DNA of 62,746 nt from an uncultured Bifidobacteriaceae bacterium (lineage in GTDB: Bacteria; Acidobacteriota; Vicinamibacteria; Vicinamibacterales; JAMQPK01). The notes under the pieces are model-generated. The model had not been told where the DNA came from and did not search any database. It was given only the letters and a program-made list of their open reading frames with translations. Where the stretch lies: assembly GCA_964356125.1 (NCBI GenBank), contig CAYHHH010000009.1:1-62746 (forward strand). The letters are read 5' to 3'. Every line of letters starts with the position of its first letter. Positions within the stretch are counted from its first letter, which is position 1. This document shows positions 1 through 62,746 of the stretch, one piece after another. Position numbers and translations under genes: made by a program.

Positions 1-303
1 CTGATGGCGCACCACGCGCTCGCCCATGTGCACGTGCACGGTGAGGACCCGCGCGCGCGCCGGCGATCCGAGGCGTGCCGTGTGGTCTTCATTGGGCGCG
101 AGCTGCCCCGGCACCTCGACGACCTCGGCGGCCGTCGACGCCACCGCTGGGCTCCATCGAATGCCGGCGTGCGCAATCTGTTCGCGCGTCATCGCGAGGT
201 CGCGCTGCGCCACATCCTGGAGCGGCGCGTCGGGCTCGACGGCTCCACTGCCGCACGCGGCCAACGCGAGCCCGCCGATCACGGCAATCACTCGGGGCGT
301 CAT
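1..303 (-). CDS. RND-type efflux periplasmic adaptor (membrane fusion protein, CzcB/HlyD-like), N-terminal fragment; the gene continues beyond the window start
   Basis: Hand translation of the minus strand from ATG 303-301 gives MTPRVIAVIGGLALAACGSGAVEPD... (lipoprotein-type signal). It continues ...MTREQIAHAGIRW...VVEVPGQL...ARVLTVHVHMGERV, the typical N-terminal/barrel-sandwich pattern of CzcB-type adaptors. ATGA overlap with the stop of the upstream TolC-like gene. Absent from the ORF track because there is no stop inside the window. Confidence 0.7.
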   Translation of the reverse strand, partial: MTPRVIAVIGGLALAACGSGAVEPDAPLQDVAQRDLAMTREQIAHAGIRWSPAVASTAAEVVEVPGQLAPNEDHTARLGSPARARVLTVHVHMGERVVRHQ

Positions 304-1619
304 GGCTGATCTCCTGCACGGTCTGCCATCGTCGGCGCCGTGCTCCACGTACGAAGCAACTCGAACGCGGCACCCGGCTCCGGCGCCGTCGCGAGCGCGA
401 GATCGAACAGGCTTTCGCGCTGGGCGAACAGCGTGCGCGCGTAGGCCAGCCGCGCGTCGGCGAGCATCCTCGTCGCGTCGAGCACCTGCAGCAGCGAGGC
501 TCCACCTTCCTGGTAGGCGGCGAGCGTGAGCTGATGCACGTGTCCGGCGCGGGCCAGAAACGTCTGCTGAAGCTCGGCGAGCTGCCTGGTCAGACGCGTC
601 GCCGCGCCATGCGCGCCCTCCACGCCGGCTCGGACGCTGCGCTCCACCCACACAAGCTCCTGCTCCGCGGCAACCCGCTCGCTCGCCGCGCGCGCGATGG
701 GCCCGCCGTTCAGGTTGAACAACGGAATCGTCACGCTCAGGCCGGCCACGATCGCGCTGCGCCCCTCGACGCGCTTGCTGCCAAACGTGGCGCCGAGCTG
801 CCGCATGGTGAGCGATCGTTCGTACTGCGCTGCCGCAGCCGCCGATGCCGCGCGTGCCCGGCTCGACACGATCTCCGGTCTTCCTTCGCGCGCGGCGGCC
901 AGGACGGCGTCGAGCGCCGGAATCGGCGACACCGCGAGGGCGGGTGGCACGGGAACAGAGGCGCGGATGGCCGCGAGCCCGCCGCGCGCGCGCGCGCCGA
1001 GATACGGCGACAGCCGCGCGCGGCTGCGGGTGAACTCCACCTCCGCGAGCACGACGTCGTTCACGGCGCGGGAGAGCTCCACCTCGAGCCGCAGCAGCTC
1101 GCCTTCGGCCGTCACCCCTTCGCCAACCCGCGCGCGATTGTAGGAAACGAGCTGCTCCAGCCGATCGCGGTTCTCTTCGGCCTCCTCGTGCAGCACCTGC
1201 GCGAGCGCCACACCGAAGAAGGCCCGCACGGTGTCGGCCACCACGAGCCGGCGCGCGAGCATCAGCGAGGCGTTGGCGGCGCGCACGTCCTCCTCGGCGC
1301 GGCGCACCCGTGGCGCGCGCTGCAACAGCGACTCGATCGGATAGCTGAAATACAGGGACGATTCCCGCGGCCGATCGTTCTCCATCCAGAACGTGCCGAT
1401 CGGGTTCGCCAGCGCGCGCATCCCATCCCGCTCGCTGCGAGCGGCATCGGCGCGCGCGTGTGCCGCTTCCACCAACGGGTGCTGGGCGAGGGCCGCCGCC
1501 ACCACATCCTCGAGCGTCCATACGTGTGACGGCTCCGGCGGTGCGGCCACTTGCGCGACGACACCCGACGCGGGCGCCACGAGCATCACGAGCGCCGCCA
1601 GCCACACGCCACGAGACAT
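300..1619 (-). CDS. TolC-family outer membrane efflux protein (CzcC-like)
   Basis: ORF 300..1745 trimmed to ATG 1619 (MSRGVWLAALVMLVAPASG signal peptide). Long Ala/Arg/Glu/Leu-rich helical repeats in two halves, typical of outer membrane factors. Followed by an adaptor gene in czcC-czcB order. Confidence 0.85.
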   Translation of the reverse strand: MSRGVWLAALVMLVAPASGVVAQVAAPPEPSHVWTLEDVVAAALAQHPLVEAAHARADAARSERDGMRALANPIGTFWMENDRPRESSLYFSYPIESLLQRAPRVRRAEEDVRAANASLMLARRLVVADTVRAFFGVALAQVLHEEAEENRDRLEQLVSYNRARVGEGVTAEGELLRLEVELSRAVNDVVLAEVEFTRSRARLSPYLGARARGGLAAIRASVPVPPALAVSPIPALDAVLAAAREGRPEIVSSRARAASAAAAAQYERSLTMRQLGATFGSKRVEGRSAIVAGLSVTIPLFNLNGGPIARAASERVAAEQELVWVERSVRAGVEGAHGAATRLTRQLAELQQTFLARAGHVHQLTLAAYQEGGASLLQVLDATRMLADARLAYARTLFAQRESLFDLALATAPEPGAAFELLRTWSTAPTMADRAGDQP

Positions 1620-1792
1620 GCATCCTCCACCAAGACCGGGTGACCCACCCACTTCCGAGCAAGCGAGGTACCACTGCACACGCGTCCACATTCGCGAGCA
1701 ATTACGCACGCGTCGGTGTTGGTCGCGATCACCCATGTATGGCATGACTGGGGAGTTTTCCAGCTTATTGGGGAAATTTGCGCACCAGGAAA

Positions 1793-2488
1793 TCAGGACG
1801 CCGCCAGCTCTTCGAGCGCGTTCTTGTCGATGAGCATAAACCCATCCTTCTCAGTGCGGACGATGTCGTCCTTGCCCCATCGGCTCATGATGCGGATGCA
1901 CGTCTCGATCGTCGTGCCGGTCAGGTCCGCAAGCTCCTGCCGCGACAAGACCATGGGAATCGCGATGCCCTCTGGCTCGGGGCGCCCGATGTTTTCGCCG
2001 AGCTTCAGGAACAGCCGCGCGATGCGTGCTTCCACACGGCCTCCGGTCAACTCCGTCAGGCGGTTGGTCAGCTCGACGAGCCGCTGCGTCAAACCGAAGA
2101 GCAAGCCTCGCACGAGTGACGGATGCTGTTCGAGCAGCGCGAAGAACGCCTGACGCGGCGTCAACAGGCACACGGTGTCTTCCAGCGCGATCGCCGATGC
2201 GGGAAACGGGCGGCCTTCGTACGCGGCCACGGCGCCGAATGGATCTCCGACGCCGAACAGCTCGAGAATGACGTCCTTGCCCGCCGGCGTCATCTTGACG
2301 ATCTTCACCCGCCCGCTGACGACGACCGAGAAAAACTCGGACGGCTCCCCCTCCCCGAAAATGGGCTCGCCTTTGGCGTACGTCTTCACATGCGAGACGC
2401 CGGCGAGCCGGCTGCGATCCTCCTGGTTGAGTCGCCTGAACATCGACGTTCGCCGGATCGCTTCCTCGATTTCAGCGGTTGTGGACAT
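1793..2488 (-). CDS. Crp/Fnr-family transcriptional regulator (DNR/NnrR-like, no FNR-type Cys cluster)
   Basis: ORF 1793..2518 (TTG) trimmed to ATG 2488. N-terminal cNMP-binding-type beta-roll (FRRLNQEDRSRLA...GEPIFGEGEPSEFFSVVVSGRVKI). C-terminal HTH LSRQELADLTGTTIETCIRIMSRW. Only two Cys in total, so no N-terminal Fe-S motif. Confidence 0.9.
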   Translation of the reverse strand: MSTTAEIEEAIRRTSMFRRLNQEDRSRLAGVSHVKTYAKGEPIFGEGEPSEFFSVVVSGRVKIVKMTPAGKDVILELFGVGDPFGAVAAYEGRPFPASAIALEDTVCLLTPRQAFFALLEQHPSLVRGLLFGLTQRLVELTNRLTELTGGRVEARIARLFLKLGENIGRPEPEGIAIPMVLSRQELADLTGTTIETCIRIMSRWGKDDIVRTEKDGFMLIDKNALEELAAS

Positions 2489-2532
2489 GCAGGGAATTCT
2501 AGCCCAAGGCCCTTCCAATCCGTCACTTACGG

Positions 2533-2552
2533 CCTATGACGCTCGTCATAGG
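2533..2552. promoter_or_regulatory. Palindromic operator candidate CCTATGACG-CT-CGTCATAGG (core TATGAC-N4-GTCATA) in the divergent regulator/ric intergenic region
   Basis: Read directly from the sequence. The centre lies 54.5 nt from the regulator ATG (2488) and 53.5 nt from the ric ATG (2596). The same core recurs at four other operon heads. Confidence 0.7.
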
Positions 2553-2595
2553 CGGTGCCCGGCCGCGCACGTAGTCTACGTGCAGCAGGAGGAGT

Positions 2596-3348
2596 ATGAC
2601 CCGATCGAAATTGGAAAGCTCAACGCTCGGCGACCTCGTCTCACGCGACTCCCGCGCCGGCGCGATTCTCGACCGCTACGGCCTCGACTACTGCTGCGGC
2701 GGTGCGCGCAGTCTCGCGGAGAGCTGTCTGGAGCGAGGCATCAATCTCGTCGCGGTGCTGTCGGAGCTGGAAGCGCTCGATCCCGAATCGCGCGAACGCG
2801 TCGCCGATGACCCCGCCGCGCTCGTCGACTACATCGTCTTACGCCATCACGCGTACGTCCGCGCATCGTTGCCGATCATTCAGGCGCACCTCACGAAGGT
2901 GGTGGCTGCACACGGCGCCAACCACGCGGAGCTGACCCTCGTCGATGCGGAGTTTTCCAAGGCGGCCAAGGAGCTGTCCCAGCACATGGTGAAGGAGGAG
3001 CAGGTGCTGTTTCCCCACATTCGCGCGCTGGCCGAGGCGGTTCGCAGCGGCGGGCCGCCGCCCCCGGACATGTTCGGGACCGTCCAGAACCCGATCCGCA
3101 TGATGGAAATCGAGCACGAGATGGTCGGCGATGTGCTGGCGGCAATTCGTGGGCTGACCGGCGGCTTCCAGCCGCCACCCGATGCGTGCCCGACGTATTG
3201 CCTGGTGCTCGAGGAGATCGCAGCCTTCGAGCGCGATTTCGACGCACACGTGCATCTCGAGAACCACGTGCTGTTCCCCAAAGCGGTCGAGCTGGAATCG
3301 ACCCTCGAGCATGCGACACGCGGGCTGAAATGCCGGCAATCGGAATAG
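2596..3348 (+). CDS. ric: Iron-sulfur cluster repair di-iron protein (RIC; ScdA/YtfE family)
   Basis: N-terminal ScdA_N signature (AILDRYGLDYCCGG). This is followed by hemerythrin-like His/Glu motifs (IVLRHHAYV, HMVKEEQVLFP, MEIEHEMVG, HVHLENHVLFP). GGAGGAG RBS before the ATG. Confidence 0.9.
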   Translation: MTRSKLESSTLGDLVSRDSRAGAILDRYGLDYCCGGARSLAESCLERGINLVAVLSELEALDPESRERVADDPAALVDYIVLRHHAYVRASLPIIQAHLTKVVAAHGANHAELTLVDAEFSKAAKELSQHMVKEEQVLFPHIRALAEAVRSGGPPPPDMFGTVQNPIRMMEIEHEMVGDVLAAIRGLTGGFQPPPDACPTYCLVLEEIAAFERDFDAHVHLENHVLFPKAVELESTLEHATRGLKCRQSE

Positions 3349-3361
3349 GGACAGGTGACAT

Positions 3362-4531
3362 ATGACGACTAGGAATTTCGTGAGAGCACTCGTACTGGCA
3401 GGGTCCACCCTCGCGCTTGCGATCGCCGTCAGCGCGTGCCAGCGGCAGAACGCGCCCGCGGGCAGCACAGGAGGGGTACCCGGATTTCTCGATATCAGCG
3501 TGCCGCCACACCCGGCTGTGACGGAGGCGGTTCTCGCGCGCGGCAAGGAGATCTACGACCTCAACTGCGCGCATTGCCACGGTGAGAAAGGCGATGGCGC
3601 GGGCTACGGGGCGCCGTTCCTCGTGCCGCCGCCCCGCGACTTCGTCGCCGCACAATTCAAATTCCGGACGACGGCGTCCGGTCAACTGCCGACCGATGAT
3701 GACATCTTCCGCATCATCTCGCGCGGCGCCACCGGCACCGGCATGCCGCCGTGGCAGTACCTGCTCGACGACAGCGATCGCTGGGCGCTCGTCGACTACG
3801 TCAAGACGTTCTCGCCGCGGCTGAAAGACAGCCCCGCGCGAACGGCGATGGTGATAGCGGCGCCGCCAAGCGACCACCGAGACATCGAAAACGGCCGCGA
3901 GGTGTACGTGAAGATGCAGTGCGCGAAGTGCCACGGCGACGACGGCCGCGGGGTCGGTCCGTCCTCCGCCACGTTGCTCGACGCCAAGGGCAAATACATC
4001 AACACGCGGGACTTCACGCTCGCCACGTCGTATCGCACGGGGTTTTCCGAGCGCGAAATCGTCCGGACGATGGAGACCGGCATGAACGGCACGCCGATGC
4101 CCTCCTACACGGGCGTCATCTCGCCGAAAGACCAGCACGACATGGTCGCCTACCTGATGACGATGGCGAGCCACGGATCGGGCAATCAACGCCGCCAGAG
4201 CGCGCGAAGCATGGAAGGCGTCGGGGAGCCGGCGCGCGTGATTACGGTGCGCGAACATGCGTGGAAGTTCGAACCCTCTGAAATCCGCATCAAGGCAGGC
4301 GAGGTCGTGAAGATCGAATTCTCGACGACCGACAACGGTCTCGGCGCCGGTCACGGCTTCGCGCTGGACGGGTTCGACCAGGAAGTGTTCATGAACGGCG
4401 CGATGGTCGGGTCGTCGCTGTCGACGACGTTCAAAGTCGACGAACCCGGCCGCTACAACTTCTATTGCTCGACGCAGTGCAGCACAACCGACCTGCATCC
4501 ACATATGCACGGCACACTGGTGGTCGAATGA
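3362..4531 (+). CDS. Lipoprotein-type dihaem cytochrome c fused to a C-terminal cupredoxin domain (NosC-like electron donor candidate)
   Basis: Signal LALAIAVSAC. Two CxxCH motifs (CAHCH, CAKCH). C-terminal beta-sandwich ending in GHGFALDG...YNFYCSTQCSTTDLHPHMHGTLVV, with Cys/His/Met copper-ligand candidates. Sits immediately upstream of nosZ. Confidence 0.8.
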   Translation: MTTRNFVRALVLAGSTLALAIAVSACQRQNAPAGSTGGVPGFLDISVPPHPAVTEAVLARGKEIYDLNCAHCHGEKGDGAGYGAPFLVPPPRDFVAAQFKFRTTASGQLPTDDDIFRIISRGATGTGMPPWQYLLDDSDRWALVDYVKTFSPRLKDSPARTAMVIAAPPSDHRDIENGREVYVKMQCAKCHGDDGRGVGPSSATLLDAKGKYINTRDFTLATSYRTGFSEREIVRTMETGMNGTPMPSYTGVISPKDQHDMVAYLMTMASHGSGNQRRQSARSMEGVGEPARVITVREHAWKFEPSEIRIKAGEVVKIEFSTTDNGLGAGHGFALDGFDQEVFMNGAMVGSSLSTTFKVDEPGRYNFYCSTQCSTTDLHPHMHGTLVVE

Positions 4532-4554
4532 CCACCGCGAACGGAGAAGGGCTC

Positions 4555-6390
4555 ATGACACGAATCTTTGCCGTCATTCTCGCCGCCATCGTTGCGACCG
4601 CGGCCCTCACACAGGCTTTCGGTTGCGCCGACACGGGCTCCGCCCGATCGCGCGCAGCCGAAGACGTCTACGTGGCGCCGGGTGAGCACGACAAGTACTA
4701 CGCGTTCCTGTCGGGAGGACAGAGCGGCTCTGTCTTTGTCGTCGGTATCCCTTCCGGACGGCTCATCCGAGAAATTCCTGTGTTCGAGCCGAGAGCGGCG
4801 TACGGATACGCCGTTCATCCAAACGACCCGCGCCGGCGCCAGCTCGAAGAGACCGGTGGCGCGTGGGGCGACACGCACCATCCGGCACCGTCGGAAACCG
4901 ACGGGGTGTACGACGGAAAGTATCTGTGGATTAACGATCTCGCCAACGGCCGGCTCGCGCGTGTCCGCCTCGACGTCTTCGAGACCGATCGCATCCTGAA
5001 GATTCCAAACATGCAAGGGGCGCACGGCATCGCCGTGATCTCGCCGAATACGAAGTACATCGGCGTGAACGGCGAGTTCGAGCAACCCACCGATGGCCTT
5101 GCGACAAACCCAGCGCCATACACGTCAGTCGTGTCGTTCATCGACCCCGATTCGATGGCGGTGAAGTTCCAGGTGCGCGTCAACGGCAACATCGACATCG
5201 CCGACAGCTCGAAAGACGGAAAATATTTCTTCGCGACCGTCTACAACCTCGAGCAGGGCAAGACGATGGGGGGCATGATTCAGTTCGATCGCGACGCGCT
5301 CGCCGCCGTCGACATCGCCGCCGCCGAAAAAGCGGTCGCCGACGGCAAGGCGGTCGTCCGCAACGGCGTGCCCATCATCGACCCCGAGAATGCGCCCGGC
5401 GTGCTAACGCTGATTCCGGTTCCGAAGAACCCGCACGGCGTCAACGTCACGCCGGACGGACGATACGTGGTCGCCAGCGGGAAGCTCTCTCCGACGGTCT
5501 CCATCATCGATGCCAGGACGCTGAAGATTGTGGCGGAGCCGGAAGTCGGCCTCGGACCGCTGCACACGACGTTCGACAATCGCGGCAACGCCTACACGTC
5601 GCTGTTCCTCGACAGCCAGGTCGTGAAGTGGAATATCGACAAAGCGGTCGCCGGCGCCGACGACTACATCGTCGACCGCATCAACGTGCACTACAACATC
5701 GGCCACCTGCAGGCATCGGGTGGCGAGACGATGAAGCCGACGGGCGATTTCCTCCTGGCGCTCAACAAGCTCTCGAAGGATCAGTACCTGCCGGTCGGGC
5801 CCGACATGCCCGAAGCGCAGGAGCTGATCGATATTTCCGGCGAGAAGATGCGGATGATCGGCGCCTTCCCGACGCCGCCGGAGCCCCACGATGCGGTCTT
5901 CATGCCGGCCACGTTACTCAAAGGCAAGGTCAAGCAGGTGTTCGACCTCGAAGAGCATTCCATCAAAGAGGGCCAGGAGAGCGTCACGCGCACCGGGCCC
6001 AACGCCGTGACCGTGAACATGACGATGATCCGCAGCGCGTATACGCCCGAGACCATCGAAGTGCGCGAAGGCGATCGCGTGACGTTCCGGATGACGAACG
6101 TTGAAACCATCCGCGACATGACGCACGGATTTGCGCTTCCGGATCATGGCCTCAACGTGTCGCTGCCGCCGGGCGCCACGAGGGAGATCACCATCGACAC
6201 GCCGAAGCCCGGCGTCTACTGGTTCTACTGCACGAACTTCTGCAGCGCGCTGCATCTGGAGATGCGCGGCCGTCTCGTCGTGCAGCCGAAGGACGGACCC
6301 GTCAAAATGAGCGACTGGCGCGCGGGCCAGAACGTCGTCGGCATGCAGGTGCCAGGGGTGCCGTCAACGGAGAAAGGCAATGCCCGCTAA
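4555..6390 (+). CDS. nosZ: Nitrous-oxide reductase, Sec/lipoprotein-type signal (clade II-like)
   Basis: ORF 4465..6390 trimmed to ATG 4555, which follows GGAGAAGGG. The N-terminus MTRIFAVILAAIVATAALTQAFGC has no twin-arginine motif. GDTHHP propeller His motif. C-terminal CuA motif FYCTNFCSALHLEM (C-x3-C-x3-H-x2-M). Confidence 0.95.
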   Translation: MTRIFAVILAAIVATAALTQAFGCADTGSARSRAAEDVYVAPGEHDKYYAFLSGGQSGSVFVVGIPSGRLIREIPVFEPRAAYGYAVHPNDPRRRQLEETGGAWGDTHHPAPSETDGVYDGKYLWINDLANGRLARVRLDVFETDRILKIPNMQGAHGIAVISPNTKYIGVNGEFEQPTDGLATNPAPYTSVVSFIDPDSMAVKFQVRVNGNIDIADSSKDGKYFFATVYNLEQGKTMGGMIQFDRDALAAVDIAAAEKAVADGKAVVRNGVPIIDPENAPGVLTLIPVPKNPHGVNVTPDGRYVVASGKLSPTVSIIDARTLKIVAEPEVGLGPLHTTFDNRGNAYTSLFLDSQVVKWNIDKAVAGADDYIVDRINVHYNIGHLQASGGETMKPTGDFLLALNKLSKDQYLPVGPDMPEAQELIDISGEKMRMIGAFPTPPEPHDAVFMPATLLKGKVKQVFDLEEHSIKEGQESVTRTGPNAVTVNMTMIRSAYTPETIEVREGDRVTFRMTNVETIRDMTHGFALPDHGLNVSLPPGATREITIDTPKPGVYWFYCTNFCSALHLEMRGRLVVQPKDGPVKMSDWRAGQNVVGMQVPGVPSTEKGNAR

Positions 6391-6940
6391 CCGCCGTCTC
6401 TTCTTCGCAGCGGCCGTCCTCGTGGTGGCCGCTGCGTGGCTTCCCTACTGGGGATTCGTGATGTCGGCGCCCCAGTACCCGGACGAGAGCCTCGTGCTCA
6501 ACATCTCGCGCCAGGGCATTACTGGTGATGTGCAGGAAGTCGAGACGCTGCAGCAGTACATCGGTGTGCAGTTTCCGAAACACCTTTCGGAGCTCGAATG
6601 GCTCGTGCCGGCTATGCTTGCACTAGCCGTCGTGCTCGCGATCGGCGGCGTCGCCGGCGCCGGACTCGCGGGGCAAATCATCCGCTGGACCGCCGTGGGA
6701 TTGTTTATCGCGCTGCTCGCTTTCTGTGCGGTGACGGTACAGCGAAACCTCTATGCGGTCGGCCACAACCGCAATCCCGACGCGCCGATCACCGCGATCA
6801 AGGACTTCACGCCGCGATTCATCGGGCCGACGAAAGTCGGCAACTTCACGGTGTGGTCGTTCCCGCACGTCGGCGGCCTCGCGCTGGTCGCCGCGCTCTC
6901 GCTCGCCGCGTTCGGATCGATGCGAGGCGTCCGGCCATGA
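6380..6940 (+). CDS. nosB: Small polytopic membrane protein of clade II nos clusters (NosB-like)
   Basis: About 4 hydrophobic segments. The position directly between nosZ and nosD matches the clade II arrangement. 11-nt overlap with nosZ and ATGA overlap with nosD. Assignment by context and topology only. Confidence 0.6.
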   Translation: MPANRRLFFAAAVLVVAAAWLPYWGFVMSAPQYPDESLVLNISRQGITGDVQEVETLQQYIGVQFPKHLSELEWLVPAMLALAVVLAIGGVAGAGLAGQIIRWTAVGLFIALLAFCAVTVQRNLYAVGHNRNPDAPITAIKDFTPRFIGPTKVGNFTVWSFPHVGGLALVAALSLAAFGSMRGVRP

Positions 6941-8277
6941 AGAAGGTGCTGCTTGCGGCGGCGTTCGCGGTCATGGCGATTCCGGGCGCCGGTGAAGCGC
7001 GCGTCTGGACCGTCGGCCGCGGCAGCACGGATTTTCCGCTCATCGCTCCCGCAATCGCGCACGCGGAAGACGGCGATGAGATTCGAATCGGACCAGGCGT
7101 CTATCGCGAGGATCTGGTGCTCGCGAAGCGCCTCTCGCTGGTTGGCGTGGGGCGGCCGGTCCTGTTCGGCACGGAGCGCGGCACGGTCATCGACGTGCGC
7201 GCCGATGGCTGCACGATCAGCGGTCTCATCATCGATGGCACCGGGGTGGGCGCCGGTAATCAGATGGACGCGGCCGTCCGCCTGACGTCCAACAACAACA
7301 TCGTCAGCGGCAACGAGATGCGGCGCGTCTTCTATGGGGTCGTCATCGCGGGGGGATCGGGCAACGTCGTCGCCGACAACTCGATCGAAGGGCTGCTCGA
7401 CCTGCCGTTCGGCCGGCGCGGCGATGGCATCTACGTCTATCAGGGCCCACGCAATCACATCCTGCGTAATCGGGTTGTCGGCCAGCGCGACGCCATCTTC
7501 CTGCAGTACGCCCACAACGTGCGCGTCGAGCACAACATCGTCGAGCGCTCGCGATACGGGCTCCACGACATGTTTTCCGACGACACGATCGTGCGTGACA
7601 ACGTGTTTCGCACGTCGCTCGTCGGCGCCAATATCATGAATTCGAAACGCCTGACGCTCGAGCGAAACGAGTTCGCGCACAACCGCGGCATCACCGCCGT
7701 GGGCCTGACCCTTAAGGATTGCGACGGATCGACCGTTTCCGACAACCGGTTTACAGGCAACGCCCGCGGACTGCAGCTCGACGGATCGTCCGGCAATCGA
7801 TTCGTGAAGAACCGGTTTGCGCAGAACGACGTCGCGGTGCGCCTCCTCGCCAGCGCCGAGCGCAACATGTTCTCGGCCAACGAATTCGTGCAGAACTGGA
7901 GCGACGTCGTCGAGAGCGGGCGCGACAGCACGAATGCCTGGAGCGTTGCGGGGGTCGGCAATCGCTGGAGCCGCTACAGCGGTTTCGACTTCGACGGCGA
8001 TGGCGTCGGCGAGTCCGCCCATTCACTGCTCCGCCCGTTCGAGCGCATTGAGGGGGCGAACGAGCTCGCGCGCCTCTATCTGCAGAGTCCCGCGGCTGGC
8101 GCGCTCGATCTGGCTGCTCGCAGCGTGCCTGCCTCAGGCGGTGCATCCATCGACGATCACCCACTGACCGGCGCGCCTCAACGCGGAACGGGCCGCGAAT
8201 GGCTCGTGGCCGCCGCACTCCTGCTCTTTCCACTTCTGCGAGCCGCGCGGCGCATGCGCGCGAAGGTGACGGCATGA
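6937..8277 (+). CDS. nosD: Periplasmic copper-binding beta-helix protein NosD
   Basis: ORF 6598..8277 trimmed to ATG 6937 (MKKVLLAAAFAVMAIPGAGEA signal). Repeated parallel beta-helix turns (NNNIVSGNEM, GNVVADNSIEG, HNIVERS, DNVFRTS, RNEFAHN, DNRFTGN, KNRFAQN). Confidence 0.9.
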   Translation: MKKVLLAAAFAVMAIPGAGEARVWTVGRGSTDFPLIAPAIAHAEDGDEIRIGPGVYREDLVLAKRLSLVGVGRPVLFGTERGTVIDVRADGCTISGLIIDGTGVGAGNQMDAAVRLTSNNNIVSGNEMRRVFYGVVIAGGSGNVVADNSIEGLLDLPFGRRGDGIYVYQGPRNHILRNRVVGQRDAIFLQYAHNVRVEHNIVERSRYGLHDMFSDDTIVRDNVFRTSLVGANIMNSKRLTLERNEFAHNRGITAVGLTLKDCDGSTVSDNRFTGNARGLQLDGSSGNRFVKNRFAQNDVAVRLLASAERNMFSANEFVQNWSDVVESGRDSTNAWSVAGVGNRWSRYSGFDFDGDGVGESAHSLLRPFERIEGANELARLYLQSPAAGALDLAARSVPASGGASIDDHPLTGAPQRGTGREWLVAAALLLFPLLRAARRMRAKVTA

Positions 8278-9260
8278 TCGAGCTGCTTGGACTCAACAAA
8301 ACGTACGGCACGCGCGCCATCCTCTCGAACGCCTCGCTCACCGTCAGAGGCGGCGAGAGCATCGCCCTCATCGGCGCGAACGGCAGCGGCAAGACGACCA
8401 CGCTGCGGTGCGCGATCGGGCTTGCGCGGCCTGCGAGCGGTCGCATTCTGATCGACGGCATCGATATGACGGCCCGCCCATGCGACGCACGCGCGAAGCT
8501 CAGTTACCTGGCGCAGCGCACAGAATTTCCGAGCACGCTGACCGTCCGTGAAATTCTGTCGGTCGTCGCACAGCTTCGCGGCGCGGATGCCGGCACCGTC
8601 GACCGTGAGATTTCTCTGTGCGGTTTAAGCCGGCTGGCGGGACGGACCGTCGGCCAGCTCTCGGGCGGCGAGCGTCAGCGGATTGCCATCGCGGCGCTCT
8701 TTATTCCCGATGTTCTCGCCTATGTGCTCGACGAGCCGACGACCAACCTCGACCCGATTGGGGTGCAGGTCCTCGTCGACCGTCTCGCCGCCGCGAGAGA
8801 CGCTGGGCACGCGGTGTTGTTCACCACACACGCCACCGCGGAGCTTGGCGACCTGGCGACAGCCGTCGCGACGCTGCGCGACGGACAGATTGCCCTGGCT
8901 GCACACGATATCCCGCCGGGCGAGCGCCACCTGTCAATGGCGGTCGACGGCCGAGTCGAATCGTGGGTCGGCGCCGCTCTTCGAGCCGGCGCCCGCCGCG
9001 CGTGGCCTGGCAGCGGCCGTCTCCACGTCGTTGTGTCAGACGGCTCCGTCAGCGCGTTGCTGGGACGGCTGGAATGCGAGGGGGCGCGCGTCACTGATTA
9101 CCGGAGCGAAAGCGCGCTCGCGGCCGCGCTCGAAGGGCTGTACACGGAGGAACATCATGATGAAGTCGCGCGTCCTCACAGCGTCGATCGCTGTGTGGCT
9201 GATGGCGAGTTGTGGCGCGGCGCGGCCTGGGCCCGAGCCGATTCCGCTGGACCGCGCTAA
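8274..9260 (+). CDS. nosF: ABC transporter ATP-binding protein NosF
   Basis: Start ATG 8274 (ATGA overlap with the nosD stop). Walker A GANGSGKTT, signature LSGGERQR, Walker B AYVLDEPT. The reading frame runs 104 nt into nosL. Confidence 0.9.
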   Translation: MIELLGLNKTYGTRAILSNASLTVRGGESIALIGANGSGKTTTLRCAIGLARPASGRILIDGIDMTARPCDARAKLSYLAQRTEFPSTLTVREILSVVAQLRGADAGTVDREISLCGLSRLAGRTVGQLSGGERQRIAIAALFIPDVLAYVLDEPTTNLDPIGVQVLVDRLAAARDAGHAVLFTTHATAELGDLATAVATLRDGQIALAAHDIPPGERHLSMAVDGRVESWVGAALRAGARRAWPGSGRLHVVVSDGSVSALLGRLECEGARVTDYRSESALAAALEGLYTEEHHDEVARPHSVDRCVADGELWRGAAWARADSAGPR

Positions 9261-9588
9261 CTGCGCGCGGTGCGGAATGCTGATCTCGAGCGACGCGAAC
9301 GCCGCGCAGTCGCAGACCGACGGTCAGCCGACGCGGTTCTTCGACGACATCGGATGCCTGGCGGCTGAGCCCGCCGCGCAGGCTGACACCACGCGTCGAT
9401 ACGTGCGCCTCGCATCGGGCGGCTGGGCCACGACCGACGCCGCGTGGTTCGCACGATCGCTCACCGCGAGAACGCCGATGGACTACGGCGTGCTCGCTTT
9501 CGCAACCGCAGATGAGGCGCGAGCCGCCGATCGCGATCGACAGGCGCACCAATGGCCGGCGATCGTCGCGCTCGCGAAATCCCGATGA
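9157..9588 (+). CDS. nosL: Copper chaperone lipoprotein NosL
   Basis: ATG 9157 follows a GGAGG RBS. Lipobox LMASCG. Conserved CARCGM motif and ...FDDIGC... as in NosL. Confidence 0.85.
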   Translation: MMKSRVLTASIAVWLMASCGAARPGPEPIPLDRANCARCGMLISSDANAAQSQTDGQPTRFFDDIGCLAAEPAAQADTTRRYVRLASGGWATTDAAWFARSLTARTPMDYGVLAFATADEARAADRDRQAHQWPAIVALAKSR

Positions 9589-10409
9589 CCAGCCCCTTGA
9601 TGACGATCGCACGCATGGAATTCACGGCCACAGGACGCGTCTGGTGGATTCGCCTGCTGACCGTCGCGTACGCGCTGCTGAGCGTCGCGATGGCATACGC
9701 ATCGGGCGTCATCGGCGAGACAGAACGCGGTGAAGCGTTCGCGCGGCTCACCGTCGCCGTGCTTCCGCTCGCGCTGACCCTCGTGCCGTTGGCTGCACTG
9801 CTGATCGGTGTGACCGGCGCCGCGGCCGACGATGCGACCGGCTTCCTGTTGTCGCAACCGGTGTCGCGTCTGCAACACCTGGCCGGCACGTGGCTCGGCC
9901 AGGCCGCCGCCCTGTCCTTCTCAGTGATTGCGGGTTTCGGAACGGGCGGGGTGATCGTGTCGCTGATTTCCCGCGCAAGCGACTTTGGCAGGTTTGGCGT
10001 CCTCGTTGCGGCGTGCCTCCTCGCGGCCCTCGCCTTTCTCTCGATTGCCACGCTAATCGTCGCGGCCGTGCGTCACCGAAGCGCCGCGTTGGGCCTCGCC
10101 GCGTTCATCTGGTTCGTCGCGGTCATCCTGTACGACGCAGCGATGCTGTCGATTGCGGTCTGGGCGACAGGGGTGAACGGCGCCCGCGTGTTGTTCGTGT
10201 CGGTGTTCGGCAACGTGGTGGATCTCGTGCGCGTGCCGACTCTGCTGCTGGCAGGGACGCCGCACGTGCTGGGCGCCGCGGGTGAGAGCTGGCTGCGCGC
10301 GCTTGGTGGTCCAGAGCCGGCCGCGCTGCTGTCAGTCTCTGTCCTGGCGGCGTGGATCCTGGCTCCTCTCGCACTGGCCCTGAAAATTCATTCGGTCCGG
10401 GACGTATAA
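9585..10409 (+). CDS. nosY: ABC-2 type permease NosY
   Basis: ATG 9585 (ATGA overlap with the nosL stop). Six hydrophobic segments. Context with nosD/F/L. Confidence 0.85.
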   Translation: MTSPLMTIARMEFTATGRVWWIRLLTVAYALLSVAMAYASGVIGETERGEAFARLTVAVLPLALTLVPLAALLIGVTGAAADDATGFLLSQPVSRLQHLAGTWLGQAAALSFSVIAGFGTGGVIVSLISRASDFGRFGVLVAACLLAALAFLSIATLIVAAVRHRSAALGLAAFIWFVAVILYDAAMLSIAVWATGVNGARVLFVSVFGNVVDLVRVPTLLLAGTPHVLGAAGESWLRALGGPEPAALLSVSVLAAWILAPLALALKIHSVRDV

Positions 10410-10430
10410 GAGGCGGCGATCGGCTGGCAT

Positions 10431-10748
10431 ATGATGAGCGGCGTGGCCACTACCGCCGCCGTCGCCGAAGCCGTGCGCACGGTGATCGATCCGGAGTTGG
10501 GCATCAATCTGGTCGATCTCGGCCTGGTGTATCAGATCGTCACCGCGCCCGATCGCGTCCGCATCGTGCTCACGATGACGAGCCCCGCCTGTCCCTTGAG
10601 CGAGTACATAAAGAAGCTGGTCAATCAGGCGGTGCATGCGACAGTGACCGATGCGGGCGAAGTGGAGGTCTCGATCGTGCTGGATCCACCGTGGTCGCCC
10701 GAGATGATGTCGGCCGAGGCGCGTCGTGAGCTCAACCTCGATCTCTAA
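10431..10748 (+). CDS. DUF59/MIP18-family metal-sulfur cluster assembly factor (SufT/PaaD-like)
   Basis: Signature VIDPELGINLVDLGLVY...LTMTSPACPL... Confidence 0.85.
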   Translation: MMSGVATTAAVAEAVRTVIDPELGINLVDLGLVYQIVTAPDRVRIVLTMTSPACPLSEYIKKLVNQAVHATVTDAGEVEVSIVLDPPWSPEMMSAEARRELNLDL

Positions 10749-11829
10749 CAACCCCAGGAACGTCCGCCCACGGCTTCCGATGCTGGCCGCCGGCATGCTG
10801 TCGATGGCCTATGGCACGTGGCTCGGACTCGTGCGCATCGGATGGAACCTGCCACTGCCCTCGCCTGACGATTTGATCGGCCACGGACCGCTGATGGTGT
10901 GCGGATTCCTGGGCACGCTGATCAGCCTGGAGCGCGCGGTCGCGCTCGGGTCGCCGTGGGGATACGCCGCGCCGGCCGCGGTTGCTGCAGGCACGCTGAG
11001 TCTGATTATCGGAGGGCCTCCCTCTATCGCGCCTGCGCTCGTCACCCTCGGCAGCGGCGTGCTCGTCGCCATCTACGTCGCAGTATGGTTACGGCAGCCC
11101 TCCCTCTTCATCGCCACAATGGGCATCGGCGCCACGATGTGGCTGGGCGGCAACCTTCGCTGGCTGACAGGCGCAGCGATCCTGCGCGTCGCCATGTGGT
11201 GGCTGGCATTCCTCGTGCTGACGATCGCCGGTGAACGCCTCGAGCTGAACCGCGTGCTGCGTCCAACGCCGCTGGTGCGCTCTGCATTCATCCTGTCGGT
11301 ATCGGGCATCATTGGCGGCGTTGCGGCAACCATACGATGGCCGGAGATGGGGGTGCGCCTTGTCGGCGCCGGGCTGATTGCACTGGCGATGTGGCTGTTC
11401 CTCAACGACGTCGCTCGACGCACCGTGCGGCAGAGCGGCCTTACGAGGTTCATCGCCGTCTGCCTGCTGGCCGGCTACGGGTGGATGATGGTTGGAGGGA
11501 TTATCGCGATCGTCAGCGGCACCTCGACCACGGGGCCGGTCTACGATGCGCTGCTCCACTCGATATTTCTGGGCTTCGTGATATCGATGGTCTTCGGCCA
11601 TGCGCCGATCATCTTCCCGGCGATCGTCGGCATACCTGTGCCGTATCGTCCGGCGTTCTTTCTCCATGTCGGGTTGCTGCACGCGTCGGTTCTGCTGAGG
11701 ATCGTGGGCGATCTTGTCGACGTGCTCGGTCGCTGGCGTGTCTGGGGCGGTCTGCTCAGTGCGATCGCGCTGTCGATATTCGTTGTCAACACCGTTCGCG
11801 CCGTCGCCTCGCACCCGCGGCGGATCTGA
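10726..11829 (+). CDS. Polytopic membrane protein (about 10-12 TM), possibly NnrS-like; function unknown
   Basis: Very hydrophobic throughout. Conserved-looking His/Glu positions (HGPLMVCGFLGTLISLERAV, IAGERLELNR, LLHSIFLGFVISMVFGHAPIIFP). Last gene of the ric-nos operon. The start could be 10726 or 10780. Confidence 0.5.
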   Translation: MSSTSISNNPRNVRPRLPMLAAGMLSMAYGTWLGLVRIGWNLPLPSPDDLIGHGPLMVCGFLGTLISLERAVALGSPWGYAAPAAVAAGTLSLIIGGPPSIAPALVTLGSGVLVAIYVAVWLRQPSLFIATMGIGATMWLGGNLRWLTGAAILRVAMWWLAFLVLTIAGERLELNRVLRPTPLVRSAFILSVSGIIGGVAATIRWPEMGVRLVGAGLIALAMWLFLNDVARRTVRQSGLTRFIAVCLLAGYGWMMVGGIIAIVSGTSTTGPVYDALLHSIFLGFVISMVFGHAPIIFPAIVGIPVPYRPAFFLHVGLLHASVLLRIVGDLVDVLGRWRVWGGLLSAIALSIFVVNTVRAVASHPRRI

Positions 11830-11848
11830 CGGCCGCCATACAGGACTG

Positions 11849-12565
11849 CTACGAACGACCGCGCAAGTTCCTGGCCGCAGCGGGTGCTGGTCCGTGCCAG
11901 CGCACAACCTGCGGCTTGCGCCACAGGTACGGATTCGGGATCACCAGAATGTGCACGAGCCGCGTGAACGGGAACACCGCGACGATGAGGAACGCGTTGA
12001 TGATGTGAAACTTGATCGGCCAGGGAAGAGCCGCGACGAGCGCCACGTCCGGATGCAGCCGCACGATCGACCAGAGGTACGGCGCGCCAAGGGCCGCATA
12101 CCACGACGATCCCCACGGATACAGCACCGCGATCAACACTCCGCCGCCGACTTGCGCCATCAGGAGTGCGAGTATGAGCCAGTCGCCGGCACTGGTAACC
12201 GTCCGTAACCTGCCGTTCGTGGCCCGCCGGCCGATCAACGCCGCAAGCCCGATCGCGGTCAGCATGCCGAACACCAGTGCCGTAACCTCCAGCACGTACA
12301 GTCGCAGCGGTCTGCTGTTCCAGGCGAGCACGGTGCGCGGAATCAGCAGCCCGACGACGTGGCCCGCGAGCACGACGAGGATTCCGTAATGAAACGGAAC
12401 CATCCCCCAGAAATGCTGCCGGTTCTCCAGGAACTGGGACGAGAGGCTCGAATAGGTGAACGAGCGCTCGATATAGCGCTGGATGGTCAGAATGAAAAAT
12501 ACGGCGAACGCGACGTACGGGAGCGTGCCGAACAAAAGAATATCGATGGCTGCTGCGCTAAGCAT
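11849..12565 (-). CDS. narI: Respiratory nitrate reductase gamma subunit (dihaem b)
   Basis: ORF trimmed to ATG 12565. Five TM segments, with His ligand contexts HFWGMVPFHYG and KFHIINAFLIVAVFPFTRLVH typical of NarI. Confidence 0.9.
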   Translation of the reverse strand: MLSAAAIDILLFGTLPYVAFAVFFILTIQRYIERSFTYSSLSSQFLENRQHFWGMVPFHYGILVVLAGHVVGLLIPRTVLAWNSRPLRLYVLEVTALVFGMLTAIGLAALIGRRATNGRLRTVTSAGDWLILALLMAQVGGGVLIAVLYPWGSSWYAALGAPYLWSIVRLHPDVALVAALPWPIKFHIINAFLIVAVFPFTRLVHILVIPNPYLWRKPQVVRWHGPAPAAARNLRGRS

Positions 12566-13064
12566 GAACGCTCTCCTGGATCGCACGCATCAGATGACGG
12601 AACGGGGTTCCGGCGGCATCGAGTGCTGCGGCCATCTTCGCGAGCGCTGCGTGCAGCTCCTCCCGTGCCAGCGGCATGGCGTCCGACGGCAGACCCGCCG
12701 CAAGCTGCAGCACGTAGCTCAGATGGTCGGGCAGCTCGGTCGCCTCCTCGATGCCGTGCCTCTCGAGCGCGTGCCTCATTCGCACCAGAAATGCTCCTCG
12801 CTCGTACTGCTCGCCGAAGAGGTGCCATCCAAGCTCCAGCGGGCACACAGGGTTGAGGTCGAACGCGCGGGTGTAGAGCTCCTGCAGCTGCCCGAGCGAC
12901 AGGTTTTCGACTGCTGTCGCAAATGCATCGATGGCCTGTGCGGCCTGCGGCGACACGCTGGCCAGCTCATCGGCCGCGGCGAGCAGCGTCGTCCGGTACT
13001 CGCGGCTCGGATAGGTGACCAAATCGGCCAGCAGCGTGCAGGCGTGATGCCGGGCTGTCGTCAA
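12558..13064 (-). CDS. narJ: Nitrate reductase molybdenum cofactor assembly chaperone
   Basis: TTG start at 13064 overlaps the narH TGA (TTGA) and follows GAGGAGGGG. Sequence ...LYTRAFDLNPVCPLELGWHLFGEQYERGAFLV...LPDHLSYVLQL matches the NarJ/TorD fold signature. Position between narH and narI. Confidence 0.85.
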   Translation of the reverse strand: MTTARHHACTLLADLVTYPSREYRTTLLAAADELASVSPQAAQAIDAFATAVENLSLGQLQELYTRAFDLNPVCPLELGWHLFGEQYERGAFLVRMRHALERHGIEEATELPDHLSYVLQLAAGLPSDAMPLAREELHAALAKMAAALDAAGTPFRHLMRAIQESVHA

Positions 13065-14551
13065 ATTCCCCTCCTCGGTCCCTGCAGAAACCCGAAGCCC
13101 GCCTGCTGTTTGTGTTCGAGCGGATCCTCCAGCATCTGAATCGCTTCTTCCCGGTGCGCGGGCGGCACCACGAAACGATCGTCGAACGTGCACAGCGACG
13201 TCAGGCGATAAATGGCTTCCGCCTCGACAGGCGAGCAGTCGGCTTCCTTCAGCATCCGCTCCGCGGCATCCATCGGCACGTCGCCGACGGTGACCGCGCG
13301 GCGGTACCACCGCACCGCTTTCTGTTTGCGCAGCGCGTAGCGCACGCCGTCTTCGTGGCCGGCGCCGAACAGGCTCGCGAGAAACGCCATCGGCACACGC
13401 GCCTGCTCGATGTCGTGAAACAGATCGTCTGAGACCCCGTCGACCCCGTGTACGGTGCTCTGCGCCATCACCGGTGACATCGGCGGCACGTAAAACAGCA
13501 TCGGCAGCGTGCGGTACTCGATGTGGGGCGGCAGCGCCACTTTCCAGACCTTCACGAACTGATAGACAGGCGACCTCTGCGCTGACAGGATGACGTCATC
13601 GTGGATGCCGTTGACGCGCGCAGCGGCGATCACCTCGGGATCGTTCGGGTCGAGCACGAGCGACCGGTGTCCCTCTACCAGCTCGGCGTCCGGCATTTTG
13701 GCCACCTCTTCGATGCGCGCCGCGTCGTACAGCAGCACACCGAGGTACCGGATTCGGCCGACACAGGAATGGAAGCACGCTGGCGCCTGCCCCGTTTCCA
13801 GGCGCGGGTAGCAGAGGATGCATTTCTCGGACTTGCCCGTCTGCCAGTTGTAGAACACTTTCTTGTACGGGCACGCCGCAATGCACGCGCGCCACGCGCG
13901 GCAGCGGTTCTGATCGACCAGCACGATGCCGTCTTCGCCGCGCTTGTACAGCGCGCCTGACGGACAGGCGGCGACGCACGACGGGTTCAGACAGTGGTTG
14001 CAGATGCGGGGGAAGTAGAACATCACGAGGCGCTCAACCGCGAACAACTGCTGGCGCTGCTCCTCGGTGAGGCCGTCGAGGTTCTTGTCGTTCTCCGCGT
14101 AAATCGGCGACCCCGCCAGGTCGTCGTCCCAATTCGGCCCCGATGTGATCTCGATCGGCTGCCCGGTCACCATCGAGATCGGCCGCGCGGTCGGCTGATC
14201 GTCGCCAGCCGGCGCGTTGAAGAGGTTCTGGTAATCGTAGGTCCACGGCTCGTAATAGTCCTCCATCGACGGAAGCCGCGGCGTATGGAAGATGTTGGCC
14301 ACGATCTGCGCCTTGCTGGTGGAGCGCATCTTCAGCTCTCCGTCTTCCACTTTCCACCCGCCGCGGTACTTGTCCTGGTCTTCCCACCGCTTTGGATAGC
14401 CGGTCCCCGGCTTGGTCTCCACGTTGTTCCACCACATGTATTCGGTGCCTTTGCGATCGGTCCAGATGTTCTTGCAGGCGACGCTGCAGGTATGGCACCC
14501 GATGCACTTGTCGAGATGAAACACCATTGAAATCTGCGATCGCACGTCCAT
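13061..14551 (-). CDS. narH: Respiratory nitrate reductase beta subunit (4 Fe-S clusters)
   Basis: MDVRSQISMVFHLDKCIGCHTCSVACKNIWT is nearly identical in pattern to the enterobacterial NarH N-terminus. The other Cys groups are CNHCLNPSCVAACP, CRAWRACIAACPY and CILCYPR...CFHSCVGRIRY. Confidence 0.95.
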   Translation of the reverse strand: MDVRSQISMVFHLDKCIGCHTCSVACKNIWTDRKGTEYMWWNNVETKPGTGYPKRWEDQDKYRGGWKVEDGELKMRSTSKAQIVANIFHTPRLPSMEDYYEPWTYDYQNLFNAPAGDDQPTARPISMVTGQPIEITSGPNWDDDLAGSPIYAENDKNLDGLTEEQRQQLFAVERLVMFYFPRICNHCLNPSCVAACPSGALYKRGEDGIVLVDQNRCRAWRACIAACPYKKVFYNWQTGKSEKCILCYPRLETGQAPACFHSCVGRIRYLGVLLYDAARIEEVAKMPDAELVEGHRSLVLDPNDPEVIAAARVNGIHDDVILSAQRSPVYQFVKVWKVALPPHIEYRTLPMLFYVPPMSPVMAQSTVHGVDGVSDDLFHDIEQARVPMAFLASLFGAGHEDGVRYALRKQKAVRWYRRAVTVGDVPMDAAERMLKEADCSPVEAEAIYRLTSLCTFDDRFVVPPAHREEAIQMLEDPLEHKQQAGFGFLQGPRRGI

Positions 14552-14562
14552 CCGGCCCCCCG

Positions 14563-17500
14563 TTACCATTTCAGCTCCGCCAGTTTCCGCACCAGAACGT
14601 GCGTGTCCCGGTTGCAGCCGACGGGGCCCCAGTAGTTGAAGTGATAGGTGAACTGGCCGTACCCGCCAATCATGAGGTTCGGCTTCAGCCTCGTTCGCGT
14701 GAGGCTGTTATGGCCGCCGGCCCGGCGGCCGCCGCGCAGCGGCGACTTCGGCACGCTGATCGTCCGCTCCGGCGCGTGATACTGAATGCCGATGCCACGC
14801 GGTATCCGCGCGCTGACGACGGCGCGGGTCACCACGACACCGTTATCGTTAAAAATCTCCACCCAGTCGTTGTCTTTCACGCCAATCTCGTCGGCGTCGC
14901 GCTCGTTCATCCAGAACGGCTCGACGCCTCTGGAGAGCGTCGACATCCGCGGGTTGTCGCTGTAGGTCGAGTGGATCTGCCACTTGCCGTGCGGTGTCAT
15001 GTAGTTCAACAGCAACCCCGGCGCATCGCGTTCGGTAAAATTCAGGTCCCACGATCGCGCAATCAACGGCTTGGGCTTGTAGGTGGGCAGATGCTCGCCG
15101 AACTCCAGATAGGCCGGATGGTCGAGATAGAAGTGCTGGCGTCCGGTCAGCGTGCGCCACGGCACGAGACACTCGAGGTTGTAGGTGAACGGAGAGTAGG
15201 CGCGGCCGTTTTCCGTGAGACCCGACCACATCGGGCTGTTCAGCAGACGCTGCGGTCGTGCCTGCAGCCCCTCGTAGCTCGCGCGCACACCGCGATTCTT
15301 CTCGGCCAGATGCGCGAGCGGCCTCCCAACCTTCTCTTCCATGTTCTTGTACGAGCGATAGGCCAGCTCGCCGTTGGTGACCGTCGCGAAACGGAGAATC
15401 ATCTCGCACGCCTCCTCGTCTCTTTCGATCGAGGGGTAGACGGCGCCGTTCCACGTCACGGTCGGATGGTTCCGCAGCGTTTCGTCGTACAAATCGTCGA
15501 CGGCATAACTGGTGCCGTGCGCGCCAAGGCCGTTGGCGCGGACCAGCGGCCCGAACGAAATGAATTGCCGGTGCACGTTCTTGTAGTCACGCGTGACCAC
15601 CCGAAGACCCGGCATCGTCTTCCCGGGTATCGCCGGCACCTCGCCGGTCCGCCAGTCCGCGATCGACGGTTGAGCGATCTCGGCGGCAGAATCGTGGGCG
15701 AGCGGCGCGGCGACGATGTCACGGACAGGGTCTGGCAGGTGCGTCGCGGCCAACGTCGAAAACCGCTCGGCTATCGCGCGGAAGATCTGCCAGTCGCTCT
15801 TCGACTCCCAGCACGGAGGTACGGCGGCCGACAGCGGATGGATGAAGCTGTGCATGTCGGTCGAGTTGAGATCCGCTTTCTCGTACCATGTGGCGGCGGG
15901 GAGGACGATGTCCGAGTACAGCGCAGAGGTGTCCATCCTGAAGTTCAGATCGACAACCAGGTCCATCTTCCCTTCCGGCGCATGCTCGTGCCACACGACC
16001 TCATGAGCCGTATCGCGGGCCAGGGGCTCGGCGACGGAGTTGTTGTGCGTCCCGAGGTAGTGCTTCAGGAAGAACTCGTGTCCCTTCGCGCTCGCCATGA
16101 GCGCGTTCCCCCGCCAGATGAACCACACGCGCGGCCAGTTCTCAGGCGCATCAGGATCGTCGATGGAGAACTTCAGCCGCCCGGCCTTGAGCTCACCGAC
16201 GGTGTAATCAACGATCGCTGCGGGCGTATCGGCGCCGGCCTGAACGGCCGCATCGGCCACGGCGAGCGGGCTGCGATCGAACTGCGGAAAGAATGGAAGC
16301 CATCCCGAGCGCACGGCCTGCGCCTGGACGGCCATGGTGTGCCCGCGGCGAATGCCCTCGCGCCCGTTCGCGGCGGGCATCGTGTTGTAGTCGGTGTAGG
16401 CGCCTTCGTATCGCCACTGGTCGGTGTGCACGTAGTGAAAGCTCGGCGAGTTCTGGAGCCGCGGCGCGGGATACCAGTCGCGCGCGAAGGCGATGGCACC
16501 CCACGGCTCGGCCGGGGCCAGCTTTTCCTGGCCGACATAGTGGCCCAGTCCGCCGCCGTTGACACCGACGCAGCCGGAGAACATCAGCGCGTGAATGGCG
16601 GCGCGATACATCAGGTTGCTGTGGTACCAGTGGTTCACGCCGGCGCCGATGATGATCAGGCACTTCCCGCCCGTCCGCTCGGCCGTCGAGCCCCATTCCC
16701 GCGCAAAACGCAACAACGTGTCGCTGCCGATGCCGGTGTACTTCTCCGCCCACGCGGGCGTGTAGGGCGCGTCGTCTGTGTAATCGCTGGGATACTCACC
16801 GCCAAGCCCGCGAGCCACGCCGTACTGCGCCATCAACAGGTCGTACGCGGTGGTCACCAGCACCGTCGTGCCATCCGCCATCTGGAGACGGCGAGCAGGC
16901 ACGGAGCGGGTTATCACGTCGCTCTGCGCAAAGTCGTCGAGCGTCACCGGAATCGCTTCGTCGTGACGTTCGAGGAAGCTCAGTACGGGGTCGATCGCCG
17001 CACCGGTGACGCCATCCTTCAACTCGAGATTCCATTTGCCTTTTTCCGCGCCCCACCGGAATCCCGAGCTGCCCATCGGCATCAACGGCTGTTCGGTCGT
17101 GGCGTCCCACATCAGGAATTTCCACTCGCCGTGCTCGGCGTCGCGGTACTTGGCGAGCCGGCCGGCGCGGAGCAGTTGGCCCGGCCGGTAGGCCGCGCCG
17201 TCCTGACACAGTTCGACCAGAAATGGTGCGTCGGTGTACCGCTTGCAGTAGTCGAGGAAGTACGGCACGCGCCGCTCGTGATGAAATTCCTTGAGCAGCA
17301 CATGATTGACGGCCATCCACCAGGCGCCGTCCTGGCCGGCGTTGACCGCCACCCACTCGTCGGCGAACTTGGCGACCTGGCTGAAATCGGGTGTGAACAC
17401 CCACATCTTCGAGCCGTTGTGGCGCGCCTCCGCCGCAAAATGGCAATCGGGCGTACGCGTCATGCCGAGGTTGGAGCCGGCCACCGCCAGCAGCTTCGCG

Positions 17501-18213
17501 TTGTACCAGTCGGCCGACTCGTGCACGTCGGTCTGCTCACCCCAGGTCTCGGGCGATGCCGGCGGCAGGTCGCAGTACCAGTCGTAAAACGACATCGAGA
17601 CGCCGCCGATCAGTTGAAGGTAGCGCGCGCCGGCGGCGTAGCTGATCATCGACATCGCCGGAATCGGCGAGAAGCCCGCGATTCGATCGGGACCCCATTT
17701 CTTGATCGTGTAGATGTTGGCTGCCGCGATCAGATCGAGCGCCGTGTCCCAGTCAGCGCGCCGGAATCCGCCCTTGCCGCGCGCCTGCTGCCAGCTCCGT
17801 CGTGCGTCGGGGTTCTCCACGAGCGACGCCCACGCCTGCACCGGGTCGCCCGTCGCCGCCACGGCATCGTTCCACAGATCCAGCAGCGCCCCGCGGATGT
17901 ACGGGTATTTCACGCGGAGCGGACTGTAGAGATACCAGGAAAAGGAAATTCCGCGCTGGCAACCGCGCGGCTCGTAAGGAGGCAGGCCCGCTTCGAGCGA
18001 GGGATAATCGAGCCCCTGCATCTCCCAGGTGACGATGCCGTTCTTGACGTAGATCTGCCAGCTGCAGCTGCCGGTGCAGTTCACACCGTGCGTACTGCGG
18101 ACGATTTTGTCGTGCTGCCAGCGGTTACGATAAAACTCTTCCCAACTGCGCGAGGCGGGATCCCGTTCGTCACGGATCCACGCAAGCACTTTCCCGTTGC
18201 CATTGTGTGTCAT
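14563..18213 (-). CDS. narG: Respiratory nitrate reductase alpha subunit (cytoplasm-facing; no Tat motif)
   Basis: ATG 18213 (ATGA overlap with the narC stop). FS0 motif [11 protein letters not shown]. Length 1216 aa. Collinear NarG-like sequence throughout. Confidence 0.95.
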
Positions 18214-19031
18214 GAGTGACCCCGCCGACTCAGGCGGCCCTTCCACGTCCGATCGAACGCAATCAGGCCAAGGATCGCGCCGAGAAATCCGGACATCAGA
18301 AACGCCGGAGACATCCGCCGCTGGCGATGCGAGTCCGTTGTGTTCGCATGTTCGAGAAACGCGACCAGCGCGCGCAGCTCAGCCGGCGCAAGCGGCTGCT
18401 CCCGGAAAATTTTCCGCATGACCGGCGTCGGCGGCGCCTTGAGCCAGGCCGTCGTGCCCGCCGGGCCTTTCATCTGTGCGAACACAAACGTCAAATCGGG
18501 ACCGAGCGTGCCGCCGCCGAGCAGCATGCCCGGGCCGGCCCGATGACACGCGTTGCACGCCACGCCGCCGCCCGACAGCCTCGACCGCCCTGTGAACAAC
18601 GCCTCACCGGCCGCAACGTCCTCCGGCGTGAACGGCGCGTCGTCAGCTTTGGATGGCGAACCTGCGTCGCCGCCCGATTGCCGATCGATGTAGAGAATCA
18701 GCTCGTCGAGCAGCTGCGGCGTGAGCCCTTCGGGCGTCGGCATCAATGCGTCTTCATACTTGTGGAGTATCTCGACGGCAATGGGATCGCCGGCATTCAC
18801 CATGGCTTCGGGATTGGCGATGAACCGGCGCAGCCAGTCGCGAGTGCGCAGCCGCGTCACCCCCTTCAGGTCGGGTCCGTTGACCTCCCCTTCTCCGATG
18901 GTGTGACAGGCCATGCAGTTCTCTTCGAAGTAACTGGCAACGTCCTGTGAGGCTGCGGACGCGGGAATCACGCAACAGACGATGGCGATCAGAGCGGATT
19001 GCCGCCTCGCGGATCGACCCGATTTCGTCAT
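18210..19031 (-). CDS. narC: Membrane-anchored periplasmic dihaem cytochrome c, first gene of the nar operon (Thermus NarC-like)
   Basis: Signal peptide. Two CxxCH motifs (CMACH, CNACH). C-terminal TM segment [19 protein letters not shown]. Translationally coupled to narG. Confidence 0.8.
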
Positions 19032-19063
19032 GGAGACAACTAGAACGCACTTCGACCGCGCGC

Positions 19064-19083
19064 GCTATGACGAGCGTCATAGC
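19064..19083. promoter_or_regulatory. Palindromic operator candidate GCTATGACG-AG-CGTCATAGC (core TATGAC-N4-GTCATA) upstream of narC
   Basis: Read directly from the sequence. The centre lies 42.5 nt upstream of the narC ATG (19031). No Shine-Dalgarno sequence is visible before that ATG. Confidence 0.7.
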
Positions 19084-19097
19084 ATGTCGCTCTTGGT

Positions 19098-19274
19098 ACC
19101 AGCTACCGGCTACGAGCCAAGCCCTACTCGGTCGCGCGAAATTCAGCCGCGAGTGTTTCTACAACCGCCGTCGGCGTCGGGCCATCGTGCACGACGACGC
19201 GGTAGCGGAGCGTCAGCGGCGTGCCGGTCTTGATTGTGTACGGCCCGACCGCAGCGATGTTCGGGTTCAGCATC
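19098..19274. repeat. Copy A of a roughly 170-bp duplicated segment (3' end of the DUF6807 gene plus about 25 bp downstream); copy B lies at 57031..57190
   Basis: Hand alignment gives about 85 percent nucleotide identity. The encoded C-terminus AVVETLAAEFRATE-stop is identical in both copies. Confidence 0.8.
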
Positions 19275-20134
19275 CACAGTCCTCGCGAGCCGTGCCAGGT
19301 GGTCGGAGGGTTGGACGGATGGTCGAGCACCGCGGCTCCGACAGTCTTCCCGTTCGTGAGGGTGATGACGTAGCCGTACCACGGCGCTCCAGGCCAATTC
19401 GTTTCCGGCGCTGAGTAGTGCGCATCGGGAAACGCCACGGTGCCGCCGGGCCACGTGTAATGCGAGTCCCCGTCCTTGCGCGCCTGAAAGTTGAATCCCG
19501 AGAAGCCCTGCTTGTTCAGCTGGTAATCGACGAGCACCGCCAGCCTGAACACGACATCGATGACATACACGCCGTCCCGCTCGGCGACCGTCGTCGTCGT
19601 CGTTTCCTCGGCGAACTTGCGTTTGTTGACGCCCCAGTCGTTCTGAACTTCGATGACGGCCCTGGCCGCATCGGCTGACTTCAGCGTGACGTCGCGGGTC
19701 TCGATCGTGCGGCCATCGCGCGGCGCGTACACGCCCCATCCCCAGAAGTCGGCCTTGGTGACATTCCAGCCGAACAACGGACTGGTCGGCCCCTTGCGCG
19801 TAATCGGCTGGCGGAACTCGGAGTCGTGCCACGCGATGTACATGCCGCGGTGGTGCGGATGATCGTCGGGCGCGAGCGCGCTGACCCGTTCTCCCGACGG
19901 CGTGTTGATCGGATGAAAGCACGCCGCGTTCGGTCCCGTCAGCGGTACGCCCGCCGGTTTGCTCGTCACGTACTCCAGCACGACACGGCCGTCAGGCGTT
20001 TTGAGCTGCACGCCGTTGGCGACAGGCGTCAGGGTGTAGGCGCCCGACGTGCGCGCCTGACCCCAAGCCGGCCGTTCGCACAACGCAAACGCGAATGCAC
20101 AGAGTGCGAGCGTGATCGCAAGTGTCGTTTTCAT
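19124..20134 (-). CDS. PmoA-family / DUF6807 domain protein (secreted)
   Basis: Signal peptide MKTTLAITLALCAFAFA. Motifs FHPINTPSGE...DHPHHRGMYIAWH and ...HPSNP..TWH... are typical of the DUF6807 (PmoA-like) family. ATGA overlap with the upstream propeller gene. Confidence 0.75.
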   Translation of the reverse strand: MKTTLAITLALCAFAFALCERPAWGQARTSGAYTLTPVANGVQLKTPDGRVVLEYVTSKPAGVPLTGPNAACFHPINTPSGERVSALAPDDHPHHRGMYIAWHDSEFRQPITRKGPTSPLFGWNVTKADFWGWGVYAPRDGRTIETRDVTLKSADAARAVIEVQNDWGVNKRKFAEETTTTTVAERDGVYVIDVVFRLAVLVDYQLNKQGFSGFNFQARKDGDSHYTWPGGTVAFPDAHYSAPETNWPGAPWYGYVITLTNGKTVGAAVLDHPSNPPTTWHGSRGLWMLNPNIAAVGPYTIKTGTPLTLRYRVVVHDGPTPTAVVETLAAEFRATE

Positions 20135-22077
20135 CGTTTCACGTTGTTCCAGAAGATGAACGTGCCGAATCGCGTCGCGGTGACGACGTCGAGCCGCCCG
20201 TCCTTGTTCAAATCGACCGGGTAGACGTCCGATCCCGTGCCTGAACGATTGTGAATGAGCTCAGGAACGAACTCCGCGCCGCCCGGGGCTTTTGGATTGC
20301 GCACCGTCTTGAACCAGTAGAGGACGGCCGGGCCGTACGGATCGGGATCGAGATAGGTGTCGCGGTGAGACCAGTAGCGCTTGCCCACGACGAAGTCGGT
20401 AATGCCATCGCCGTCCACATCGCCGAAGTTCGCGCCGTGGGGCTGCGAAAACACGACGCCGCCGGCATTTTTCGTCGAGGGATCGTCCATGATCATGTGC
20501 TGCACGAACGAAATCACGCCCTTCCCGTCGCGCTTCTGCTCGTACCACGCCATGCCCCAGCCATGCGCCGCGAGCGTGGTGACGACATCGTTCAGTTTGT
20601 CGCCGTTCACATCGTAAACGGCCATGACGCTGCCCCCGAAGCCGCGCTTGTAGCGGCCGAAGGCCTGCGGATGATACGTCCACGTTTGACTTTCGACTTT
20701 CGACTGTGGACTTTCGACTTTCGACGGTTCCGGCTGCTCCCACCAGCCATACGGGTTGACGATGTCCGCACGGCCGTCTCCGTTGATATCGCCACCACCC
20801 ACGCCGTGCGCGGTCACGTACCCTCGCTCCGACACGTTGTGGATTTTCCATGTCGCGGTCGGATTGGCCGGATCCGGTTTCGCCCACCGCATCTGGCCTT
20901 CGGCGCCGTACACCAATTCTGGTTTCCCGTCGCCGTCGATGTCGTAGATGACGCCGATTTCGGTCTGATACGCCGGCACGACGAGATGCTTGTCCCAGCG
21001 GCGCGACTCCCCTTTCGGATTCACATAGAGCGTGCAGCCGGCGCCGCCCGAGAAGCTGCAGTTCAGCGCGTCGCCCCAGCCATCGCCGGTGAAGTCGCTG
21101 ACGAACTGCATCCAGGCGTCGGTGGTGTACATGTCGGAGGGGTTGCTCGTGAGCTGTAGATAGATTTCGCCGCGCCTCGTGTAGTCCGGGCCGTAAAACA
21201 CGTGCGGCCCCGAGATGACATCGAGCACGTTGTCGTGATTGACATCTGTCGCGCCAGCACCCCAGGAGTAATAGAAATCGCTGAGCCGCTGCATCCTGAA
21301 GCTGTCCGACACTTTTTCGGCGGGCCTCACCTGAATCGCCAGGTCTTTGTACGCGACATCCTTGAACCGCACCTCACCGCTGCCACCGGCATACAGCGCA
21401 ATCGGCCCGAAATTTCCGGCCTCGAGATCGGCGACGCCGCCGCCGCGCTCGCCGCCGTTGTTCAGCAGCGGCCGAATGATGTTGGCATCGAGATAGAGCT
21501 CGATCGTGTTCCACTCTCCGGCTTTCAGACTCGTGTCGGGCGGCATGATCGGCAGCGTCACGGCCGGTCCGGTACCGCGCGCCCCCGCACCGCCCGCGCG
21601 CGCCGGCGGATTCGGGTCTGGTGGCGGAGCGATGCGCATCTGCCCGCCGCCGGCCCTCAACGGTTCTCGCGTGAGGATTCGACCCTGCGCGTCCAGGACC
21701 GCGCGGTAGGACGTGACGTCGCCATCGGTCAGCGCGACGTAAATGCCCTTCATGCCGGTCGAGGTCTTCTCGGCTCGAAGCAGGACGCCGGTGGAGCATC
21801 CTTGCGCGCACTTGAACGACGTGAAGAAGGCGACATCCTGCAGGGACCGGTCGAGGACAAGCCACCCGCCGGCCGCCTGCGCCGGGGTTCCGACCAGTTC
21901 GCCGTTGTCGATACGCCATGCCGCCGATCCCAACGTATGCCAGCCCGTCAGGGCCGAACCCTTCAAGGTCGCGTCGGGATGAAACGACGGACCGGCGGTG
22001 CGTACGGGGATGACGAAGACGCCGACGAGCAGGAAAATCGCGAGCACCGCCGCCGTCCGTATGTGTCTGTCAGGCAT
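20131..22077 (-). CDS. Secreted DUF1080 (3-keto-disaccharide hydrolase-like jelly roll) + FG-GAP/VCBS beta-propeller protein, paralog 1
   Basis: N-terminal domain: L.GW...G.A.W....GE.VG......GWL.....Y.D..F...F.C...C.TGVLLRAE...GEWN.IE......I...LN......GPIALY.GG.GEV.FKDVAYK.L. The C-terminal part has repeated D.NGDG..D/DGDG.PE FG-GAP calcium-loop motifs. Confidence 0.8.
   Translation of the reverse strand: MPDRHIRTAAVLAIFLLVGVFVIPVRTAGPSFHPDATLKGSALTGWHTLGSAAWRIDNGELVGTPAQAAGGWLVLDRSLQDVAFFTSFKCAQGCSTGVLLRAEKTSTGMKGIYVALTDGDVTSYRAVLDAQGRILTREPLRAGGGQMRIAPPPDPNPPARAGGAGARGTGPAVTLPIMPPDTSLKAGEWNTIELYLDANIIRPLLNNGGERGGGVADLEAGNFGPIALYAGGSGEVRFKDVAYKDLAIQVRPAEKVSDSFRMQRLSDFYYSWGAGATDVNHDNVLDVISGPHVFYGPDYTRRGEIYLQLTSNPSDMYTTDAWMQFVSDFTGDGWGDALNCSFSGGAGCTLYVNPKGESRRWDKHLVVPAYQTEIGVIYDIDGDGKPELVYGAEGQMRWAKPDPANPTATWKIHNVSERGYVTAHGVGGGDINGDGRADIVNPYGWWEQPEPSKVESPQSKVESQTWTYHPQAFGRYKRGFGGSVMAVYDVNGDKLNDVVTTLAAHGWGMAWYEQKRDGKGVISFVQHMIMDDPSTKNAGGVVFSQPHGANFGDVDGDGITDFVVGKRYWSHRDTYLDPDPYGPAVLYWFKTVRNPKAPGGAEFVPELIHNRSGTGSDVYPVDLNKDGRLDVVTATRFGTFIFWNNVKR
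20688..20725. repeat. Heptanucleotide tandem repeat inside paralog 1: (GACTTTC)2 GACTGTG (GACTTTC)2 GAC on the plus strand
   Basis: Counted directly from the sequence. Encodes PSKVESPQSKVES in a propeller loop. Confidence 0.9.
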
Positions 22078-22093
22078 GTCAGGACCTCATTCT

Positions 22094-22117
22094 GAATATC
22101 GATAATCGATTATATTC
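22094..22117. promoter_or_regulatory. AT-rich island GAATATCGATAATCGATTATATTC with a minus-strand TATAAT; possible internal promoter for paralog 1
   Basis: The only AT-rich stretch between 22078 and 22170. On the minus strand TATAAT lies about 30 nt before ATG 22077. Contains two ATCGAT palindromes. No convincing -35 element. Confidence 0.25.
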
Positions 22118-22170
22118 CGCCGCCACACCCGCCGCTCCGGACTTTTCGGTCGATCCGATCGTCACGCCAG

Positions 22171-22356
22171 CTACTGGATGCCGATCCTGCTCACCTTCCG
22201 CAGGAACGCGCCCCGGTAGACGATCAGCGCTGCGGCGGCCGCAAGTGACACAACCGCGAGCGCCCACTGCGCCATCTGGACCGCCCAGATCGCGACGCCA
22301 ACGGCCAGCACGACACACACGCTGATAAACACCACGTGAAACCATTTGAGCGACAT
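22171..22356 (-). CDS. Small two-TM membrane protein, function unknown
   Basis: 61 aa, MSLKWFHVVFISVCVVLAVGVAIWAV...LAVVSLAAAAALIVY. Lies directly downstream of the oxidase subunit IV-like gene. Coding status rests on hydrophobic periodicity and spacing only. Confidence 0.4.
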   Translation of the reverse strand: MSLKWFHVVFISVCVVLAVGVAIWAVQMAQWALAVVSLAAAAALIVYRGAFLRKVSRIGIQ

Positions 22357-22383
22357 ATCAGTGCTCCATCCGGGCTGGCGGGT

Positions 22384-22710
22384 TTACGGGGCGGATGACC
22401 AGGGCGTGTAAGGCGTCGGGATTGAATCCATCATTGTCAGTACGGGCAGGATCATCAACACGGCGAACAGCACGGCGGTGAGGCACACCACAGCAAGAAT
22501 CAGGGGCTTCTCGTGAACGAGATGCATGAAGAAGCTCGCCACCAGCGAGCCCTTCATGATCGCAACGGCGAGCGCAACCGCGATCGCCAAGGGAACGGCC
22601 AGGTGGACATACGAAACCGCCACGGTGATGATGGTCAGCACCATCAGCGCGGCAAACACAGTCAGATACGTCCTGACGTAATGTCTCGTCTCGGGGTTTG
22701 ACGCGCTCAT
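22384..22710 (-). CDS. Cytochrome c oxidase subunit IV-family small membrane protein (CtaF/CyoD-like)
   Basis: ORF trimmed to ATG 22710, which follows GGAGGTG. 108 aa, 3 TM. Pattern HYVRTYLTVFAALMVLTIITV...AIMKGSLVASFFMHL matches prokaryotic COX4-family proteins. Confidence 0.65.
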   Translation of the reverse strand: MSASNPETRHYVRTYLTVFAALMVLTIITVAVSYVHLAVPLAIAVALAVAIMKGSLVASFFMHLVHEKPLILAVVCLTAVLFAVLMILPVLTMMDSIPTPYTPWSSAP

Positions 22711-22904
22711 GGACACCTCCAAACGGGATGTGGATCGGCAGGCGGCATCACTGTCGCATGGCGAACCTCGCCAGCCGCGGACACGAGCAAGGCGCGTACC
22801 CGCGACCTGACCGCGCAAGACGGGGACCGGCGCGGGTCGGCGCCAATCCGCGTGGGAGATTTTTCCTGCCGATCCGAAAAAGTCCACACTCTGAACCCCC
22901 GCAT

Positions 22905-25199
22905 TCACAATCGAAACAGGCGGTTGATCTTGACGACGAAGGCGCGGTTCTTGAGGTCCGGATAACCGCGGGCGCGCGTGTCACGTTCGTCGGTGTACAC
23001 GGCGAACAACTCGCTGCCGGGCCGGTATTCCCATCGCAGCCGGAGGTTCGCGCTGAGCGAACGCGCGGCGGAACCGTACTGCAGGAGACCGCTGAAGAAC
23101 ATTCTGGGAGTGGCCGTGTACGTCGTGCGGTTCGACACCACCATCTGGGTAAACTCTCCCTCGCGGAGATTCACCCAATTCATCGAGGCGCCGGGCTCCA
23201 GCGACAGGCGCGGCGTCACCTGGAGGCGGCCGCTGCTGAAACCGAGCGAGGTCTTCTCACCGCTATAGTAGCCGCCACTCTGCAGCGTGACCGTTCCTGT
23301 GAACCGGCGCTGGGTTCCCAGGAACATGGACACCAGCGCGTCGCGGAAGCCGTAGCCGCCGGCCGGGATCGACACCCCTCCCACAGAGAACGGCCGCTCG
23401 AGAAATTCGTAGCTCGACTGATATTGCGCCGATAGTCTGTCGCTGTTGTGGAATTCCACGTCGAACACGCCTTCGACGCTGCGCGTTTCCAGCCTCCCGG
23501 TGCCGTCGGTCAGGTACTTGTATTCCCCGCTGTAGGTGAACTTGCGCACGCGTGTGCTGGAGCGCGGCCGAGGGCTGAATCGAAACCCTCCACCCGCTCC
23601 CTGGAAGTCGTCGCGCTCGACGTAACCCATGTCGGGGTTGAAGTGATCGCCGACGGTGAGCCGTTCGAACACAAGACCATAGCGGTCGCTCGCATAATCG
23701 AACCGAAATCGATAGCTCGTGTCATCGCCGGAGAGGCCTGGCGTGCGTGTCTTCGCCACGTACGTGTTCACGGTGACGTGGTCGTATAACCCGAGGGCCG
23801 CATCGAGGCCGAAGGTTTCGCCAGCACCGTGGCCGAGCGTGGAGATCGATCGTCTCGTATAGAGAGCCCCGACGCTGCTGCGCCTCAGGAAATCGCGCTT
23901 GACGCGCATCACCGTGAAATTCGTCGCCGCGATCGGTGCGTCTCGGGTCCCGCCGGCCGCGCTCTGCACGTTCATCAGCCCCAATGTGACCTTTCCGACC
24001 TTGCCCGTCAGCCGTCCGCCGCCGTCAATGGGCACGACGCGGCCCGCATCGAGGCCGATGCGGCGGCTGAAGAACAGCATCGGCGTGAGTCCGCCGGACG
24101 TCGCACCGCCGAAGTCGAACATGCCCTGTCCTTCGAGAAAGAACTCCCGTTTTTCCGGATAGAAGAGGCTGAAGCGGGTGAGGTTGACCTGCTGCGTGTC
24201 GACCTCGACCTGCGCGAAATCGGTGTTGTAGGTGAGGTCGGCCGTCAGGTTCTGCGTCACGCCGTACTTCACGTCGAGGCCCACGCTGCCTGCTGGCTCG
24301 TTCGGACGCGCCGCCGCATCCTTCTTGACGCTCGAAAGGGCGTACGGCTTGATGTCGAGATTCTTGCTGCCGGGCGGCACTTCGAGGCCCACGATGGTCG
24401 CACCGTTCGACACCTGGGAAAGGGCGGTGTCGCCGCGGGTGCCGAGCAGGCGCGGCCGCGCGAGGAACGTCTCCTCGTTCTTGTGGCGGATGGTCCGGCG
24501 TATCTGAAAGCCCCACACCTGAGACGTCCCAGGCCTGTAGCGCAGCGACTTGAACGGAATCGCCGTCTCTGCCGTCCAGCCGCCATCGAACCGCCCCTCT
24601 CGATATGACCAGACCGGATTCCAGGAGCTGCCGCTGAAACGCTCGTTGGTGATTTCTCCGTCCCAGATACCGCCGTCTGCGTTGATTTCAAAGACGGACG
24701 CATTGCGGCGGCTGTAGAACGTGTCGAAGAAGAACGCGATGTTTTCGCTCCTTGGAATGCTCGAGCTATCGCGAACGATGCCGTTGACGACCCACCGCTC
24801 TTCCGGCGCCGAGTCCCAGCATCGAACCGACACGTACACGAATTCGCGATCGAAGAAAATCCACACGTCGGTCTTTTCGGTCGCGGGCTCGCCGGCGTTC
24901 GGCTCTATCTGCTCGAAGCCGCCGATCGCCGGGATGAGCTGATAGATCGCTTCGTCGAGCCGGCCATCCACGCGCAATCCCTCGCTGAGCCGGATCGCGC
25001 GAATGGTGACGCGGCCCTCGGCGTCACGGATTGCCACCGCTGGCGGGACCGGCGCCGGTGGCGTAAACAGGGCGGCTTCGGTCGGTCGTGGTGCGGCAGC
25101 GGCAGCCGGGAGCGCCTGCGCCCTGGCATGTGCCAGCGGCGACAGAGAAATCGCAAGCAGCAGCGCGCAGCGATTCAGATGAGACGCCCAGCGCACCAC
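22905..25199 (-). CDS. DUF5916 / carbohydrate-binding-family-9-like outer membrane protein
   Basis: Likely GTG start at 25199 or 25196 (VVRWASHLNRCALLLAISLSPLAHARAQA signal). The N-terminal CBM9-like part reads IDGRLDEAIY..., FFDREFVYVSVRCWD, FEINADGGIWDG, WTAETAIPFKSLRY. A long beta-strand-rich C-terminal part ends in ...INRLFRL. Confidence 0.7.
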   Translation of the reverse strand: MVRWASHLNRCALLLAISLSPLAHARAQALPAAAAAPRPTEAALFTPPAPVPPAVAIRDAEGRVTIRAIRLSEGLRVDGRLDEAIYQLIPAIGGFEQIEPNAGEPATEKTDVWIFFDREFVYVSVRCWDSAPEERWVVNGIVRDSSSIPRSENIAFFFDTFYSRRNASVFEINADGGIWDGEITNERFSGSSWNPVWSYREGRFDGGWTAETAIPFKSLRYRPGTSQVWGFQIRRTIRHKNEETFLARPRLLGTRGDTALSQVSNGATIVGLEVPPGSKNLDIKPYALSSVKKDAAARPNEPAGSVGLDVKYGVTQNLTADLTYNTDFAQVEVDTQQVNLTRFSLFYPEKREFFLEGQGMFDFGGATSGGLTPMLFFSRRIGLDAGRVVPIDGGGRLTGKVGKVTLGLMNVQSAAGGTRDAPIAATNFTVMRVKRDFLRRSSVGALYTRRSISTLGHGAGETFGLDAALGLYDHVTVNTYVAKTRTPGLSGDDTSYRFRFDYASDRYGLVFERLTVGDHFNPDMGYVERDDFQGAGGGFRFSPRPRSSTRVRKFTYSGEYKYLTDGTGRLETRSVEGVFDVEFHNSDRLSAQYQSSYEFLERPFSVGGVSIPAGGYGFRDALVSMFLGTQRRFTGTVTLQSGGYYSGEKTSLGFSSGRLQVTPRLSLEPGASMNWVNLREGEFTQMVVSNRTTYTATPRMFFSGLLQYGSAARSLSANLRLRWEYRPGSELFAVYTDERDTRARGYPDLKNRAFVVKINRLFRL

Positions 25200-25984
25200 A
25201 GGATCGAATTCCGTACGAGCATGCGGAAAGACGGATGGCGATGCGTCTCGCGCGACGCGCCGGGCTGAATGCACACGACCCTCGCCGTCGGATGCACGCC
25301 GACCCACGCCACTGTCGCGTCGCTTCCCGCGTGCGCGGTCTGGAGGAGCGGCGTGATGTTCGGCGACTGCCACATCCCCTTGTAGGTTTCTTCGTTCGCG
25401 ATGCTGAAGGGGCCGATGCTTCTGAGAACAGGGTGTGTGCCAACGGGACGGACATCCAGCCTTGCCGCCGTCGATGGCACTGACTTCTTCATGCCGGGCA
25501 GATCGTTGAGAACGAAAAGCCCACCAGTGACTTCCTGATACCACCACGGCCAGTCCTGGTTGTCGCCGAGCGAGTGATGGAGCAGGACGAACCCTCTACC
25601 CGCCTCGACCGCCTGTCGCGCGAGCGCGCGCGTCGCGTCGGGCCAATTCATCTGATCGTTGAGCACCAGAACGTCATACCCGGGGTGAGGCCTGCCGCCG
25701 CTCGGCTCCCATGGATAATCGCGAGGCTCGATCCGCTCCGTGCCGCCGCCGACGGCGCCCCGTCCGGTCTGCGGCGCCGGTACCGTCTGGCGCGCGGGGA
25801 GTTGCGCAGACTGAGGCACAAGCGCCGCAAAGTTTGCCGGCTGGTCAATGGGCCAAATCTCCATGCCGAAAAACATCGGATCCAGGAACATGTCCTGAAG
25901 CGATGGCGGATATGGCTTGCCTCCGGTGGTGAGCTGAACCCAGACCTCGGTCTTCGGAAATCGTTGCACCGCGTCAGGCGCCAT
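25175..25984 (-). CDS. ThuA-like (trehalose utilisation / class I amidotransferase-fold) protein, no signal peptide
   Basis: YDVLVLNDQ...GRGFVLLHHSLG...WPWW...VTGG and HPVLRSIGPF...ETY...VCIQPG..R....P.FR.LV.N.ILW are paralogous to the next gene. 11-nt overlap with that gene. Confidence 0.75.
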   Translation of the reverse strand: MAPDAVQRFPKTEVWVQLTTGGKPYPPSLQDMFLDPMFFGMEIWPIDQPANFAALVPQSAQLPARQTVPAPQTGRGAVGGGTERIEPRDYPWEPSGGRPHPGYDVLVLNDQMNWPDATRALARQAVEAGRGFVLLHHSLGDNQDWPWWYQEVTGGLFVLNDLPGMKKSVPSTAARLDVRPVGTHPVLRSIGPFSIANEETYKGMWQSPNITPLLQTAHAGSDATVAWVGVHPTARVVCIQPGASRETHRHPSFRMLVRNSILWCAGRLI

Positions 25985-26756
25985 TGAGTCTCCGTCCCGC
26001 CCACAGGATCATCCTGTGAACGATGTTGCGGTAATTCGGGTCTTGACAGACCGACCGCGTATGCCCCGGCTGAAGGCACACGACGCGTGCGTCCTGGTAC
26101 GGTCCGACCCATCCCACCGCAGGGTTATTGAAGGACGGATCGTCCGACTCGAGCAGCACGGTGGCCTTCGGCGAAATCCACATGTTCGGGAACGTCTCAT
26201 CCCAGGGAAGCTGGAACGGCTCGATGCCCTGAACGATCGGATGCGTTCCGACCGGCTTCAGCGTCTGAATCGGGAATTGTTTCAGCCGCTCTTGTGTCTT
26301 CATGCCCGGAACGCCGGGGTTGTACAGATAGCAGCCGATGACTTCCTCGCTCCACCACGGCCACTCGTTGTTGTTGGTCCCAACGGCGTGATGCAGGACG
26401 ACGACCCCCTTGCCAGCCCGAAGGTGCTTGACCATGTTGTCGCGCTCACCCTGCGGCCACCCTCCGGTGATCCAGTCATTCGTGACGATGACGTCGGGAG
26501 CGTGTGGTCCGACCACACTGTCGAACGCGTTGGGGTGAGGAAGCACAACAGTGTCCATGTCGCCGAACATGGGACTTTCGAACATGGCGTACATCTGAAG
26601 CGGCGAGGTGTGGCCTCCTCCCGTGAACTGCACGCGCAGAGGCGGCCCACGTCGGGCGCGTTGAGCTGTCTGAGCGGCTGCATCCGCAAACACCTGCGGC
26701 ACGGCCGCAGCGGCGAGCACGGAAGCAAACAAATGTCGGCGCGAAAACGTGGGCAC
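25974..26756 (-). CDS. ThuA-like protein with Tat-type signal (SRRHLF)
   Basis: MPTFSRRHLFASVLAAAAVPQVFA. ThuA motifs: FTGGGH, DVIVTND, GKGVVVLHHAVG, HPIVQGIEPF, LQPGH. Confidence 0.8.
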   Translation of the reverse strand: MPTFSRRHLFASVLAAAAVPQVFADAAAQTAQRARRGPPLRVQFTGGGHTSPLQMYAMFESPMFGDMDTVVLPHPNAFDSVVGPHAPDVIVTNDWITGGWPQGERDNMVKHLRAGKGVVVLHHAVGTNNNEWPWWSEEVIGCYLYNPGVPGMKTQERLKQFPIQTLKPVGTHPIVQGIEPFQLPWDETFPNMWISPKATVLLESDDPSFNNPAVGWVGPYQDARVVCLQPGHTRSVCQDPNYRNIVHRMILWAGRRLNGA

Positions 26757-26795
26757 CTGGTTTCTCCTTTTCAGCCTCTGACGAAACGCCCCGAT

Positions 26796-28544
26796 TCATC
26801 CGTTCGCCGCGTGGAGCCCGGCGAGCCGTCCGAACAACGCCGATTTCGCCAATCCGTGCTGAGATATCCCGCTCGCACATTCGCCTGCCGCATACAGACC
26901 CGGAATGGGCTGGCCGTGCAGATCTATCACCTGAGCATTCGTGTTGATTCGCAAACCCGCCATCACGTCGTGCAGGGCAGGCGTGGCCCAGGCGGCATAA
27001 AACGGCGGCGTGTTGATCTTGTGGGTGGGCGTCGGCTTGTCGAAGTCGAGGTCGACCCCTGCATCCACAAAGGCGTTGTAGCGTTCGACCGTTGCTCGCA
27101 GCGCATCGCCTGGCATCGGCCGCCACTGGTACGGGCAACCGATGATCGTGCGGGCCAGTTCCTCGATGGTGTCGGCGACGAAGAAGAAACCGCCGGCCGG
27201 ATCGACGTGCGGCGGCTTGGTAATCCAGCCCTGGCGCGTGACCGCGGCCGCATCGAAGATGGCCCAGATCGGTCCGCCGCCGTTCAGCTTCTTCGGATCC
27301 CCGGTCCATTGCAGCGCCGCGTCGATGTGCGCACGGCGCCCGAGCGACCCCAACGGCTTGCCGCGAAGCGTCTCTTCATAGAAACGCCGCCCGGTTTCCT
27401 TCACCAGGATCGCGTTCTGCCAGTCGACGATTCCGAGTCCGGTGGTGCCCTGGCGGAAGAACGCGGGGCTATCCGGCGGCATCAGTGGACCGCCCAATGT
27501 CAGCTTCGTCCCCAGCGAAGAGCCGGCGCGATCGATCTGCCGATCGCCCAGGTTTACCTGATTGCACGTCGTCCAGAGCGACGCCCCGATCGCCATCGCC
27601 GCGATCTCGCCGTCGGCATCCTTGGTCGTGTACGCGTGGCCCAGCACCTGGTACTCTTCGGTCAGCCGAGGATCGTAGATGCGGCGGAAGTTGACGTTCG
27701 CCGAAGGACCACCGGCCGCGACGACCACGCCCTTACGCGCACGGATGTTCACGGTTCGGCCGGTCGGATTATTCCACCGATCGACTTCGGCGGCCGTAAT
27801 GCCGAGCACCCGTCCGGAGCGGGCGCTCTCGCGGTGAATCTGCGTCATCCTGTGGAGCAGCAGGATTTTGATCCCCTTCGCGCGCGCGGCTCTTTCGAGC
27901 GGCCGTATCAGCCCCGAGCCGGTCCCGTAACCGGGTCCGTTCGGGATGATCAGCTCTGCCGGATTGGCCCAGCCTTTCACGACCGTCTGCCGCGGCACGT
28001 TCGGATCGCCCGGCCCACGAATGCCGCCCAATCGCGCCCATTCGACGCCGTTGCTCTCCAGAAACTCGAACGTAGCGACGGCGTTGTCTGCGAACGCCCG
28101 CACAATTTCGCGGTCGGCGTGCTTTGCGAGCGGATGCCCCTCGGTTCCGAAGAGCGCCGCATCGACTGGTGCGTGCCCCTCTGAGCCCGTCCAATCACGA
28201 AAGAACTGGTCCGGCGAATCGTGGACTCCCGCCGCCTGCTGCAGCCGATTTCCGCAACCCAACTGGACGCTGCCGCCACTGAGAATCGCTCGGCCGCCGA
28301 CATCCCAGTTCTTCTCGACCACAATCACCGACGCGCCGCGATCGCGCGCCGCGATCGCGGCGGGCATGCCGGCAGCCCCCGAACCAATCACGACCACCTC
28401 GTAGTCGAGGTCCCATCTGGTTGGCGTCGGGGCCTGCCCCGCCTCTGCTTCGTGCGAGCCGAGACCCGCCAGAGCGGCGGCGCCTCCGATGCCGGCTGCG
28501 GTCTCCTTGAGGAAGGCCCGTCTGCCCGTTTTCGTTTTGCCCAT
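26796..28544 (-). CDS. Tat-exported FAD-dependent oxidoreductase (FAD_binding_2 / KstD-fumarate reductase flavoprotein-like), paralog A
   Basis: Tat signal GRRAFLKETAAGIGGAAALAG. Rossmann motif VVVIGSGAAGMPAAIAARDRGASVIVVEK. C-terminal GLYAAGECASG flavin motif. About 70 percent identical by eye to 38737..40533. Confidence 0.85.
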   Translation of the reverse strand: MGKTKTGRRAFLKETAAGIGGAAALAGLGSHEAEAGQAPTPTRWDLDYEVVVIGSGAAGMPAAIAARDRGASVIVVEKNWDVGGRAILSGGSVQLGCGNRLQQAAGVHDSPDQFFRDWTGSEGHAPVDAALFGTEGHPLAKHADREIVRAFADNAVATFEFLESNGVEWARLGGIRGPGDPNVPRQTVVKGWANPAELIIPNGPGYGTGSGLIRPLERAARAKGIKILLLHRMTQIHRESARSGRVLGITAAEVDRWNNPTGRTVNIRARKGVVVAAGGPSANVNFRRIYDPRLTEEYQVLGHAYTTKDADGEIAAMAIGASLWTTCNQVNLGDRQIDRAGSSLGTKLTLGGPLMPPDSPAFFRQGTTGLGIVDWQNAILVKETGRRFYEETLRGKPLGSLGRRAHIDAALQWTGDPKKLNGGGPIWAIFDAAAVTRQGWITKPPHVDPAGGFFFVADTIEELARTIIGCPYQWRPMPGDALRATVERYNAFVDAGVDLDFDKPTPTHKINTPPFYAAWATPALHDVMAGLRINTNAQVIDLHGQPIPGLYAAGECASGISQHGLAKSALFGRLAGLHAANG

Positions 28545-28554
28545 GGTGCTGGTC

Positions 28555-30498
28555 CTACTTCCGAGGTTGGCCCCAGAAGATGAAGGTGCCGTACCGGGTG
28601 GCGGTCAGAATGTCCATGCGGCCGTCCGTGTTCAGATCGATCGGATACACGTCCGATCCGGCGCCCGACCGGTTGTGGATCAGCTCGGGGACAAATTCTG
28701 CGCCTCCCGGCGCCTTTGGATTTCGCACGGTGCGGTACGAATACAGCACCGCCTGGCCGTACGGATCCGGATCGCTGTAGTTGTCGAGATGCGACCAATA
28801 GCGTTTGCCGACAATGAAATCGAGCACGCCGTCGCCGTCCACATCCTCCACATTCGTGCCATGCGGTTGCGAGAACGCGACGCCGCCCGCATTCTTCGTC
28901 GAGAAATCGTCCATGATCATGTGCCGCACGAACGAGATCGTTCCCTGCGCGTCTCGCTTCTGCTCGAACCACGCCATTCCCCACCCGTGCGGGTTCAGCA
29001 CCGTCACCACGTCGTTCAGCTTGTCGCCGTTCACGTCGTAGACGGCCATCACGCTGCCGCCCATGATGTTCCAGCCATAGCGGCCGAACACCTGCGGATG
29101 ATACGTCCACGTTTGACTGTCGACTGTCGACTGTCGACTGTCGACTGTCGACTGGTCCGGCTGCTCCCACCAGCCGTACGGATTGACGATGTCCACGCGG
29201 CCGTCTCCGTTGATGTCGCCCACGCCGACGCCGTGCGCTGTCGAGAGGCCACGTTCCGACACGTTGTGAACGATCCACGTTCCAGTTGGATTCGCGGGAT
29301 CCGGCTCCGCGTACCGCATCTGCCCTTCAGCGCCGTACACGAGCTCGGGTTGTCGGTCACCGTCGATGTCGCGAAGCACGCCGATTTCGGTCTGATACGC
29401 CGGCACGACAAGATGCGTGTCCCATCGGCGCGGTTCGCCTCTCGGATTGACGTACAAATGGCAGCCGGGATTGCCCGAGAAGCTGCAGTTCAGCGCGTCG
29501 GCCCAGCCGTCGCCGGTGAAATCGCCGACGAATTGCATCCAGTTGTCTCGCGTGAATTCGGTGGACGGGTTGGTCGTGAGTTGCAGGTAAATCTCGCTGC
29601 GCCTGGTGTAGTCCGGCCCGTAGAACACGTGCGGTCCCGAGATCACGTCGGGCACGTTGTCGTGGTTGACGTCGGCGGCGCCCGCTCCCCAGGCGTAATA
29701 GAAGTCGCTCAACCGCTGCATCCTGAAGTTGCTGGACACTTTTTCGACCGGCCGCACCTGGATGCTCAGGTTTTTGTACGCGACGTCTTTGAATCGCACG
29801 TCACCCGTGCCGCCGACGTACAACGCGAGCGGACCGAAATTGCCCGCGTCGGGATCCGCGACGCCTCCCGCCCGTGCGCCGCCATCATTCAGATGGGCCC
29901 GAACGATATTCGCGTCGATGTGAATCTCGATCCGGTTCCACGCTCCGGCTTTCAGGCTGGCGTCAGGCGGCACGACAGGTGGTGTCACTCCGGCACCTCC
30001 CTGGCTGCCGCCGGCCGCGGCGGGCGCCGGCGCATGAGGGTCGAGCGGCGGTGCGATGCGCATCGATCCGCCGCCAGGCCTCAACACCTCACGCGTGAGA
30101 ATCTGTCCCTGCGTGTCCAGTGTCACGCGATGCGAAGCCATTTCTCCATCGGTAAGCGCGATGTAAATCCCCTTCAGTCCTGTCGGCGTCTTTTCCGCGC
30201 GAAGCAGCACACCGGTCTTGCATCCCGGCGCGCACAGAAACGATGCGTAGAAGCCCACGTCCTGATACGACCGATCGAGCAGCAGCCAGCCGCCGCCCGG
30301 CTGCTGCGGAGTGCCCACGATCTCGCCGTTTTCAGCGCGCCATGTCGCGTTCCCAACCGTGCGCCATCCGGTCAATGTTGAGCCCTTGAACGTGACATCG
30401 GGGTGGAACGACGGACCGATTCCTCGCACAGACGGTTGCGCCGCGAGCCACACAGCCGCGGCGGTCAGGATCGCGAGATGCGTCTTTGACATCGCCAC
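28555..30498 (-). CDS. Secreted DUF1080 + FG-GAP/VCBS beta-propeller protein, paralog 2
   Basis: Collinear with 20131..22077 and highly similar to it, including long identical nucleotide runs around 29097-29114. Confidence 0.8.
   Translation of the reverse strand: MAMSKTHLAILTAAAVWLAAQPSVRGIGPSFHPDVTFKGSTLTGWRTVGNATWRAENGEIVGTPQQPGGGWLLLDRSYQDVGFYASFLCAPGCKTGVLLRAEKTPTGLKGIYIALTDGEMASHRVTLDTQGQILTREVLRPGGGSMRIAPPLDPHAPAPAAAGGSQGGAGVTPPVVPPDASLKAGAWNRIEIHIDANIVRAHLNDGGARAGGVADPDAGNFGPLALYVGGTGDVRFKDVAYKNLSIQVRPVEKVSSNFRMQRLSDFYYAWGAGAADVNHDNVPDVISGPHVFYGPDYTRRSEIYLQLTTNPSTEFTRDNWMQFVGDFTGDGWADALNCSFSGNPGCHLYVNPRGEPRRWDTHLVVPAYQTEIGVLRDIDGDRQPELVYGAEGQMRYAEPDPANPTGTWIVHNVSERGLSTAHGVGVGDINGDGRVDIVNPYGWWEQPDQSTVDSRQSTVDSQTWTYHPQVFGRYGWNIMGGSVMAVYDVNGDKLNDVVTVLNPHGWGMAWFEQKRDAQGTISFVRHMIMDDFSTKNAGGVAFSQPHGTNVEDVDGDGVLDFIVGKRYWSHLDNYSDPDPYGQAVLYSYRTVRNPKAPGGAEFVPELIHNRSGAGSDVYPIDLNTDGRMDILTATRYGTFIFWGQPRK
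29115..29156. repeat. Heptanucleotide tandem repeat inside paralog 2: (GACTGTC)5 GACTGGT on the plus strand
   Basis: Counted directly from the sequence. Encodes QSTVDSRQSTVDSQ. The unit contains a SalI-type GTCGAC palindrome at every junction. Confidence 0.9.
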
Positions 30499-30522
30499 AT
30501 CCTTCTGGCCAATAGTGTTTTT

Positions 30523-31434
30523 TCACATCATGAATCGCGCGCTGGGATCTTCCTCGGGGACCGCAACGCCCACGAGCCGAAGGGTCACGTCGTTGAAGAC
30601 GTCGACGGTCGTGGGAGGCGCCTCGTACCCCGCATGCCATACCCTGATCTCGTACGTGCCTTTCGGCATCGACAATTCAGCCACTCCGCACGCATCGGTC
30701 AACGAACGGAACGGACCGAGCCGGATGTGCGCGTGCTCGATCGGCTTCTCTGTCTCGTGCTCGATCAGGGTGATCGTGAGCCGATGATCGGGCGATCTGA
30801 CGGCGGCAAAGCTGAAACACGCAACCGCGTCATCGTGAGGCAGCTCGATGTCTGCCGGTGCGAATCTGGCGGACCACGATACGATGCCTTCGTTCGAAGG
30901 AGCGGGCAACTCGACCTCGGTCCAGTACAGGGCAGTGGTCCCTTCCCAGGGAACATCGCCGAGCTGCCCGCTGCCGACGAGCGTCCCCGCATCGTCCATG
31001 ACCTCGACCTTCGCGCCCTTCAACCCGCGGGATGCTGAGCTCTTCGCCCCGATCTTGATCGTGAACCGCCCGCCGATCACGACGGGCGACGGGACGCTCC
31101 AAATCGCCAGACTGCTCATGAGAGGCCTGGTCGTGAACGTGACTGGCAGTGAGACTTCTTCATGGAGGACGCCGCCAATCTCCTGGCGCGGGAACAGAAC
31201 GACCCACGACCAGGAGCCAGCTTTGTCGGGTGCGGCGATCGCAAATTCCGCGGTTTCAGATGCGGCCAACATCTCTTCGCCAGACATGAGTCTGATCGCT
31301 GCGCCGCTCAGGTCGCAGCCACACGCACACGATCGTCTCACCTTCAGCGTCATGTCGGACCGCACGGGCACATCGGACGCGACGGCCTCATCCATCTCCA
31401 ACGCTACCCGATGCGCGAAACCCTGGTCGGTCAT
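30523..31434 (-). CDS. Hypothetical protein with Ig-like/carboxypeptidase-regulatory-like C-terminal domain, no signal peptide
   Basis: 303 aa. The C-terminal 80 aa (RLTITLIEHETEKPIEHAHIRLGPFRSLTDACGVAELSMPKGTYEIRVWHAGY) fit the CarboxypepD_reg pattern. The N-terminus has a CACGC motif. No family recognised for the rest. Confidence 0.5.
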   Translation of the reverse strand: MTDQGFAHRVALEMDEAVASDVPVRSDMTLKVRRSCACGCDLSGAAIRLMSGEEMLAASETAEFAIAAPDKAGSWSWVVLFPRQEIGGVLHEEVSLPVTFTTRPLMSSLAIWSVPSPVVIGGRFTIKIGAKSSASRGLKGAKVEVMDDAGTLVGSGQLGDVPWEGTTALYWTEVELPAPSNEGIVSWSARFAPADIELPHDDAVACFSFAAVRSPDHRLTITLIEHETEKPIEHAHIRLGPFRSLTDACGVAELSMPKGTYEIRVWHAGYEAPPTTVDVFNDVTLRLVGVAVPEEDPSARFMM

Positions 31435-31458
31435 CGCTGTGGCCCTCTCAACTCATCC

Positions 31459-34400
31459 TCAGAACAAGAAACGCCCACCGAAGCGGATGACGCGCTCGGT
31501 CAGCGGGAGGATCTCCGTGACGCGGCCGAAGTTGCCGTCGCCGAACGTCCCGTTCGGGTTGGCATAGTGCGCGCGGTTCAGCAGATTGAAGAAGTCCGCC
31601 CTCACCTCGGCATGCCGCGACCCGAAGCGGACAATCTTGACGAGCGACGCATCAATGTTGACATACGCCGGTCCGGTCAGCAGCGATCGCCGTTGCACGT
31701 TACCCCACGTGCCCGCAGCAGGCGCCGAGAAGACCGACGTGTCGAACCACAGCGCGTTCGAGCCGATGCCGCCGAGCACTTCGGGCGTGCCGCTGACGTT
31801 GGGCGTCTGGGTATTGCCCGGGGCGCGCAGGCTTGCCCCACTCGCGGTGAAGTCGATGGGCCTTCCGGAGATCGCCGAGAACAGCCCCGTGACCTGCCAG
31901 TCGCCCAGCACCCTGCTGATGACGCCTTCTTTGAGCCACGAACCCTGCGGGCCCCAAGGAAGCAGATACACGAAACTACTCGTCACGCTGTGCGTGGAAT
32001 CGAAGATCGGCCGGTCCCAGCTCCGCTCGAAGTCGGCCGGCGTGGCAATGGAGGGTCCGCTGTCCCCGGTGGCGTAGCTGTAAGCCCGCCCCAGCGTGTA
32101 CGAGTTGGTCACCAGCAGACCTCGGGTCATCCGACGGTCGACCTTGACCTGCAGGGAATGGTAGGTGGACTTGACCGGCACGGTGCTCGACGTGCTGGCC
32201 GACCGGCCGAACTTGGCGAACAGCGGCCGGCCGGCGTTGTCCGCTCCCAGCGTGTAGCCCGCATTGAGGTCGAGGCCGGCGCGGATGTCCTGGCCTCTGT
32301 TGCCAACATAGGCAACCTCGCCCGTGAACGCCCCAGGCAGCGCCCGCTGATAGGCCACGTTCCACGAGTGCAGCCGCCCCTCGCGGTAGTCGGTCTCCAC
32401 CACGGAGAAGCCTTGCTGATTGAAGGCCGCCGCCGGCACGACGCCGCTGTCGGGAATCGCTGCGACGTTCGGGGGCGGCATCCCGGCGGCCATCGACCCG
32501 GCCGCTGCAAAACTGTTCGGCGGGTTGATCTGGTTGTTCTGTTTCACCGGGAAATTCAACCCGTAGGAGCTGGGCCACGGCAGCGAGCTGACGCCATAGC
32601 CGGCGCGGATGACGTTCGTCTCGCTGAGACGCCAGGACACGCCGGTGCGGGGGCTGAAGTTCCGCCAATGGCTCTTCACACCCAGATTCTGCGGGATGTC
32701 GCCGTAGCCGGCAACGCGGAGCGTGTTGTTGGTCGGGTCGTAGCTCGCCATGCCGCCGCGATCGTTGAGCCCGACGAGCGGCGTGTAGTACTCGTGGCGC
32801 AGACCGACATCGATCGTGAGGTCCGGGCGCACCTGCCACTTGTCGTGGACGAATGAGAAGACGCCCCAGTGGCGCCCGCCTGGGTCGGCGTCGGTGATCA
32901 GGTCTCTGCCAATACTCTGCGGCGCGTCGAGCAGGAAGGCCGCCAGCGCATTGGCGTAGCCGTTCTGCGCGCGCGTATCGCCGGGAATGGCCGTCGTCGT
33001 GCCGCGGAAGCGGAAGATGCCGCGCGGCCCGCCGTTGTCCTGCACCTGCAGCAGGAAGAACCGGTTGTGGCGCAGTTCGCCTCCGATCTTCAGGGTGTGG
33101 TTGCCAAGAAGTTTCGTGGCAGTGGTGGCCGTGGTCCACGTTTGCTCGGCGCGGTCCCACGGCAGCGAATTCGAGAAGCCGATGAGCGTCCCGCTGTACC
33201 CGCTCACGTCCATCGTGGCGATGCCGCTCGTAAACTCGTTCAGGTTCACGCCCCGAATGCCGACCTCCTCTGACGTCTTCAGCCCGTGGGCCTCCGATAT
33301 CGCTTCGTTGTGGTGCCAGGTCCTGCCGATGCGCACTTCCTGAATCAGCGTGGACGACCACACCCGGTTGTAGTTGGCGGCCGCGTTATAGGTCGGGTTG
33401 GTGCCGAATCCTGCAAACGGCTTGATGCCGCCCCAGATGCCGAATGTCGCCGGGTCGTACGTCTCGGCGTTCTGTTGGCTGTAGCGAACCGACAGGTGGT
33501 CGCTCGCTCCCGCCTGGTAGGTGAGCTTGATGTCGAACTGGTTCGTGCGCTTTTCGCGCACGTACTGTTTTTCGTAATTGGTCCCGCCCAACGGCGCGCC
33601 CGCGATGTTCGGCGTCGGGATATTGGACAGGAGCCGCTGCGTGATGGGGCTGAGGCGGCTCGCCGGGATCTGATTGTTCGGGAACGGCGTCCGCCCCGTG
33701 CCGTCGGGATTGCCGGTCGCCGGATCGTAAATGATCGTGGGGGCCGCACTGAAGTCGCCGGTCCGAAACGCGAGCTCCGGCAGGTGCGCCTGCGTGAGGC
33801 GCCCGCTGTCGTCAACGGTCCGCACGTAGTCACCGAAGAAGAACAGTTTATTCCGCTTGATCGGCCCGCCGAGGGTAAAGCCGGTCTGCATGTACTTGGT
33901 CTCGGCAGGCGGCAGCGCAGAGAAGGGATTCCGGGCGATCGTCGCCTCGGTGTTCCCGAAGCTGAACAGCGAGCCACTGAGGTCGTTCGTCCCTGACTTC
34001 AGCGTCACATTCATCACGGCGCCACCGGCCCGCCCGAACTCCGCGTCGTAGTTGCTGGTGCTGACGGCGACGGTTTCAATCGCTTCGGCCGACGGAATCA
34101 TCATCGTCAGCGCACCGCTGTTGTCGCTGTTCGCCGTGCCTTCGAGCTGCACGTTGTTGGCCTGCCGCGACTGCCCGTTGATGTTGCTCGACAGGCTGTC
34201 CTGCGAGTTGTAGAACTCCGAATGCGGGCGGAACGGGCGCGAGGCGCCCGGCACCGTGATCAGCATGCCCTGGAAGTTCCGATTGAACCCAAGCGGCATC
34301 TGAGTCAGTTGCGTGCTATCGATGATGCGCCCGGTATCGGCGCGATCGGTCTGCATCATGGGCGCCTCGCCCGTGACCAGCACCGACTCGCTGAGCTCGC

Positions 34401-34764
34401 CGATCGCCAGGGCGATCTCCACGCGAATCGTGGTGTTGACATTCACCGCCACGCCTTCGCGAACGAACTTACTGAATCCTACGAGCTCCCCCTCGACGCG
34501 GTACACGCCGGGCTCGAGGTTGGTAAACGTGTAGTTGCCGGCCTCGTTGGAGACCGTCGACCGCCTGATATTCGTGCGCACTTCGATCGCGGTGATCGTC
34601 GCACCGGGCACCGCAGCGCCGCTCTCGTCCCTGACATTCCCGACCAGCGCGCCAACCGCGCCCTGAGCGGCGGCGTGGGCAGCGATGAAAAGGATCCCAA
34701 GTACAGCGAGTGCGATGACGGTCCGCACATCACCATACGCACCAGGCCGATGTGGATGGGTCAT
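31459..34764 (-). CDS. TonB-dependent receptor with N-terminal carboxypeptidase-regulatory-like domain
   Basis: ATG 34764 follows GGGAGGA. Signal peptide. GNVRDESGAAVPGATITAIE...EAGNYTFTNLEPGVYRVEGEL, then plug and 22-strand-barrel-like sequence ending in ...RFGGRFLF. Confidence 0.85.
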   Translation of the reverse strand: MTHPHRPGAYGDVRTVIALAVLGILFIAAHAAAQGAVGALVGNVRDESGAAVPGATITAIEVRTNIRRSTVSNEAGNYTFTNLEPGVYRVEGELVGFSKFVREGVAVNVNTTIRVEIALAIGELSESVLVTGEAPMMQTDRADTGRIIDSTQLTQMPLGFNRNFQGMLITVPGASRPFRPHSEFYNSQDSLSSNINGQSRQANNVQLEGTANSDNSGALTMMIPSAEAIETVAVSTSNYDAEFGRAGGAVMNVTLKSGTNDLSGSLFSFGNTEATIARNPFSALPPAETKYMQTGFTLGGPIKRNKLFFFGDYVRTVDDSGRLTQAHLPELAFRTGDFSAAPTIIYDPATGNPDGTGRTPFPNNQIPASRLSPITQRLLSNIPTPNIAGAPLGGTNYEKQYVREKRTNQFDIKLTYQAGASDHLSVRYSQQNAETYDPATFGIWGGIKPFAGFGTNPTYNAAANYNRVWSSTLIQEVRIGRTWHHNEAISEAHGLKTSEEVGIRGVNLNEFTSGIATMDVSGYSGTLIGFSNSLPWDRAEQTWTTATTATKLLGNHTLKIGGELRHNRFFLLQVQDNGGPRGIFRFRGTTTAIPGDTRAQNGYANALAAFLLDAPQSIGRDLITDADPGGRHWGVFSFVHDKWQVRPDLTIDVGLRHEYYTPLVGLNDRGGMASYDPTNNTLRVAGYGDIPQNLGVKSHWRNFSPRTGVSWRLSETNVIRAGYGVSSLPWPSSYGLNFPVKQNNQINPPNSFAAAGSMAAGMPPPNVAAIPDSGVVPAAAFNQQGFSVVETDYREGRLHSWNVAYQRALPGAFTGEVAYVGNRGQDIRAGLDLNAGYTLGADNAGRPLFAKFGRSASTSSTVPVKSTYHSLQVKVDRRMTRGLLVTNSYTLGRAYSYATGDSGPSIATPADFERSWDRPIFDSTHSVTSSFVYLLPWGPQGSWLKEGVISRVLGDWQVTGLFSAISGRPIDFTASGASLRAPGNTQTPNVSGTPEVLGGIGSNALWFDTSVFSAPAAGTWGNVQRRSLLTGPAYVNIDASLVKIVRFGSRHAEVRADFFNLLNRAHYANPNGTFGDGNFGRVTEILPLTERVIRFGGRFLF

Positions 34765-34803
34765 CAAATCCTCCCTTATAGAGCCATTCAGTTAATCGGC
34801 CGT

Positions 34804-36816
34804 CTACGATTTCGCGGGAAGGGCGTAGGCAATGTACGCTCCGCGGGTGCAGAAGACGACATACTGGCGACCGTCAACTTCGTAGACGGCCGGCGCGCCT
34901 TCGGCCCCGTCTGGAAGCGCCGCGCTCCAGAGCACCTTGCCCGTGTCTTTGTCGAACGCGCGAGCTTTTCTCTCCACAGTGGCGGAGAACGCCAGCCCTC
35001 CGGCGGTGATCGCCAGACGCGCCTTGGGCCCGTGGACCTTGACGATGCCGAAGTTGTTTCCCGGGGGGTTCACGCCCACCGCTTCTCCATAGGGGATCTG
35101 CCACTTGATCGTCCCGTTGTTGAGGTCGTAGGCGGTGATGTTGGAGTAGGGCGGCGTCACGTGCAGCGGTGACGCCGAGTAGTTCGTGTACATCCGCGGC
35201 GGCACATCAGCGCCGTCGGGATACGGGGGCGGTTCGATGGCAGCAGCCGGAAGGGGCGCGGGCGGCTGCGACGTACCGGTGGGAGCTATCGGGGCCCGCC
35301 GACGGTCGGGGAGGATCTGCACACCGTCGACAGGGTTGCCATTCAGAACCGGAGGACTCCACAAGTTGCGGTTGACGTGCTGCGCAGCCTCGGCGGCCGT
35401 GCGGAAGTACCGCTGGATGGACGGTTGATCGTACCCGATCACATACATGGTGCCGGTGGCGAGATCGGACGAGGTGGTGAAATGAATCGCCCCACCAGAG
35501 TGACCGGGCATCATAACCGTCCAGTAATCGAGGCTAATGGGCGTGTAGAGGCCGTCGTTCCGGGCCTTCGACACCATCTCCGTCCATGTGGCTCGATCCG
35601 CATCGTTGAGAATGATCTTGTCGATGTCCTTCACCGTGTACGACTGCCGCACAAACGAGGGCGGCTTGGTTGGAAACGGCTGCGTTGGCGACAATTTCTC
35701 GCCGGGCACATCAGAGGGCGGAACCGGCCGTTCGGGAATGGGCCAGATCGGCTGGCCGGTCACGCGGTTGAGCACGTAGAGGAATCCGTTCTTGCTCGCT
35801 TGCGCGACGATGTCCACGGGCTTGCCGTTCTGGCGAACGGTTAGCAGTTGTGGTGCGGCAACAGGCTCATACTCCCACACGTCGTGATGGATCATCTGGT
35901 AGTGCCAGATCCGCTTCCCCGTGCGGGCGTCGAGCGCGAGCAGCGTGTTGGAGAACAGCGTATCGCCGTGGCGATCGCCGCCCCAGAACTCGTACTTGGG
36001 CGTGCCGACCGGGATGTACGCAATACCGCGCGCCTGGTCGATGCTCAGTTCCCCCCAGGCCGCCGCACCGCCCGAGTACGTCCAGGCATCCTTCGGCCAG
36101 GTTTCGTAGCCGTACTCGCCGGGATGCGGGATCGTGTGAAAGACCCAGGCCAAACTGCCGGTGACCACGTCGAAGGCACGAATATCCGCGGGGGGCGATC
36201 CGTAGGCCTCGCCGGTGGCCGATCCGAGGATGAGCAGATTCTCGAATACTTGGCCCGGGCTCTTCGAATTGTCCGGCTTGGTCCCGCGCGTCATGCCGGT
36301 CCGAAGATCCACGCGCCCGTTGCTCCCGAAGGTGGGCACAAGCTTGCCGGTCTTTGCGTCGATCGCCTCGAGATTGCCGTCTACACGAATAAAGAGTCGC
36401 TGGTCGGTGCGAGCTGCGTTTTCCCAATAGTTCAAGCCGCGGTAGACCCTGAGCCCGTTGCTCCCGGGGAACGGATGCACCCAGATCTCCTTGCCGTTTG
36501 TGGCATCGACCGCGACAAGGCTCCCGTTCTTCGCGAGGGCGTACATGACCCGACCCGCCACGAGCGGCTGGAACGTGTAGCCAACCTGGTCCTGGGTGTC
36601 ATAGGTCCAGGCGACCTGCAGGTTGGCCACGTTGGAACGATCAATCTGGGTCAGCGCCGAGTAGTTCGACGAATCCGGGGCGCCGTTCGCGTACTGCCAC
36701 GTCGTGTACGGCTCTGGACCCGCGTGGCCGCTCTGTGCGGCGAGCGCCAACCCGCCGCCCACCACGACCGTAAGCACCAGCCCTTGAATGGATCTGGAGG
36801 TCCTGAGCATTCCCAT
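34804..36816 (-). CDS. PQQ-dependent dehydrogenase (quinoprotein, 8-bladed propeller)
   Basis: Start ATG 36816 or 36810. Signature W.YANG..DSSNYSALTQIDRSNVANLQVAWTY. Repeated propeller W motifs. No CxxCH. Confidence 0.85.
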   Translation of the reverse strand: MGMLRTSRSIQGLVLTVVVGGGLALAAQSGHAGPEPYTTWQYANGAPDSSNYSALTQIDRSNVANLQVAWTYDTQDQVGYTFQPLVAGRVMYALAKNGSLVAVDATNGKEIWVHPFPGSNGLRVYRGLNYWENAARTDQRLFIRVDGNLEAIDAKTGKLVPTFGSNGRVDLRTGMTRGTKPDNSKSPGQVFENLLILGSATGEAYGSPPADIRAFDVVTGSLAWVFHTIPHPGEYGYETWPKDAWTYSGGAAAWGELSIDQARGIAYIPVGTPKYEFWGGDRHGDTLFSNTLLALDARTGKRIWHYQMIHHDVWEYEPVAAPQLLTVRQNGKPVDIVAQASKNGFLYVLNRVTGQPIWPIPERPVPPSDVPGEKLSPTQPFPTKPPSFVRQSYTVKDIDKIILNDADRATWTEMVSKARNDGLYTPISLDYWTVMMPGHSGGAIHFTTSSDLATGTMYVIGYDQPSIQRYFRTAAEAAQHVNRNLWSPPVLNGNPVDGVQILPDRRRAPIAPTGTSQPPAPLPAAAIEPPPYPDGADVPPRMYTNYSASPLHVTPPYSNITAYDLNNGTIKWQIPYGEAVGVNPPGNNFGIVKVHGPKARLAITAGGLAFSATVERKARAFDKDTGKVLWSAALPDGAEGAPAVYEVDGRQYVVFCTRGAYIAYALPAKS

Positions 36817-36850
36817 GGTCCACACCTCATTTCGGACGAGATTTGTTTTA

Positions 36851-36864
36851 AGAAACGAGTTTCT
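36851..36864. promoter_or_regulatory. Second palindrome AGAAAC-GA-GTTTCT between the TATGAC box and the PQQ dehydrogenase start
   Basis: Read directly from the sequence. The centre lies 41.5 nt upstream of ATG 36816, in a locally AT-richer stretch. Confidence 0.3.
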
Positions 36865-36899
36865 GGGGTACCAGCTTTTACGACGAACCGACACGAGCT

Positions 36900-36919
36900 C
36901 ATATGACCGCCGTCATATG
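36900..36919. promoter_or_regulatory. Palindromic operator candidate CATATGAC-CGCC-GTCATATG (core TATGAC-N4-GTCATA)
   Basis: Read directly from the sequence. Lies in the 134-nt gap between the NIPSNAP gene stop and the PQQ dehydrogenase start. Confidence 0.65.
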
Positions 36920-36950
36920 GCACTGGGACCGGGATGACGCATCTCCCAGC

Positions 36951-37775
36951 TTAGATCTGCGAGTACGCCGCGGGCCGCAAATACATGCTGCTGATGTTCG
37001 CGACGATTTCCGGATCGGTGAGGCCGGGCGTGGTGGAGAGCTTTCGCCACTCGGGATCGGCGCCAAACGCGCTCCACTGGGTGTCGCGCGCAGCCATGTT
37101 CTCGTACACCAGCATGTAGGTCAGATTCGGCATACTCGATCCGACGATCGTTTCGCCGAAGAAGACCGGCTGCATGCCGGCTTTCCGGAACAGCGCGATC
37201 TCGGCCGTGTTGAACATGTCGATCTTCTTCTTGCCGGCCTTCTCGCTGTGGCTTTCGTAGATACGGAGCTCGAAAATGCGGGCCCGCTTGCCATTTTCTC
37301 CTCCGCCAAAGGGCAGCTCCAGCTTCGGGATCCCCTCGAAGGCACGCATGAGGGAGCTGTTGAGCCGAACGAAGGCCGGCTCGGTTGCCGCAGCCTCCAG
37401 GTAAGGAGCCCCGGCTTTCTGGTATTCCGCGTCGGCCGCGAGCCGTGCCGGCAGAGACGCGAACGCGTCGAGACTCGGATGCACGAGCAGGACATACAAC
37501 GACGGGCTGTCGGCGCCAATCATCACGTTGAAAGCGCCTACCGGCCCGACCCCCGCGCGCTGAAGTGCCGGGATCGCCGCAAGACGCCAGTAATCGTCCA
37601 CAATCCGCGTGCGAAGCCCCCGCCGGAGATGGTACCGCCGCAATTCGTAGTACTCCGGCGACCGCGCGGGCTCACTCCCCCGCGAAGCGGTCTGCTCGGC
37701 GGCTGCCGCGGCGCCGCCCACCAGCAGTGTTCCTCCGGCCGCCAGCGTCGAGGTCACAAAATCGCGTCGATTCAT
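36951..37775 (-). CDS. Double NIPSNAP-domain protein with Tat-type signal
   Basis: ATG 37775: MNRRDFVTSTLAAGGTLLVGGAAAAA. Two NIPSNAP repeats (YYELRRYHL..., RIFELRIYES...MLVYENMAARD..W). Confidence 0.8.
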   Translation of the reverse strand: MNRRDFVTSTLAAGGTLLVGGAAAAAEQTASRGSEPARSPEYYELRRYHLRRGLRTRIVDDYWRLAAIPALQRAGVGPVGAFNVMIGADSPSLYVLLVHPSLDAFASLPARLAADAEYQKAGAPYLEAAATEPAFVRLNSSLMRAFEGIPKLELPFGGGENGKRARIFELRIYESHSEKAGKKKIDMFNTAEIALFRKAGMQPVFFGETIVGSSMPNLTYMLVYENMAARDTQWSAFGADPEWRKLSTTPGLTDPEIVANISSMYLRPAAYSQI

Positions 37776-37868
37776 TTCGCATCCCCCAGATTCAGGAAAA
37801 TGTAGGCGCCTTTGTTGTTGATGACGTGGGGCACGCACTCAACGCCGAGTCGGAAAGCGGGAACGGCG

Positions 37869-38714
37869 CTATGGCGCCATCGAGGCAGGCGCAGGCAGCG
37901 TCACCTTGCCTGTGGCCGCCCATTCGGCCCCCCGAGGAAAGAGCGTGGCAAACGCAGCGGTCTGTATCGTCGGGACATCGTGCCCCAGCACGGTGGTGAA
38001 GACGCGTCCTTTGCCGTAGTCCACCGTCCACATCACCGGCTGGTGCAGGCCGGGACCTGAAAGCGGCTGCGGCGCCTTCGCGTCGGTGCGCGAGGCCTGG
38101 TAGAGCGCATGATCGTCCCAGGCCGTGGCCAGCACGCGATACGAGCCCTCGGGCTGCCAGCGCAGGTTGGCATAGAGCTCGTCGTTCGCCTGCGGAAACG
38201 AGCTCTTCAGTCCCTTTGTGATGGGATGGTCCGGATCCTTGATGTCAACGACAAAGTCGTGGCGGGCTGAGTGGTGACCGTAGCCCTTGCTCGGTGCCCA
38301 CATGCCGGCGGCCAACTTCTCATACTCTGCCCAGCCATCGAAAGCCGCGACGGCAAAGTGGTAAATCACCAGGCCCTTGCCTGAGCGCACAAAATCCAGC
38401 AGAGCGAGATCGGCCCGATCCCCCCAACGCAGCTCGGGTCTGCCCCGTTCGTAGTAGTTCGAAATGACCAGGTCGTAGGGCGCCAGCGTCTCCGCGCTCG
38501 CACCGCGAAATTCTTCGGTCACACGAACGTCGAATCGACCGGTGTCCTCGAGCAGCTGGCGGAGGGCCGGCGTGGTGGCCCTCCAGTTATGCCCGTTCTG
38601 CCCGGTAATCATCAGAACGGAAATCTTCGCCGGCTCCGTGGCTGGCTGCTGGCCAACGACGAAGCCTCCAGCAGCCACAAGCGACAGGACGACGAGGGGC
38701 AGCCTGCGTTTCAC
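37869..38714 (-). CDS. ThuA-like protein with Sec signal
   Basis: GTG 38714 lies 6 nt after GGAGG. VKRRLPLVVLSLVAAGGFVVG. ThuA motifs: VLMITGQNGHNW, YDLVISNY, GKGLVIYHFA, HPITKGL, TVLGHD. Confidence 0.8.
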   Translation of the reverse strand: MKRRLPLVVLSLVAAGGFVVGQQPATEPAKISVLMITGQNGHNWRATTPALRQLLEDTGRFDVRVTEEFRGASAETLAPYDLVISNYYERGRPELRWGDRADLALLDFVRSGKGLVIYHFAVAAFDGWAEYEKLAAGMWAPSKGYGHHSARHDFVVDIKDPDHPITKGLKSSFPQANDELYANLRWQPEGSYRVLATAWDDHALYQASRTDAKAPQPLSGPGLHQPVMWTVDYGKGRVFTTVLGHDVPTIQTAAFATLFPRGAEWAATGKVTLPAPASMAP

Positions 38715-38736
38715 CGGGAACCTCCGTTCATTTCTT

Positions 38737-40533
38737 TCAATCGCCGCTCGAACGTTCTGACGTTCCCTGGCTCGCAGCATGGAGTCCTGCGAGGCGGCCG
38801 AACAGGATCGATTTAGCCAGGCCATGCTGGGCCACCCCGCTCGCGCATTCGCCGCCGGCATAGAGACCAGGGATGACCTGGCCGTTCATGTCCACGACCT
38901 GCGCGTTGGTGTTGATCCGGATGCCGGCATACACGTCGTGCAGCACCGGCGTCGCCCATGCGGCATAAAACGGCGGCGTCTGGATCTTGTCGGTGGGCGT
39001 CGGCTTGCCGAAGTCGGCATCGACTCCCGCGTCGACGAAGGAGTTGTACCGTTCCACCGTCATGCGCAGAGCGCTGCCCTGCATCGGCCACGTCTGATAC
39101 GGACACCTGGTGAGCTGACTCGCGAGCTCCTCGAGCGTGTCGGCGCTGAAGAAGAAGCCGCCTGCGCGATCGACGTACGGCGGTTCGGTATTCCACCGCT
39201 CGCGCTTCGCCGCAGCCGCATCGAAGATGGCCCAGATCGGGCCGCCACCGTTCAGCTTCTTCGGATTGCCGCTCCACGCCAGCGCCGCGTCGATGTGCTG
39301 GCGCCAGCCGAGCGAGCCCATAGGCTTGCCCCGGAGCGTCTCTTCAGAGAAGCGGCGGCCGTTCTCCTTCACCATGATGGCGTCCTGCCAGTCGATGATC
39401 CCGAGACCCATGGCGACCTGGCGGAAGAACACGGGGCAATCCGGCGGAATGGGGGGGCTGCCGTTCTGCCTGGTTCCGAGCCTGCCTCCCGCCCTGTCAA
39501 CCTGCCGGTCACCGAGGTTGACCTGGTTGGACGCCGTCCAGAGCGAGGCCCCGACGGACATGGCCGCCAGCTCGCCGTCGGCGTCCTTCGTCGTCCAGGC
39601 GCTGGCCCAGACCCCGTACTCCTCGGTCAACCGCGGATCGTAGATGCGGCGGAAGTTGACATTGGCCGAAGGCCCACCAGTCGCGATGATGACGCCCTTG
39701 CGCGCGCGGATGTTGACGGTGCTCCCTGTCGGCTTGTTGAACTTGTCGACTTCCTGAGCGGTGACGCCAATCACGCGTCCGGAGTTCGGGCGCTCGCGGT
39801 GAATCCGCAACATCTTGTGGAGCACCAGGAATCTGACACCCTTGGCCCGGGCATGTTTCTCCAACGGCCTGATCAGCCCCGTGCCTCGAGTGCCGTCGAC
39901 GATGTGCTCCGCCCGGTTCGGCCAGACCTTGACGTTGGCATTCCGGGGGACCTTCGGATCGCCCGGCCCACGCGTGCCGCCAAGGCCCGTGAACTCAACC
40001 CCGTGGTCCAGGAGAAAATCCATGGTCGCAACGGCGTTGTCGGCAAACGCGCGAATGAGATCCCGGTCGTTGTGCTTCGCGAGCGGGTTGCCGCCTGGGC
40101 CGTAGACGTCCGGATTGATTCCGGCGGGTGTCTGGCCTTCTGAGTCCGTGTAATCCAGGAAGAACTGATCCGGCGAGTCCTTGACCCCGTACTGCTGCTG
40201 CACCCGGTTGCCGCACCCCAGCTGAACCTGGCCGCCGCTGAGAATGCCTCGCCCGCCGACGTCCCAGCACTTCTCGACCACGAGCACAGTGGCACCGCGA
40301 TCGACCGCCGCAACCGCCGCCGGCATGCCCGCCGCGCCGGAACCAATGACGACGACGTCATAGGTCTGGTCCCACTTGACGTTTGTCTGTACCTGGGCCG
40401 CTTCCACGGGCGTCTGGTTTGCGCCAAGACCTGCGAGCGCCGCGGCACCTCCGATGCCGGCTGCCGCTCCCTTGAGGAACCCTCTCCTGTCGACGTTTCC
40501 TCCCCTGCTCTCAGGTCGCTGCTTCTTCGCCAT
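38737..40533 (-). CDS. Tat-exported FAD-dependent oxidoreductase, paralog B
   Basis: ORF 38737..41100 trimmed to ATG 40533 (one-base TGATG overlap with the upstream stop). The Tat signal reads DRRGFLKGAAAGIGGAAALAG. The Rossmann motif is VVVIGSGAAGMPAAVAAVDRGATVLVVEK. Confidence 0.85.
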   Translation of the reverse strand: MAKKQRPESRGGNVDRRGFLKGAAAGIGGAAALAGLGANQTPVEAAQVQTNVKWDQTYDVVVIGSGAAGMPAAVAAVDRGATVLVVEKCWDVGGRGILSGGQVQLGCGNRVQQQYGVKDSPDQFFLDYTDSEGQTPAGINPDVYGPGGNPLAKHNDRDLIRAFADNAVATMDFLLDHGVEFTGLGGTRGPGDPKVPRNANVKVWPNRAEHIVDGTRGTGLIRPLEKHARAKGVRFLVLHKMLRIHRERPNSGRVIGVTAQEVDKFNKPTGSTVNIRARKGVIIATGGPSANVNFRRIYDPRLTEEYGVWASAWTTKDADGELAAMSVGASLWTASNQVNLGDRQVDRAGGRLGTRQNGSPPIPPDCPVFFRQVAMGLGIIDWQDAIMVKENGRRFSEETLRGKPMGSLGWRQHIDAALAWSGNPKKLNGGGPIWAIFDAAAAKRERWNTEPPYVDRAGGFFFSADTLEELASQLTRCPYQTWPMQGSALRMTVERYNSFVDAGVDADFGKPTPTDKIQTPPFYAAWATPVLHDVYAGIRINTNAQVVDMNGQVIPGLYAGGECASGVAQHGLAKSILFGRLAGLHAASQGTSERSSGD

Positions 40534-42506
40534 CAGTCGACAGCTCCTTTCTTGCCGAAGAAGATCATCGTGCCGAAGCGCCCGTTGTTGACGATGTCTG
40601 CGACACCATCGGCGTTCATATCGACGACCAGCGGCTGCCGTCCTACACCGGAATTGTTGTGAATGCGATGTGGAACGAAGTCGACGTCGCCTCCGGGCCG
40701 GCGAACCAGCTTGAACCAGTAGAAGACGTTCTCCGCGTCCTCGTCGGCGGGCCAGCCGTACGAGTAGTGGAAGTTGCCGAGGTTGTGATCTCTGTGCTTG
40801 CCTGTGACGATGTCCTTCAGGCCGTCGCCATCGACGTCGCCGAGCGCGAGCCCGTGCATTTCGGTGAACACCACGCCATGGCTCCTGGCCGGATCGCGAT
40901 CCATGATCATGTGGCGGACAAAGGAGATCGCGCCCGCGCGGTCGCGTTTCTGCTCGAACCAGGCGAGCCCGTACGCATGTGCTTCGAGGCTCGCGATCAC
41001 ATCGTTGAGCCCGTCGCCGTTGACGTCGTACACCTGAATCTGCGCGCCACCTCCGGCGCCCTGGCCGGCACGGCCGAATTCTTCTGGGTGAAATTTCCAC
41101 GGCACTTTGGTTGGCGACTCAGGTTGCTCCCACCAGCCCCAGCCCCGGAGCACGTCGATCCGGCCGTCGCCGTTCACGTCGCCAATACCGATGCCGTGCG
41201 GACCCCAGCTCGCCTGTTCGGTCAACTGATGCACGATCCAGGGCTTCGTCGGATCGGACGGATCGGGCTCGGCGTAGTTCACTGCGGAGCCATTGCCTCC
41301 GATCACGAACTCAGGTTTCCCGTCCCGATCGATGTCGGCCATCTCGACGTTCTCGGACGGCCCCGCCAGGTTCAGAATCTCGAAACGCGCCCAGCGGCGC
41401 AGCTCGTTGTGAGGATTCACATACAGGTAAACGGGACTTCCGCCCGTAAACGCCTTGACCACCACGTCGGGCCAGCCGTCACCGGTGAAGTCGGCGGCCT
41501 CGCACGAAAGCGTGGAGCCGTAGTTGGTGACGTCGAGTGGATAGGTGTGGTCGATCGTTCGCCCCTTCCTGAAATCCGGTCCCATCCAGACCATGAGGCC
41601 GGCCACAATGTCCAGGTTGCCATCGCGGTCGACATCGGCCACGCACGAGCCGTCTCCGTGGAAATAGGGGGTGACCACCTGCACACGAAACCGGCTCGCA
41701 AACGTGTCGACTGTCGGAACGATCTCCGCGTAGTTGCGGATGGCGACGTCTCTGAATCGCACTTCCGCGCCAGGACTGCCGGCCACGCGCAACGCCAGCG
41801 GGCCGAAGGCGCCGAACTGCGGGCGGAGCGCAATGCGATCCCCCTGGCCGAAACCGGGACCCATCGCCGGAGCGGGGTACCCCGTGCTGACCGTCGTGCC
41901 GTTCAATACGACGTTCAGCGCCTGGCTGTCGGCGTTCACCGGCGTGAAGAGCCGCACTTCGACCTGATTCCATTCGCCGGGTCGAATGCTCGCGGGAGGA
42001 CGCGGCACCGACATCGGGTGACCGACAGGTGCGGGCGGAGGCACGCCGCCCTGCCGGCCACCACCGGCACCCGCACCGCCGCCGCGTGCAGCGGCGGGCG
42101 CGAGTTTGCGCCGTTCAAGTTCTTGTCCCATGGAACCGACGCTCAGCTCGTACGCGTTCAGATCGTCGTCAGTCAGGGAGATGTAGGTGCCCGTGGCACG
42201 CTCGCCCGCGCTCTCCATTCCCAGCAGAATGCCGGTCTGGCATTCGCCGGTGCAGCGAAATGAGAACTTCACGCCCAAATCCTGGTAGCCGCGATCGCTC
42301 AGGAGCCAGCCACCACCACCGGACGACACGGTGCCGATGATCTCGCTGCCTTCCACGCGCCAGGCAGCCGAGCCCTTCGCGTGCCACACGGCTGGATCTG
42401 TTCCATCGAGCCCGCCCACAAGACGTGCGGGCTGCTGGCCGAACGCCACGAGCGTGAATGCTGCCGCGAAGGCGGCGACCGCGGCCACACCTACTGTACG
42501 AGCCAT
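40533..42506 (-). CDS. Secreted DUF1080 + FG-GAP/VCBS beta-propeller protein, paralog 3 (lacks the heptanucleotide repeat)
   Basis: Same two-domain architecture as paralogs 1 and 2 but more divergent. The loop WWEQPESPTKVPWKFHP is 9 aa shorter than in paralogs 1 and 2. Confidence 0.8.
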   Translation of the reverse strand: MARTVGVAAVAAFAAAFTLVAFGQQPARLVGGLDGTDPAVWHAKGSAAWRVEGSEIIGTVSSGGGGWLLSDRGYQDLGVKFSFRCTGECQTGILLGMESAGERATGTYISLTDDDLNAYELSVGSMGQELERRKLAPAAARGGGAGAGGGRQGGVPPPAPVGHPMSVPRPPASIRPGEWNQVEVRLFTPVNADSQALNVVLNGTTVSTGYPAPAMGPGFGQGDRIALRPQFGAFGPLALRVAGSPGAEVRFRDVAIRNYAEIVPTVDTFASRFRVQVVTPYFHGDGSCVADVDRDGNLDIVAGLMVWMGPDFRKGRTIDHTYPLDVTNYGSTLSCEAADFTGDGWPDVVVKAFTGGSPVYLYVNPHNELRRWARFEILNLAGPSENVEMADIDRDGKPEFVIGGNGSAVNYAEPDPSDPTKPWIVHQLTEQASWGPHGIGIGDVNGDGRIDVLRGWGWWEQPESPTKVPWKFHPEEFGRAGQGAGGGAQIQVYDVNGDGLNDVIASLEAHAYGLAWFEQKRDRAGAISFVRHMIMDRDPARSHGVVFTEMHGLALGDVDGDGLKDIVTGKHRDHNLGNFHYSYGWPADEDAENVFYWFKLVRRPGGDVDFVPHRIHNNSGVGRQPLVVDMNADGVADIVNNGRFGTMIFFGKKGAVD

Positions 42507-42574
42507 TGACCCCCTCCAGTCACCGCTGTTCCGGGCTCAGTCTGCCACAGCATGACCGCATGCCGGCAAGCCTG

Positions 42575-42592
42575 GTATGACGGCCGTCATAC
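42575..42592. promoter_or_regulatory. Perfect 18-bp palindrome GTATGACGGCCGTCATAC (core TATGAC-N4-GTCATA)
   Basis: Read directly from the sequence. The centre lies 77.5 nt upstream of ATG 42506. Confidence 0.65.
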
Positions 42593-42664
42593 GGCGCCGC
42601 GATGACCGCCGCCAACCGCGGCGCCCACTCACATCCGGCCCAGCCCGAGCCCGTGAAAGACGCA

Positions 42665-43411
42665 TTAACGTGCGATCCGATAGGTACGGTCAAGTTCGAC
42701 AAGCCGCACGACCAGCTCCGAATGCGCGTGCACATGAAAGATGTAACGCGGCACGTCGCGGCCGGTGGTTCGAGCCATGAAGGGCTCGCCCCAGAAGCTG
42801 AGTTGCGCTTCGACGTGGCCGTCTGATTCCCGGTCGGCCAGCACAAACGACACGTTCTCGCTCATCGTGCACCATCGCGGTTCGGTCACCTTCTCGCGTC
42901 CTCGACATGCTTCCAGCTTCGGGGCGACGTGAGCGCGCCAGTTCTCGCGTTCGCCCTCATCGAGGACGAACTCGATTCGGGTCACACGAGGGTTCTCGAC
43001 AGCAGGCCTCAGGAGACAGTCGAACAGCTCCTGGGGCCGAAACATCAGCAGGCAGACGTTGAACCACACCATGTCGCCGCGCGCCTGTCGAGCGAACGTC
43101 TCGCTTGCCGAGCGCAGCTGGCGCGGCCCGACAAGGACGACGTCTGGCAATGCGAGCGCACTCTGCAGAGCCGTCATCGTCCGCTCGGTCCGCGCCGTGG
43201 CCTCCTCGACGCGCTCCTCGCGCTCCTCGTGGCGCAACTGCCGGAGCAGCAGGAGAGCCACGAGCACCAACGTGATCGTCAGGAGCACGTCCGTCTGGAC
43301 GACGTGGAGGAAATGAAGAATCAACGCCGCCACCGCCGCGACGATTCCGGCGGCCGCGTCCCAATCGTACCTGCGGAACCATGGCCCTGGTGCTGATGGC
43401 TGCATGCGCAT
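42665..43411 (-). CDS. Hypothetical membrane-anchored protein (2 TM + charged coiled-coil + unknown C-terminal domain)
   Basis: AAGIVAAVAALILHFLHVVQTDVLLTITLVLVALLLL, followed by RQLRHEEREERVEEATARTERT. No family recognised. Confidence 0.45.
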   Translation of the reverse strand: MRMQPSAPGPWFRRYDWDAAAGIVAAVAALILHFLHVVQTDVLLTITLVLVALLLLRQLRHEEREERVEEATARTERTMTALQSALALPDVVLVGPRQLRSASETFARQARGDMVWFNVCLLMFRPQELFDCLLRPAVENPRVTRIEFVLDEGERENWRAHVAPKLEACRGREKVTEPRWCTMSENVSFVLADRESDGHVEAQLSFWGEPFMARTTGRDVPRYIFHVHAHSELVVRLVELDRTYRIAR

Positions 43412-43510
43412 CAGTCTAGCCTCTTGGTGGCGGCAGCCGTATCATGCGTGGACCTGGCCGGCGCGCCATTCGCAGAGTAAGGGCATCAGCGTCGGAATGC
43501 GCCCTGACGT

Positions 43511-43891
43511 TCACGCATCATTCAGCGCCTCCTCGATGCTCTCTTCAATCCATCGCAACGCGTCGAGCGCGCGGGGAAGGCCGATCGTGGGCAGGGCAAT
43601 CAACGCGACCTGCCGCAACGCCTCGGGCGACACGCCTGCCCGCAGCGCCTTCTTCGCGTGGATGTGAACGGTGCGATCGATGGCTCCGCCGACCGATACC
43701 GCCAGCTTGGCCAGCGCAATGGTCTGTGTGTCCAGCGGTCCCGCACAGCGGCACGCCTCGCTCAGCCCGTCATAGGCGGCGGCCACGGCGGGATATCGCG
43801 CCTCGAATCGCTTCCAGTTGCGCGGCGTGTTCTGCGCGCGGGCGGCCGCGCCGTTACGACGAACAATTGTGGGAGACATGGTGCGCTTCAT
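43511..43891 (-). CDS. Carboxymuconolactone decarboxylase (AhpD-like) family protein
   Basis: All-helical pattern ...LDTQTIALAKLAVSVGGAIDRTVHIHAKKALRAGVSPEALRQVALIA... The start is uncertain (ATG 43891 or 43879), and either choice overlaps the upstream gene. Confidence 0.6.
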   Translation of the reverse strand: MKRTMSPTIVRRNGAAARAQNTPRNWKRFEARYPAVAAAYDGLSEACRCAGPLDTQTIALAKLAVSVGGAIDRTVHIHAKKALRAGVSPEALRQVALIALPTIGLPRALDALRWIEESIEEALNDA

Positions 43892-44783
43892 ACAGATCCA
43901 GACATTGCGGGCAGAGCCCGCGATCGATGCTCCACGACGGATAGTCGCGCTCAATCAGCGATCGCGCCGCGGCGCTCAGGCGTTCCGGATGCCGATCGAG
44001 TGACGCAACCGGAAACCGGCACAGCGGGCACCGGCCGGTCTCGCCGCGCTCGTCGCCGATCGACCCAGGAGGAGTGACAGCAAAGGCCGCCATCGCCTGG
44101 TGAGTCGGCGCGACTCGGTCGAACCACTCGTCGAAGGTGCGGCCCGCGCGATCGCCAAGCATGGAAAACGTCGAGCCGAATTCACGCCGGCGCGCGGCGC
44201 GGGCATCCGGATGAGCCAGACCTGTTCGGGCGAGGCGGCCGTCGATCGTCACATCCCAAAGGACGCGGTAGCGATCGCGAACGATATTGTCCGCTGACGG
44301 CCCGTCATCGGACGGCGGCAGGCGTCGCTCGTAGCCAAAGGCCGGGTCGAGCATATCGGCCACGTGCATGAGTTCGTGACGAAGCAGCGCGCGGAGCGGC
44401 TCGGGATCGAGCAACAGCGACGGCCTCAGCCTGAGCGCCAGGAGCGGCTGACGCCGGCCTGCGACGTCCGGGAGCGCGCGGTCGAATAGATCCGCGCCTT
44501 CCTCCTGGCGCCGCAGGGCGCGAAGCACGCGGACCTGAGCGACACGTTCGGCAACCTCCGCGCGTTCCTCGATCGCGTTCTCGACTGGTCGGTGGAGATC
44601 CAGGCGCACGAACCATTTCAGGTGTGCCGCGCGGAAGGCCGCATCGCGCCGCTCCGGATCGGCGATGTCGTACGCGGCATTTCGCTCCAGCCGAAATCCA
44701 CGAATCATGTCGCCCGGCATCGTTCGCTCGGCCAGCAACACGGCTTCCTCGACGAGATCGGGAGCGTACGTCGTATCGATCAC
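43854..44783 (-). CDS. Hypothetical HExxH (HELMH) protein with C-terminal CxxC...CxxC zinc-ribbon-like motif
   Basis: GTG 44783 overlaps the chaperone stop (GTGA). Motif LLRHELMHVADMLDP. C-terminus CPLCRFP...(about 30 aa)...CPQC. No family recognised. Confidence 0.5.
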   Translation of the reverse strand: MIDTTYAPDLVEEAVLLAERTMPGDMIRGFRLERNAAYDIADPERRDAAFRAAHLKWFVRLDLHRPVENAIEERAEVAERVAQVRVLRALRRQEEGADLFDRALPDVAGRRQPLLALRLRPSLLLDPEPLRALLRHELMHVADMLDPAFGYERRLPPSDDGPSADNIVRDRYRVLWDVTIDGRLARTGLAHPDARAARRREFGSTFSMLGDRAGRTFDEWFDRVAPTHQAMAAFAVTPPGSIGDERGETGRCPLCRFPVASLDRHPERLSAAARSLIERDYPSWSIDRGLCPQCLDLYEAHHVSHNCSS

Positions 44784-45559
44784 GGGTGTCGCTGAATTTG
44801 AATGAGATCCTCAGCCGAGCCGCACATCATCGGCGTGTCGTCGACCAGCTCCGGGCGCACCGTGAGACCAGCCGGACCGCCTTCAACCCCGGCGCGCGCG
44901 CATACCCCATCGAGGAACCGGAGGAAGACGGATCCGAGCGCCCCGTAAAACATGCCGACGCCGTCGGCGGCCAGCGCGGTGCCGAACGCGCGGCCAAAAT
45001 GCCCGAGGTGGTCGCGCAGGAAGGCACGTTCGGCCTGTGCGGTCACCTCAAGCGTCTCCGCGTCGCCTTCGCCTTCGAGCTCCATCGCCAGAAGCCGGGC
45101 CTGCTTCCGATTCAGGAACTCGAGGAACTCGCACTCACAGGCGACGTGATCCAGCCGCACCTCGGACGCCGAGGGCGGAGTGAGCCCGAAGGCAAGGTAA
45201 TACCCGGCGAGGTCGGCGAGCTGCTGCGGCTGCTGGAACTTGTTGTCGTCGCCGAACTCGGTTTCACAGGCACACACCAGCCCGCGCGTGGTGTGGCCGA
45301 AGACCCGCCAGTACTGGCCCGCCAGCGCGTCGAGGTCGCCGACCGCGACGGCCGTCAACTGCCGAACCGCTGTGTCCAGAGCGGCGGTCCCGTCCGGCAC
45401 GTCGACGCATCCCAACGCCTCGACGAACAGAGAAAAGCCGTCAGAGGCGCCCATGTCGCGGAGCCGGGCGCGCGTCGGCTCCTGAAACGCGATGGAAAAC
45501 GTCCGGTAGACAACAGCCATCGCGAGCGAGTCGTTCATGCGGCTGACGGGATCGAGCAT
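44780..45559 (-). CDS. TorD/NarJ-family maturation chaperone for the type II molybdoenzyme (NxrD/DdhD-like)
   Basis: ORF trimmed to ATG 45559 (GAGGA RBS, 8 nt after the beta-subunit stop). YWRVFGHT...CETEFGD...QQLADLAGYYLAFGL...DHVACECEFLEFL is the TorD-family signature. Confidence 0.8.
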   Translation of the reverse strand: MLDPVSRMNDSLAMAVVYRTFSIAFQEPTRARLRDMGASDGFSLFVEALGCVDVPDGTAALDTAVRQLTAVAVGDLDALAGQYWRVFGHTTRGLVCACETEFGDDNKFQQPQQLADLAGYYLAFGLTPPSASEVRLDHVACECEFLEFLNRKQARLLAMELEGEGDAETLEVTAQAERAFLRDHLGHFGRAFGTALAADGVGMFYGALGSVFLRFLDGVCARAGVEGGPAGLTVRPELVDDTPMMCGSAEDLIQIQRHP

Positions 45560-45567
45560 GTTGGTCC

Positions 45568-46836
45568 TCAGATCGAATTCGCGTGCTTGTTCGTGCGAAC
45601 GTGCAGCGGTTCCTCGACCGTCGTCCGGAAGAGCTCCTGGCCCCGCTTGCCGAACGCGATAACCGTGTCGTTGTAGAGCTCGACCTTCCTGCCGTGCAGC
45701 GTGCCTTCGTAGATCTTGGGACCTTCCTGGATCTCGTACTTGTAGATGATGCGGTTCGACCGCCTGAACAGCTGGAGCACCGCGAGCAGCTCGCGGCTCG
45801 GGTTCGCGTAGCGGTCGATCGCACCGTCGACACCCGGCCCGAACATCTGCGTCAGATACGGCCGCGCCACCCATCGTGGGGGAATGTAGTAGCCGTTGGG
45901 CTGCGTCCCGAACTGCGGATACAGAGGCAAGGCCACCTTGGCGACATGGACCATGTAATAGAGCGGGTTGTAACGATCCTCAGCCCACGTGCCGTCTTCC
46001 GCCATCTGCACCAGCCCCTGCATACGGATCTGTCCGATGCACGCGGCCATGCAGCGCGTCTCCATGGGCTCGCCGCCGCTCTCCGGATCCGTCCCCTCGA
46101 CCCTCGGATAGCAGGCGATGCACTTCTCGCTCGTACGGGTGTTGCCCCGGTACATCGTCTTCTTGTACGGGCAGGCTTCGACGCACTTGCGGTAGCCACG
46201 GCACTCGGACTGATCGAGGAGAACAATGCCGTCTTCGGGCCGCTTGTAGATCGCATTACGAGGACACGCCGCCAGGCAGGCCGGATACGAGCAGTGATTG
46301 CAGATGCGGGCCAGATAGAAGAACCAGGTGTTGTGCACCGGAAGTTGCTCACCGGTGGAGTGGAGCTTGTCGCGCACGCCGGGCTTGCCAAGCGGATTGT
46401 CCTCGTAGATGTTCGGGGAATTCCATTCCTCGTCGGTTGGGAGGTAGCCAAGCACGCGCGCGCTGTCGGGGCTGAGCGCGCGATCGGCCGCCTCGAAGAT
46501 CGTCTGTCCTTCGAACTTGCCGTGAGGGGCCGACCGGTTATCGGCCTCGGCGCCGCCCCATACCTGACCGTCGGGGTTTGCCTGTTCCAGCAGGCCCAGG
46601 ATCTTGGCATCCCACCACTGTGGGTAGCCGCCGTACGGCTTCGTCTCGACATTGGCCCACCACATGTGCTCCTGTCCCTTGCTGAAGGTCCATGTCGACT
46701 TGCACGCCATGGTACAGCTCTGGCACGCGATGCAGCGGTTGATGTTGAAGACGAACGCGAACTGCCGCGACGGGTAGCGCGCGTCGTGCGGATAACTCAT
46801 GTCGCGGCCGAGCTGCCAGTTTTTCACGGTCGCCAT
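45568..46836 (-). CDS. Type II DMSO-reductase-family beta subunit, NxrB-like (4 Fe-S clusters)
   Basis: The N-terminus MATVKNWQLGRDMSYPHDARYPSRQFAFVFNINRCIACQSCTMACKSTW resembles Nitrospira/anammox-type NxrB as I remember it. Other Cys groups are CNHCSYPACLAACP, CRGYRKCVEACPY and CIACYPR...CMAACIGQIR. At 422 aa it is longer than the Ebd/Pcr/Ser-type beta subunits. Confidence 0.85.
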   Translation of the reverse strand: MATVKNWQLGRDMSYPHDARYPSRQFAFVFNINRCIACQSCTMACKSTWTFSKGQEHMWWANVETKPYGGYPQWWDAKILGLLEQANPDGQVWGGAEADNRSAPHGKFEGQTIFEAADRALSPDSARVLGYLPTDEEWNSPNIYEDNPLGKPGVRDKLHSTGEQLPVHNTWFFYLARICNHCSYPACLAACPRNAIYKRPEDGIVLLDQSECRGYRKCVEACPYKKTMYRGNTRTSEKCIACYPRVEGTDPESGGEPMETRCMAACIGQIRMQGLVQMAEDGTWAEDRYNPLYYMVHVAKVALPLYPQFGTQPNGYYIPPRWVARPYLTQMFGPGVDGAIDRYANPSRELLAVLQLFRRSNRIIYKYEIQEGPKIYEGTLHGRKVELYNDTVIAFGKRGQELFRTTVEEPLHVRTNKHANSI

Positions 46837-46838
46837 CG

Positions 46839-47168
46839 TCAGCTCCTCGACCGGATCAGCCGAAGCGGCTTGATCGCGATCTCGTCGTCAGGTGCATCCG
46901 TCACCACGCAGCGTACGCGCCCCCAGACGCTCAGGCTATCGTCGACGATGCGCGCGATCGCGTCCTCGCCAAGGAGCTGCCAGGCCTGGTAGGCCCCGGC
47001 ATAAAACGGCGCGCGGAACAGCGCGAGAATCTGCGCGCGCGTGTGCCCGAGCTGGGCGAACTCGTCGGCGAACGCCTCGGCCATGCCCCGCGTCACCCCC
47101 TCATCACCGGGGAGCGCGACGCCGACGAGCTCCTGCGGGTCCTGCGGATCCGGATCGTCGTACGGCAT
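46839..47168 (-). CDS. Small acidic hypothetical protein between the alpha and beta subunit genes
   Basis: 109 aa, MPYDDPDPQDPQELVG.... Separated by 1 nt from the alpha stop and 2 nt from the beta start. The codon usage looks like that of its neighbours. No family recognised. Confidence 0.5.
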   Translation of the reverse strand: MPYDDPDPQDPQELVGVALPGDEGVTRGMAEAFADEFAQLGHTRAQILALFRAPFYAGAYQAWQLLGEDAIARIVDDSLSVWGRVRCVVTDAPDDEIAIKPLRLIRSRS

Positions 47169-47169
47169 G

Positions 47170-50100
47170 TCAGCCTCTCTTCTTTGTGAGGTCGCCGGCG
47201 AGATATCGCTTCATCGCCTCGCTCTCGTTGTCTGGCGAGTAGCCGGTCGTGGCCGGAGCCCAGATGCCTTTGCCGCCCATGCCGCCGTCCTCGGCTTTCG
47301 TCACCCGCACGAGCGTTTCCTTCGGCACCGTGTTGACGGCGTGGTTGTCGGCTTCACCGCCGAAGATGAACGACATGGCCGCCTTGGCCTTGTGGAAGAG
47401 CGTGTCGGTCTGGTGCATCGGCATGTGCCAGTTGCGCGTGATCGACTGTTGCGACCCGTAGCGGAGGTTCGCCTGATATCCCGTGTTGGCCGACAACGCG
47501 CGACCATCGGGTCTGGTCTCGTGCGCCTTTACGCTCTTCTCGGTCGCGATGAACGGCGCGTGTTTCATCATCACGATGTTGTAGGGGTACGCGCGGTTGT
47601 AGGTGACGCGCAGCATGCACCGCGCCACGCGGTAGAACGGATCGTCGGGCTTGGCCCCGATGTATGGGCGATCGGCGGGGTTCGCGTCGATGTAGACATA
47701 ATCGCCGTCGTTGATGCCCAGATCGCGCGCCGCCTGCGGGTTGATGTGCATCTGGTGCTCCCCGACGCACGGCGCACGCTTGTCGAGGCGGTACGGATCG
47801 CCGAAGTTCGAGTCGTAGAGCATGTGCCAATCGACGTTCGACCAGCCTGAATGAACCCGGTGCCGTGTCTTGGGCGTCAGGCAGTAGAACTGAAATCCCT
47901 TTTCCCACAGGAAGTTCTTGGTGACTCGCGCCTGCGCCCACGGCATCTTGATATTGCGGATCGTGCGATCGTCCCAGTGCTCGGCGGTCCGCGGGATGCC
48001 GTAGTCCTCGGGACGGATGTACGGATTCCCACTGACGATGACATTGGGCAGATACGGCGTCGCCTCGGGCCCTTCGCGATGCACGATGAAGTTCTCGCCG
48101 TACTCGATGGCCTCCGGCACGTCGGCGTAGGCATGCAGCCGGCCGGTGTCGGTGTGGAACGGCTCGCTATCGTGCACCTGCTCGTAGAACGGAATGCGCG
48201 GATACGTGCGGAAGTTCAGCAGGGCGCCTCCCGGAGGGCCGTACTTGCCGGCCATGAGGTCGGAGACCGTATAGCCGCTCGTCGTGGTGGACGTGTCGAG
48301 CAGCCGTTGCAGATAGATGTCGCGATTGCCCTCGTGCTCGAACTTGAACATCTCGACGAACCGCTGGTCACCGGTCACCTCCGCCATGGCCCTGCCGATG
48401 CCGGCAAGAATGGTGAGATCGTCCTTGCTGTCGAACACCGGCGGGATGCCGCCTTTCCAGACCTGCAGGAATGGATTGGAACAGCTGGCGGTGACTTCGA
48501 GACCCTCGAATTCCATCCACGAGTTCGCCGGCAGCGCGAGATCGGCGTACTCGATCGAGGCGGTCATCTGGATGTCCATCGAGACGATCATTTCGATATT
48601 CGGATTGACGTTCTTGATCATCTCGTAAGCGTGCTTGGCGTTGTTAATCAGGTTCACGTTATTGAAGATCAACGCCTTGGTGGGCGTCGGCATGTGCGTG
48701 GCGCCGGTAAAATTCTTTCGGCCGAACTTGGGCGTCTGCACGATGAGCGCCTTGTCGCCGTGATTCCAGTACGCAGGCTCCTCATCCTTTGTGTAGGCGT
48801 GGGCGTGGATGTCCTTGCCCGGAGCGTTGGGGTCGAGGGTCAGGTGGAAGGGATCTTCGGCCACCCATCCCTTGAAGCCGGGGCCCGACCAGGCCGACCC
48901 CTGAAACAGCGCCGCCTTGTAATTGCCCGCCCACGTGTGACAGCCGGCACCCGGCTTCCCGATGTTGCCGGTGAGCATCAACGGCAGATAGGCCGCGCGA
49001 TTCATCTCGGTGGCGTGGAACCAGTGGTTGATGCCCTCCCCCTGATGGATGGCGGCAGGCGCGATCGTGGCCAGATCCTCGGCGAGCTGCTCGATGAGAT
49101 CTTTCGGCGCCCGTGTGATCTCGGCGACGGTATCGAGGTCGTAATCCTTCAAGTGAACCTCGTACATCGTCCACAGCGTCGCGCACTCCACCGTTTTCCC
49201 ATCGGCGAGCTTGATCGGGAATCGCCCGGCGAGCGCGGGCTCGATGCCTCGCTTCGCCATGACGTCGCCGATGTCCTCGCGTGTGACGGCGACCGGCGCG
49301 TTCTTCTTCGTGTCCCAGACAACGAAGTCGCCGAGCTGGGCGTGCTGCTCGAGCGTGAGCCCCTGGATCTTCATCGACGGGCCGTCTGGCCCGATCGTCG
49401 TCGTGTAGCCGGGAAACACCTCGTGCGCCCGGAGCCGCTTCAGCGTGTCGGTGCGGACGAGCAGCGGGAAGTCGGTGAACTGCTTGACGAACTTCTCGTC
49501 GTACTGCTTCTTGTCGATCATCAGGCGCGTGATCCCGAGGAACAGCGCCGCGTCGGTCTGCGGCCGGATCGGAATCCAGTAGTCGGCCTTGGTGGACGGC
49601 GGCCCGTACTCCGGCGCGATGACGACGATCTTCCCGCCCCGCTCCATGCACTCGATGAACCAGTGCGAGTCGGTCAGCTTGTTCTCGACCAGGTTCTTCC
49701 CATCCATGACAATGAGCTTGGAGAACCGGAGGTCGTTGAAGTCGCAGTCGGACGCCTGCAGCCCGTGCACCCACGGGTGGCCTGGCGCCTGATCGCCGTG
49801 CCACGTGTAGTTGGAGAAATTGCGGCCGGCCATGGCCTTGTCTTCCCCCACGCCCCGGATCTTCGCGTCGAGCAGCGCCATCGAATTGTTCAGGCGGTAC
49901 ATCCCGTACTTGCCCAGTACGCCCAGCAGACCCATCCCCCCGCGCATCTTGAACGTGCGCGTGCCGGCCCCACCCGTCTCGCGCACCATCTCGGGCTGAT
50001 AGCCCTGCGCGAGCAGTCGCTTGGTGCCCTCTTCTCCGCTGTATCGCCGGGCGATCGCGTCCAGCGCTCGGGCGATGTTCGAGAAGGCATCCTCCCAGGA

Positions 50101-50640
50101 GATCTGGATGAACTCGTCGTCTCCGCGGCGGCTGAAGTAGTACTTGTCCTTGTTCTCCGGCGTCAGCTCGGGGAACCCCGCATCGGCCCAGGCCTTCCAT
50201 CCCCGGCGTACGATGGGATGGCGCAGGCGGTACGGCCCGTAGAGCACGCGGTGGAACGTGTAGCCCTTGGCGCACTGGCGCGGGTTCCAGTTGTTGGTCG
50301 CGTGATTGCCGTAGAGGTCGGCGTAGTCCTGGTAGTCGTAGGTGGCGCCGCTTCGCACGACAATGCCGTTGCGCACGTACGCCCGGATGCGGCAGGCGTG
50401 GGTGTCGTTGGGCGAACACACCCAGTCGAATGTCGAATCGTAGCGATACTGGTCGTGATAGATCTTCTCCCAGTCGCGACCGACGCGTCTCGCCAGGGGA
50501 TTCCCATCGTCCGCCGGTCGGAAGAGCCGGCAGCCACTCTCGAGGCCGGCCAGCGAGAGCGCAGTGCCCGCGCCGAGCCATTGCAGGAACCGGCGCCGTG
50601 CGAGATCGGCATGGTCGTTGTGATTGGGTGTGTCGCTCAC
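47170..50640 (-). CDS. Tat-exported type II DMSO-reductase-family molybdopterin alpha subunit, NxrA/periplasmic Nar-like
   Basis: GTG 50640 lies 6 nt after AAGGAG. Tat motif ARRRFLQWLGAG. N-terminal Fe-S motif VCSPNDTHACRIRAYVRNG (C-x3-D-x3-C instead of the NarG H-x3-C-x3-C). 1156 aa. Confidence 0.85.
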   Translation of the reverse strand: MSDTPNHNDHADLARRRFLQWLGAGTALSLAGLESGCRLFRPADDGNPLARRVGRDWEKIYHDQYRYDSTFDWVCSPNDTHACRIRAYVRNGIVVRSGATYDYQDYADLYGNHATNNWNPRQCAKGYTFHRVLYGPYRLRHPIVRRGWKAWADAGFPELTPENKDKYYFSRRGDDEFIQISWEDAFSNIARALDAIARRYSGEEGTKRLLAQGYQPEMVRETGGAGTRTFKMRGGMGLLGVLGKYGMYRLNNSMALLDAKIRGVGEDKAMAGRNFSNYTWHGDQAPGHPWVHGLQASDCDFNDLRFSKLIVMDGKNLVENKLTDSHWFIECMERGGKIVVIAPEYGPPSTKADYWIPIRPQTDAALFLGITRLMIDKKQYDEKFVKQFTDFPLLVRTDTLKRLRAHEVFPGYTTTIGPDGPSMKIQGLTLEQHAQLGDFVVWDTKKNAPVAVTREDIGDVMAKRGIEPALAGRFPIKLADGKTVECATLWTMYEVHLKDYDLDTVAEITRAPKDLIEQLAEDLATIAPAAIHQGEGINHWFHATEMNRAAYLPLMLTGNIGKPGAGCHTWAGNYKAALFQGSAWSGPGFKGWVAEDPFHLTLDPNAPGKDIHAHAYTKDEEPAYWNHGDKALIVQTPKFGRKNFTGATHMPTPTKALIFNNVNLINNAKHAYEMIKNVNPNIEMIVSMDIQMTASIEYADLALPANSWMEFEGLEVTASCSNPFLQVWKGGIPPVFDSKDDLTILAGIGRAMAEVTGDQRFVEMFKFEHEGNRDIYLQRLLDTSTTTSGYTVSDLMAGKYGPPGGALLNFRTYPRIPFYEQVHDSEPFHTDTGRLHAYADVPEAIEYGENFIVHREGPEATPYLPNVIVSGNPYIRPEDYGIPRTAEHWDDRTIRNIKMPWAQARVTKNFLWEKGFQFYCLTPKTRHRVHSGWSNVDWHMLYDSNFGDPYRLDKRAPCVGEHQMHINPQAARDLGINDGDYVYIDANPADRPYIGAKPDDPFYRVARCMLRVTYNRAYPYNIVMMKHAPFIATEKSVKAHETRPDGRALSANTGYQANLRYGSQQSITRNWHMPMHQTDTLFHKAKAAMSFIFGGEADNHAVNTVPKETLVRVTKAEDGGMGGKGIWAPATTGYSPDNESEAMKRYLAGDLTKKRG

Positions 50641-50659
50641 GGCGCGCTCCTTCTCTCTG

Positions 50660-52285
50660 TCACCGCTCGAGCACGAGCTCTTGCCAAATCGTCACCGACT
50701 TCTTCCCATCGCGGTCCCCGGCGCTGCCGTTCCACACGGCGAAGGCCACCGGCACACGTCCGCCGGGCGACAACTCGACTTCACCGGACGGCGCGGACAG
50801 CGCCCGCGTAAACTGCACCCGATATGAGCCGGTCATGTGCTCACCGTTGGCCACCACCGACTGCGAGGCGCGCGGATGGGCCTTGAGCGTGCCGAATCCC
50901 TGCGCCGTCAGATTTTCGGCGGCGCTGTGACGCGTCGGATCCGCAACGATGTTGCCGGCGCCCCAGGCGGTCACAAAGGCAGGATCGGACTGGAGCGTCA
51001 ACGCATTTCGCGTGGGTTGCTCGAGTGGCGACTTGGACGAGTTTGGGTAGGAATCAATACCAATGTTGGGGTAGATCTTGTCGATCTCCTGAAACGCCGG
51101 CGCCATATCGGCCTGCCGTTCCGCCTTCCACATCCAGATGTTCACGGGTGCGCCCGGCTGGCCCATGGCGAAGAACGGCGGATCGGGCGCGAGCGCGAAT
51201 TCGGCGGCAACACTATCGCGAAAATCCTGAGGCCGAATCGCGGTCGCGTCGTGCGTGTTGTCTTCCCACTTCAGGAGCATCGCGAGGGTCTTCCCGTCGT
51301 GCACCGCTCGCACCGTGATTTCTTCGGGACGATCGGTGCGCCACCACAGCGGCATCATGTGAAGGTTGACGGCCGGTGTGTTGCGCCATACGCCCGAATC
51401 GGCATGTGTCGGCAACTGCGGCACCCGCGTCGCCACGATCCTGAACTGCTTCATCTCCACTTTCGCGCGCTGCGCATCGCTCGAGAGCGATCGGACGAAA
51501 TGCACGAGATGCCATCCGTCGCTGCCCTGTAGATAGCCGCTCTGTGGCATCGGCGATCCGGGCAACCCCGCGACGATGCGGCGATAGACGCTCGCAGCGT
51601 CGGGGCTTCCCTTGAAGACGCCGAGTGTCAAATCGCGAGGCCGTGTCGGATAACCCTTTGAGTCGACTTGTTTCTGCGCGCCGTCGCCTCGACCTGTCGC
51701 GCCGTGGCACGGGGCGCAACCTTTCAGGTACAGCTCGGCGGCGCGAGCCTGTGCCGCCGCGTCATACGCAGGCTCTACGGGTACCGTGACGGGACCGCCG
51801 GCGCCGTTGCCCCATTTGTCAGGTTCGTGACTGGCTTTGATGACAAGCGGGCGCTTCGAGAACGCCTTCACGTAGTGCACGAGCCCCCAGCGCGTTTCTT
51901 CACTGAGGTGCGCCCACGAGGGCATGGCCGAACCCGGCATGCCGCGCGAGATCGTCCGAAACAGATCCACGTCGGTCGGCACACCGTCCCACGTCGAAAT
52001 CAACCGGTACTGCCCCAGCGTGAAGTCTCTGGGGCGCGGATAGAGCAGATACGCGGCGGCACCGAGCCCATCACCCGCGCTGCCGTGACAGGCCAGGCAC
52101 TCCTTTTGGAAGGTCGTACGTCCGAGGTCGATGAGATCGCCTGAAGCCGGCAGGACTTGTGCGGGCTCCAGGCTGTGCGGGACGGGTCCAGATTCAAGGC
52201 GTTCTGGCACCGATCGTGTACAGCCGGCCGCGATGACAAGAATCCAGAGGCAGAGGGACCAACGCCGCACAGCGTCCGAAGGCAT
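50660..52285 (-). CDS. Lipoprotein-type dihaem cytochrome c fused to an EB_dh (ethylbenzene dehydrogenase gamma / NxrC-like haem b) domain
   Basis: ATG 52285 lies 5 nt after GGAGG. Signal LWILVIAAGC. CLACH and CAPCH motifs, homologous to the dihaem part of 3362..4531. The C-terminal 260 aa (WRNTPAVNLHMMPLWW...VHDGKTLAMLLKWED...FAVWNGSAGDRDGKKSV) fit the DMSO-reductase type II haem b subunit pattern. Confidence 0.75.
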   Translation of the reverse strand: MPSDAVRRWSLCLWILVIAAGCTRSVPERLESGPVPHSLEPAQVLPASGDLIDLGRTTFQKECLACHGSAGDGLGAAAYLLYPRPRDFTLGQYRLISTWDGVPTDVDLFRTISRGMPGSAMPSWAHLSEETRWGLVHYVKAFSKRPLVIKASHEPDKWGNGAGGPVTVPVEPAYDAAAQARAAELYLKGCAPCHGATGRGDGAQKQVDSKGYPTRPRDLTLGVFKGSPDAASVYRRIVAGLPGSPMPQSGYLQGSDGWHLVHFVRSLSSDAQRAKVEMKQFRIVATRVPQLPTHADSGVWRNTPAVNLHMMPLWWRTDRPEEITVRAVHDGKTLAMLLKWEDNTHDATAIRPQDFRDSVAAEFALAPDPPFFAMGQPGAPVNIWMWKAERQADMAPAFQEIDKIYPNIGIDSYPNSSKSPLEQPTRNALTLQSDPAFVTAWGAGNIVADPTRHSAAENLTAQGFGTLKAHPRASQSVVANGEHMTGSYRVQFTRALSAPSGEVELSPGGRVPVAFAVWNGSAGDRDGKKSVTIWQELVLER

Positions 52286-52331
52286 GACGACCTCCAATGG
52301 CTACGTTTTACAGTGAGCCGCAACGGCCGCC

Positions 52332-52347
52332 TATGACGGCTGTCATA
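52332..52347. promoter_or_regulatory. Palindromic operator candidate TATGAC-GGCT-GTCATA upstream of the NXR-like operon
   Basis: Read directly from the sequence. The centre lies 54.5 nt upstream of ATG 52285. Confidence 0.7.
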
Positions 52348-52357
52348 CGAGGTTTCG

Positions 52358-52471
52358 ATGAAGACGCTGTGCGACAACGGTCAGGTACCCGGTCCGCTGC
52401 TGCGCGTGAAGGAAGGCCGGCCGCTCACCGTCGATGTGGCGGTACTCGAGTTGAGCGATCGGACTCATTAG
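52358..52471 (+). pseudogene. Relic of a multicopper oxidase / NirK-type cupredoxin N-terminus (37 codons, then stop)
   Basis: Hand translation gives MKTLCDNGQVPGPLLRVKEGRPLTVDVAVLELSDRTH-stop. NGQ.PGP.L.V.EG....V.V matches the first cupredoxin domain of multicopper oxidases. The frame ends where the first HxH copper motif would begin. Confidence 0.4.
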
Positions 52472-52502
52472 AGGCGGCGCGAGTCCGATCGCGGCCTCAC
52501 TT

Positions 52503-52925
52503 TTATTGCAGCGATTCGACGTACTTCGTGAGGCCTTCAATGCGCAGCCTCATCCCGGTGTCCCCGCCTGGCATTTCACGAAGCGCCTTTCCCCAGACAG
52601 GCATGTCGCGGCTGCCGTGTGCGGAAATTTCGTCGAGCCCCTCTATGTAACGACGCACTCTCGTATCCGGAAACTTGCCGCCGTTTCGCACGCTGAGTCT
52701 GGTGAGATCGGCAGGCACCGTCTTCAGCGCCGCGGCGGCTGGCCCGTCTCCTCTTCCACCCAAACCGTGGCAGGGGGCACAGTACTCTCGAAACATCCCC
52801 GGTGAATCGCCTCCTTCGACGAACGGTGGCGGTTTGTTGATGATCCTCGGCTTGTCCTGGGCGCCGGCTGTTCCGCCGAGCGCCAGCGTGAACATGGCAG
52901 CCATCACGATGGTGCGCTTCGCCAT
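52503..52925 (-). CDS. Periplasmic monohaem class I cytochrome c
   Basis: ATG 52925 lies 7 nt after AAGGAG. Signal peptide. CAPCH and the distal DMPVWG Met ligand context. Confidence 0.8.
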   Translation of the reverse strand: MAKRTIVMAAMFTLALGGTAGAQDKPRIINKPPPFVEGGDSPGMFREYCAPCHGLGGRGDGPAAAALKTVPADLTRLSVRNGGKFPDTRVRRYIEGLDEISAHGSRDMPVWGKALREMPGGDTGMRLRIEGLTKYVESLQ

Positions 52926-53190
52926 AGGCATACTCCTTTTCCTGCTTCTTGCGTGAGCCTCCGCGTGCGTGACCCCGGCCAGTGCAAAGCACGTTCCGCT
53001 CAATGTCGCATCAACGCGGCCGTTTCACTCGCATTCGTCGAGCTCCCCTCACGATCGCGGTCCTCAGGTGTGGATTTTTCCCGAGCGCTGCGAGAATCCC
53101 CCAATCGACTCGTCGCGCTTACAGAGAAATTACATTCGGCCGCTGCCCAACCCGGTAGGATCGTGGTTTCGGCTGGTCTGGAGGCCTGAC

Positions 53191-54825
53191 ATGTCTGTTT
53201 CACCGCGATCGCGCCCCTGCGTACTGCTGACGTCGGTCTTCGGTCCCTTTGCCCGCGACGACGAGTTCGGCAGCCGCGCCATCAACCCGCTCGAGCTCTA
53301 TCACAACCAGGTGACGCGCGCGCAGGGACCGTTCTCGCTGCGGATGCACCATCGCTCCTGGGGCATCATGCTGATTCAGGAGAACATCTCGGCGAGGTCG
53401 ACGCTGCTCGATTTTCCGACGCGCGAGCGCTTCATCCAGGAGCTGACGTCGAACGCGTACGACGTCGTCGGCATTTCCGGGATCATCGTGAACATCGGAA
53501 AGGTCCGGGAGATGTGCCGGCTCGTCCGCCTGCACTCGCCGAAATCGGTACTCGTCGTGGGTGGACACGTCGCTGCGATACCAGGCGTCGAGCGGATGCT
53601 CGACGCCGATCACATCGTCAAGGGCGAGGGCATCCGCTGGTTTCGCGAGTTCCTTGGCGATCCGGTCGATGCGCCGATCGCGCATCCGGCCATACCCTCT
53701 TCGTTCGGGTTCCGGCTCATGGGCCTGAAGGCGCCGCGCGGCGGCGGCGACCCGGCGGCCACCATCATTCCGTCGGTCGGTTGTCCGATGGGCTGCAACT
53801 TCTGCACGACCTCGTCGTTTTTCGGCGGCAAGGGGCATTTCGTGAACTTCTACCATACGGGAGCGGAGCTGTTCGACATCATGTGTGAGGTCGAGCGCAA
53901 GCTCGGCGTGCGCACCTTCTTCATGATGGACGAGAACTTCCTCCTGTATAAGAAGCGGGCCCTGGAGCTCCTCGACCACATGAAGCGGCACGGCAAGCCG
54001 TGGTCGATGTTCGTGTTCTCCTCGGCCAACGCGATTCGCCAGTACGAGATGCGGCAGCTCGTCGAGCTGGGCGTGAGCTGGGTCTGGATGGGGTTCGAGT
54101 CGCCGGCCTCGGGATACATCAAGCTGAAGGACACCGATACCATCGCGTTGACGCGCGAGCTGCAGTCGCACGGCATCCGCGTGCAGGGGTCGACGATCGT
54201 CGGTATGGAGCACCACACGCCGGAGAACATCCGCGGCGAGATCGAGCACGCCGTCGCGCACGACGCGGACTGCCACCAGTTCATGCTCTACACCCCGGTG
54301 CCGGGCACGCCGCTGCACGCGGACATGGAGACGCAGGGGCGGATGTTGAAGGACGTCGACCTGGCGGACATCCACGGGCAGTACAAGTTCAATTTCAGGC
54401 ACGAGCACATCGAGCGAGACGACTCGAAGACGTGGCTCGACTTGGCGTTTCAGCGCGACTTCGAGACCAACGGGCCGAGCCTGCTTCGCATGATGCGGAC
54501 GATCTTCGAGGGGTGGAAGCGCTACCACCAGGACAGCGATGCGCGCGTGCGTGCCCGCTTCTGTGCCGAGGCGTCGAAGCTTCGCGAGGGATACGGGGCG
54601 GCGCTGTGGGCGATGGAACGGTATCTTCGCCATTCGAATGCGCCGATCAGCGCGCGCGCGAGAGACTTGCGGCGCGAGATTGAGCGCGATCTCCGCGGAC
54701 TCTCCTGGGCGATCGACCGCCTTGTGGGGCCGGTGCTGCTCTGGGCGGCGCGCCGCGAGGCGGCGAGGTTTCCGGCCGGGCGCCCGCTCGAGCCGCAGAC
54801 GTTCGTCGAGCGGCGAAACTGGTAA
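53191..54825 (+). CDS. B12-binding-domain radical SAM protein (class B)
   Basis: ATG 53191 lies 6 nt after GGAGG. N-terminal flavodoxin-like B12 domain (YDVVGISGIIVN...VLVVGGHVAA). Radical SAM motif CPMGCNFC. No extra Cys clusters. Confidence 0.8.
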   Translation: MSVSPRSRPCVLLTSVFGPFARDDEFGSRAINPLELYHNQVTRAQGPFSLRMHHRSWGIMLIQENISARSTLLDFPTRERFIQELTSNAYDVVGISGIIVNIGKVREMCRLVRLHSPKSVLVVGGHVAAIPGVERMLDADHIVKGEGIRWFREFLGDPVDAPIAHPAIPSSFGFRLMGLKAPRGGGDPAATIIPSVGCPMGCNFCTTSSFFGGKGHFVNFYHTGAELFDIMCEVERKLGVRTFFMMDENFLLYKKRALELLDHMKRHGKPWSMFVFSSANAIRQYEMRQLVELGVSWVWMGFESPASGYIKLKDTDTIALTRELQSHGIRVQGSTIVGMEHHTPENIRGEIEHAVAHDADCHQFMLYTPVPGTPLHADMETQGRMLKDVDLADIHGQYKFNFRHEHIERDDSKTWLDLAFQRDFETNGPSLLRMMRTIFEGWKRYHQDSDARVRARFCAEASKLREGYGAALWAMERYLRHSNAPISARARDLRREIERDLRGLSWAIDRLVGPVLLWAARREAARFPAGRPLEPQTFVERRNW

Positions 54826-54880
54826 TCGGGCGCCCACGATCTTGTACACGGCGCGTCGATCTGATGTATGTTGACTCGAG

Positions 54881-55333
54881 ATGACAGATCTCAAGCCGGA
54901 CTCTCAACTCCAGGACAAAGCCGCTCTCCGCTGGAGCCGTCTCGAGGACGAGCGAGGCGCCTGCGTCGTTGTCTCGGATCGCATGGAGCTCGTGTACATC
55001 AACGCAGCAGCCCTGGAACTGGTGGCGGGCGCGTGGTTCGGCAAGCGCTGCTTCGAGGTGCTTCCCGTCGTCGACGAGGCGTGTGCCTTTCACTGCCCGA
55101 AAATACGGGCCGTCAACGAATCGGGGGACGTCGTCTACTGCGAGGAAACCGTGCTGGGAAGCAGCGGCCCGAAGGTCTTCGGCGTCGGATTGATTCCCCT
55201 GGGGCCGACGAGCGACGATCGCGCCCGCGCCGTGCTCCTGCTGCGCGCCAAGGAAGAATCCATCGAAGACAGCGCGTTCCGCGCGCAGCTGCTGACGGAC
55301 GCGAAGAGCCTCGCGCGAAGAATTATTCTATAG
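54881..55333 (+). CDS. Small stand-alone PAS-like, Cys-rich hypothetical protein
   Basis: 150 aa. GACVVVSDRMELVYINAAALELVG... resembles a PAS core. Five Cys at positions 28, 57, 68, 72 and 87, including C-x10-C-x3-C. Confidence 0.4.
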   Translation: MTDLKPDSQLQDKAALRWSRLEDERGACVVVSDRMELVYINAAALELVAGAWFGKRCFEVLPVVDEACAFHCPKIRAVNESGDVVYCEETVLGSSGPKVFGVGLIPLGPTSDDRARAVLLLRAKEESIEDSAFRAQLLTDAKSLARRIIL

Positions 55334-55349
55334 GTCGCCGCGCGTCAGG

Positions 55350-56603
55350 TCAGAAAGCGCGCGCCATTTCCAAGTCGCCATGCTCGAACGCTGACGCCAT
55401 GCGGTCGGCGTCCGATTGCGTCAGGCCGTGCCGTACAGCTACGTCGCGCCATTTCGAAACGGCTTTTCCCACCTGAGCCGCTATTTCGCGAGCTCTCCCG
55501 GCATCGAGCTCAAAGTACTCGGCAACACCGAGAGCCAGAGGGAGCGAGGCGCTGCTGTCATCTTCGTTGATCGCCATCGAGAGGACGCGAGGCTTGATGT
55601 CGACCGGGACCGGGTTCAGGTCATAGGCCGGCGAGAGTCGCCAGCCATCACGGCCTTCGTAGAGAAAGCCGTGATTGCGCAAGTGGTCGTCAGTATTCGA
55701 GATCAGAATGCTGAATACAATCCGGCGCCACAGCGCTTCCATGTCTTCCTGGGGCGCGGCTCCGTGCCGGCGCAGCGCATCGACGATCTCCATGTAGCTG
55801 CGGGTTTCGTTGTCCTTTGCTCCCAGCATGCTCATGGCTGACAGGAACGGAATACGTTGTGCGCCATATCTGTCGAAGCGCCGCAGGAGCAACACGGACT
55901 TGTTCGCCACAGTCTCGAGGCGTGTCTTGGGAACGGCAATCCCGGCTTTCTTTGCCAGCGTGATGGCTGTGGCCTCCCAGAGCACGGCGTTGAACTCGTC
56001 ATCGCGGCGCGGAAATTTCGCGATCGCAAGATGACCGTCGCTCTCTCTGACCGATGCCTTCGGCCGCGCACCGCCAAGCGACGAGCCTGGCGCGAAGAGC
56101 AGCCGCAAGTCTTCCTCAGTGTCCTTCTCATCCAACACGCGCTCCGCCGCAGACAGCAGCTTTGAAAGTTCGACGAGCGGCGGTATTCGCTTGACGCCTT
56201 CTTCCCGTAAGAACGGCCCACCCTCGCGTTCGGCAAAACGCAGCGCGCCCTGACGCGCCTCGTCGTCGACGAGCATGAGGAAGTCAATTTCGTGCAGGGT
56301 GCGCGGAGCCTTCCCTTCGCGTTCGGCGCGCCGTCGCTCCATTCGGCGCATGAGCACGCGTCCCCAGCGGTCCGGCGCCGAGTCCCCAATAGCACCAAAC
56401 ATCGGCGCATCGCCCGCCGTGTGAAACGGGCCGGGGCCAAGGGCGAGTGCCGGTTCGAGAGAGAATCGCGCCGGATGTACGAGCCAGGCAGGGGCGTATT
56501 CGAAGGTTGCACTTTCCTTGTCTTTGCGTACGCGCGCCCACAGCTTCCCCATCAGCTGAGGGGCGCCGTCCAGATCCACGTATACAAAGACTTCCCGGTC
56601 CAT
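55350..56603 (-). CDS. hipA: Type II toxin HipA-family serine/threonine kinase
   Basis: HipA N-terminal coupling domains (VYVDLDG..., FGAIGDSAPDRWGR). Catalytic part GSSLGGARPKA, ISNTDDHLRNHGF, LSPAYDLNP. Confidence 0.9.
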   Translation of the reverse strand: MDREVFVYVDLDGAPQLMGKLWARVRKDKESATFEYAPAWLVHPARFSLEPALALGPGPFHTAGDAPMFGAIGDSAPDRWGRVLMRRMERRRAEREGKAPRTLHEIDFLMLVDDEARQGALRFAEREGGPFLREEGVKRIPPLVELSKLLSAAERVLDEKDTEEDLRLLFAPGSSLGGARPKASVRESDGHLAIAKFPRRDDEFNAVLWEATAITLAKKAGIAVPKTRLETVANKSVLLLRRFDRYGAQRIPFLSAMSMLGAKDNETRSYMEIVDALRRHGAAPQEDMEALWRRIVFSILISNTDDHLRNHGFLYEGRDGWRLSPAYDLNPVPVDIKPRVLSMAINEDDSSASLPLALGVAEYFELDAGRAREIAAQVGKAVSKWRDVAVRHGLTQSDADRMASAFEHGDLEMARAF

Positions 56604-56947
56604 TACTTCCTCGTCGCGCGTTGCGGTGTTCGCGGTCCACGTATCCGTAGCGGCAAATGCTCCTCTTCGAGCTGAAGACCAACGGAATCGTTCCTGGCGT
56701 CGGCGATGTCCGCAAGGCGGTCGGACATGCCCATCACGAAAAGGACAGTGGCATAGATGCCCATTGCCACGCCGGGATCGCCCTTTTCAATCTTGACAAG
56801 CGTCGTTCGGCTGATGGAGGCGCGTTGGGCCGCGATGGCCACAGGGATGCGCCGCCGCCGCCGAGCATCTCGGATGTCCTTGCCCAACTTGCGCAGACCG
56901 CGTCTGACGGGAATCGGGAGAGCCACGGATGAACGACTCGTTCTCAT
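56603..56947 (-). CDS. hipB: XRE-family HTH antitoxin (HipB-like)
   Basis: HTH: LRKLGKDIRDARRRRRIPVAIAAQRASISRTTLVKIEKGDPGV. TAATG overlap with hipA. Confidence 0.85.
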   Translation of the reverse strand: MRTSRSSVALPIPVRRGLRKLGKDIRDARRRRRIPVAIAAQRASISRTTLVKIEKGDPGVAMGIYATVLFVMGMSDRLADIADARNDSVGLQLEEEHLPLRIRGPRTPQRATRK

Positions 56948-56973
56948 ATTTACCGTCCATTTATACGAACGTT

Positions 56974-56992
56974 AATATACTTAATGTATATT
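56974..56992. promoter_or_regulatory. Perfect palindrome AATATAC-TTAAT-GTATATT in the AT-rich hipB upstream region (operator candidate)
   Basis: Read directly from the sequence, 27-45 nt upstream of the hipB ATG. Flanked by the inverted pair CGTCCAT (56953-56959) / ATGGACG (56997-57003). 56948-57010 is the most AT-rich stretch I noticed in the window. Confidence 0.5.
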
Positions 56993-57049
56993 ATTATGGA
57001 CGTTAAATCAAGGGAGGGCTACTACCGGCCACCAGTTACCGGCTATTCG

Positions 57050-57190
57050 CTACTCGGTCGCGCGAAATTCTGCCGCGAGTGTTTCGACCACCGCCGTCGG
57101 CGTCGGCCCGTCGTGCACGACGACGCGGTACCGCAGCGTCAGCGGCGCACCGGTTTTGATGGTATACGGCCCGAGCACGGCGATGTTCGG
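57050..57190 (-). pseudogene. 3'-terminal fragment (last about 46 codons) of a DUF6807/PmoA-family gene, paralogous to 19124..20134
   Basis: The hand translation reads PNIAVLGPYTIKTGAPLTLRYRVVVHDGPTPTAVVETLAAEFRATE-stop. The intact gene has PNIAAVGPYTIKTGTPLTLRYRVVVHDGPTPTAVVETLAAEFRATE at the same place. No upstream part is present, and the fragment abuts the PQQ dehydrogenase stop (57216). Confidence 0.75.
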
Positions 57191-57215
57191 GACCACGGCG
57201 CTCCAGGCCAGCTCC

Positions 57216-59387
57216 TCACCTGGGCAGGGCGAACACGTAGTACCCCTGAGCCTCGGGCCTGCCCGGCACCCACGCCGTCGACTGCCGGCCGATGTTGTCG
57301 AAGATCGGCCCGGTCCTGGCGGCGAAGGCGATGTACTGTCGCCCGCCGACCTCGTACACCGATGGAATCCCTTCGGGACCCGATTCGATTTCCTTCTCCC
57401 ACAGGATGTTCCCGGTCTCCTTGTCGTAGATGTGAAGCGTGCGATCCGAAAACGTGCCGGCGATGAGCAGGCCGCCGGCCGTCACCACCAATCCGTTTCT
57501 CGTCGGATGGTAGCTGCCCGTGTTCCTGATCCCCCTGACCGCAAGCGACGGGACGACGCCGAACGGAATCCGCCACGTGATCGTTCCCTCGCCAAGGTTG
57601 TAGGCCACAATCTCCGACCACGGCGGACCGATCGCGGGAAGCCCGTTGCTGGCGTTCCACGTCGTGTACGGCGCGTAGTAGCGCGTTTGTCCCGGTGGAG
57701 GCGGCGGGACTGGCGGGCCGCTTCGGGGCCGCGGAGGCGCACCGGCCGCCGGATTCAGCAGATAGGCGATGAGCGAATCCAGTTGCTGCGGCGTGATCGT
57801 CGTATCCGAGTACCCTGGCATCTGACCGACGCCATCACGCACAGCGCTCGTGAAGCGCTCCGCTCCCATGTCAGTGGGAGAGGTCACGCCGGTTGGATCC
57901 GCGCCGTGACACGATTCGCAGTGCTGTGCGTAGACCGATCGGCCCACCTGTTCTCGTGTCCCTCCTTCGGGTATCGACACACCGGCTCGTAATGACAGGA
58001 TGGGCAGTGTGGGCGCGTCGATCGATCGCACGTAGAGCATCCCCGTCTCGGGATCGCCTGCCATGCCGCCCCAGTTATTGCCCCCGAGCTCACCCGGCAT
58101 TCTGACCGTGACGCGCGTGCTGGTCGGCGTGAAGAGGCCCTCGTTGCGCGCGTTCACGAGAATCTCGCCGAGCTTCGCCTTCTCCTCCGGCTGAACGTAT
58201 GGATTCAGATCCTCGAGGGTGAATTTCTGGCGAGCGAACGGCGGCGGCCATGTCGGGAACGGCTGCGTTGGATACAACTCCTCGCCAGGCACGTCGCTCC
58301 TGGGGACCGGCCGCTCTTCGATCGGCCACAGCGGCTGCCCCGTGACGCGATCGAACACGAAAAGAAAACCGTGCTTCGTGCCGACGGCCACCACGTCGAC
58401 CGGCTTGCCCTTGTGCTGCACCGTCATGAGCTTCGGGCTCGGCACGATGTCGTAGTCCCAGATGTTGTGGTGCACGATCTGGTAGTGCCACAACTTTTTG
58501 CCCGTGCGCGCATCGAGCGCGATCAGACAATCCGCAAACAGGTTGGCGCCGATCCGGTCGGCGCCGTAGAAATCGTAGGTCGCTGAGCCAGTTGGAAAGT
58601 ACGCGATGCCGCGCTTCTCGTCGATCGAGATCTCGCCCCAGGTATTGGCTCCGCCGGCATAGGTGTGCGCGTCTTTCGGCCAGGTCTCGTAGCCCTCATC
58701 ACCGGGAAGCGGGATCGTGCGGAAAATCCAGGCGAGCGTGCCGGTCACCACGTCGTACGCGCGAAGGTACCCGAGCGATGAGCCGTATCCCTCACCGGTC
58801 GTCGAGCCCATCAGGATGAGGTTCTCGAACACATGGCCGGGCGTGCCTGTCGGGTTGGCGCGCGGCACCGCCTCTCTGAAATCAACCAGGCCGCCCTTCC
58901 CAAACGACGTGATGGGCTGGCCAGTGCGCGCGTCGATCGCCCGAAGCTGGCCGCCGGCCGTAAACAGTAGCCGCCGATCCGAGCGGTCCTGGCTTTCCCA
59001 GTAGTTGATGCCCCGGTCGGTCGGACGCCCCTCGACCGCGTGAGACCACACTTCCTTTCCCGTCACGGCATTCAGAGCGACGATGGCGCCTTCCTGTCCC
59101 ATCACGTACATGAGACCGTCGACGATCACAGGGTTGAATCCGAACCTGTTGGCCGGGCCGGTGACCTGGTAGAACCAGGCCAGCTCGAGCCGGTTCACAT
59201 TCGCCCTGTTGATCTGCGCAAGAGCGGAGTACTGCATTCCGTCCGCTCCTCCCCCGTAGTCGCTCCACGTGGTGTACGGCTGTGTCGGTGGCGGAGGTGC
59301 GGTATGCAGGATCGCGCCGGCGAACAGCACCACCACCGCGGCGCCCACCGACAGACGGATCCGGGACCCTTGATGTCGCGTGCTCAT
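57216..59387 (-). CDS. PQQ-dependent quinohaemoprotein dehydrogenase (propeller with embedded cytochrome c domain)
   Basis: Signature W.DYGGGADGMQYSALAQINRANVNRLELAWFY. Paralogous to 34804..36816 but with an inserted CESCH haem c domain (VYAQHCESCHGADPTG...MPGY). Confidence 0.85.
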   Translation of the reverse strand: MSTRHQGSRIRLSVGAAVVVLFAGAILHTAPPPPTQPYTTWSDYGGGADGMQYSALAQINRANVNRLELAWFYQVTGPANRFGFNPVIVDGLMYVMGQEGAIVALNAVTGKEVWSHAVEGRPTDRGINYWESQDRSDRRLLFTAGGQLRAIDARTGQPITSFGKGGLVDFREAVPRANPTGTPGHVFENLILMGSTTGEGYGSSLGYLRAYDVVTGTLAWIFRTIPLPGDEGYETWPKDAHTYAGGANTWGEISIDEKRGIAYFPTGSATYDFYGADRIGANLFADCLIALDARTGKKLWHYQIVHHNIWDYDIVPSPKLMTVQHKGKPVDVVAVGTKHGFLFVFDRVTGQPLWPIEERPVPRSDVPGEELYPTQPFPTWPPPFARQKFTLEDLNPYVQPEEKAKLGEILVNARNEGLFTPTSTRVTVRMPGELGGNNWGGMAGDPETGMLYVRSIDAPTLPILSLRAGVSIPEGGTREQVGRSVYAQHCESCHGADPTGVTSPTDMGAERFTSAVRDGVGQMPGYSDTTITPQQLDSLIAYLLNPAAGAPPRPRSGPPVPPPPPGQTRYYAPYTTWNASNGLPAIGPPWSEIVAYNLGEGTITWRIPFGVVPSLAVRGIRNTGSYHPTRNGLVVTAGGLLIAGTFSDRTLHIYDKETGNILWEKEIESGPEGIPSVYEVGGRQYIAFAARTGPIFDNIGRQSTAWVPGRPEAQGYYVFALPR

Positions 59388-59412
59388 GCGTTGTTCCTTC
59401 CGACGGCACGAA

Positions 59413-61110
59413 TTACAGGTTGCCGCGCTTCAGCTCCTCAACAGCGTAATGGCACGCGCGTGCCGTCAGCGCCATATACGTCAGCGTGGGATTCTGATTG
59501 CCGCTCGATGTCATGCAGGCGCCGTCGGTCATGAAAAGGTTCGGCACGTCCCACGCCTGATTCCAGCCGTTCAAGACTGATGTCCGTCGATCGCGCCCCA
59601 TGCGCGCTCCACCCATCTCATGGTTGGCGTTTCCAGGCGTGCTCACGCGCGTGGACGGACGCACGCGTGTCGCGCCAGACGCGTCGAGCAGCTCGACTGC
59701 CGTCGTAGTCATGTCGCGATGCATCGCGCGCTCGTTCTCGCTCCAGGCACACTCGATGTGCAGCACGGGGATGCCCCACGCATCGACCATCGTCGGATGC
59801 AGCGTGCATCGATTCTCTTCCCGCGGCAGCGTCTCGCCGAACGCACTGAATCGCATCACCCAGGGGCCGAGATCCGCGAGGCGATGCTTGAAGGACGCCC
59901 CGATGCCAGGCTCGGTCGCCATGCGTCCCCATCCCGCGCGAGAGGCACCGCCCTGAAAGCCGTATCCGCGCAGGAATGCCGGATGGCGGGATCCGACGTT
60001 GCGAAACCGCGGAACGTAGATGCCGTTCGGCCGCGCCCCTATCACGCGCGTGTCGCCAAACCCGTCGATCTCTCCTTCTGCGCCGCCCCACTTGATGTGG
60101 TCCATGATGCTGCGGCCCACCTGCCCGCTCGAATTCGCGAGCCCCTCGGGCATGCGGTCGGTCCGCGAGTTCAACAGGATTCGGGCGCTCTCGAATGCCG
60201 ACGCGCACAAAAAGACGACGCGCGCCGAATACTCGTGAGATTGGCGCGTCTGGGCGTCGATGACATGCACCCGCGCGACGCGACCTGTGGCCGGATCGCG
60301 CACGAGGTGACGCACAACGCTGTGAGGCCGCAGCGTGAGCCGCCCCGTCGCCTCGGCGGCAGGAAGCGATGCCGACAGCGAGCTGAAGTACGACCGCGTC
60401 ACGCAGCCGCGCTGACACGGGCCGCAGTAGTGACAGGCAAGCCGACCGTTGAGCGGCGCCGTCAGGACGGCCACCCGGCCGATCGTCATGATCCGCTCAC
60501 CGCGGAAGGTCGTCCGAATGCGATCCCGTACGTGCTGCTCGACAGCGTTCATCGCCATCGGCGGCAGGAACGTGCCGTCGGGCAGATGTGCGAGTCCTTC
60601 GCGCTGTCCGCTGACCCCGATGAAACGCTCCACGCGATCGTACCAGCGCGCGACGTCGCGATACCGGATGGGCCAGTCGATGCCGATGCCGTCGCGAGCG
60701 TTCGCGTTGAAATCGAGATCGCTCCACCGGTACACCTGACGGCCCCACGAGATGGATTTCCCGCCCACGTGCCGCGCGCGAAACCAGTCGAATGGTTTTT
60801 CCGCGGGGGTGGTGTACGGATTGTCCCTGTCATCGGTCCAGAACGTGTGGCTCCACTCGTCGAAGCTCACGGACCGGCGCTGCACCGGCTGGCGCGCCGC
60901 GATCGTTCGCCGATCGCCGAGGCCGCGAAAGGGCGCCTCCCACGGCTGCCGGTGCTCGGTGTAGTCGCGGGCCGGATCGATGGGCCTTCCGGCATCGAGC
61001 ACCAGCGTGCGCAGCCCCAGCTCTGTGAGCTCCTTGGCTGCCAGGCCGCCGGTGATGCCCGATCCAATGACGATCGCGTCGTAATCCTGCGGGATCTGCT
61101 CGACTGCCAT
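59413..61110 (-). CDS. GMC-family FAD oxidoreductase (gluconate 2-dehydrogenase flavoprotein-like)
   Basis: Rossmann motif YDAIVIGSGITGGLAAKEL. C-terminal NHEMGGARMG...NLFMTDGA active-site region. Confidence 0.9.
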   Translation of the reverse strand: MAVEQIPQDYDAIVIGSGITGGLAAKELTELGLRTLVLDAGRPIDPARDYTEHRQPWEAPFRGLGDRRTIAARQPVQRRSVSFDEWSHTFWTDDRDNPYTTPAEKPFDWFRARHVGGKSISWGRQVYRWSDLDFNANARDGIGIDWPIRYRDVARWYDRVERFIGVSGQREGLAHLPDGTFLPPMAMNAVEQHVRDRIRTTFRGERIMTIGRVAVLTAPLNGRLACHYCGPCQRGCVTRSYFSSLSASLPAAEATGRLTLRPHSVVRHLVRDPATGRVARVHVIDAQTRQSHEYSARVVFLCASAFESARILLNSRTDRMPEGLANSSGQVGRSIMDHIKWGGAEGEIDGFGDTRVIGARPNGIYVPRFRNVGSRHPAFLRGYGFQGGASRAGWGRMATEPGIGASFKHRLADLGPWVMRFSAFGETLPREENRCTLHPTMVDAWGIPVLHIECAWSENERAMHRDMTTTAVELLDASGATRVRPSTRVSTPGNANHEMGGARMGRDRRTSVLNGWNQAWDVPNLFMTDGACMTSSGNQNPTLTYMALTARACHYAVEELKRGNL

Positions 61111-61115
61111 GGATG

Positions 61116-61691
61116 TCAGCTGCGTCCTTTGTACGGCGCAGAGCCGTCGTACTTCATCGGTTGCGGATACAGGTGAAGTCCGGTCTTCATGCCGGCTTCC
61201 GACGTGCAGTAACCCCAGACCGTGAGGTACTTCAACATGCCGAACCAGTGCATGTCCCGTCTATCCCCTTCAAGCGCCTGCACATCGCGATCGAAGGCCG
61301 TGAGCAGTGCCTCCTGCTCCGCGTCGGTGCATTGCACGAAGACCCGTCCGTTGGCCGCGCGGCTCTCCGTATCGAGGGTCTGAAGACCGGTAAGGAATCG
61401 ATCGCGCTCATCCGGCTCGTACCAACCTGTGAGCATGTGATCGATGAAGTGCGGCACGCCGGCATCGATCGCGCCGGGCGTCTCATCGGCAGGAATCAGG
61501 CGTTCGCACGCAGCGGTGACGGTTTCAGCCGCGTGTCCATCGAGCGCGCGGAACGTCCCGGGGCCGTCCGCCTGCGCCGCCGCGTGCACGTCTCTGAGCA
61601 GCGCGCGCAGTTCGGCCGGCATCAGCGAATCCGCAACAGGCCAGGCGGCTCCGGCGGCAAAAACTCGAAGAACGTCGCGGCGCTGCATCAT
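61116..61691 (-). CDS. Gluconate 2-dehydrogenase subunit 3-family protein (Tat signal)
   Basis: MMQRRDVLRVFAAGAAWP. Typical small Tat-bearing partner encoded directly upstream of a GMC oxidoreductase. Confidence 0.75.
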   Translation of the reverse strand: MMQRRDVLRVFAAGAAWPVADSLMPAELRALLRDVHAAAQADGPGTFRALDGHAAETVTAACERLIPADETPGAIDAGVPHFIDHMLTGWYEPDERDRFLTGLQTLDTESRAANGRVFVQCTDAEQEALLTAFDRDVQALEGDRRDMHWFGMLKYLTVWGYCTSEAGMKTGLHLYPQPMKYDGSAPYKGRS

Positions 61692-62746
61692 CTAACCTGC
61701 CCGGTACCGCAGATACTCCGGTTCCCACATGGAATTGGCGACCCGATCCTCGATGTCGCGCGGCGCGATGTGGGACGCGGCTCCGGCATCGACGAGCGCC
61801 CGTCCGACCGCCACGGCGACGGCGTATGACACATCGCGCAGCCGCGACAACGGCGGGAAGATCGGCGCGCCCGCAACGTTCGTACGCCCGGTGAACTCAT
61901 ACACGGCCCTGGCCGCGGCCGAGAACACGGCGTCGGGCAGCGAGTGCGCCTGCACGGCGATGGCGCCAAGACCGATGCCCGGAAACACAAGCACGTTGTT
62001 GCACTGTCCTATGTGATGGGTCACATCGTGCAGGCGCACCGGCGCAAACGGACTACCGGTGGCCACGATCGCCGCGCCCTCCGTCCATCTGATGATGTCT
62101 TCCGGCAACGCTTCGACCTTCGTCGTCGGATTCGATAGCACCAGCACGATCGGCCGCGCGCAGCCCTTGTGCATCATCTTCACGATCTCGCTGGTGAAGG
62201 CGTGCGGCTGCCCAGACGCACCGATCAGGACCGTCGGCTTGAACTGACGCACGACGTCGAGCACGTCAAAGCGCCCGTTGGCGGGATTCGTCCATCCGTC
62301 AACGATGGTTCGCTCGGCCGCGATGTCGCGCTTGTGGCCGTCGAGTCCGGGCCGATCGTTGAGAATGAGACCCTGGGAATCGAGACAGAGCACGCGCCGC
62401 GAGAGATCGGCCTCGGCAATCCCGGCCGCCCGCAACGCATGGCGCATCTGCAACGCGATTCCCGCTCCCGACGCGCCGGCCCCGAACACGACGATGCGCT
62501 CGTCTTCGAGACGGCGCTCGACGCGGTCCAACGCCGTACGGATGCCGGCCTCGACAATCGCGCCCGTCCCCTGAATGTCATCGTCGAAGCTCGCAAGCCT
62601 GGTGCGGTATCGGCGCAGCACCTGGAAGGCCCGCTCGTTGGCGAAGTCCTCCCATTGCACGAGCGCACGCGGAAACACCGCCGCAATCCCGTCGACGAGC
62701 TCGTCAAGCAGTGAGAAGTACTCGTCACCGCGCAACCGCGGATGCC
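61692..62746 (-). CDS. NAD(P)-dependent malic enzyme, C-terminal about 350 aa; the gene continues beyond the window end
   Basis: FDDDIQGTGAIV. NAD-binding VVFGAGASGAGIA. SNPT and FPGIGLG motifs. The frame stays open to the window edge. Confidence 0.9.
   Translation of the reverse strand, partial: HPRLRGDEYFSLLDELVDGIAAVFPRALVQWEDFANERAFQVLRRYRTRLASFDDDIQGTGAIVEAGIRTALDRVERRLEDERIVVFGAGASGAGIALQMRHALRAAGIAEADLSRRVLCLDSQGLILNDRPGLDGHKRDIAAERTIVDGWTNPANGRFDVLDVVRQFKPTVLIGASGQPHAFTSEIVKMMHKGCARPIVLVLSNPTTKVEALPEDIIRWTEGAAIVATGSPFAPVRLHDVTHHIGQCNNVLVFPGIGLGAIAVQAHSLPDAVFSAAARAVYEFTGRTNVAGAPIFPPLSRLRDVSYAVAVAVGRALVDAGAASHIAPRDIEDRVANSMWEPEYLRYRAG

Follow-up and report, generated by a model that had tools for sequence, protein, structure and literature searches.

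Predicted control of N-oxide respiration operons in an uncultured acidobacterium by a Crp/Fnr-family regulator and a shared TATGAC-N4-GTCATA palindrome

The palindrome TATGAC-N4-GTCATA, found at five places in a 62,746-nt stretch of DNA (the whole stretch analysed, hereafter the window) from an uncultured, Vicinamibacterales-like soil acidobacterium, probably serves as operator for a Crp/Fnr-family regulator (gene at 1793-2488), which would act through it as a class II activator of five transcription units (Table 1). A dimer of the regulator would dock on the palindrome, with its centre approximately 41.5 bp ahead of the point where transcription starts, and recruit RNA polymerase to promoters with a -10 element and no evident -35 element. 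The units headed in this way would be ric-nos, narCGHJI, an operon for an NXR-type periplasmic nitrite/nitrate oxidoreductase, and two blocks of exported redox or uncharacterised proteins; the regulator gene, which shares site 1, may be autoregulated. The conserved targets point to NO or N-oxides, at low oxygen, as the probable signal; cAMP and an FNR-type Fe-S cluster were both rejected. The in silico results establish the site and its conservation, its association with the regulator gene, and the geometry of the promoter.

Table 1. Coordinates of palindromes, promoter elements and transcription units in the window
Feature	Position	Strand	Remarks
Crp/Fnr-family regulator gene, 231 aa from ATG at 2488	1793..2488	-	Pfam cNMP_binding, HTH_Crp_2, Crp; proposed binder
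Palindrome 1, TATGACGCTCGTCATA	2535..2550	.	Exact match; between divergent regulator gene and ric-nos operon
Predicted -10 TAGTCT, ric-nos promoter	2572..2577	+	Start 29.5 nt from palindrome centre; predicted start site near 2584
ric-nos operon	2596..11829	+	Pfam, NCBIfam, N-termini
narC-narG-narH-narJ-narI respiratory nitrate reductase operon	11849..19031	-	Pfam
Conserved TCTAGTTG block, possible -10 TCTAGT or TAGTTG	19037..19044	-	TTCTAGTT conserved in L183, L184
Palindrome 2, TATGACGAGCGTCATA	19066..19081	.	Exact match; upstream of narCGHJI
Co-directional array downstream of site 3	19124..36816	-	Pfam; short gaps; signal peptides present
-10-like TAAAAG, site 3	36875-36880		Offset-matched to palindrome 3
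Palindrome 3, TATGACCGCCGTCATA	36902..36917	.	Exact match; upstream of PQQ dehydrogenase / outer-membrane barrel block
FG-GAP/DUF1080, Tat-exported FAD_binding_2, ThuA-like, Tat-NIPSNAP proteins	36951..42506	-	Pfam, PDB comparison, N-termini
-10-like CATGCT, site 4	42549-42554		Offset-matched to palindrome 4
Palindrome 4, TATGACGGCCGTCATA	42576..42591	.	Exact match; upstream of FG-GAP / Tat-FAD / ThuA / NIPSNAP block
NXR-type operon	43511..52285	-	Pfam; NCBIfam type II DMSO reductase subunits
-10-like TAAAAC, site 5	52305-52310		Offset-matched to palindrome 5
Palindrome 5, TATGACGGCTGTCATA	52332..52347	.	Exact match; upstream of NXR-type operon

Palindrome copies in the window and in related loci

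Five copies of TATGACNNNNGTCATA were recovered from the window by exact search, at the coordinates given in the preliminary description of this DNA, and the spacers listed there (GCTC, GAGC, CGCC, GGCC and GGCT) were reproduced, the flanks also differing among the copies. The same description had considered a chance origin improbable, and no match to TATGAC-N4-GTCATA was obtained in 100 dinucleotide-preserving shuffles of the window. The shorter core TGAC-N4-GTCA occurred at the same five places only (0.98 expected). When up to three mismatches were allowed, no one-mismatch copy was found in the window, and the extra copies were one with two mismatches (at 11825) and three with three mismatches, numbers that are at chance level. 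Our own gene calls and Pfam annotation put each of the five copies between genes; a mechanical GTG-start ORF (34804-36894) overlaps site 3, which was taken as intergenic because the database gene call for its protein (P0241, 670 aa) begins at the ATG at 36816. The centre-to-ATG distances of 53.5 nt (ric), 54.5 nt (regulator), 54.5 nt (first gene of the NXR-type operon), 42.5 nt (narC), 77.5 nt (FG-GAP gene) and 93.5 nt (PQQ gene) were also obtained again. At site 4, one additional complementary base on each side and the self-complementary GGCC spacer make the palindrome perfect over 18 bp, as had been noticed; the arms at sites 1-3 are likewise longer, by 2-3 bases, and these extensions are not conserved across genomes.

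Recurrence was examined in 1.17 Mb of DNA, consisting of the window and 68 related loci around regulator orthologues, and unrelated loci (0.94 Mb) were used as the control. The related set contained 52 exact, 14 one-mismatch and 13 two-mismatch copies, for which about 0.01, 0.4 and 9, respectively, were expected from composition, and the control DNA contained no copy with 0-1 mismatch. Although coding sequence makes up 85% of the bases in the related set, 50 of the 52 exact copies were non-coding and lay upstream of genes. The half-site was TATGAC in all 52 exact and in most near-exact copies. In the multi-genome alignment, information content fell to background right outside the 16 bp, and the spacer was variable.

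It is hardly credible that the palindrome is a non-regulatory element, whether a REP-like or mobile repeat, a chance occurrence or a structure such as a hairpin or terminator. Its 12 specified bases are unusually invariant, exact copies far outnumbering one-mismatch ones, and a 6-bp hairpin could be formed from it, but the flanks are not conserved, so that it is no REP-like repeat, and orthologous promoters retain their copies even where the flanks have diverged between genomes. The non-coding location of the copies and the zero expectation from shuffles also speak against such an element, and no Rfam family was matched in the window. The repeat or chance reading is thus contradicted by conservation and location, and the earlier view of a recognition site, not a copied repeat, was upheld.

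The regulator and described systems

The palindrome is genetically tied to the adjacent Crp/Fnr gene by co-occurrence in dozens of genomes. A site was present within 3 kb of the regulator gene in 39 of the 64 orthologue-bearing loci (within 300 nt in 22), and in many related loci ric and the regulator have an equivalent of site 1 between them or upstream. The operator might be genuine and yet bound by another factor whose gene lies elsewhere, be it a Crp/Fnr paralogue or some unrelated dimeric regulator, with the adjacent regulator gene just a target; we consider this unlikely. Any target would adjoin a site as the regulator gene does, yet gene and site co-occur in orthologues down to 52% identity. 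A second Crp/Fnr paralogue is encoded nearby in some genomes (L036 and L051), but its recognition helix differs, whereas that of the regulator varies as little as the motif does and conforms to a published residue-base rule (see below). The absence of any site within the approximately 20 kb covered at 24 of the 64 regulator loci favours another binder; the 5-4-5 layout and TGA-N6-TCA core, correctly recognised in the preliminary description as Crp/Fnr-box architecture, are what a Crp/Fnr protein would read.

[quoted passage not shown] The recognition helix, GTTIET[CAST]IRIMSRW, was nearly invariant in 62 orthologues spanning 52-85% identity, as was the DNA motif. In the alignment of GTTIETCIRIM with RETVGRIL of CRP, the equivalents of Glu181 and Arg185, readers of the TGA-N6-TCA core, are kept in the regulator and in 61 of the 62 orthologues, and Ile stands at the position of CRP Arg180. 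According to the published rule, motif position 3 carries a base other than G when residue 180 is not Arg (PMC1274295), and the combination of Ile with the TATGAC half-site is consistent with it.

Scores for the NCBIfam FixK, Fnr, FnrL and CRP equivalogs were far under the cutoffs. FNR sensu stricto, the oxygen sensor whose [4Fe-4S] cluster is ligated by an N-terminal cysteine cluster and a central Cys, was rejected, as only Cys107 and Cys197 are present, the N-terminal Cys motif is absent, the Fnr score of 35 bits compares with a cutoff of 228, and the half-site does not fit the FNR box TTGAT-N4-ATCAA in any of the 52 exact copies. The cAMP receptor CRP was rejected because its cAMP-contacting residues, a Glu and an Arg-Ser/Thr pair in the phosphate-binding cassette, are not kept: in the alignment 'FGE' of M. 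tuberculosis CRP is 'FGA' here, the Arg-Thr-Ser positions are Phe-Pro-Ala, and the CRP score is 56 bits against a cutoff of 266. Ala86 and His122 of the regulator are conserved in 61 and 55 of the 62 orthologues, respectively.

The closest described motif to the predicted operator is TTGAC-N4-GTCAA of HcpR1. For HcpR1-type regulators of delta-proteobacteria and cyanobacteria, the motif wyTTGACnnnnGTCAArw was predicted upstream of hcp/frdX or norB, beside the regulator gene (Rodionov et al. 2005, PMC1274295). Judged by the published motif and residues, the two systems share a Crp/Fnr protein without the FNR cysteine cluster, a 5-4-5 palindrome with GAC/GTC inner bases, Glu181 and Arg185 equivalents with a non-Arg residue at position 180, and a gene often divergent from or adjoining NO-related targets (norB in Synechocystis). 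They differ at motif position 3, which is T in HcpR1 and A here, in the outer T, which is invariant here, and in the regulon, which here centres on ric, nor, nos, nar and the NXR-type enzyme; hcp was not seen among about 70 target genes inspected. The NO-responsive DNR/NnrR proteins of proteobacteria are likewise Crp/Fnr proteins devoid of the Cys cluster; they activate nor and nos, and in proteobacteria nir as well, from an FNR-like box at the class II position, and the regulon logic is the same (PMC1274295). DNR/NnrR proteins sense NO through haem and target nir, nor and nos, of which nor and nos are shared here; however, their box is CTTGATnnnnATCAAG or similar, they belong to another phylum, nar and the NXR-type operon are direct predicted targets here, and similarity to the DNR structure 3dkw was weak (E 6e-14), below that to mycobacterial CRP. 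FNR, FixK and the Nss proteins of Campylobacteria are of the same superfamily, with the TGA-N6-TCA core, and control N-oxide respiration including Sec-type NosZ, Nss acting through TTGA-N6-TCAA on nap, nor and clade II nos (PMC11539149; PMC5582078), whereas the present regulator has no Fe-S cysteine cluster and a different half-site specificity. As a general kind of regulon, N-oxide respiration and NO defence under a Crp/Fnr factor are well described (PMC1274295).

Promoter geometry

TANNNT starting at exactly 29.5 nt from the palindrome centre was found in 32 of 130 directional flanks, against 6 at the neighbouring offset and 0-3 at each remaining one, which would place the palindrome at -41.5 from the predicted start, the position of a class II Crp/Fnr activator. 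At 35 of the 65 sites, at least one of the two directions carried the hexamer at an offset of 29-31; the strict TANNNT was missing at the expected offset in about half of them and, in the window, was found at site 1 only. The hexamers at this offset at sites 1-5 are TAGTCT, TCTAGT, TAAAAG, CATGCT and TAAAAC, respectively, all oriented to the downstream operon. As the palindrome is symmetric, only the -10 hexamer and the genes on either side indicate the direction of control. No conserved -35-like sequence was found in the oriented alignment of sites.

We infer physical binding, and activation in preference to repression. The site overlaps the expected -35 location, so the adjacent regulator could bind as a repressor that masks the -35 region until NO or anoxia frees the promoter, and NO-responsive repression of ric, nor and hmp is common in other bacteria, e.g. 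by NsrR (PMC1274295). Repression is nevertheless somewhat less probable even than an alternative binder: fixed phasing is not required for repression, whereas the -10 hexamer here stands at a single offset, and this fixed offset together with the missing -35 sequence is typical of class II Crp/Fnr activation. At the regulator's own promoter the site centre would lie near -53.5, which is non-canonical for activation. The TCTAGTTG block ends 5 nt before the narC ATG at 19031 (6-nt spacing to the A), which suggests that the narC mRNA is leaderless.

Target units

The gene labels of the preliminary description checked out, apart from a doubtful 'sugar dehydrogenase' label. The ric-nos operon encodes RIC/ScdA, a cytochrome c-cupredoxin, NosZ with a Sec/lipoprotein-type leader (N-terminus inspection), NosD, NosF, NosY, an Fe-S assembly protein and an uncharacterised 367-aa protein. 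NarG scored 1523 bits against the TIGR01580 equivalog. A possible parallel is DnrT, a Crp-family activator that goes with a narC-containing narCGHJI operon in the nitrate-respiration element of Thermus thermophilus. The NXR-type operon encodes a dihaem cytochrome c fused to an EB_dh haem-b domain, a Tat-NxrA-like Mo subunit (1777 bits against Kuenenia NxrA 7b04_B), a 109-aa protein, an NxrB-like subunit, a NarJ-like chaperone, an uncharacterised protein and a CMD-family protein.

Phylogenetic footprints back the proposal that a shared site controls ric-nos, narC and the NXR-type operon. Palindrome 2 is conserved upstream of the narC orthologues in L183 and L184, the sequence upstream of it having diverged, and palindrome 5 is the sole conserved island ahead of the orthologous operons at five loci from acidobacteria and two from Methylomirabilota. 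The predicted regulon in relatives is coherent, its targets including ric, qNor, NnrS/DUF1858, hemerythrin, nos operons, nrfHA and Usp, together with AhbD-like and B12 radical-SAM genes.

The array behind site 3 encodes a PQQ propeller, an OMP_b-brl_4 barrel, a 303-aa protein, DUF1080/FG-GAP, a Tat-FAD protein, two ThuA-like proteins, DUF5916, small membrane proteins, a further DUF1080/FG-GAP and DUF6807. Two 'sugar-type periplasmic dehydrogenase clusters' had been linked to the regulon, a link supported in part only; their sites are present, but these are lineage-specific and the label is doubtful. Site 4 is retained in the closest relative (86% protein identity), replaced in another by direct fusion of the block behind the NXR operon, and absent in relatives at 73% and 64% identity; in L179 its distance is kept and similarity begins at the palindrome. 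Site 3 has one outside orthologue only (L185), a copy with two mismatches and the same -10 spacing. We tentatively suggest that in the Vicinamibacterales lineage the N-oxide regulator may have recruited whole blocks of exported proteins as part of anaerobic respiration. The recruited blocks would comprise DUF1080/FG-GAP, Tat-flavoproteins, ThuA-like and NIPSNAP proteins, and the PQQ propeller with the outer-membrane barrel. If so, very common soil-bacterial clusters would serve anaerobic respiration rather than aerobic sugar catabolism, and the block proteins could, in the periplasm, pass electrons to the cytochrome c pool or else reduce organic electron acceptors. The 'sugar dehydrogenase' label was based on domain names; in PDB comparison, the nearest solved structures to the Tat-exported FAD proteins were respiratory urocanate and fumarate reductases and 3-ketosteroid dehydrogenases.

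Occurrence of the palindrome in the window and in related loci

By exact search, five copies of the palindrome TATGACNNNNGTCATA (TATGAC-N4-GTCATA) were recovered from the window at the positions reported in the preliminary description, whose spacers, flanks and six centre-to-ATG distances were likewise reproduced, and no match was obtained in 100 dinucleotide-preserving shuffles. As the G+C content of the window is 64.5%, an A+T-rich 12-mer is very improbable. The shorter core TGAC-N4-GTCA was found only at the same five places (0.98 expected). Mismatch-tolerant search of the window yielded no one-mismatch copy, and a tolerance of up to three mismatches added one two-mismatch and three three-mismatch copies, which is chance level. 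The two-mismatch copy (TCTGACGGCCGCCATA, 11825-11840) sits where the last nos-operon gene and narI run towards each other, between their 3′ ends, and was treated as probably a chance occurrence.

Features of the window, with the -10-like hexamers located at the preferred offset from each palindrome
Feature	Coordinates	Strand	-10-like hexamer
Crp/Fnr-family regulator gene	1793-2488	-	
Palindrome site 1 (ric)	2535-2550		TAGTCT
ric (ScdA/hemerythrin), cytochrome c-cupredoxin, nosZDFY, accessory genes	2596-11829	+	
narC-narGHJI	11849-19031	-	
Palindrome site 2 (narC)	19066-19081		TCTAGT, overlapping TAGTTG
Unbroken co-directional array of exported proteins	19124-42506	-	
Palindrome site 3 (PQQ)	36902-36917		TAAAAG
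Palindrome site 4 (FG-GAP)	42576-42591		CATGCT
Type II DMSO-reductase-family (NXR-type) operon	43511-52285	-	
Palindrome site 5 (NXR-type)	52332-52347		TAAAAC

Orthologues of the Crp/Fnr-family gene beside site 1 (the regulator) were collected at 52-85% identity from 68 loci, nearly all of them in metagenome-assembled genomes of Vicinamibacterales or other Acidobacteriota. The loci and the window, 1.17 Mb together, contained 52 exact, 14 one-mismatch and 13 two-mismatch copies, compared with about 0.01, 0.4 and 9, respectively, in our own chance estimate (base frequencies of about 0.165 for A and T and about 0.335 for G and C); nearly all real sites are thus exact or one base off. Fifty of the 52 exact copies lay outside called genes, although 85% of the bases were coding. 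A site was located within 3 kb of the regulator gene at 39 of 64 regulator loci and within 300 nt at 22 of 64. As a negative control, 80 paralogue loci were reused from a genome scan for relatives of the PQQ gene that had returned no close orthologue; these 0.94 Mb, from several phyla and including four Vicinamibacterales, contained no copy with zero or one mismatch. The information content of the motif was almost 24 bits, close to the maximum of 24, a value that information theory predicts where a large genome contains a small regulon.

When 32 sites were aligned and oriented by their -10 element, conservation fell to background at the first bases flanking the 16 bp, and within the spacer no more than a G+C bias was seen. 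A longer REP-like element with conserved flanks, which the preliminary description had set against the operator, was sought in this alignment and in Rfam, where no family matched anywhere in the window; it was rejected, the flanks not being conserved beyond 16 bp. A terminator or hairpin reading of the palindrome was also rejected.

Candidate regulator and promoter geometry

The regulator was assigned the Pfam domains cNMP_binding and HTH_Crp_2. It lacks the FNR cysteine cluster, its sole cysteines being Cys107 and Cys197, and was for this reason rejected as an Fe-S FNR; in an alignment to mycobacterial CRP the cAMP-contacting Glu and Arg-Ser/Thr were missing, on which ground identity with cAMP-CRP was rejected. 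No curated NCBIfam equivalog was reached (best, FixK, 64 bits against a cutoff of 300). Among 62 orthologues the recognition helix GTTIET[C/A/S/T]IRIMSRW was almost invariant, which mirrors the invariance of the DNA motif, and in the sensor domain His122 was conserved in 55, Cys107 in 51 and Tyr90 in 60. The equivalents of Glu181 and Arg185, which read the TGA core, are kept, and the Arg180 position is occupied by Ile. Rodionov et al. (PMC1274295) showed a correlation by which G at motif position 3 goes with Arg180, and another base with a non-Arg residue; the palindrome has A at this position. In two of the related loci (L036, 7919-8611; L051, 13806-14498), a second Crp/Fnr paralogue was observed within a few kb of the main regulator, from which it differs in its recognition helix (GTTLYTVSRTLSKW).

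Both flanks of 65 exact sites (130 directional flanks) were scanned for TANNNT at offsets 10-70. Of the 130 flanks, 32 had the hexamer starting at offset 30 (29.5 nt from the palindrome centre) and 6 at offset 31, against 0-3 at each remaining offset; at 35 of the 65 sites it stood at offsets 29-31 on one side or both. Because a -10 hexamer spans -12 to -7, the centre of the palindrome would with this spacing come to lie at -41.5, where class II Crp/Fnr activators bind in textbook promoters. No -35-like conservation was visible in the alignment of the 32 oriented sites. The fixed phase between site and -10 element argues for activation by RNA polymerase contact over repression, and class II activation at -41.5 is a mechanistic refinement that this geometry adds to the shared-operator reading. 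At the five window sites the hexamers found at that offset were all directed to the downstream operon.

The narC ATG (19031) lies 42.5 nt from the centre of site 2. A TTCTAGTT...CCATG block upstream of it is kept in two relatives (L183, L184), and in the window TTCTAGTT (19037-19044 region, - strand) ends 5 nt before the ATG (6-nt spacing to the A), leaving no room for a Shine-Dalgarno sequence. The conservation of TTCTAGTT so near the ATG suggests that the narC mRNA may be leaderless.

Recurrence beside the regulator, this geometry and the footprints described below together give strong in silico support to the palindrome as a shared Crp/Fnr operator, the core of the preliminary description.

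Predicted regulon and comparison with known systems

In relatives, the palindrome was found upstream of ric (alone, in ric-regulator operons, or divergent from the regulator), of qNor (a NorB of 753 aa that carries a cytochrome c-like domain) and of an NnrS/DUF1858 protein, each followed by the regulator, of small hemerythrins, of nos operons with a cupredoxin or cytochrome c first gene, of nrfH-nrfA, of an AhbD-like radical-SAM/SPASM gene (TIGR04053), of a B12-binding radical-SAM gene, and of genes for COX1-like proteins and Usp. Such a gene set is typical of the NO-responsive regulons of DNR, NnrR, HcpR and NsrR (PMC1274295), and by this analogy we infer that the signal is NO or N-oxides under low oxygen.

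Among published motifs, the predicted HcpR1 box of delta-proteobacteria and cyanobacteria, wyTTGACnnnnGTCAArw (PMC1274295), comes closest: layout and inner bases agree, and position 3 does not. The HcpR1 regulon centres on hcp, which was not seen among the palindrome targets. Regulon logic is shared with DNR and NnrR, whose boxes, however, are of the CTTGAT-N4-ATCAAG type. For clade II nos in Campylobacteria, Crp/Fnr control through TTGA-N6-TCAA sites has been proposed (PMC11539149). In the part of the literature covered, no description of TATGAC-N4-GTCATA or of a comparable acidobacterial Crp/Fnr regulon was found. Activation of N-oxide genes by a Cys-less Crp/Fnr protein is a well-known principle, and no new principle is involved here.

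To our knowledge, the regulation of N-oxide respiration in Acidobacteriota is essentially unknown, since most members are uncultured. Acidobacteriota are abundant in soil, and since many carry Sec-type nosZ they may be sinks for N2O, a greenhouse gas. The present analysis yields a sharply defined operator, a named candidate regulator and a predicted promoter architecture, so that regulons should be readable from metagenome-assembled genomes and testable with one purified protein. The system is well defined and directly testable, and bears on N2O turnover by uncultured soil Acidobacteriota.

Predicted target operons and their footprints

The gene labels of the preliminary description held in outline in Pfam, NCBIfam and PDB comparisons. 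"NXR-like" proved accurate, as the alpha subunit matched Kuenenia nitrite oxidoreductase NxrA (7b04_B) over its full length with 1777 bits; judged from sequence, the operon is that of an anammox/Nitrospira-type periplasmic nitrite oxidoreductase, with a gamma subunit fused to dihaem cytochrome c. Alpha subunits at the related loci L074-L090, labelled Acidobacteriota, Methylomirabilota, KSB1, Handelsmanbacteria, Rokubacteria and Alphaproteobacteria, were 72-85% identical, which suggests horizontal spread of the operon. One locus binned as Gemmatimonadota (L087, JANNOC010000029.1) showed 94-95% protein identity to the window operon; all other close relatives being Acidobacteriota, the likely explanation is conflicting binning or recent transfer.

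The exact palindrome of site 5 was present in all five acidobacterial orthologous operons having upstream sequence (L074, L075, L076, L077, L089), and in the alignment it was the sole conserved island. It was absent upstream of orthologous operons in KSB1, Cytophagia and Handelsmanbacteria loci. Two Methylomirabilota loci (L082, L084) also carry it exactly (TATGACGTGGGTCATA, at about 5783), with the NXR-type operon following after about 60 nt, and no regulator gene was seen in their fetched flanks; the regulator family and its operator therefore probably range beyond Acidobacteriota. Common control of an anammox/Nitrospira-type NXR enzyme with nar and nos in a heterotroph suggests that under anoxia this enzyme acts on nitrate or nitrite in the periplasm. 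At site 2, the palindrome lies 41.5-42.5 nt from the ATG in both retrievable narC orthologues (74-75% identity), and the sequence further upstream has diverged.

The array of exported proteins encodes three DUF1080 ("3-keto-disaccharide hydrolase")/FG-GAP, two Tat-exported FAD_binding_2 and three ThuA-like proteins, together with NIPSNAP, a PQQ propeller, an OMP_b-brl_4 barrel, DUF5916 and DUF6807. By signal peptide, NxrA, both flavoproteins and NIPSNAP are Tat substrates, and the FG-GAP proteins, the PQQ protein, DUF6807 and NosZ have Sec-type leaders. The earlier label "sugar-type periplasmic dehydrogenase clusters" had rested on domain names and is uncertain: the nearest solved structures of the flavoproteins were urocanate reductase, the Shewanella flavocytochrome c3 fumarate reductase and 3-ketosteroid dehydrogenases (E 1e-30 to 1e-25), and the FG-GAP protein had no relative among solved structures. 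Given the relatives of the flavoproteins, the proteins of these blocks could feed electrons to the periplasmic cytochrome c pool or reduce organic acceptors, either of which would be sensible under an anaerobic regulator.

A pattern scan of genome and metagenome contigs gave only FG-GAP relatives of about 40% identity from other phyla, and the orthologues were obtained by protein search. At site 4, the 86% orthologue L179 has the palindrome at the same 77.5-nt distance, with similarity to the window starting at the palindrome, and its FG-GAP block adjoins NnrS, the B12-binding radical-SAM gene (with its own palindrome) and ric. The site is absent from the 84% orthologue L180, where the gene begins 30 nt after the last NXR operon gene, and from the 73% and 64% orthologues. 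For site 3, the sole outside PQQ orthologue in the large protein collection (L185, 86%) has GATGACCGCGATCATA, with two mismatches and the same TAAAAG 21 nt downstream, in a gene context different from that of the window. FG-GAP or DUF6807 genes stood beside the regulator or nos only in the closest clade (L002-L005, L061), and both sites are kept in the same-species contigs L186-L188. Thus, the proposed tie between N-oxide respiration and exported redox clusters is present in the lineage but does not belong to the conserved part of the regulon; on this footprint pattern, extension to the exported-protein blocks appears real in the species, evolutionarily young and lineage-specific. For DUF1080/FG-GAP/ThuA/flavoprotein clusters, the findings provide an initial lead to function.

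Genes on the - strand run for about 40 kb (11849-52285), mostly with short gaps, through the NXR operon, two exported-protein blocks and nar; punctuated by four of the five palindromes, this run has the look of a modular island for anaerobic respiration that carries internal promoters. About 840 nt without a convincing gene (52348-53190) separate site 5 from a B12-binding radical-SAM gene (about 53191-54825), which in L179 and L183 has its own palindrome 48-52 nt upstream and in the window has none there. A second dehydrogenase cluster (57216-61691, - strand), comprising PQQ-cytochrome c, GMC oxidoreductase and gluconate 2-dehydrogenase subunit 3, lacks the palindrome, so that not every periplasmic dehydrogenase in the window belongs to the regulon. 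Just outside the island (55350-56947, - strand), a small HTH_31 gene and the HipA-like kinase gene that follows it (HipA_C, E 1e-50) form a HipBA-type toxin-antitoxin pair.

Follow-up and report, generated by a model that had tools for sequence, protein, structure and literature searches.

Introduction

Among the soil bacteria that carry clade II nosZ, Gemmatimonadota are abundant, but little is known of how their N2O reduction is switched on and fed. At the class II promoters of FNR, DNR and NnrR, the regulator binds the palindrome TTGAT-N4-ATCAA centred at -41.5. In methylotrophic denitrifiers, electrons flow from a quinoprotein through cytochrome c to a reductase; a haem-less periplasmic PQQ dehydrogenase needs a soluble cytochrome c or a cupredoxin as acceptor, from which periplasmic N-oxide reductases could be fed as well.

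The narCGHJI(KT) element of Thermus thermophilus includes a periplasmic dihaem cytochrome, NarC, and its activator is the Crp-family protein DnrT, whose site contains TTGAC-N4-GTCAT at about -43 (PMC7694296). DUF1080 is a family of 3-keto-glycoside hydrolases, and the periplasmic 3-keto-glycoside pathways described include LacABC with a DUF1080 hydrolase in Caulobacter, BT2157 in Bacteroides and ThuAB in Agrobacterium and Sinorhizobium (PMC9007349).

Here, we compare with these systems a 30 kb array of genes that lies in a 62,746 nucleotide stretch of DNA from a soil Gemmatimonadota, the whole of which is called the window, and that includes a nar operon, exported flavoproteins, a PQQ enzyme and several copies of a perfect 16 bp palindrome, TATGAC-N4-GTCATA, here called the box. 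The original prediction was that periplasmic substrate oxidation by enzymes of this array is tied to N-oxide reduction.

Gene content and unit structure of the array

All 21 genes between 11849 and 42506 (open reading frames with Pfam or NCBIfam support or a GC3 of 0.75–0.87) lie on the minus strand, and this one-strand run extends past 42506 to 52297, through an NXR-like operon. Long plus-strand open reading frames in the array were rejected as genes, as they are antisense shadows (GC1 0.76–0.84, GC3 0.60–0.68). The features of this region are as follows.

11849–19031, minus: narCGHJI operon (Pfam, starts, haem motifs); all junctions overlap by 4–29 nt
18210–19031, minus: NarC, two CxxCH motifs
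14563–18213, minus: NarG, without a Tat signal
13061–14569, minus: NarH
12558–13064, minus: NarJ
11849–12586, minus: NarI
19124–20134, minus: DUF6807 protein (Pfam, Sec signal), downstream of DUF1080/FG-GAP paralogue 1 with a 4 nt overlap
20131–22077, minus: DUF1080/FG-GAP paralogue 1 (Pfam, Sec signal)
22171–22356, minus: 61 aa two-helix open reading frame, GC3 0.85
22384–22710, minus: caa3 subunit IV-like (cox4-like) membrane protein (TIGR02229, 56.9 bits, above cut-off)
22905–36816, minus: unit B, box-headed, gaps of 39 nt or less (Pfam, NCBIfam, refined starts)
34804–36816, minus: unit B, PQQ propeller dehydrogenase
31459–34764, minus: unit B, TonB-type barrel (CarboxypepD_reg and OMP_b-brl_4)
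30523–31434, minus: unit B, p303
28555–30498, minus: unit B, DUF1080/FG-GAP paralogue 2
26796–28544, minus: unit B, Tat-exported FAD_binding_2 flavoprotein
25974–26756 and 25175–25984, minus: unit B, two ThuA-like genes
22905–25199, minus: unit B, DUF5916 protein
36951–42506, minus: unit A, box-headed (Pfam, refined starts, signals)
40533–42506, minus: unit A, DUF1080/FG-GAP paralogue 3
38737–40533, minus: unit A, Tat-exported FAD_binding_2 flavoprotein
37869–38714, minus: unit A, ThuA-like protein
36951–37775, minus: unit A, Tat-exported double NIPSNAP protein
44780–52347, minus: operon of a Tat-exported NXR/EBDH-like molybdoenzyme with a dihaem-c/EB_dh subunit (Pfam), headed by box 5

With start codons refined, the array has five gaps of at least 92 nt (92, 93, 93, 134 and 194 nt), and an apparent 306 nt gap contains the 61 aa two-helix membrane open reading frame. 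Junctions within units are 39 nt or less, except for one 93 nt gap in unit A, and the larger gaps hold boxes or a TATAAT hexamer. Three units, namely narCGHJI, PQQ-to-DUF5916 (unit B) and DUF1080/FG-GAP-to-NIPSNAP (unit A), open with the perfect palindrome, each followed by a -10-like hexamer. The pair formed by paralogue 1 and the DUF6807 gene (19124–22077) is preceded by no box and has its own perfect TATAAT approximately 45 nt before the ATG. The cox4-like gene and the 61 aa open reading frame (22171–22710) form a further, small pair. A single-operon reading was rejected because of the five gaps, the three box promoters with their -10-like hexamers and the internal TATAAT. Judged from its sequence, the array places at least five transcription units side by side in a way peculiar to this genome; it is not an operon, and it is not a conserved super-operon either. 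As a whole, the 30 kb run is a mosaic of an ordinary kind and is not to be treated as a conserved functional unit.

The array contains 16 genes other than nar, and these encode two FAD_binding_2 flavoproteins, one PQQ propeller, three DUF1080/FG-GAP proteins, three ThuA-like proteins, a NIPSNAP protein, a DUF6807 protein, a DUF5916 protein, a TonB-type outer-membrane barrel, p303, the cox4-like protein and the small open reading frame. The three DUF1080 proteins (PF06439) are above the Pfam cut-off and each has a Sec signal.

Much of the original description of the locus holds: the shared strand, the Tat or Sec signals on most exported-type array proteins, the four c-type cytochromes in the window, and the boxes before narC, the PQQ dehydrogenase gene and the first gene of the array, all of which are perfect copies. 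No CxxCH protein was found among the exported array enzymes (19124–42506), in agreement with the claim that they lack a dedicated acceptor subunit. The description of the array as dominated by FAD and PQQ dehydrogenases was overstated, as these are three of the 16 genes; the count of only three gaps exceeding 90 nt was too low, and the array is made up of five or more units, not one, with the box-less TATAAT-headed pair within it.

In the nar operon, the narC stop codon overlaps the narG ATG by 4 nt, and the gene order is the same in the relative G039, where narC is preceded by a box with one mismatch. NarC matched only generic cytochrome c families in Pfam and NCBIfam. The N-terminus of NarG has no RR motif and holds HGVNCTGSC, a cytoplasmic H-x3-C-x3-C motif. 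NarG is predicted from this to be cytoplasm-facing and nitrate reduction here not to be periplasmic; as Nar faces the cytoplasm, the nitrate route cannot be periplasm-confined.

The box and its candidate regulator

The window contains five perfect boxes, all intergenic, and a gene for a regulator that is a candidate for binding them.

1793–2518, minus: Crp/Fnr-family regulator (Pfam cNMP_binding and HTH_Crp_2), candidate box binder
2535–2550: box 1, in the divergent crp/scdA-nos promoter region; TAGTCT 21 nt downstream on the scdA side
19066–19081: box 2, centre 42 nt before the narC ATG
36902–36917: box 3, centre 93 nt before the PQQ dehydrogenase ATG; TAAAAG 21 nt downstream
42576–42591: box 4, centre 77 nt before the array's first gene; CATGCTGTGG after 21 nt
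52332–52347: box 5, at the head of the NXR-like operon

The 4.8 Mb genome contains nine perfect boxes, five of them in the window, versus none for a reversed control pattern. The other four copies lie just upstream of identified target genes, and further targets in the genome are DGC-nnrS, DUF2249-hemerythrin and the TIGR04053 radical-SAM gene. At two or fewer mismatches, the window has six matches (five perfect) versus 0.56 expected. Genome-wide, imperfect copies show no excess (2 versus 2 in the control at one mismatch, 31 versus 29 at two), and this lack of any excess below perfect matches is not what a transcription-factor regulon usually shows. The sequences flanking the boxes are unrelated, and the boxes are therefore independent sites rather than a repeat element.

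When 54 box directions were considered, TAnnnT followed the box 12 times at an offset of 21 nt and four times at 22 nt, with a total of six occurrences over the remaining offsets between 10 and 34. A -10-like hexamer at a fixed distance of 21–22 nt would fit the geometry of a class II activator with its site centred near -41.5, a geometry deduced solely from the spacing between box and hexamer. Box 4 is followed by a weak -10-like element, CATGCT. Taken together, the data support the view that the shared box is probably a genuine operator-like element with activator geometry.

The regulator gene adjoins box 1, and in at least seven genomes it has a box immediately beside it. Among 40 relatives, which are not independent samples, an orthologue of the regulator was found in 15, all of which carry boxes (38 in total); of the 25 relatives that lack it, six have boxes (seven in total). 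The recognition helix of the regulator reads ...TIETCIRIMSRW, and its sequence has no FNR-type Cys cluster. As the genome encodes about nine Crp/Fnr paralogues, the box binder was assigned by adjacency and co-occurrence only. We infer that the box is a class II activator site of the neighbouring regulator, which would be a DnrT/DNR-like protein.

Distribution of the linkage in related genomes

The predicted box targets conserved among relatives are scdA-nos, nnrS, narC, the NXR-like operon (paired with a box also in G035 and G037) and the TIGR04053 radical-SAM enzyme. In none of the 40 relatives does a box head a PQQ, flavoprotein or ThuA unit, and the arrangement of the array is unique among 41 genomes. 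Homologues of the flavoproteins in seven relatives never adjoin nar, nos, DUF1080/FG-GAP or ThuA genes, and none of these four lies within 10 kb of the flavoprotein gene at any of 80 loci in other genomes and phyla. NarG was found in one of the 40 relatives. The DUF1080/FG-GAP family is present in 22 of 24 genomes of the same genus, versus none for NarG and two for NosZ; thus, in most relatives these enzymes work without N-oxide reductases. The linkage to nar and nos is unique to this genome, an outcome that the original prediction had itself held to count against it.

The exported catabolic units

Units A and B resemble glycan-utilization loci, because they include the DUF1080 family, ThuA-like proteins, a TonB-type barrel and DUF5916. 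Elsewhere in the genome, too, DUF1080/FG-GAP paralogues adjoin genes for PQQ dehydrogenases and TonB-type barrels. Pfam matches to the GMC or Gfo families were not found in 19124–42506, where the only flavoproteins are of the FAD_binding_2 type. The nearest characterized relatives of these flavoproteins are reductases and desaturases, and a dehydrogenase role for them is putative. As pqqC was not found in the genome and all PqqE matches are below the cut-off, the PQQ enzyme may rely on imported cofactor.

Origin and role of the arrangement

We consider it probable, on balance, that the array is a genome-specific mosaic of at least five units in which three box-headed units belong to one DnrT/DNR-like regulon. 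Because units A and B have their box in common with nos, nar, the NXR-like operon, nnrS and the hemerythrin gene, their co-induction with N-oxide respiration is a plausible prediction, for this genome only. Under low oxygen or NO, units A and B would be switched on along with N-oxide respiration, and would import glycosides or alcohols and process them in the periplasm. The haem-less PQQ enzyme, and perhaps the flavoproteins as well, would pass electrons to a general pool of c-type cytochromes and cupredoxin; the same pool would serve NosZ, the NXR-like enzyme and NarC, and a dedicated wire would be unnecessary. Both catabolic units would have been recruited into the regulon in this lineage only. 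Of the original prediction, what finds support is a link, through the shared box, between the two exported units and the genes of N-oxide respiration; confinement of the proposed electron route to the periplasm fails for nitrate, as NarG is cytoplasmic.

A dedicated route as originally proposed, confined to the periplasm and running from the dehydrogenases through c-type cytochromes to NosZ, the NXR-like enzyme and, via NarC, Nar, with quinones bypassed and the arrangement reflecting the wiring, is unlikely. It would account for the operator common to units A and B, nos, nar and the NXR-like operon, for the export of the PQQ enzyme and flavoproteins without a haem partner of their own, and for the box-controlled dihaem cytochromes adjoining NosZ, Nar and the NXR-like enzyme. 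Thermus NarC has been proposed as a bridge to periplasmic reductases under complex III repression (PMC7694296). In G008 and G021, the gene directly downstream of that of the regulator is a DUF1080/FG-GAP orthologue; in G016 this orthologue is a pseudogene, and in G014 it lies nearby. However, the active site of NarG is cytoplasmic, and three cytochrome b genes plus an NrfD-type gene supply the genome with an ordinary quinol-to-cytochrome c route. The 80 flavoprotein loci without Nar or Nos nearby, and the DUF1080/FG-GAP counts in the genus versus those of NarG and NosZ, also argue against such wiring. A more specific version seems to us similarly improbable. In it, a DnrT-like regulator of this lineage recruited into the N-oxide regulon periplasmic glycoside- or alcohol-oxidizing modules, namely the haem-less PQQ enzyme and the Tat-exported flavoproteins with their DUF1080/FG-GAP and ThuA-like partners, whose electrons would reach NosZ, the NXR-like enzyme and Nar directly, by way of lipoprotein dihaem cytochromes and cupredoxin or of NarC, bypassing quinones and complex III; if true, this periplasmic shortcut would allow an N2O-consuming soil bacterium to oxidize plant-derived sugars with N-oxides as acceptors.

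It is very unlikely that the Tat-exported flavoproteins are instead periplasmic terminal reductases, i.e. electron sinks like the urocanate reductase UrdA or flavocytochrome c3, and the region a set of alternative anaerobic acceptor systems under one anoxia or NO regulator rather than a chain from donor to acceptor. Their best solved relatives are UrdA (E value 2.3e-30 alone, 2.9e-50 with a profile) and the Shewanella flavocytochrome c3 fumarate reductases, their top NCBIfam match is a flavocytochrome c subfamily, albeit below the cut-off, and box control would suit an anaerobic role. Nevertheless, 3-ketosteroid dehydrogenases score about equally, and the flavoproteins consist of a Tat signal and FAD_binding_2 only, with no CxxCH and no haem or FMN input domain; the carboxylate-binding Arg in the C-terminal NRLGGN-type motif of UrdA and Fcc3 is not conserved in the family, as judged by profile alignment only. 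Their neighbours are glycoside-type proteins (DUF1080, ThuA), and their conserved partner across phyla is the uncharacterized p303 protein, not a cytochrome. We also give little credence to the same-strand run and boxes 3 and 4 being by-products of recent rearrangement and gene transfer, with the two boxes as captured promoter fragments that do little or nothing for regulation and nar nearby by chance. The uniqueness of the arrangement would fit such an origin, as would the flavoprotein genes, which are closest to those of a Terriglobia genome (62–73% identity, versus 52% or less to Gemmatimonadota relatives). In relatives, paralogue 1 and the radical-SAM gene adjoin the regulator gene, and here both have been relocated; the array paralogues form a mosaic, not a clean cassette duplication. 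The element downstream of box 4, CATGCTGTGG, is that of the radical-SAM promoters in five relatives, and the box 4 promoter could therefore be a captured fragment. However, boxes 3 and 4 are perfect 12/12 palindromes, correctly placed and oriented between genes, and keep a -10-like hexamer at the spacing of the regulon, where decay would be expected if they were unused.

The useful result, under the mosaic and shared regulon that we favour, is a concrete regulon in which a sharp operator and a likely DnrT-like regulator link nos, nar, the NXR-like operon, nnrS and the radical-SAM gene, with the operator also preceding two periplasmic catabolic units in this genome alone. Should expression data bear this out, they would indicate which carbon substrates drive N-oxide reduction in bacteria of this kind.

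Comparison with known systems

The box-headed units differ from the described 3-keto-glycoside pathways in that the flavoprotein belongs to the FAD_binding_2 (fumarate reductase/KstD) type rather than to GMC (LacA) or Gfo/Idh/MocA (ThuB), in that there is neither a cytochrome c subunit nor a small Tat subunit here, and in that DUF1080 is fused to an FG-GAP propeller. What they share is exported DUF1080 proteins beside an exported flavoprotein and ThuA-like proteins, at a locus with outer-membrane uptake. Unlike in methylotrophic denitrifiers, there is no cognate cytochrome gene beside the PQQ gene, and PQQ biosynthesis genes were not found.

The box has the 5-4-5 palindrome layout of FNR, DNR and NnrR promoters and a -10-like element at the same spacing. 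As with these regulators, the regulator gene is beside its presumed site, and the predicted targets belong to denitrification and the NO-stress response (nos, nnrS and scdA). The half-site differs from that of FNR, being ATGAC rather than TTGAT, and the recognition helix has E-T-C-I-R where FNR has E-T-x-S-R.

The Thermus element belongs to another phylum, the regulon here would also extend to PQQ, flavoprotein and DUF1080 units, and no dnrS, drpAB, nrc or narK/T is beside nar in the window. Like the Thermus element, this one has as its first gene narC, encoding a dihaem membrane-bound periplasmic cytochrome c (from gene order and haem motifs), a NarG that faces the cytoplasm, a Crp-family regulator predicted to lack an Fe-S cluster, as its sequence has no Cys cluster, and a DUF2249-type gene in the regulon. 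One half-site of the box is identical to that of the DnrT site and the other matches at four of five bases; the left half-site here is ATGAC, giving a perfect palindrome with T/A flanks.

Organization of the array

The original prediction placed all genes between 11849 and 42506 on one strand, and Pfam, NCBIfam and codon-position GC bear this out, with 21 genes, all on the minus strand. Long plus-strand ORFs in the array have high GC1 and low GC3, the signature of antisense frames. The minus-strand run even extends past 42506 to 52297, through two further, unassigned genes and the operon for a Tat-exported NXR/EBDH-like molybdoenzyme, here called the NXR-like operon. With start codons refined using signal peptides and Shine-Dalgarno sites, the array was found to contain five gaps of at least 92 nt (92, 93, 93, 134 and 194 nt), not the three over 90 nt counted previously. 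It comprises the following units:

36951–42506, minus strand: unit A, from upstream to downstream DUF1080/FG-GAP paralogue 3, a Tat-exported FAD_binding_2 flavoprotein, a ThuA-like protein and a Tat-exported double NIPSNAP protein
22905–36816, minus strand: unit B, starting with a PQQ propeller dehydrogenase, a CarboxypepD_reg/OMP_b-brl_4 TonB-type barrel and p303, then DUF1080/FG-GAP paralogue 2, a second Tat-exported flavoprotein, two ThuA-like proteins and a DUF5916 protein
22171–22710, minus strand: small pair, a caa3-subunit-IV-like protein and a 61-aa two-helix ORF
19124–22077, minus strand: third pair, DUF1080/FG-GAP paralogue 1 and a DUF6807 protein
11849–19031, minus strand: narCGHJI, the last unit of the array

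A mosaic of separate units is the best-supported reading of this region. A single 30 kb operon was rejected in view of the internal promoters, the gaps and the absence of synteny. Intrinsic terminators were not in excess over shuffled sequence and none was found inside the gaps between units, so there may still be transcriptional read-through. No riboswitch or other Rfam family was matched anywhere in the window. A clean tandem duplication of a three-gene cassette was not supported by the paralogue identities. The two array flavoproteins are 71% identical to one another and DUF1080/FG-GAP paralogues 1 and 2 share 76% identity, but no flavoprotein gene adjoins paralogue 1, identity between paralogues 1 and 3 drops to 42%, and the ThuA-like proteins share approximately 33% identity or no detectable similarity. 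Direct repeats within the array are paralogous coding sequence only.

The unannotated 61-aa ORF (22171–22356, minus strand; two hydrophobic helices, GC3 0.85), 28 nt downstream of the caa3-subunit-IV-like gene, occupies most of an apparent 306-nt gap. The region 22090–22135 (minus strand) is exceptionally AT-rich and contains a perfect TATAAT some 45 nt ahead of the DUF1080/FG-GAP paralogue 1 start codon, a likely box-independent promoter.

A shared operator-like element

The 16 bp palindrome TATGAC-N4-GTCATA, here called the box, is present in five perfect copies in the window (2535, 19066, 36902, 42576 and 52332), all intergenic. Boxes had been noted ahead of narC, the PQQ dehydrogenase gene and the first array gene, and perfect palindromes are indeed found there, at 19066, 36902 and 42576, respectively. 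The 4.8 Mb genome contains nine perfect boxes and no copy of the reversed control pattern. Genome-wide, sites with one or two mismatches are no commoner than those of the control, and this all-or-none distribution is atypical of a transcription-factor regulon. Location of the box within a mobile or repeated element was rejected, as the flanks of 11 sites share no similarity.

When 27 perfect boxes from this genome and its relatives were each read in both directions, TAnnnT followed the box at an offset of 21 nt in 12 cases and 22 nt in four, with six cases in total across the remaining offsets between 10 and 34. The hexamers at offset 21 are TCTAGT for narC, TAAAAG for the PQQ dehydrogenase gene and TAAAAC for the NXR-like operon. 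From the peak at 21–22 nt we infer that the box centre lies approximately 41 nt before the transcription start, the class II Crp/Fnr geometry. The unit A promoter and leader (42520–42591) consists of the box, 21 nt, CATGCTGTGG and then ...tgagcc.

The box at 2535 sits between scdA-nos and a Crp/Fnr-family gene (1793–2518), the product of which lacks an FNR-type cysteine cluster and has the recognition helix E-T-C-I-R. Orthologues of this regulator were found in 15 of 40 related genomes, all of which have perfect boxes (38 in total), compared with seven perfect boxes in total in the remaining 25, though these genomes are related and not independent samples. The box adjoins the regulator gene in at least seven genomes.

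Further box targets in this genome are DGC-nnrS, DUF2249-hemerythrin, a TIGR04053 radical-SAM/SPASM gene (contig C38, 26562–27722; 3563–4723 in locus L003), an unassigned gene on contig C34 and, with a one-mismatch box, a multihaem cytochrome gene. Recurrent box-adjacent genes in the relatives are the radical-SAM gene (at least nine cases), crp/scdA (at least eight), the dihaem-c/EB_dh subunit of the NXR-like enzyme (two), the nos-linked cytochrome-cupredoxin gene, nnrS and the multihaem cytochrome gene. In G039, the only relative with Nar, narC lies behind a one-mismatch box with TAnnnT 22 nt after it.

The TIGR04053 protein (455 bits against a cut-off of 395) is related to the haem synthase AhbD and to NirJ. 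Its gene, the most consistently box-headed across the relatives (loci L008, L009, L010, L011, L013, L112, L115 and L124), probably belongs to the core of the candidate regulon as an anaerobic cofactor gene. An ORF downstream of the C38 box, "unk219", was rejected as a reading in the wrong frame (GC3 0.51) of what is actually the TIGR04053 gene.

Putative catabolic units

Single-domain DUF1080 proteins include the 3-ketotrehalose hydrolase BT2157 and a proposed 3'-ketolactose hydrolase of Caulobacter, both periplasmic and found alongside a glycoside 3-dehydrogenase (PMC9007349). This genome has 18 DUF1080 matches, seven DUF1080/FG-GAP fusions and approximately 20 PQQ-dehydrogenase paralogues, and the fusion genes outside the array likewise adjoin PQQ dehydrogenases and TonB-type barrels. 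Given these relatives and neighbours, units A and B resemble glycan or glycoside utilization loci. Known 3-keto pathways use GMC or Gfo dehydrogenases, and the array flavoproteins belong to neither type. Among proteins of solved structure, those they match best are urocanate reductase, flavocytochrome c3 and ketosteroid dehydrogenases, but unlike the first two they have neither a haem or FMN input domain nor the Arg-containing substrate-binding motif.

The p303 protein (30523–31434, 303 aa) has only a weak CarboxypepD_reg match and no signal peptide. It is the conserved partner of the Tat-exported flavoprotein in Acidobacteriota, Alphaproteobacteria and Gemmatimonadota (loci L025–L104), and two His residues and one Trp hardly vary. 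A possible route of export for p303 is hitch-hiking on the Tat signal of the flavoprotein.

As pqqC was not found in the genome and PqqE gave no match above the cut-off, the PQQ enzymes probably rely on PQQ taken up from outside. The array PQQ gene is directly followed by the TonB-type barrel gene (both within 31459–36816). TonB-dependent uptake of PQQ, by PqqU, is described in bacteria that lack their own PQQ synthesis (PMC12124388). The array barrel could import either a substrate or PQQ.

Conservation of the linkage

Linkage of the predicted dehydrogenase genes to nos or nar, which the original prediction proposed to examine by comparative genomics, is not conserved. NarG was found in one of 40 relatives and none of the 24 same-genus genomes, and NosZ in two of the 24 at the threshold used, with a fragmented copy in a third (G019). 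Flavoprotein homologues (46–52% identity) are present in seven relatives, none near a box, nar or nos, and none of the 40 relatives has a box in front of a PQQ, flavoprotein or ThuA unit. A single-sequence flavoprotein query returned no matches when genome contigs were scanned; a six-sequence alignment, used to scan one genome per species, returned 587. Around the best 80 loci, no homologue of Nar, Nos, DUF1080/FG-GAP or ThuA lies within 10 kb to either side. The neighbour that recurs, immediately downstream in 38 of the 80, is a homologue of p303. The closest flavoprotein genes (62–73% identity) are in a Terriglobia genome, which points to lateral acquisition.

Weaker observations point towards linkage. 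In G008 and G021 the regulator gene is immediately followed by an orthologue of DUF1080/FG-GAP paralogue 1 (73–75% identity), which in G016 is a pseudogene at that place and in G014 lies nearby. In addition, a TonB-type barrel gene of G021 has a box in front of it. The DUF1080/FG-GAP family is found in 22 of 24 genus genomes, most of which lack the regulator as well as Nar and Nos, and it therefore does not depend on N-oxide respiration.

Electron supply and interpretation

The window encodes four c-type cytochromes, as originally reported, and no exported enzyme of the array contains a CxxCH motif. NarG has the cytoplasmic H-x3-C-x3-C motif and no twin-arginine signal, which places nitrate reduction in the cytoplasm. 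Genome-wide, nirK gave no match above the cut-off and cytochrome d1 a single weak partial match; with the queries used, the genome looks like that of a nitrate and N2O reducer without a recognized nitrite reductase. Parts of the dihaem cytochrome-cupredoxin gene before nosZ (3362–4531) share 95–97% protein identity with a same-genus locus (L011, G018 contig C31), whereas the adjoining ScdA is only 53–70% identical to the copy there, a contrast suggesting that members of the genus have recently exchanged nos-cluster DNA.

What was originally described of the array holds for the most part, but the array itself is nothing out of the ordinary. A dedicated electron wire from the putative exported dehydrogenases to the N-oxide reductases is possible, if unlikely, and is not needed, as the genome has three cytochrome b genes and one NrfD-type gene, and for Nar the proposed periplasm-confined route is excluded. 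What stands of the earlier interpretation is the predicted co-regulation, supported by the shared operator; a conserved or dedicated electron route is unsupported. Three array units share the operator of what would be a DnrT-like regulon for N-oxide, NO and anoxia. Judged from promoter sequences, it is reasonable to predict that, in this genome, both periplasmic catabolic units are induced together with nos, nar and the NXR-like operon. Capture of the unit A promoter during rearrangement is a live alternative, because that promoter is closer to the radical-SAM promoters of relatives (L008:6981, L009:13783, L010:3834 and L013:4017) than this genome's own radical-SAM promoter is, and because relatives have DUF1080/FG-GAP and radical-SAM genes on either side of the regulator gene, whereas here these genes have been relocated. 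Extension of the regulon to catabolic units is a modest, testable lead from a single genome.

Comparison with Thermus

The closest described system is that of DnrT in Thermus thermophilus, a Crp-family activator without an Fe-S cluster, the site of which in Pnrc contains TTGAC-N4-GTCAT at about -43 (PMC7694296). In Thermus narCGHJI, NarC is a periplasmic dihaem fourth subunit (PMC7694296). The two systems have in common narCGHJI, a Crp-family regulator (without an Fe-S cluster in Thermus, without an FNR-type cysteine cluster here) and a site with the layout N5-N4-N5 and a GTCAT half.

Follow-up and report, generated by a model that had tools for sequence, protein, structure and literature searches.

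Between positions 42506 and 25175 of a 62,746-nucleotide stretch of DNA, analysed as a whole and called the window here, genes for a DUF1080-propeller protein, a Tat-exported FAD protein and a ThuA-like protein follow one another twice. The original prediction took this arrangement for a tandem segmental duplication of a three-gene module and proposed that the module oxidises sugars by 3-keto-glycoside chemistry. Are the two gene sets duplicates, and do the three families belong to one sugar-oxidising system? The host is an uncultured freshwater bacterium, probably an acidobacterium. The predicted open reading frames were recovered at the same coordinates, all on the minus strand (Table 1), together with one gene missing from the earlier list, cpd300. 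From 42506 to 25175 the genes are co-directional with intergenic gaps of at most 93 nt; the 1-nt overlap between the propB stop and the FAD B start at 40533, the 11-nt overlap of ThuA1 with ThuA2 and the short spacers suggest co-translation. Position 41100 begins the open reading frame but not the FAD B gene. ThuA3, which has a Sec-type signal, most likely starts at a GTG at 38714, and the true start of the PQQ dehydrogenase is probably slightly downstream of 36894.

Table 1. Genes of the cluster and its flank, in order of transcription
Gene	Positions	Strand	Features
propB	40533..42506	-	Sec signal; N-terminal DUF1080 (PF06439), C-terminal FG-GAP beta-propeller
FAD B	38737..40533	-	PF00890 flavoprotein (Pfam E 4e-41); Tat signal DRRGFLKG; 598 aa
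ThuA3	37869..38714	-	Full-length ThuA-like; PF06283 E 8e-30; PDB 4E5V E 2e-38
Double-NIPSNAP protein	36951..37775	-	Tat signal MNRRDFV; PF07978 in two stretches
PQQ-dependent dehydrogenase	34804..36894	-	PF01011 E 3e-154
Outer-membrane barrel	31459..34767	-	CarboxypepD_reg + OMP_b-brl_4, TonB-dependent-receptor-like; PF25183 E 6e-197
cpd300	30523..31434	-	303 aa; no signal peptide; weak CarboxypepD_reg-like PF13620 match near C terminus
propA	28555..30498	-	DUF1080 + FG-GAP propeller, propC type
FAD A	26796..28544	-	PF00890 flavoprotein (Pfam E 1e-50); Tat signal GRRAFLK; 582 aa
ThuA1	25974..26756	-	Divergent ThuA-like; PF06283 E 2e-18; Tat motif SRRHLF
ThuA2	25175..25984	-	Divergent ThuA-like; no signal peptide; PF06283 E 9e-18
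DUF5916 protein	22905..25199	-	Signal peptide; PF19313 E 2e-22
propC	20131..22077	-	Third DUF1080 + FG-GAP propeller
DUF6807 protein	19124..20134	-	Sec signal; PF14100 E 5e-38; 4-nt overlap with propC

The domain assignments and the Tat signals held up: with the exception of CBM9, Pfam domains were found above the gathering score wherever they had been claimed. PF06439 and PF13517/PF01839 were present in all three propellers and PF06283 in all three ThuA genes, PF14100 identified the PmoA-like DUF6807 protein, and the NIPSNAP protein had both the double domain and the RR-signal predicted for it. The supposed CBM9/DUF5916 protein matched DUF5916, with CBM9 undetected, and the supposed TonB-dependent receptor matched OMP_b-brl_4 and CarboxypepD_reg but not a Plug domain. 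Metatranscriptome contigs from three freshwater/lake runs covered about 25.3-42.9 kb and crossed gene junctions, although such contigs possibly include DNA and their depth poorly reflects expression. The cluster lies inside a nitrate/nitrous-oxide respiration island of the window. This island holds nar/nos and type II molybdoenzyme genes, and its nos/scdA synteny is kept in relatives.

The similarity of the two FAD proteins, put at about 70 percent by eye, was measured at 70.6%. Across the proposed duplicate, identity was 71% for the FAD proteins, 39% for propA and propB, and 23% for ThuA1 and ThuA3, and a tandem segmental duplication was not borne out. Full-length DNA alignments were limited to fadA/fadB (74% over 1730 nt) and propA/propC (77% over 1854 nt, with 74% protein identity); propB is 39% identical to propC as well. 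The propeller of the second set is of the propC type and its ThuA proteins are of a different subfamily; ThuA1 and ThuA2, 33% identical to each other, match the Pfam model over its C-terminal two thirds only. The two gene sets look alike, yet they are no simple duplicate.

Parts of the region recur in relatives. L175 and L176 have a compact cluster in the order propB-FAD-ThuA-cpd300-propC-DUF6807, to which L176 adds one gene. The L175 proteins are orthologous to propB (86%), FAD B (97%), ThuA3 (88%), cpd300 (65%), propC (87%) and DUF6807 (82%); in L176 the propB orthologue reaches 96%, the propC orthologue, again the second propeller, is 87% identical, and the ThuA3 orthologue is without an RR motif. 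The NIPSNAP gene is missing from both loci and occurs only in the window's own organism. Module A, in turn, is kept in L166 and L167. The Tat motif of ThuA1 is conserved in relatives as SRRHFLAS, and the overlap of the ThuA2 start with the ThuA1 end recurs in both loci. The two traits described for ThuA2, the lack of a signal peptide and the 11-nt overlap, were confirmed and are kept in L166, where an 85% orthologue of the DUF5916 gene follows ThuA2 as it does in the window.

Beyond these relatives the three families part company. Neither a ThuA gene nor a DUF1080-FG-GAP propeller was near FAD homologues in any of 79 genome loci, and no FAD gene was near the propeller in any of 80 metagenome loci, which largely refutes the triad as a conserved neighbourhood. 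It was found in only five loci, all from near relatives and two of them the compact cluster, and its retention there could be inherited synteny. Each family has stronger partners elsewhere: FAD goes with cpd300, and the propeller with DUF6807, a PQQ dehydrogenase or an outer-membrane barrel. At least 10 of the 80 metagenome loci, like L175 and L176, have a DUF6807 gene following the propeller, and this gene is the conserved downstream partner of propC-type propellers. The repeated order might then have arisen by chance, as genes for exported proteins were duplicated and inserted within a plastic island, with no common pathway; transposases flanking a FAD B-type pair in L173 fit such a history. 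We consider it unlikely, given that three families were joined twice with different propeller and ThuA subfamilies, that overlaps and short spacers tie the genes together, and that in L175 ThuA3 sits between FAD and cpd300, splitting an otherwise very tight pair.

The tightness of that pair was evident well outside the relatives. In 66 of the 79 genome loci with FAD homologues, the FAD gene was followed on the same strand by cpd300, at a median distance of 59 nt; these loci span Acidobacteriota, Gemmatimonadota, Alphaproteobacteria and others. Where 2-5 FAD paralogues stand in an array, a single cpd300 follows them. A search with cpd300 gave 587 clusters at 50% identity (E<=1e-30), the homologues being without a signal peptide and the named matches all annotated "hypothetical protein". 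It is cpd300, overlooked in the original prediction, that the FAD enzyme family has as its conserved partner, and the unit shared across phyla consists of a Tat-FAD gene with cpd300 downstream. The contexts of the pair are very varied (in Alphaproteobacteria they include Bug/TctC-type binding proteins, ABC transporter genes and amidohydrolases), so that a sugar substrate is not general to the family.

What do the flavoenzymes do? By sequence and fold, they belong to the PF00890 class, that of fumarate/urocanate reductase, 3-ketosteroid delta1-dehydrogenase (KstD) and cyclohexanone dehydrogenase. The RR..F motif is near-invariant across 100 homologues. The best sequence matches in the PDB were urocanate reductase UrdA and flavocytochrome c3 (6T85, 1QJD; E ~1e-30, and 1e-47 with a profile). 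Both are periplasmic flavoenzymes whose target is a carboxylate-conjugated C=C bond. A respiratory role is the alternative that the island setting brings to mind: the enzymes would be periplasmic terminal reductases of the fumarate/urocanate/acrylate type, passing electrons to an unsaturated organic acid at low oxygen, and their neighbours would share no pathway with them. Tat export, a small cytochrome c gene adjoining the pair in L166 and L172, and the nar/nos and type II molybdoenzyme genes with their nos/scdA synteny are in keeping with it. However, the FAD proteins have no fused cytochrome (haem) or FMN-binding domain and score far under every NCBIfam cut-off (190 bits against 285 for TIGR01813). 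The HHTMGG of flavocytochrome c3 reads LHDVMAG here, and the six residues aligned with ANRLGG, a segment which we take to hold the substrate arginine, are deleted. The family is also common in soil Alphaproteobacteria, and in catabolic neighbourhoods as many as five paralogues form one array. Terminal reduction is accordingly quite improbable.

The AlphaFold2 model of FAD A (pLDDT 91) matched its best PDB folds at TM 0.58-0.64, with cyclohexanone dehydrogenase (0.63-0.64) and KstD (0.62) ahead of the open form of flavocytochrome c3 (0.61) and urocanate reductase (0.58). The PF00890 two-domain fold is shared with the KstD and cyclohexanone dehydrogenase entries 4C3X, 7P18 and 8AM3, and the alignment with the 8AM3 chain begins at query residue 3, spanning the signal region. 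8AM3 is a cyclohexanone dehydrogenase, which introduces an alpha,beta double bond beside the ketone of a ring (PMC10966990). By such chemistry the flavoenzymes might desaturate non-carbohydrate alicyclic ketones (cyclitol-, terpenoid- or steroid-like rings) pre-oxidised by the PQQ alcohol dehydrogenases that often adjoin them. This too is unlikely: identity is only 21-24% and the capping domain differs (TM ~0.6). Other points of difference are a score of 148 bits, far under the KstD NCBIfam cut-off of 789, and the dedicated, signal-less partner cpd300. The invariant residues of the family, mostly charged or polar (Arg, Asp, Glu, Gln, His, Trp), suit a hydrophilic substrate better, and the DUF1080, AP_endonuc_2 and rhamnose-cluster settings of relatives indicate sugars.

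The case for sugars was divided. We know of no PF00890 enzyme that acts on sugars. The FAD protein had been likened to the Tat-exported glycoside 3-dehydrogenases, but Pfam, NCBIfam, PDB and fold comparisons all placed it in PF00890, whereas the known enzymes are of the GMC family. FAD dependence and Tat-dependent export are shared with the GMC glycoside/lactose 3-dehydrogenases (LacABC, G3DH), whose flavoprotein is of another superfamily (PF00732/PF05199) and whose Tat signal is on the small Gluconate_2-dh3 subunit; a genuine pair of this architecture occurs in the window at 59413-61691, outside the cluster. The ThuAB disaccharide 3-dehydrogenase of rhizobia and Agrobacterium likewise has a ThuA-family protein (PF06283), but neither a ThuB-type Gfo/Idh/MocA partner nor a thuEFGK transporter was among the window genes scanned, and the link to a ThuAB-type system was not supported. 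ThuAB is reportedly cytoplasmic, whereas ThuA1 and ThuA3 bear export signals. The four-enzyme 3-keto-glycoside cleavage pathway (Bacteroides/Alistipes BT2156-2160 type; Agrobacterium) uses DUF1080, AP_endonuc_2 and Gfo/Idh/MocA families (bioRxiv 10.1101/2024.03.25.586180), but neither a PF00890 enzyme nor cpd300, and no AP_endonuc_2 gene was found among the scanned window genes.

The carbohydrate theme itself fared better. DUF1080 enzymes include 3-keto-glucoside lyases and 3-keto-2-hydroxyglucal hydratases (bioRxiv 10.1101/2024.03.25.586180; PMC9007349) as well as glucanase/xanthanase, and are genetically associated with GMC-type 3-dehydrogenases (PMC9007349); in the window the domain comes fused to an FG-GAP propeller. 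PQQ dehydrogenases adjoin FAD relatives in 27 of 83 loci, and single-domain DUF1080, AP_endonuc_2 barrel, DUF6807, cupin and Gfo/Idh/MocA genes do so too. The FAD arrays of some relatives have PQQ dehydrogenases, DUF1080 and sugar-isomerase-like TIM barrels as neighbours, and one FAD gene sits within a rhamnose catabolic cluster; it is therefore plausible, though unproven, that a sugar-like substrate is oxidised in the periplasm. Of the proposed 3-keto-sugar link, then, carbohydrate oxidation fits, while the enzyme class, ThuB and the conservation of the triad do not.

We favour, tentatively and at a little under an even chance, the view that a compact periplasmic redox cluster, oxidising a large polar substrate, was enlarged in one lineage. 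Its ancient core would be the Tat-exported PF00890 flavoenzyme gene and the immediately downstream cpd300 of several phyla. One insertion would have placed NIPSNAP, the PQQ dehydrogenase and the outer-membrane barrel between ThuA3 and cpd300, and another propA-FAD A-ThuA1-ThuA2-DUF5916 between cpd300 and propC, thereby creating the second prop-FAD-ThuA order. Gene content and order, family assignments, patterns of conservation and coverage by metatranscriptome contigs were observed, whereas the substrate, the reaction, the complexes and the path of the electrons are inferred. The barrel may admit a large polar compound; it is probably a glycan or a glycoside, or else resembles a cyclitol. The DUF1080-propeller proteins would bind and process this substrate, and the PQQ and FAD enzymes would oxidise it in the periplasm. 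The flavoenzyme would perform a two-electron step beside a carbonyl, either ring-ketone alpha,beta-desaturation, as in KstD and cyclohexanone dehydrogenase, or enone reduction, and the signal-less cpd300 and ThuA2 may be exported in complex with proteins that carry a Tat signal, cpd300 with FAD and ThuA2 with ThuA1.

The genes under study all lie on the minus strand of the window, which has a G+C content of 64%. They include three genes for a DUF1080 (PF06439) domain and FG-GAP propeller (propA, propB and propC), two for PF00890 flavoproteins (FAD A and FAD B), and one for a 303-residue protein, here called cpd300, that was overlooked in the original prediction. All spacers from propB through ThuA2 are 93 nt or less, and there are overlaps of 1 nt between propB and FAD B, 11 nt between ThuA1 and ThuA2, and 4 nt between propC and DUF6807. 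Every domain named in the original prediction was found by Pfam except CBM9, for which there was no Pfam support. Twin-arginine motifs are present in FAD A, FAD B, NIPSNAP and ThuA1; the propellers, DUF6807 and ThuA3 carry Sec-type signals, and ThuA2 and cpd300 are without any signal peptide. Scans for promoters (1 promoter-like site vs. 3.1 expected) and terminators (18 terminator-like sites vs. 13.4 expected) were uninformative. Directly upstream of propB is a 248-aa ORF (42665-43411, minus strand) with no Pfam match, and locus L168, from the same organism, has a 248-aa gene in the equivalent position.

Genes of the window in order of transcription, with coordinates read in the direction of each gene
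Gene	Coordinates	Strand	Remarks
propB	42506-40533	-	first in transcription order
FAD B	40533-38737	-	
ThuA3	38714-37869	-	
NIPSNAP	37775-36951	-	
PQQ dehydrogenase	36894-34804	-	
Outer-membrane barrel	34767-31459	-	
cpd300	31434-30523	-	303 aa
propA	30498-28555	-	
FAD A	28544-26796	-	
ThuA1	26756-25974	-	
ThuA2	25984-25175	-	
DUF5916	25199-22905	-	
Small COX4_pro-like membrane protein	within ORF 22908-22384	-	
propC	22077-20131	-	preceded by 306-nt gap
DUF6807	20134-19124	-	
Cytochrome c	19031-18210	-	
NarG	18246-14563	-	

Module B (propB-FAD B-ThuA3) and module A (propA-FAD A-ThuA1-ThuA2) had been seen as a tandem segmental duplication of three genes. The genes and domains of that observation are real, but its description as a three-gene tandem duplication is wrong. 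The paralogue pairs have diverged unevenly, with protein identities of 70.6% for FAD A/FAD B, 39.1% for propA/propB and 22.8% for ThuA1/ThuA3, and propA is 73.9% identical to propC; ThuA1 and ThuA2 are 33% identical. Only fadA/fadB (74%, 1730 nt) and propA/propC (77%, 1854 nt) could be aligned as DNA over their full length. Because of these identities and alignments, the two prop-FAD-ThuA sets share domain order and are not copies of one block, module A having a propC-type propeller and a ThuA subfamily unlike that of module B. An unbootstrapped neighbor-joining tree puts FAD B nearer to the FAD protein (81% identical) of L173, a locus where cpd300 is present and propeller and ThuA are absent, than to FAD A, and the FAD protein of L002, a locus with a rhamnose cluster, is sister to the FAD A clade. 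These placements imply that the A/B split is old relative to the differences in context. A recent block duplication was thus rejected on the protein identities, the DNA alignment and the FAD tree. An older tandem duplication of a FAD-ThuA-cpd300-prop unit is possible; it would explain both the near-equal divergence of the FAD (71%) and propA/propC (74%) pairs and the propeller that precedes FAD A, and it requires later replacement of a ThuA gene.

Conservation was examined from both sides of the triad. For FAD this was done with homologues (45-70% identical) at 79 loci of species-representative genomes, most with 10-kb flanks; the loci spanned Vicinamibacterales, Terriglobia, Longimicrobiales/Gemmatimonadota, Xanthobacteraceae, Beijerinckiaceae and others. 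A neighbor census by Pfam was dropped since shadow ORFs cluttered the rough gene calls in 83 loci, and HMMs built from the window's ThuA and propeller paralogues were run instead on six-frame ORFs. With these HMMs, which recovered the positive controls, and with tblastn, none of the 79 FAD loci had a ThuA or a window-type propeller; the HMMs miss remote single-domain DUF1080 proteins, and one in locus L174 went undetected. On the propeller side, neither the FAD gene nor cpd300 was found in any of 80 metagenome loci with propA/propC-type propellers (54-74% identity). The recurrent neighbors there were DUF6807 immediately 3', PQQ dehydrogenases and an outer-membrane barrel of the same type. Among these 80, a single locus, L147, had a ThuA gene, a ThuA3-like one (57%) about 6 kb downstream and without a FAD gene. 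Two DUF1080-FG-GAP propeller genes in tandem were seen in L147 and in L152 (2841-6549); in L147 the propellers and the ThuA3-like gene together take in 4220-8419 and 14140-15060.

The triad, expected to be conserved as a neighborhood across genomes, was thus confined to near relatives. Two of these (L166, FAD A 84%; L167, FAD A 95%) keep the order propA-FAD A-ThuA1-ThuA2 with cpd300 ahead of propA; in L166 DUF5916 follows ThuA2, and the L167 contig stops inside ThuA2. In a third, L175 (FAD B 97%), the genes stand in the compact order propB-FAD-ThuA3-cpd300-propC-DUF6807, where ThuA3 splits the otherwise tight FAD-cpd300 pair, and L176 (FAD B 84%) repeats this order with one additional beta-propeller gene. 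Compared with L175, the window has two insertions, NIPSNAP-PQQ-barrel behind ThuA3 and propA-FAD A-ThuA1-ThuA2-DUF5916 between cpd300 and propC. The orders kept in these relatives and the empty counts in the wider samples bear in opposite directions on the possibility that the synteny is accidental, which we consider unlikely.

The partner that does recur with the FAD gene is cpd300. A homologue was found in 67 of the 79 FAD loci, and in 66 it lies 3' of FAD on the same strand at a median spacing of 59 nt. The family is large, with at least 587 clusters (50% identity) in a profile search at E≤1e-30, and the named homologues are all annotated 'hypothetical protein'. The sole Pfam match is a weak one to CarboxypepD_reg, close to the C terminus. 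His200 is invariant and His217 almost so, there is no conserved cysteine, and an acidic C-terminal tail is conserved. FAD and cpd300 show the gene pattern of Tat hitch-hiker export, with RR..F nearly invariant in FAD and a signal-less cpd300 adjacent. ThuA1 (SRRHFLAS) and the signal-less ThuA2 show it too, and keep it in relatives. Judging from these sequences, cpd300 and ThuA2 would probably be exported in putative complexes with the Tat-bearing FAD and ThuA1.

The neighborhoods of the pair vary. FAD relatives elsewhere have PQQ dehydrogenases, single-domain DUF1080 proteins, AP_endonuc_2 barrels, DUF6807, cupin and Gfo/Idh/MocA genes nearby. In L084/L085, L172 and a 22-kb contig from source P0019, 2-5 FAD paralogues form tandem arrays with a single cpd300 after or within the array; neighbors of the P0019 array are a PQQ dehydrogenase, DUF1080, two AP_endonuc_2 barrels, a cupin, a lactonase and a Gfo/Idh/MocA gene. 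A cpd300-FAD pair in L002/L003 (9079-11770), with an FAD 70% identical to FAD A, has a rhamnose catabolic cluster around it, made up of mutarotase (rhaM), MFS transporter, FGGY kinase, aldolase/short-chain dehydrogenase, isomerase-like barrel and DeoR regulator. In Alphaproteobacteria, by contrast, the genes next to FAD are for Bug/TctC-type binding proteins and ABC transporters, and the FAD family is not bound to a single substrate. Transposase genes flank the FAD B-type gene (81%) and cpd300 of L173 (805-5290), which suggests that the pair can move between genomes.

The FAD proteins carry the dinucleotide-binding motif VVVIGSGAAG at the N terminus and match PF00890 with 173.7 and 141.9 bits (gathering cut-off 20.4). 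Every NCBIfam functional model scored far under its cut-off, including TIGR01813 (190 vs. 285 bits) and KstD (148 vs. 789 bits). They had been proposed to be periplasmic glycoside 3-dehydrogenases, but have no homology to the GMC enzymes meant: the G3DH/LacABC catalytic subunit is PF00732 plus PF05199, and being signal-less it is carried by a Tat-signal Gluconate_2-dh3 small subunit, of which there is none in either module. Sequence matches in the PDB were to urocanate reductase, flavocytochrome c3, KstD enzymes and cyclohexanone dehydrogenase (8AM3; PMC10966990). A first AlphaFold2 model from 14 sequences (pLDDT 57.6) had an unusable capping domain and was replaced by a 100-sequence run (pLDDT 91.3). 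In Foldseek the latter had a two-domain fold like that of solved PF00890 members (E down to 1.6e-34, TM 0.51-0.64), with TM scores of 0.63-0.64 for cyclohexanone dehydrogenase, 0.62 for KstD, 0.61 for the open form of flavocytochrome c3 and 0.58 for urocanate reductase, all at 21-26% identity. What we take to be the carboxylate-binding set of flavocytochrome c3, the His-His of HHTMGG and the Arg of ANRLGG, is replaced in the FAD alignment by LHDVMAG and a 6-residue gap, respectively. On this comparison, which covers residues outside the clamp domain, and on the low TIGR01813 score, membership in the fumarate/urocanate reductase functional family is not supported. That the FAD enzymes are respiratory enoate reductases, a reading on which the reductase matches and the altered motifs pull in different directions, is quite improbable. 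A desaturase acting on non-carbohydrate alicyclic ketones, with the cyclohexanone dehydrogenase matches on its side and the sugar-pathway neighbors of FAD relatives on the other, is unlikely. The FAD proteins are a separate subfamily of the class that oxidizes or reduces a C-C bond beside a carbonyl or carboxylate.

The proposed 3-keto-glycoside system rests on family associations, and it requires a GMC 3-dehydrogenase. Such an enzyme is distinct from FAD A and FAD B, and one of that type is encoded elsewhere in the window. There, on the minus strand, the first gene is for a Tat-signal Gluconate_2-dh3 small subunit (61116-61691); next come one for a signal-less GMC oxidoreductase (59413-61260) and one for a PQQ dehydrogenase that has a cytochrome c domain (57216-59429). 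The 57216-61691 set is a classical periplasmic sugar/glycoside dehydrogenase architecture and is outside the finding.

The window also differs from known 3-keto-sugar pathways. PF06283 scored 105, 68 and 66 bits on the ThuA genes (cut-off 33.4); ThuA3 is a typical ThuA-like protein (PDB 4E5V, E 2e-38), and ThuA1 and ThuA2 cover only the C-terminal two thirds of the model. Although ThuA members are present, the ThuB (Gfo/Idh/MocA) and thuEFGK transporter that adjoin ThuA in the ThuAB trehalose/disaccharide 3-dehydrogenase system had no counterpart among the domains of the genes scanned from 18.2 to 43.4 kb. Likewise, the AP_endonuc_2 and Gfo/Idh/MocA proteins of the 3-keto-glycoside lyase/hydratase pathway were not found among the scanned window genes, whereas they occur near FAD relatives elsewhere. 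In the propellers DUF1080 scored 47.7-59.4 bits (cut-off 26.8) and is fused to the propeller. Against the PDB, propA alone had no match, and a three-sequence propeller profile had one real match, the 'putative glycosyl hydrolase' 4JQT (E 3e-7), to the DUF1080 part; integrin matches (E >0.1) were noise, as were all matches of DUF6807. There was no NCBIfam family for the propellers, ThuA paralogues, cpd300 or NIPSNAP. Characterized DUF1080 proteins are 3-keto-glucoside lyases/hydratases (bioRxiv 10.1101/2024.03.25.586180), and one is a glucanase/xanthanase (PMC9007349). A DUF6807-type gene has been noted alongside two unconventional beta-galactosidases in one operon (PMC5342196), and a reaction step for a ThuA-domain protein was proposed from metabolite LC/MS without assay of the protein (PMC11494336). 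Literature searches found nothing joining ThuA, DUF1080 and FAD, nothing on DUF1080 with FG-GAP, and nothing on KstD, twin-arginine and sugar.

The flanks (2575-18246 and 44780-52300) form a respiratory island with ScdA, a cytochrome c-cupredoxin protein, NosZ, NosD, NosY-like and NarI/NarH/NarG genes, and a second type-II molybdoenzyme (FeS subunit, NarJ-like chaperone, EB_dh/cytochrome c subunit). propC, DUF6807, cytochrome c and narG are co-directional with short spacers. Prop-DUF6807 also lies beside nos and scdA genes in L089, L092, L175 and L176, and in L175 adjoins a B12/radical-SAM gene 72% identical to window 52957-54825; this nos/scdA-prop-DUF6807 neighborhood is conserved within the clade. 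The best named hits of NarG are 75-77% identical and mostly from Acidobacteriota, the probable origin of the window. Metagenomes in which window DNA was found come from freshwater, lakes, groundwater and soil, and contigs of three freshwater or lake metatranscriptome runs span about 25.3-42.9 kb, crossing gene junctions. Their depth is greater at the propB end, depth being a poor measure of expression, with DNA carry-over possible. Contigs of all three runs have an extra T in a T6 run at 30517, in the cpd300/propA spacer; it is missing from the contig of the DNA run on the same sample and is most likely homopolymer or strain variation.

The reading we favor, tentatively and with slightly less than even confidence, is a periplasmic redox cluster with a Tat-FAD plus cpd300 core, a sugar-like substrate and a KstD-type step. 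The core unit would have recruited DUF1080-propellers, ThuA proteins and DUF6807 in this lineage and, in the window, a PQQ dehydrogenase and an outer-membrane barrel as well. The substrate would probably be a sugar-like hydroxylated ring compound, on which the flavoenzyme would carry out a KstD-type step beside a ketone. A more specific version, which we regard as a long shot, makes Tat-FAD plus cpd300 a new two-subunit periplasmic flavoenzyme with KstD-type C1-C2 chemistry on 3-keto sugars; DUF1080-propeller, ThuA and DUF6807 would then be accessory components in the acidobacterial lineage, and cpd300 and ThuA2 would be exported piggy-back on Tat-bearing partners.

Oxidative, non-Koshland routes of glycan breakdown have been recognized only recently, and to our knowledge they so far employ GMC or Gfo/Idh/MocA oxidoreductases. 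In the present case the flavoenzyme belongs to another class and is linked with a partner from an unnamed family, cpd300, and in some genomes the pair adjoins the lyase/hydratase families of oxidative glycan routes. The new points are this widespread FAD-cpd300 pair and the compact six-gene cluster in relatives. Even if there is no sugar activity, the unit worth characterizing is Tat-FAD plus cpd300 and not the prop-FAD-ThuA triad. If C1-C2 chemistry on 3-keto sugars were true, a flavin-dependent branch would be added to the oxidative, non-hydrolytic pathways of glycoside cleavage, and any activity of the pair on sugars would make it a new enzyme type in the carbon turnover of abundant uncultured soil and freshwater bacteria.
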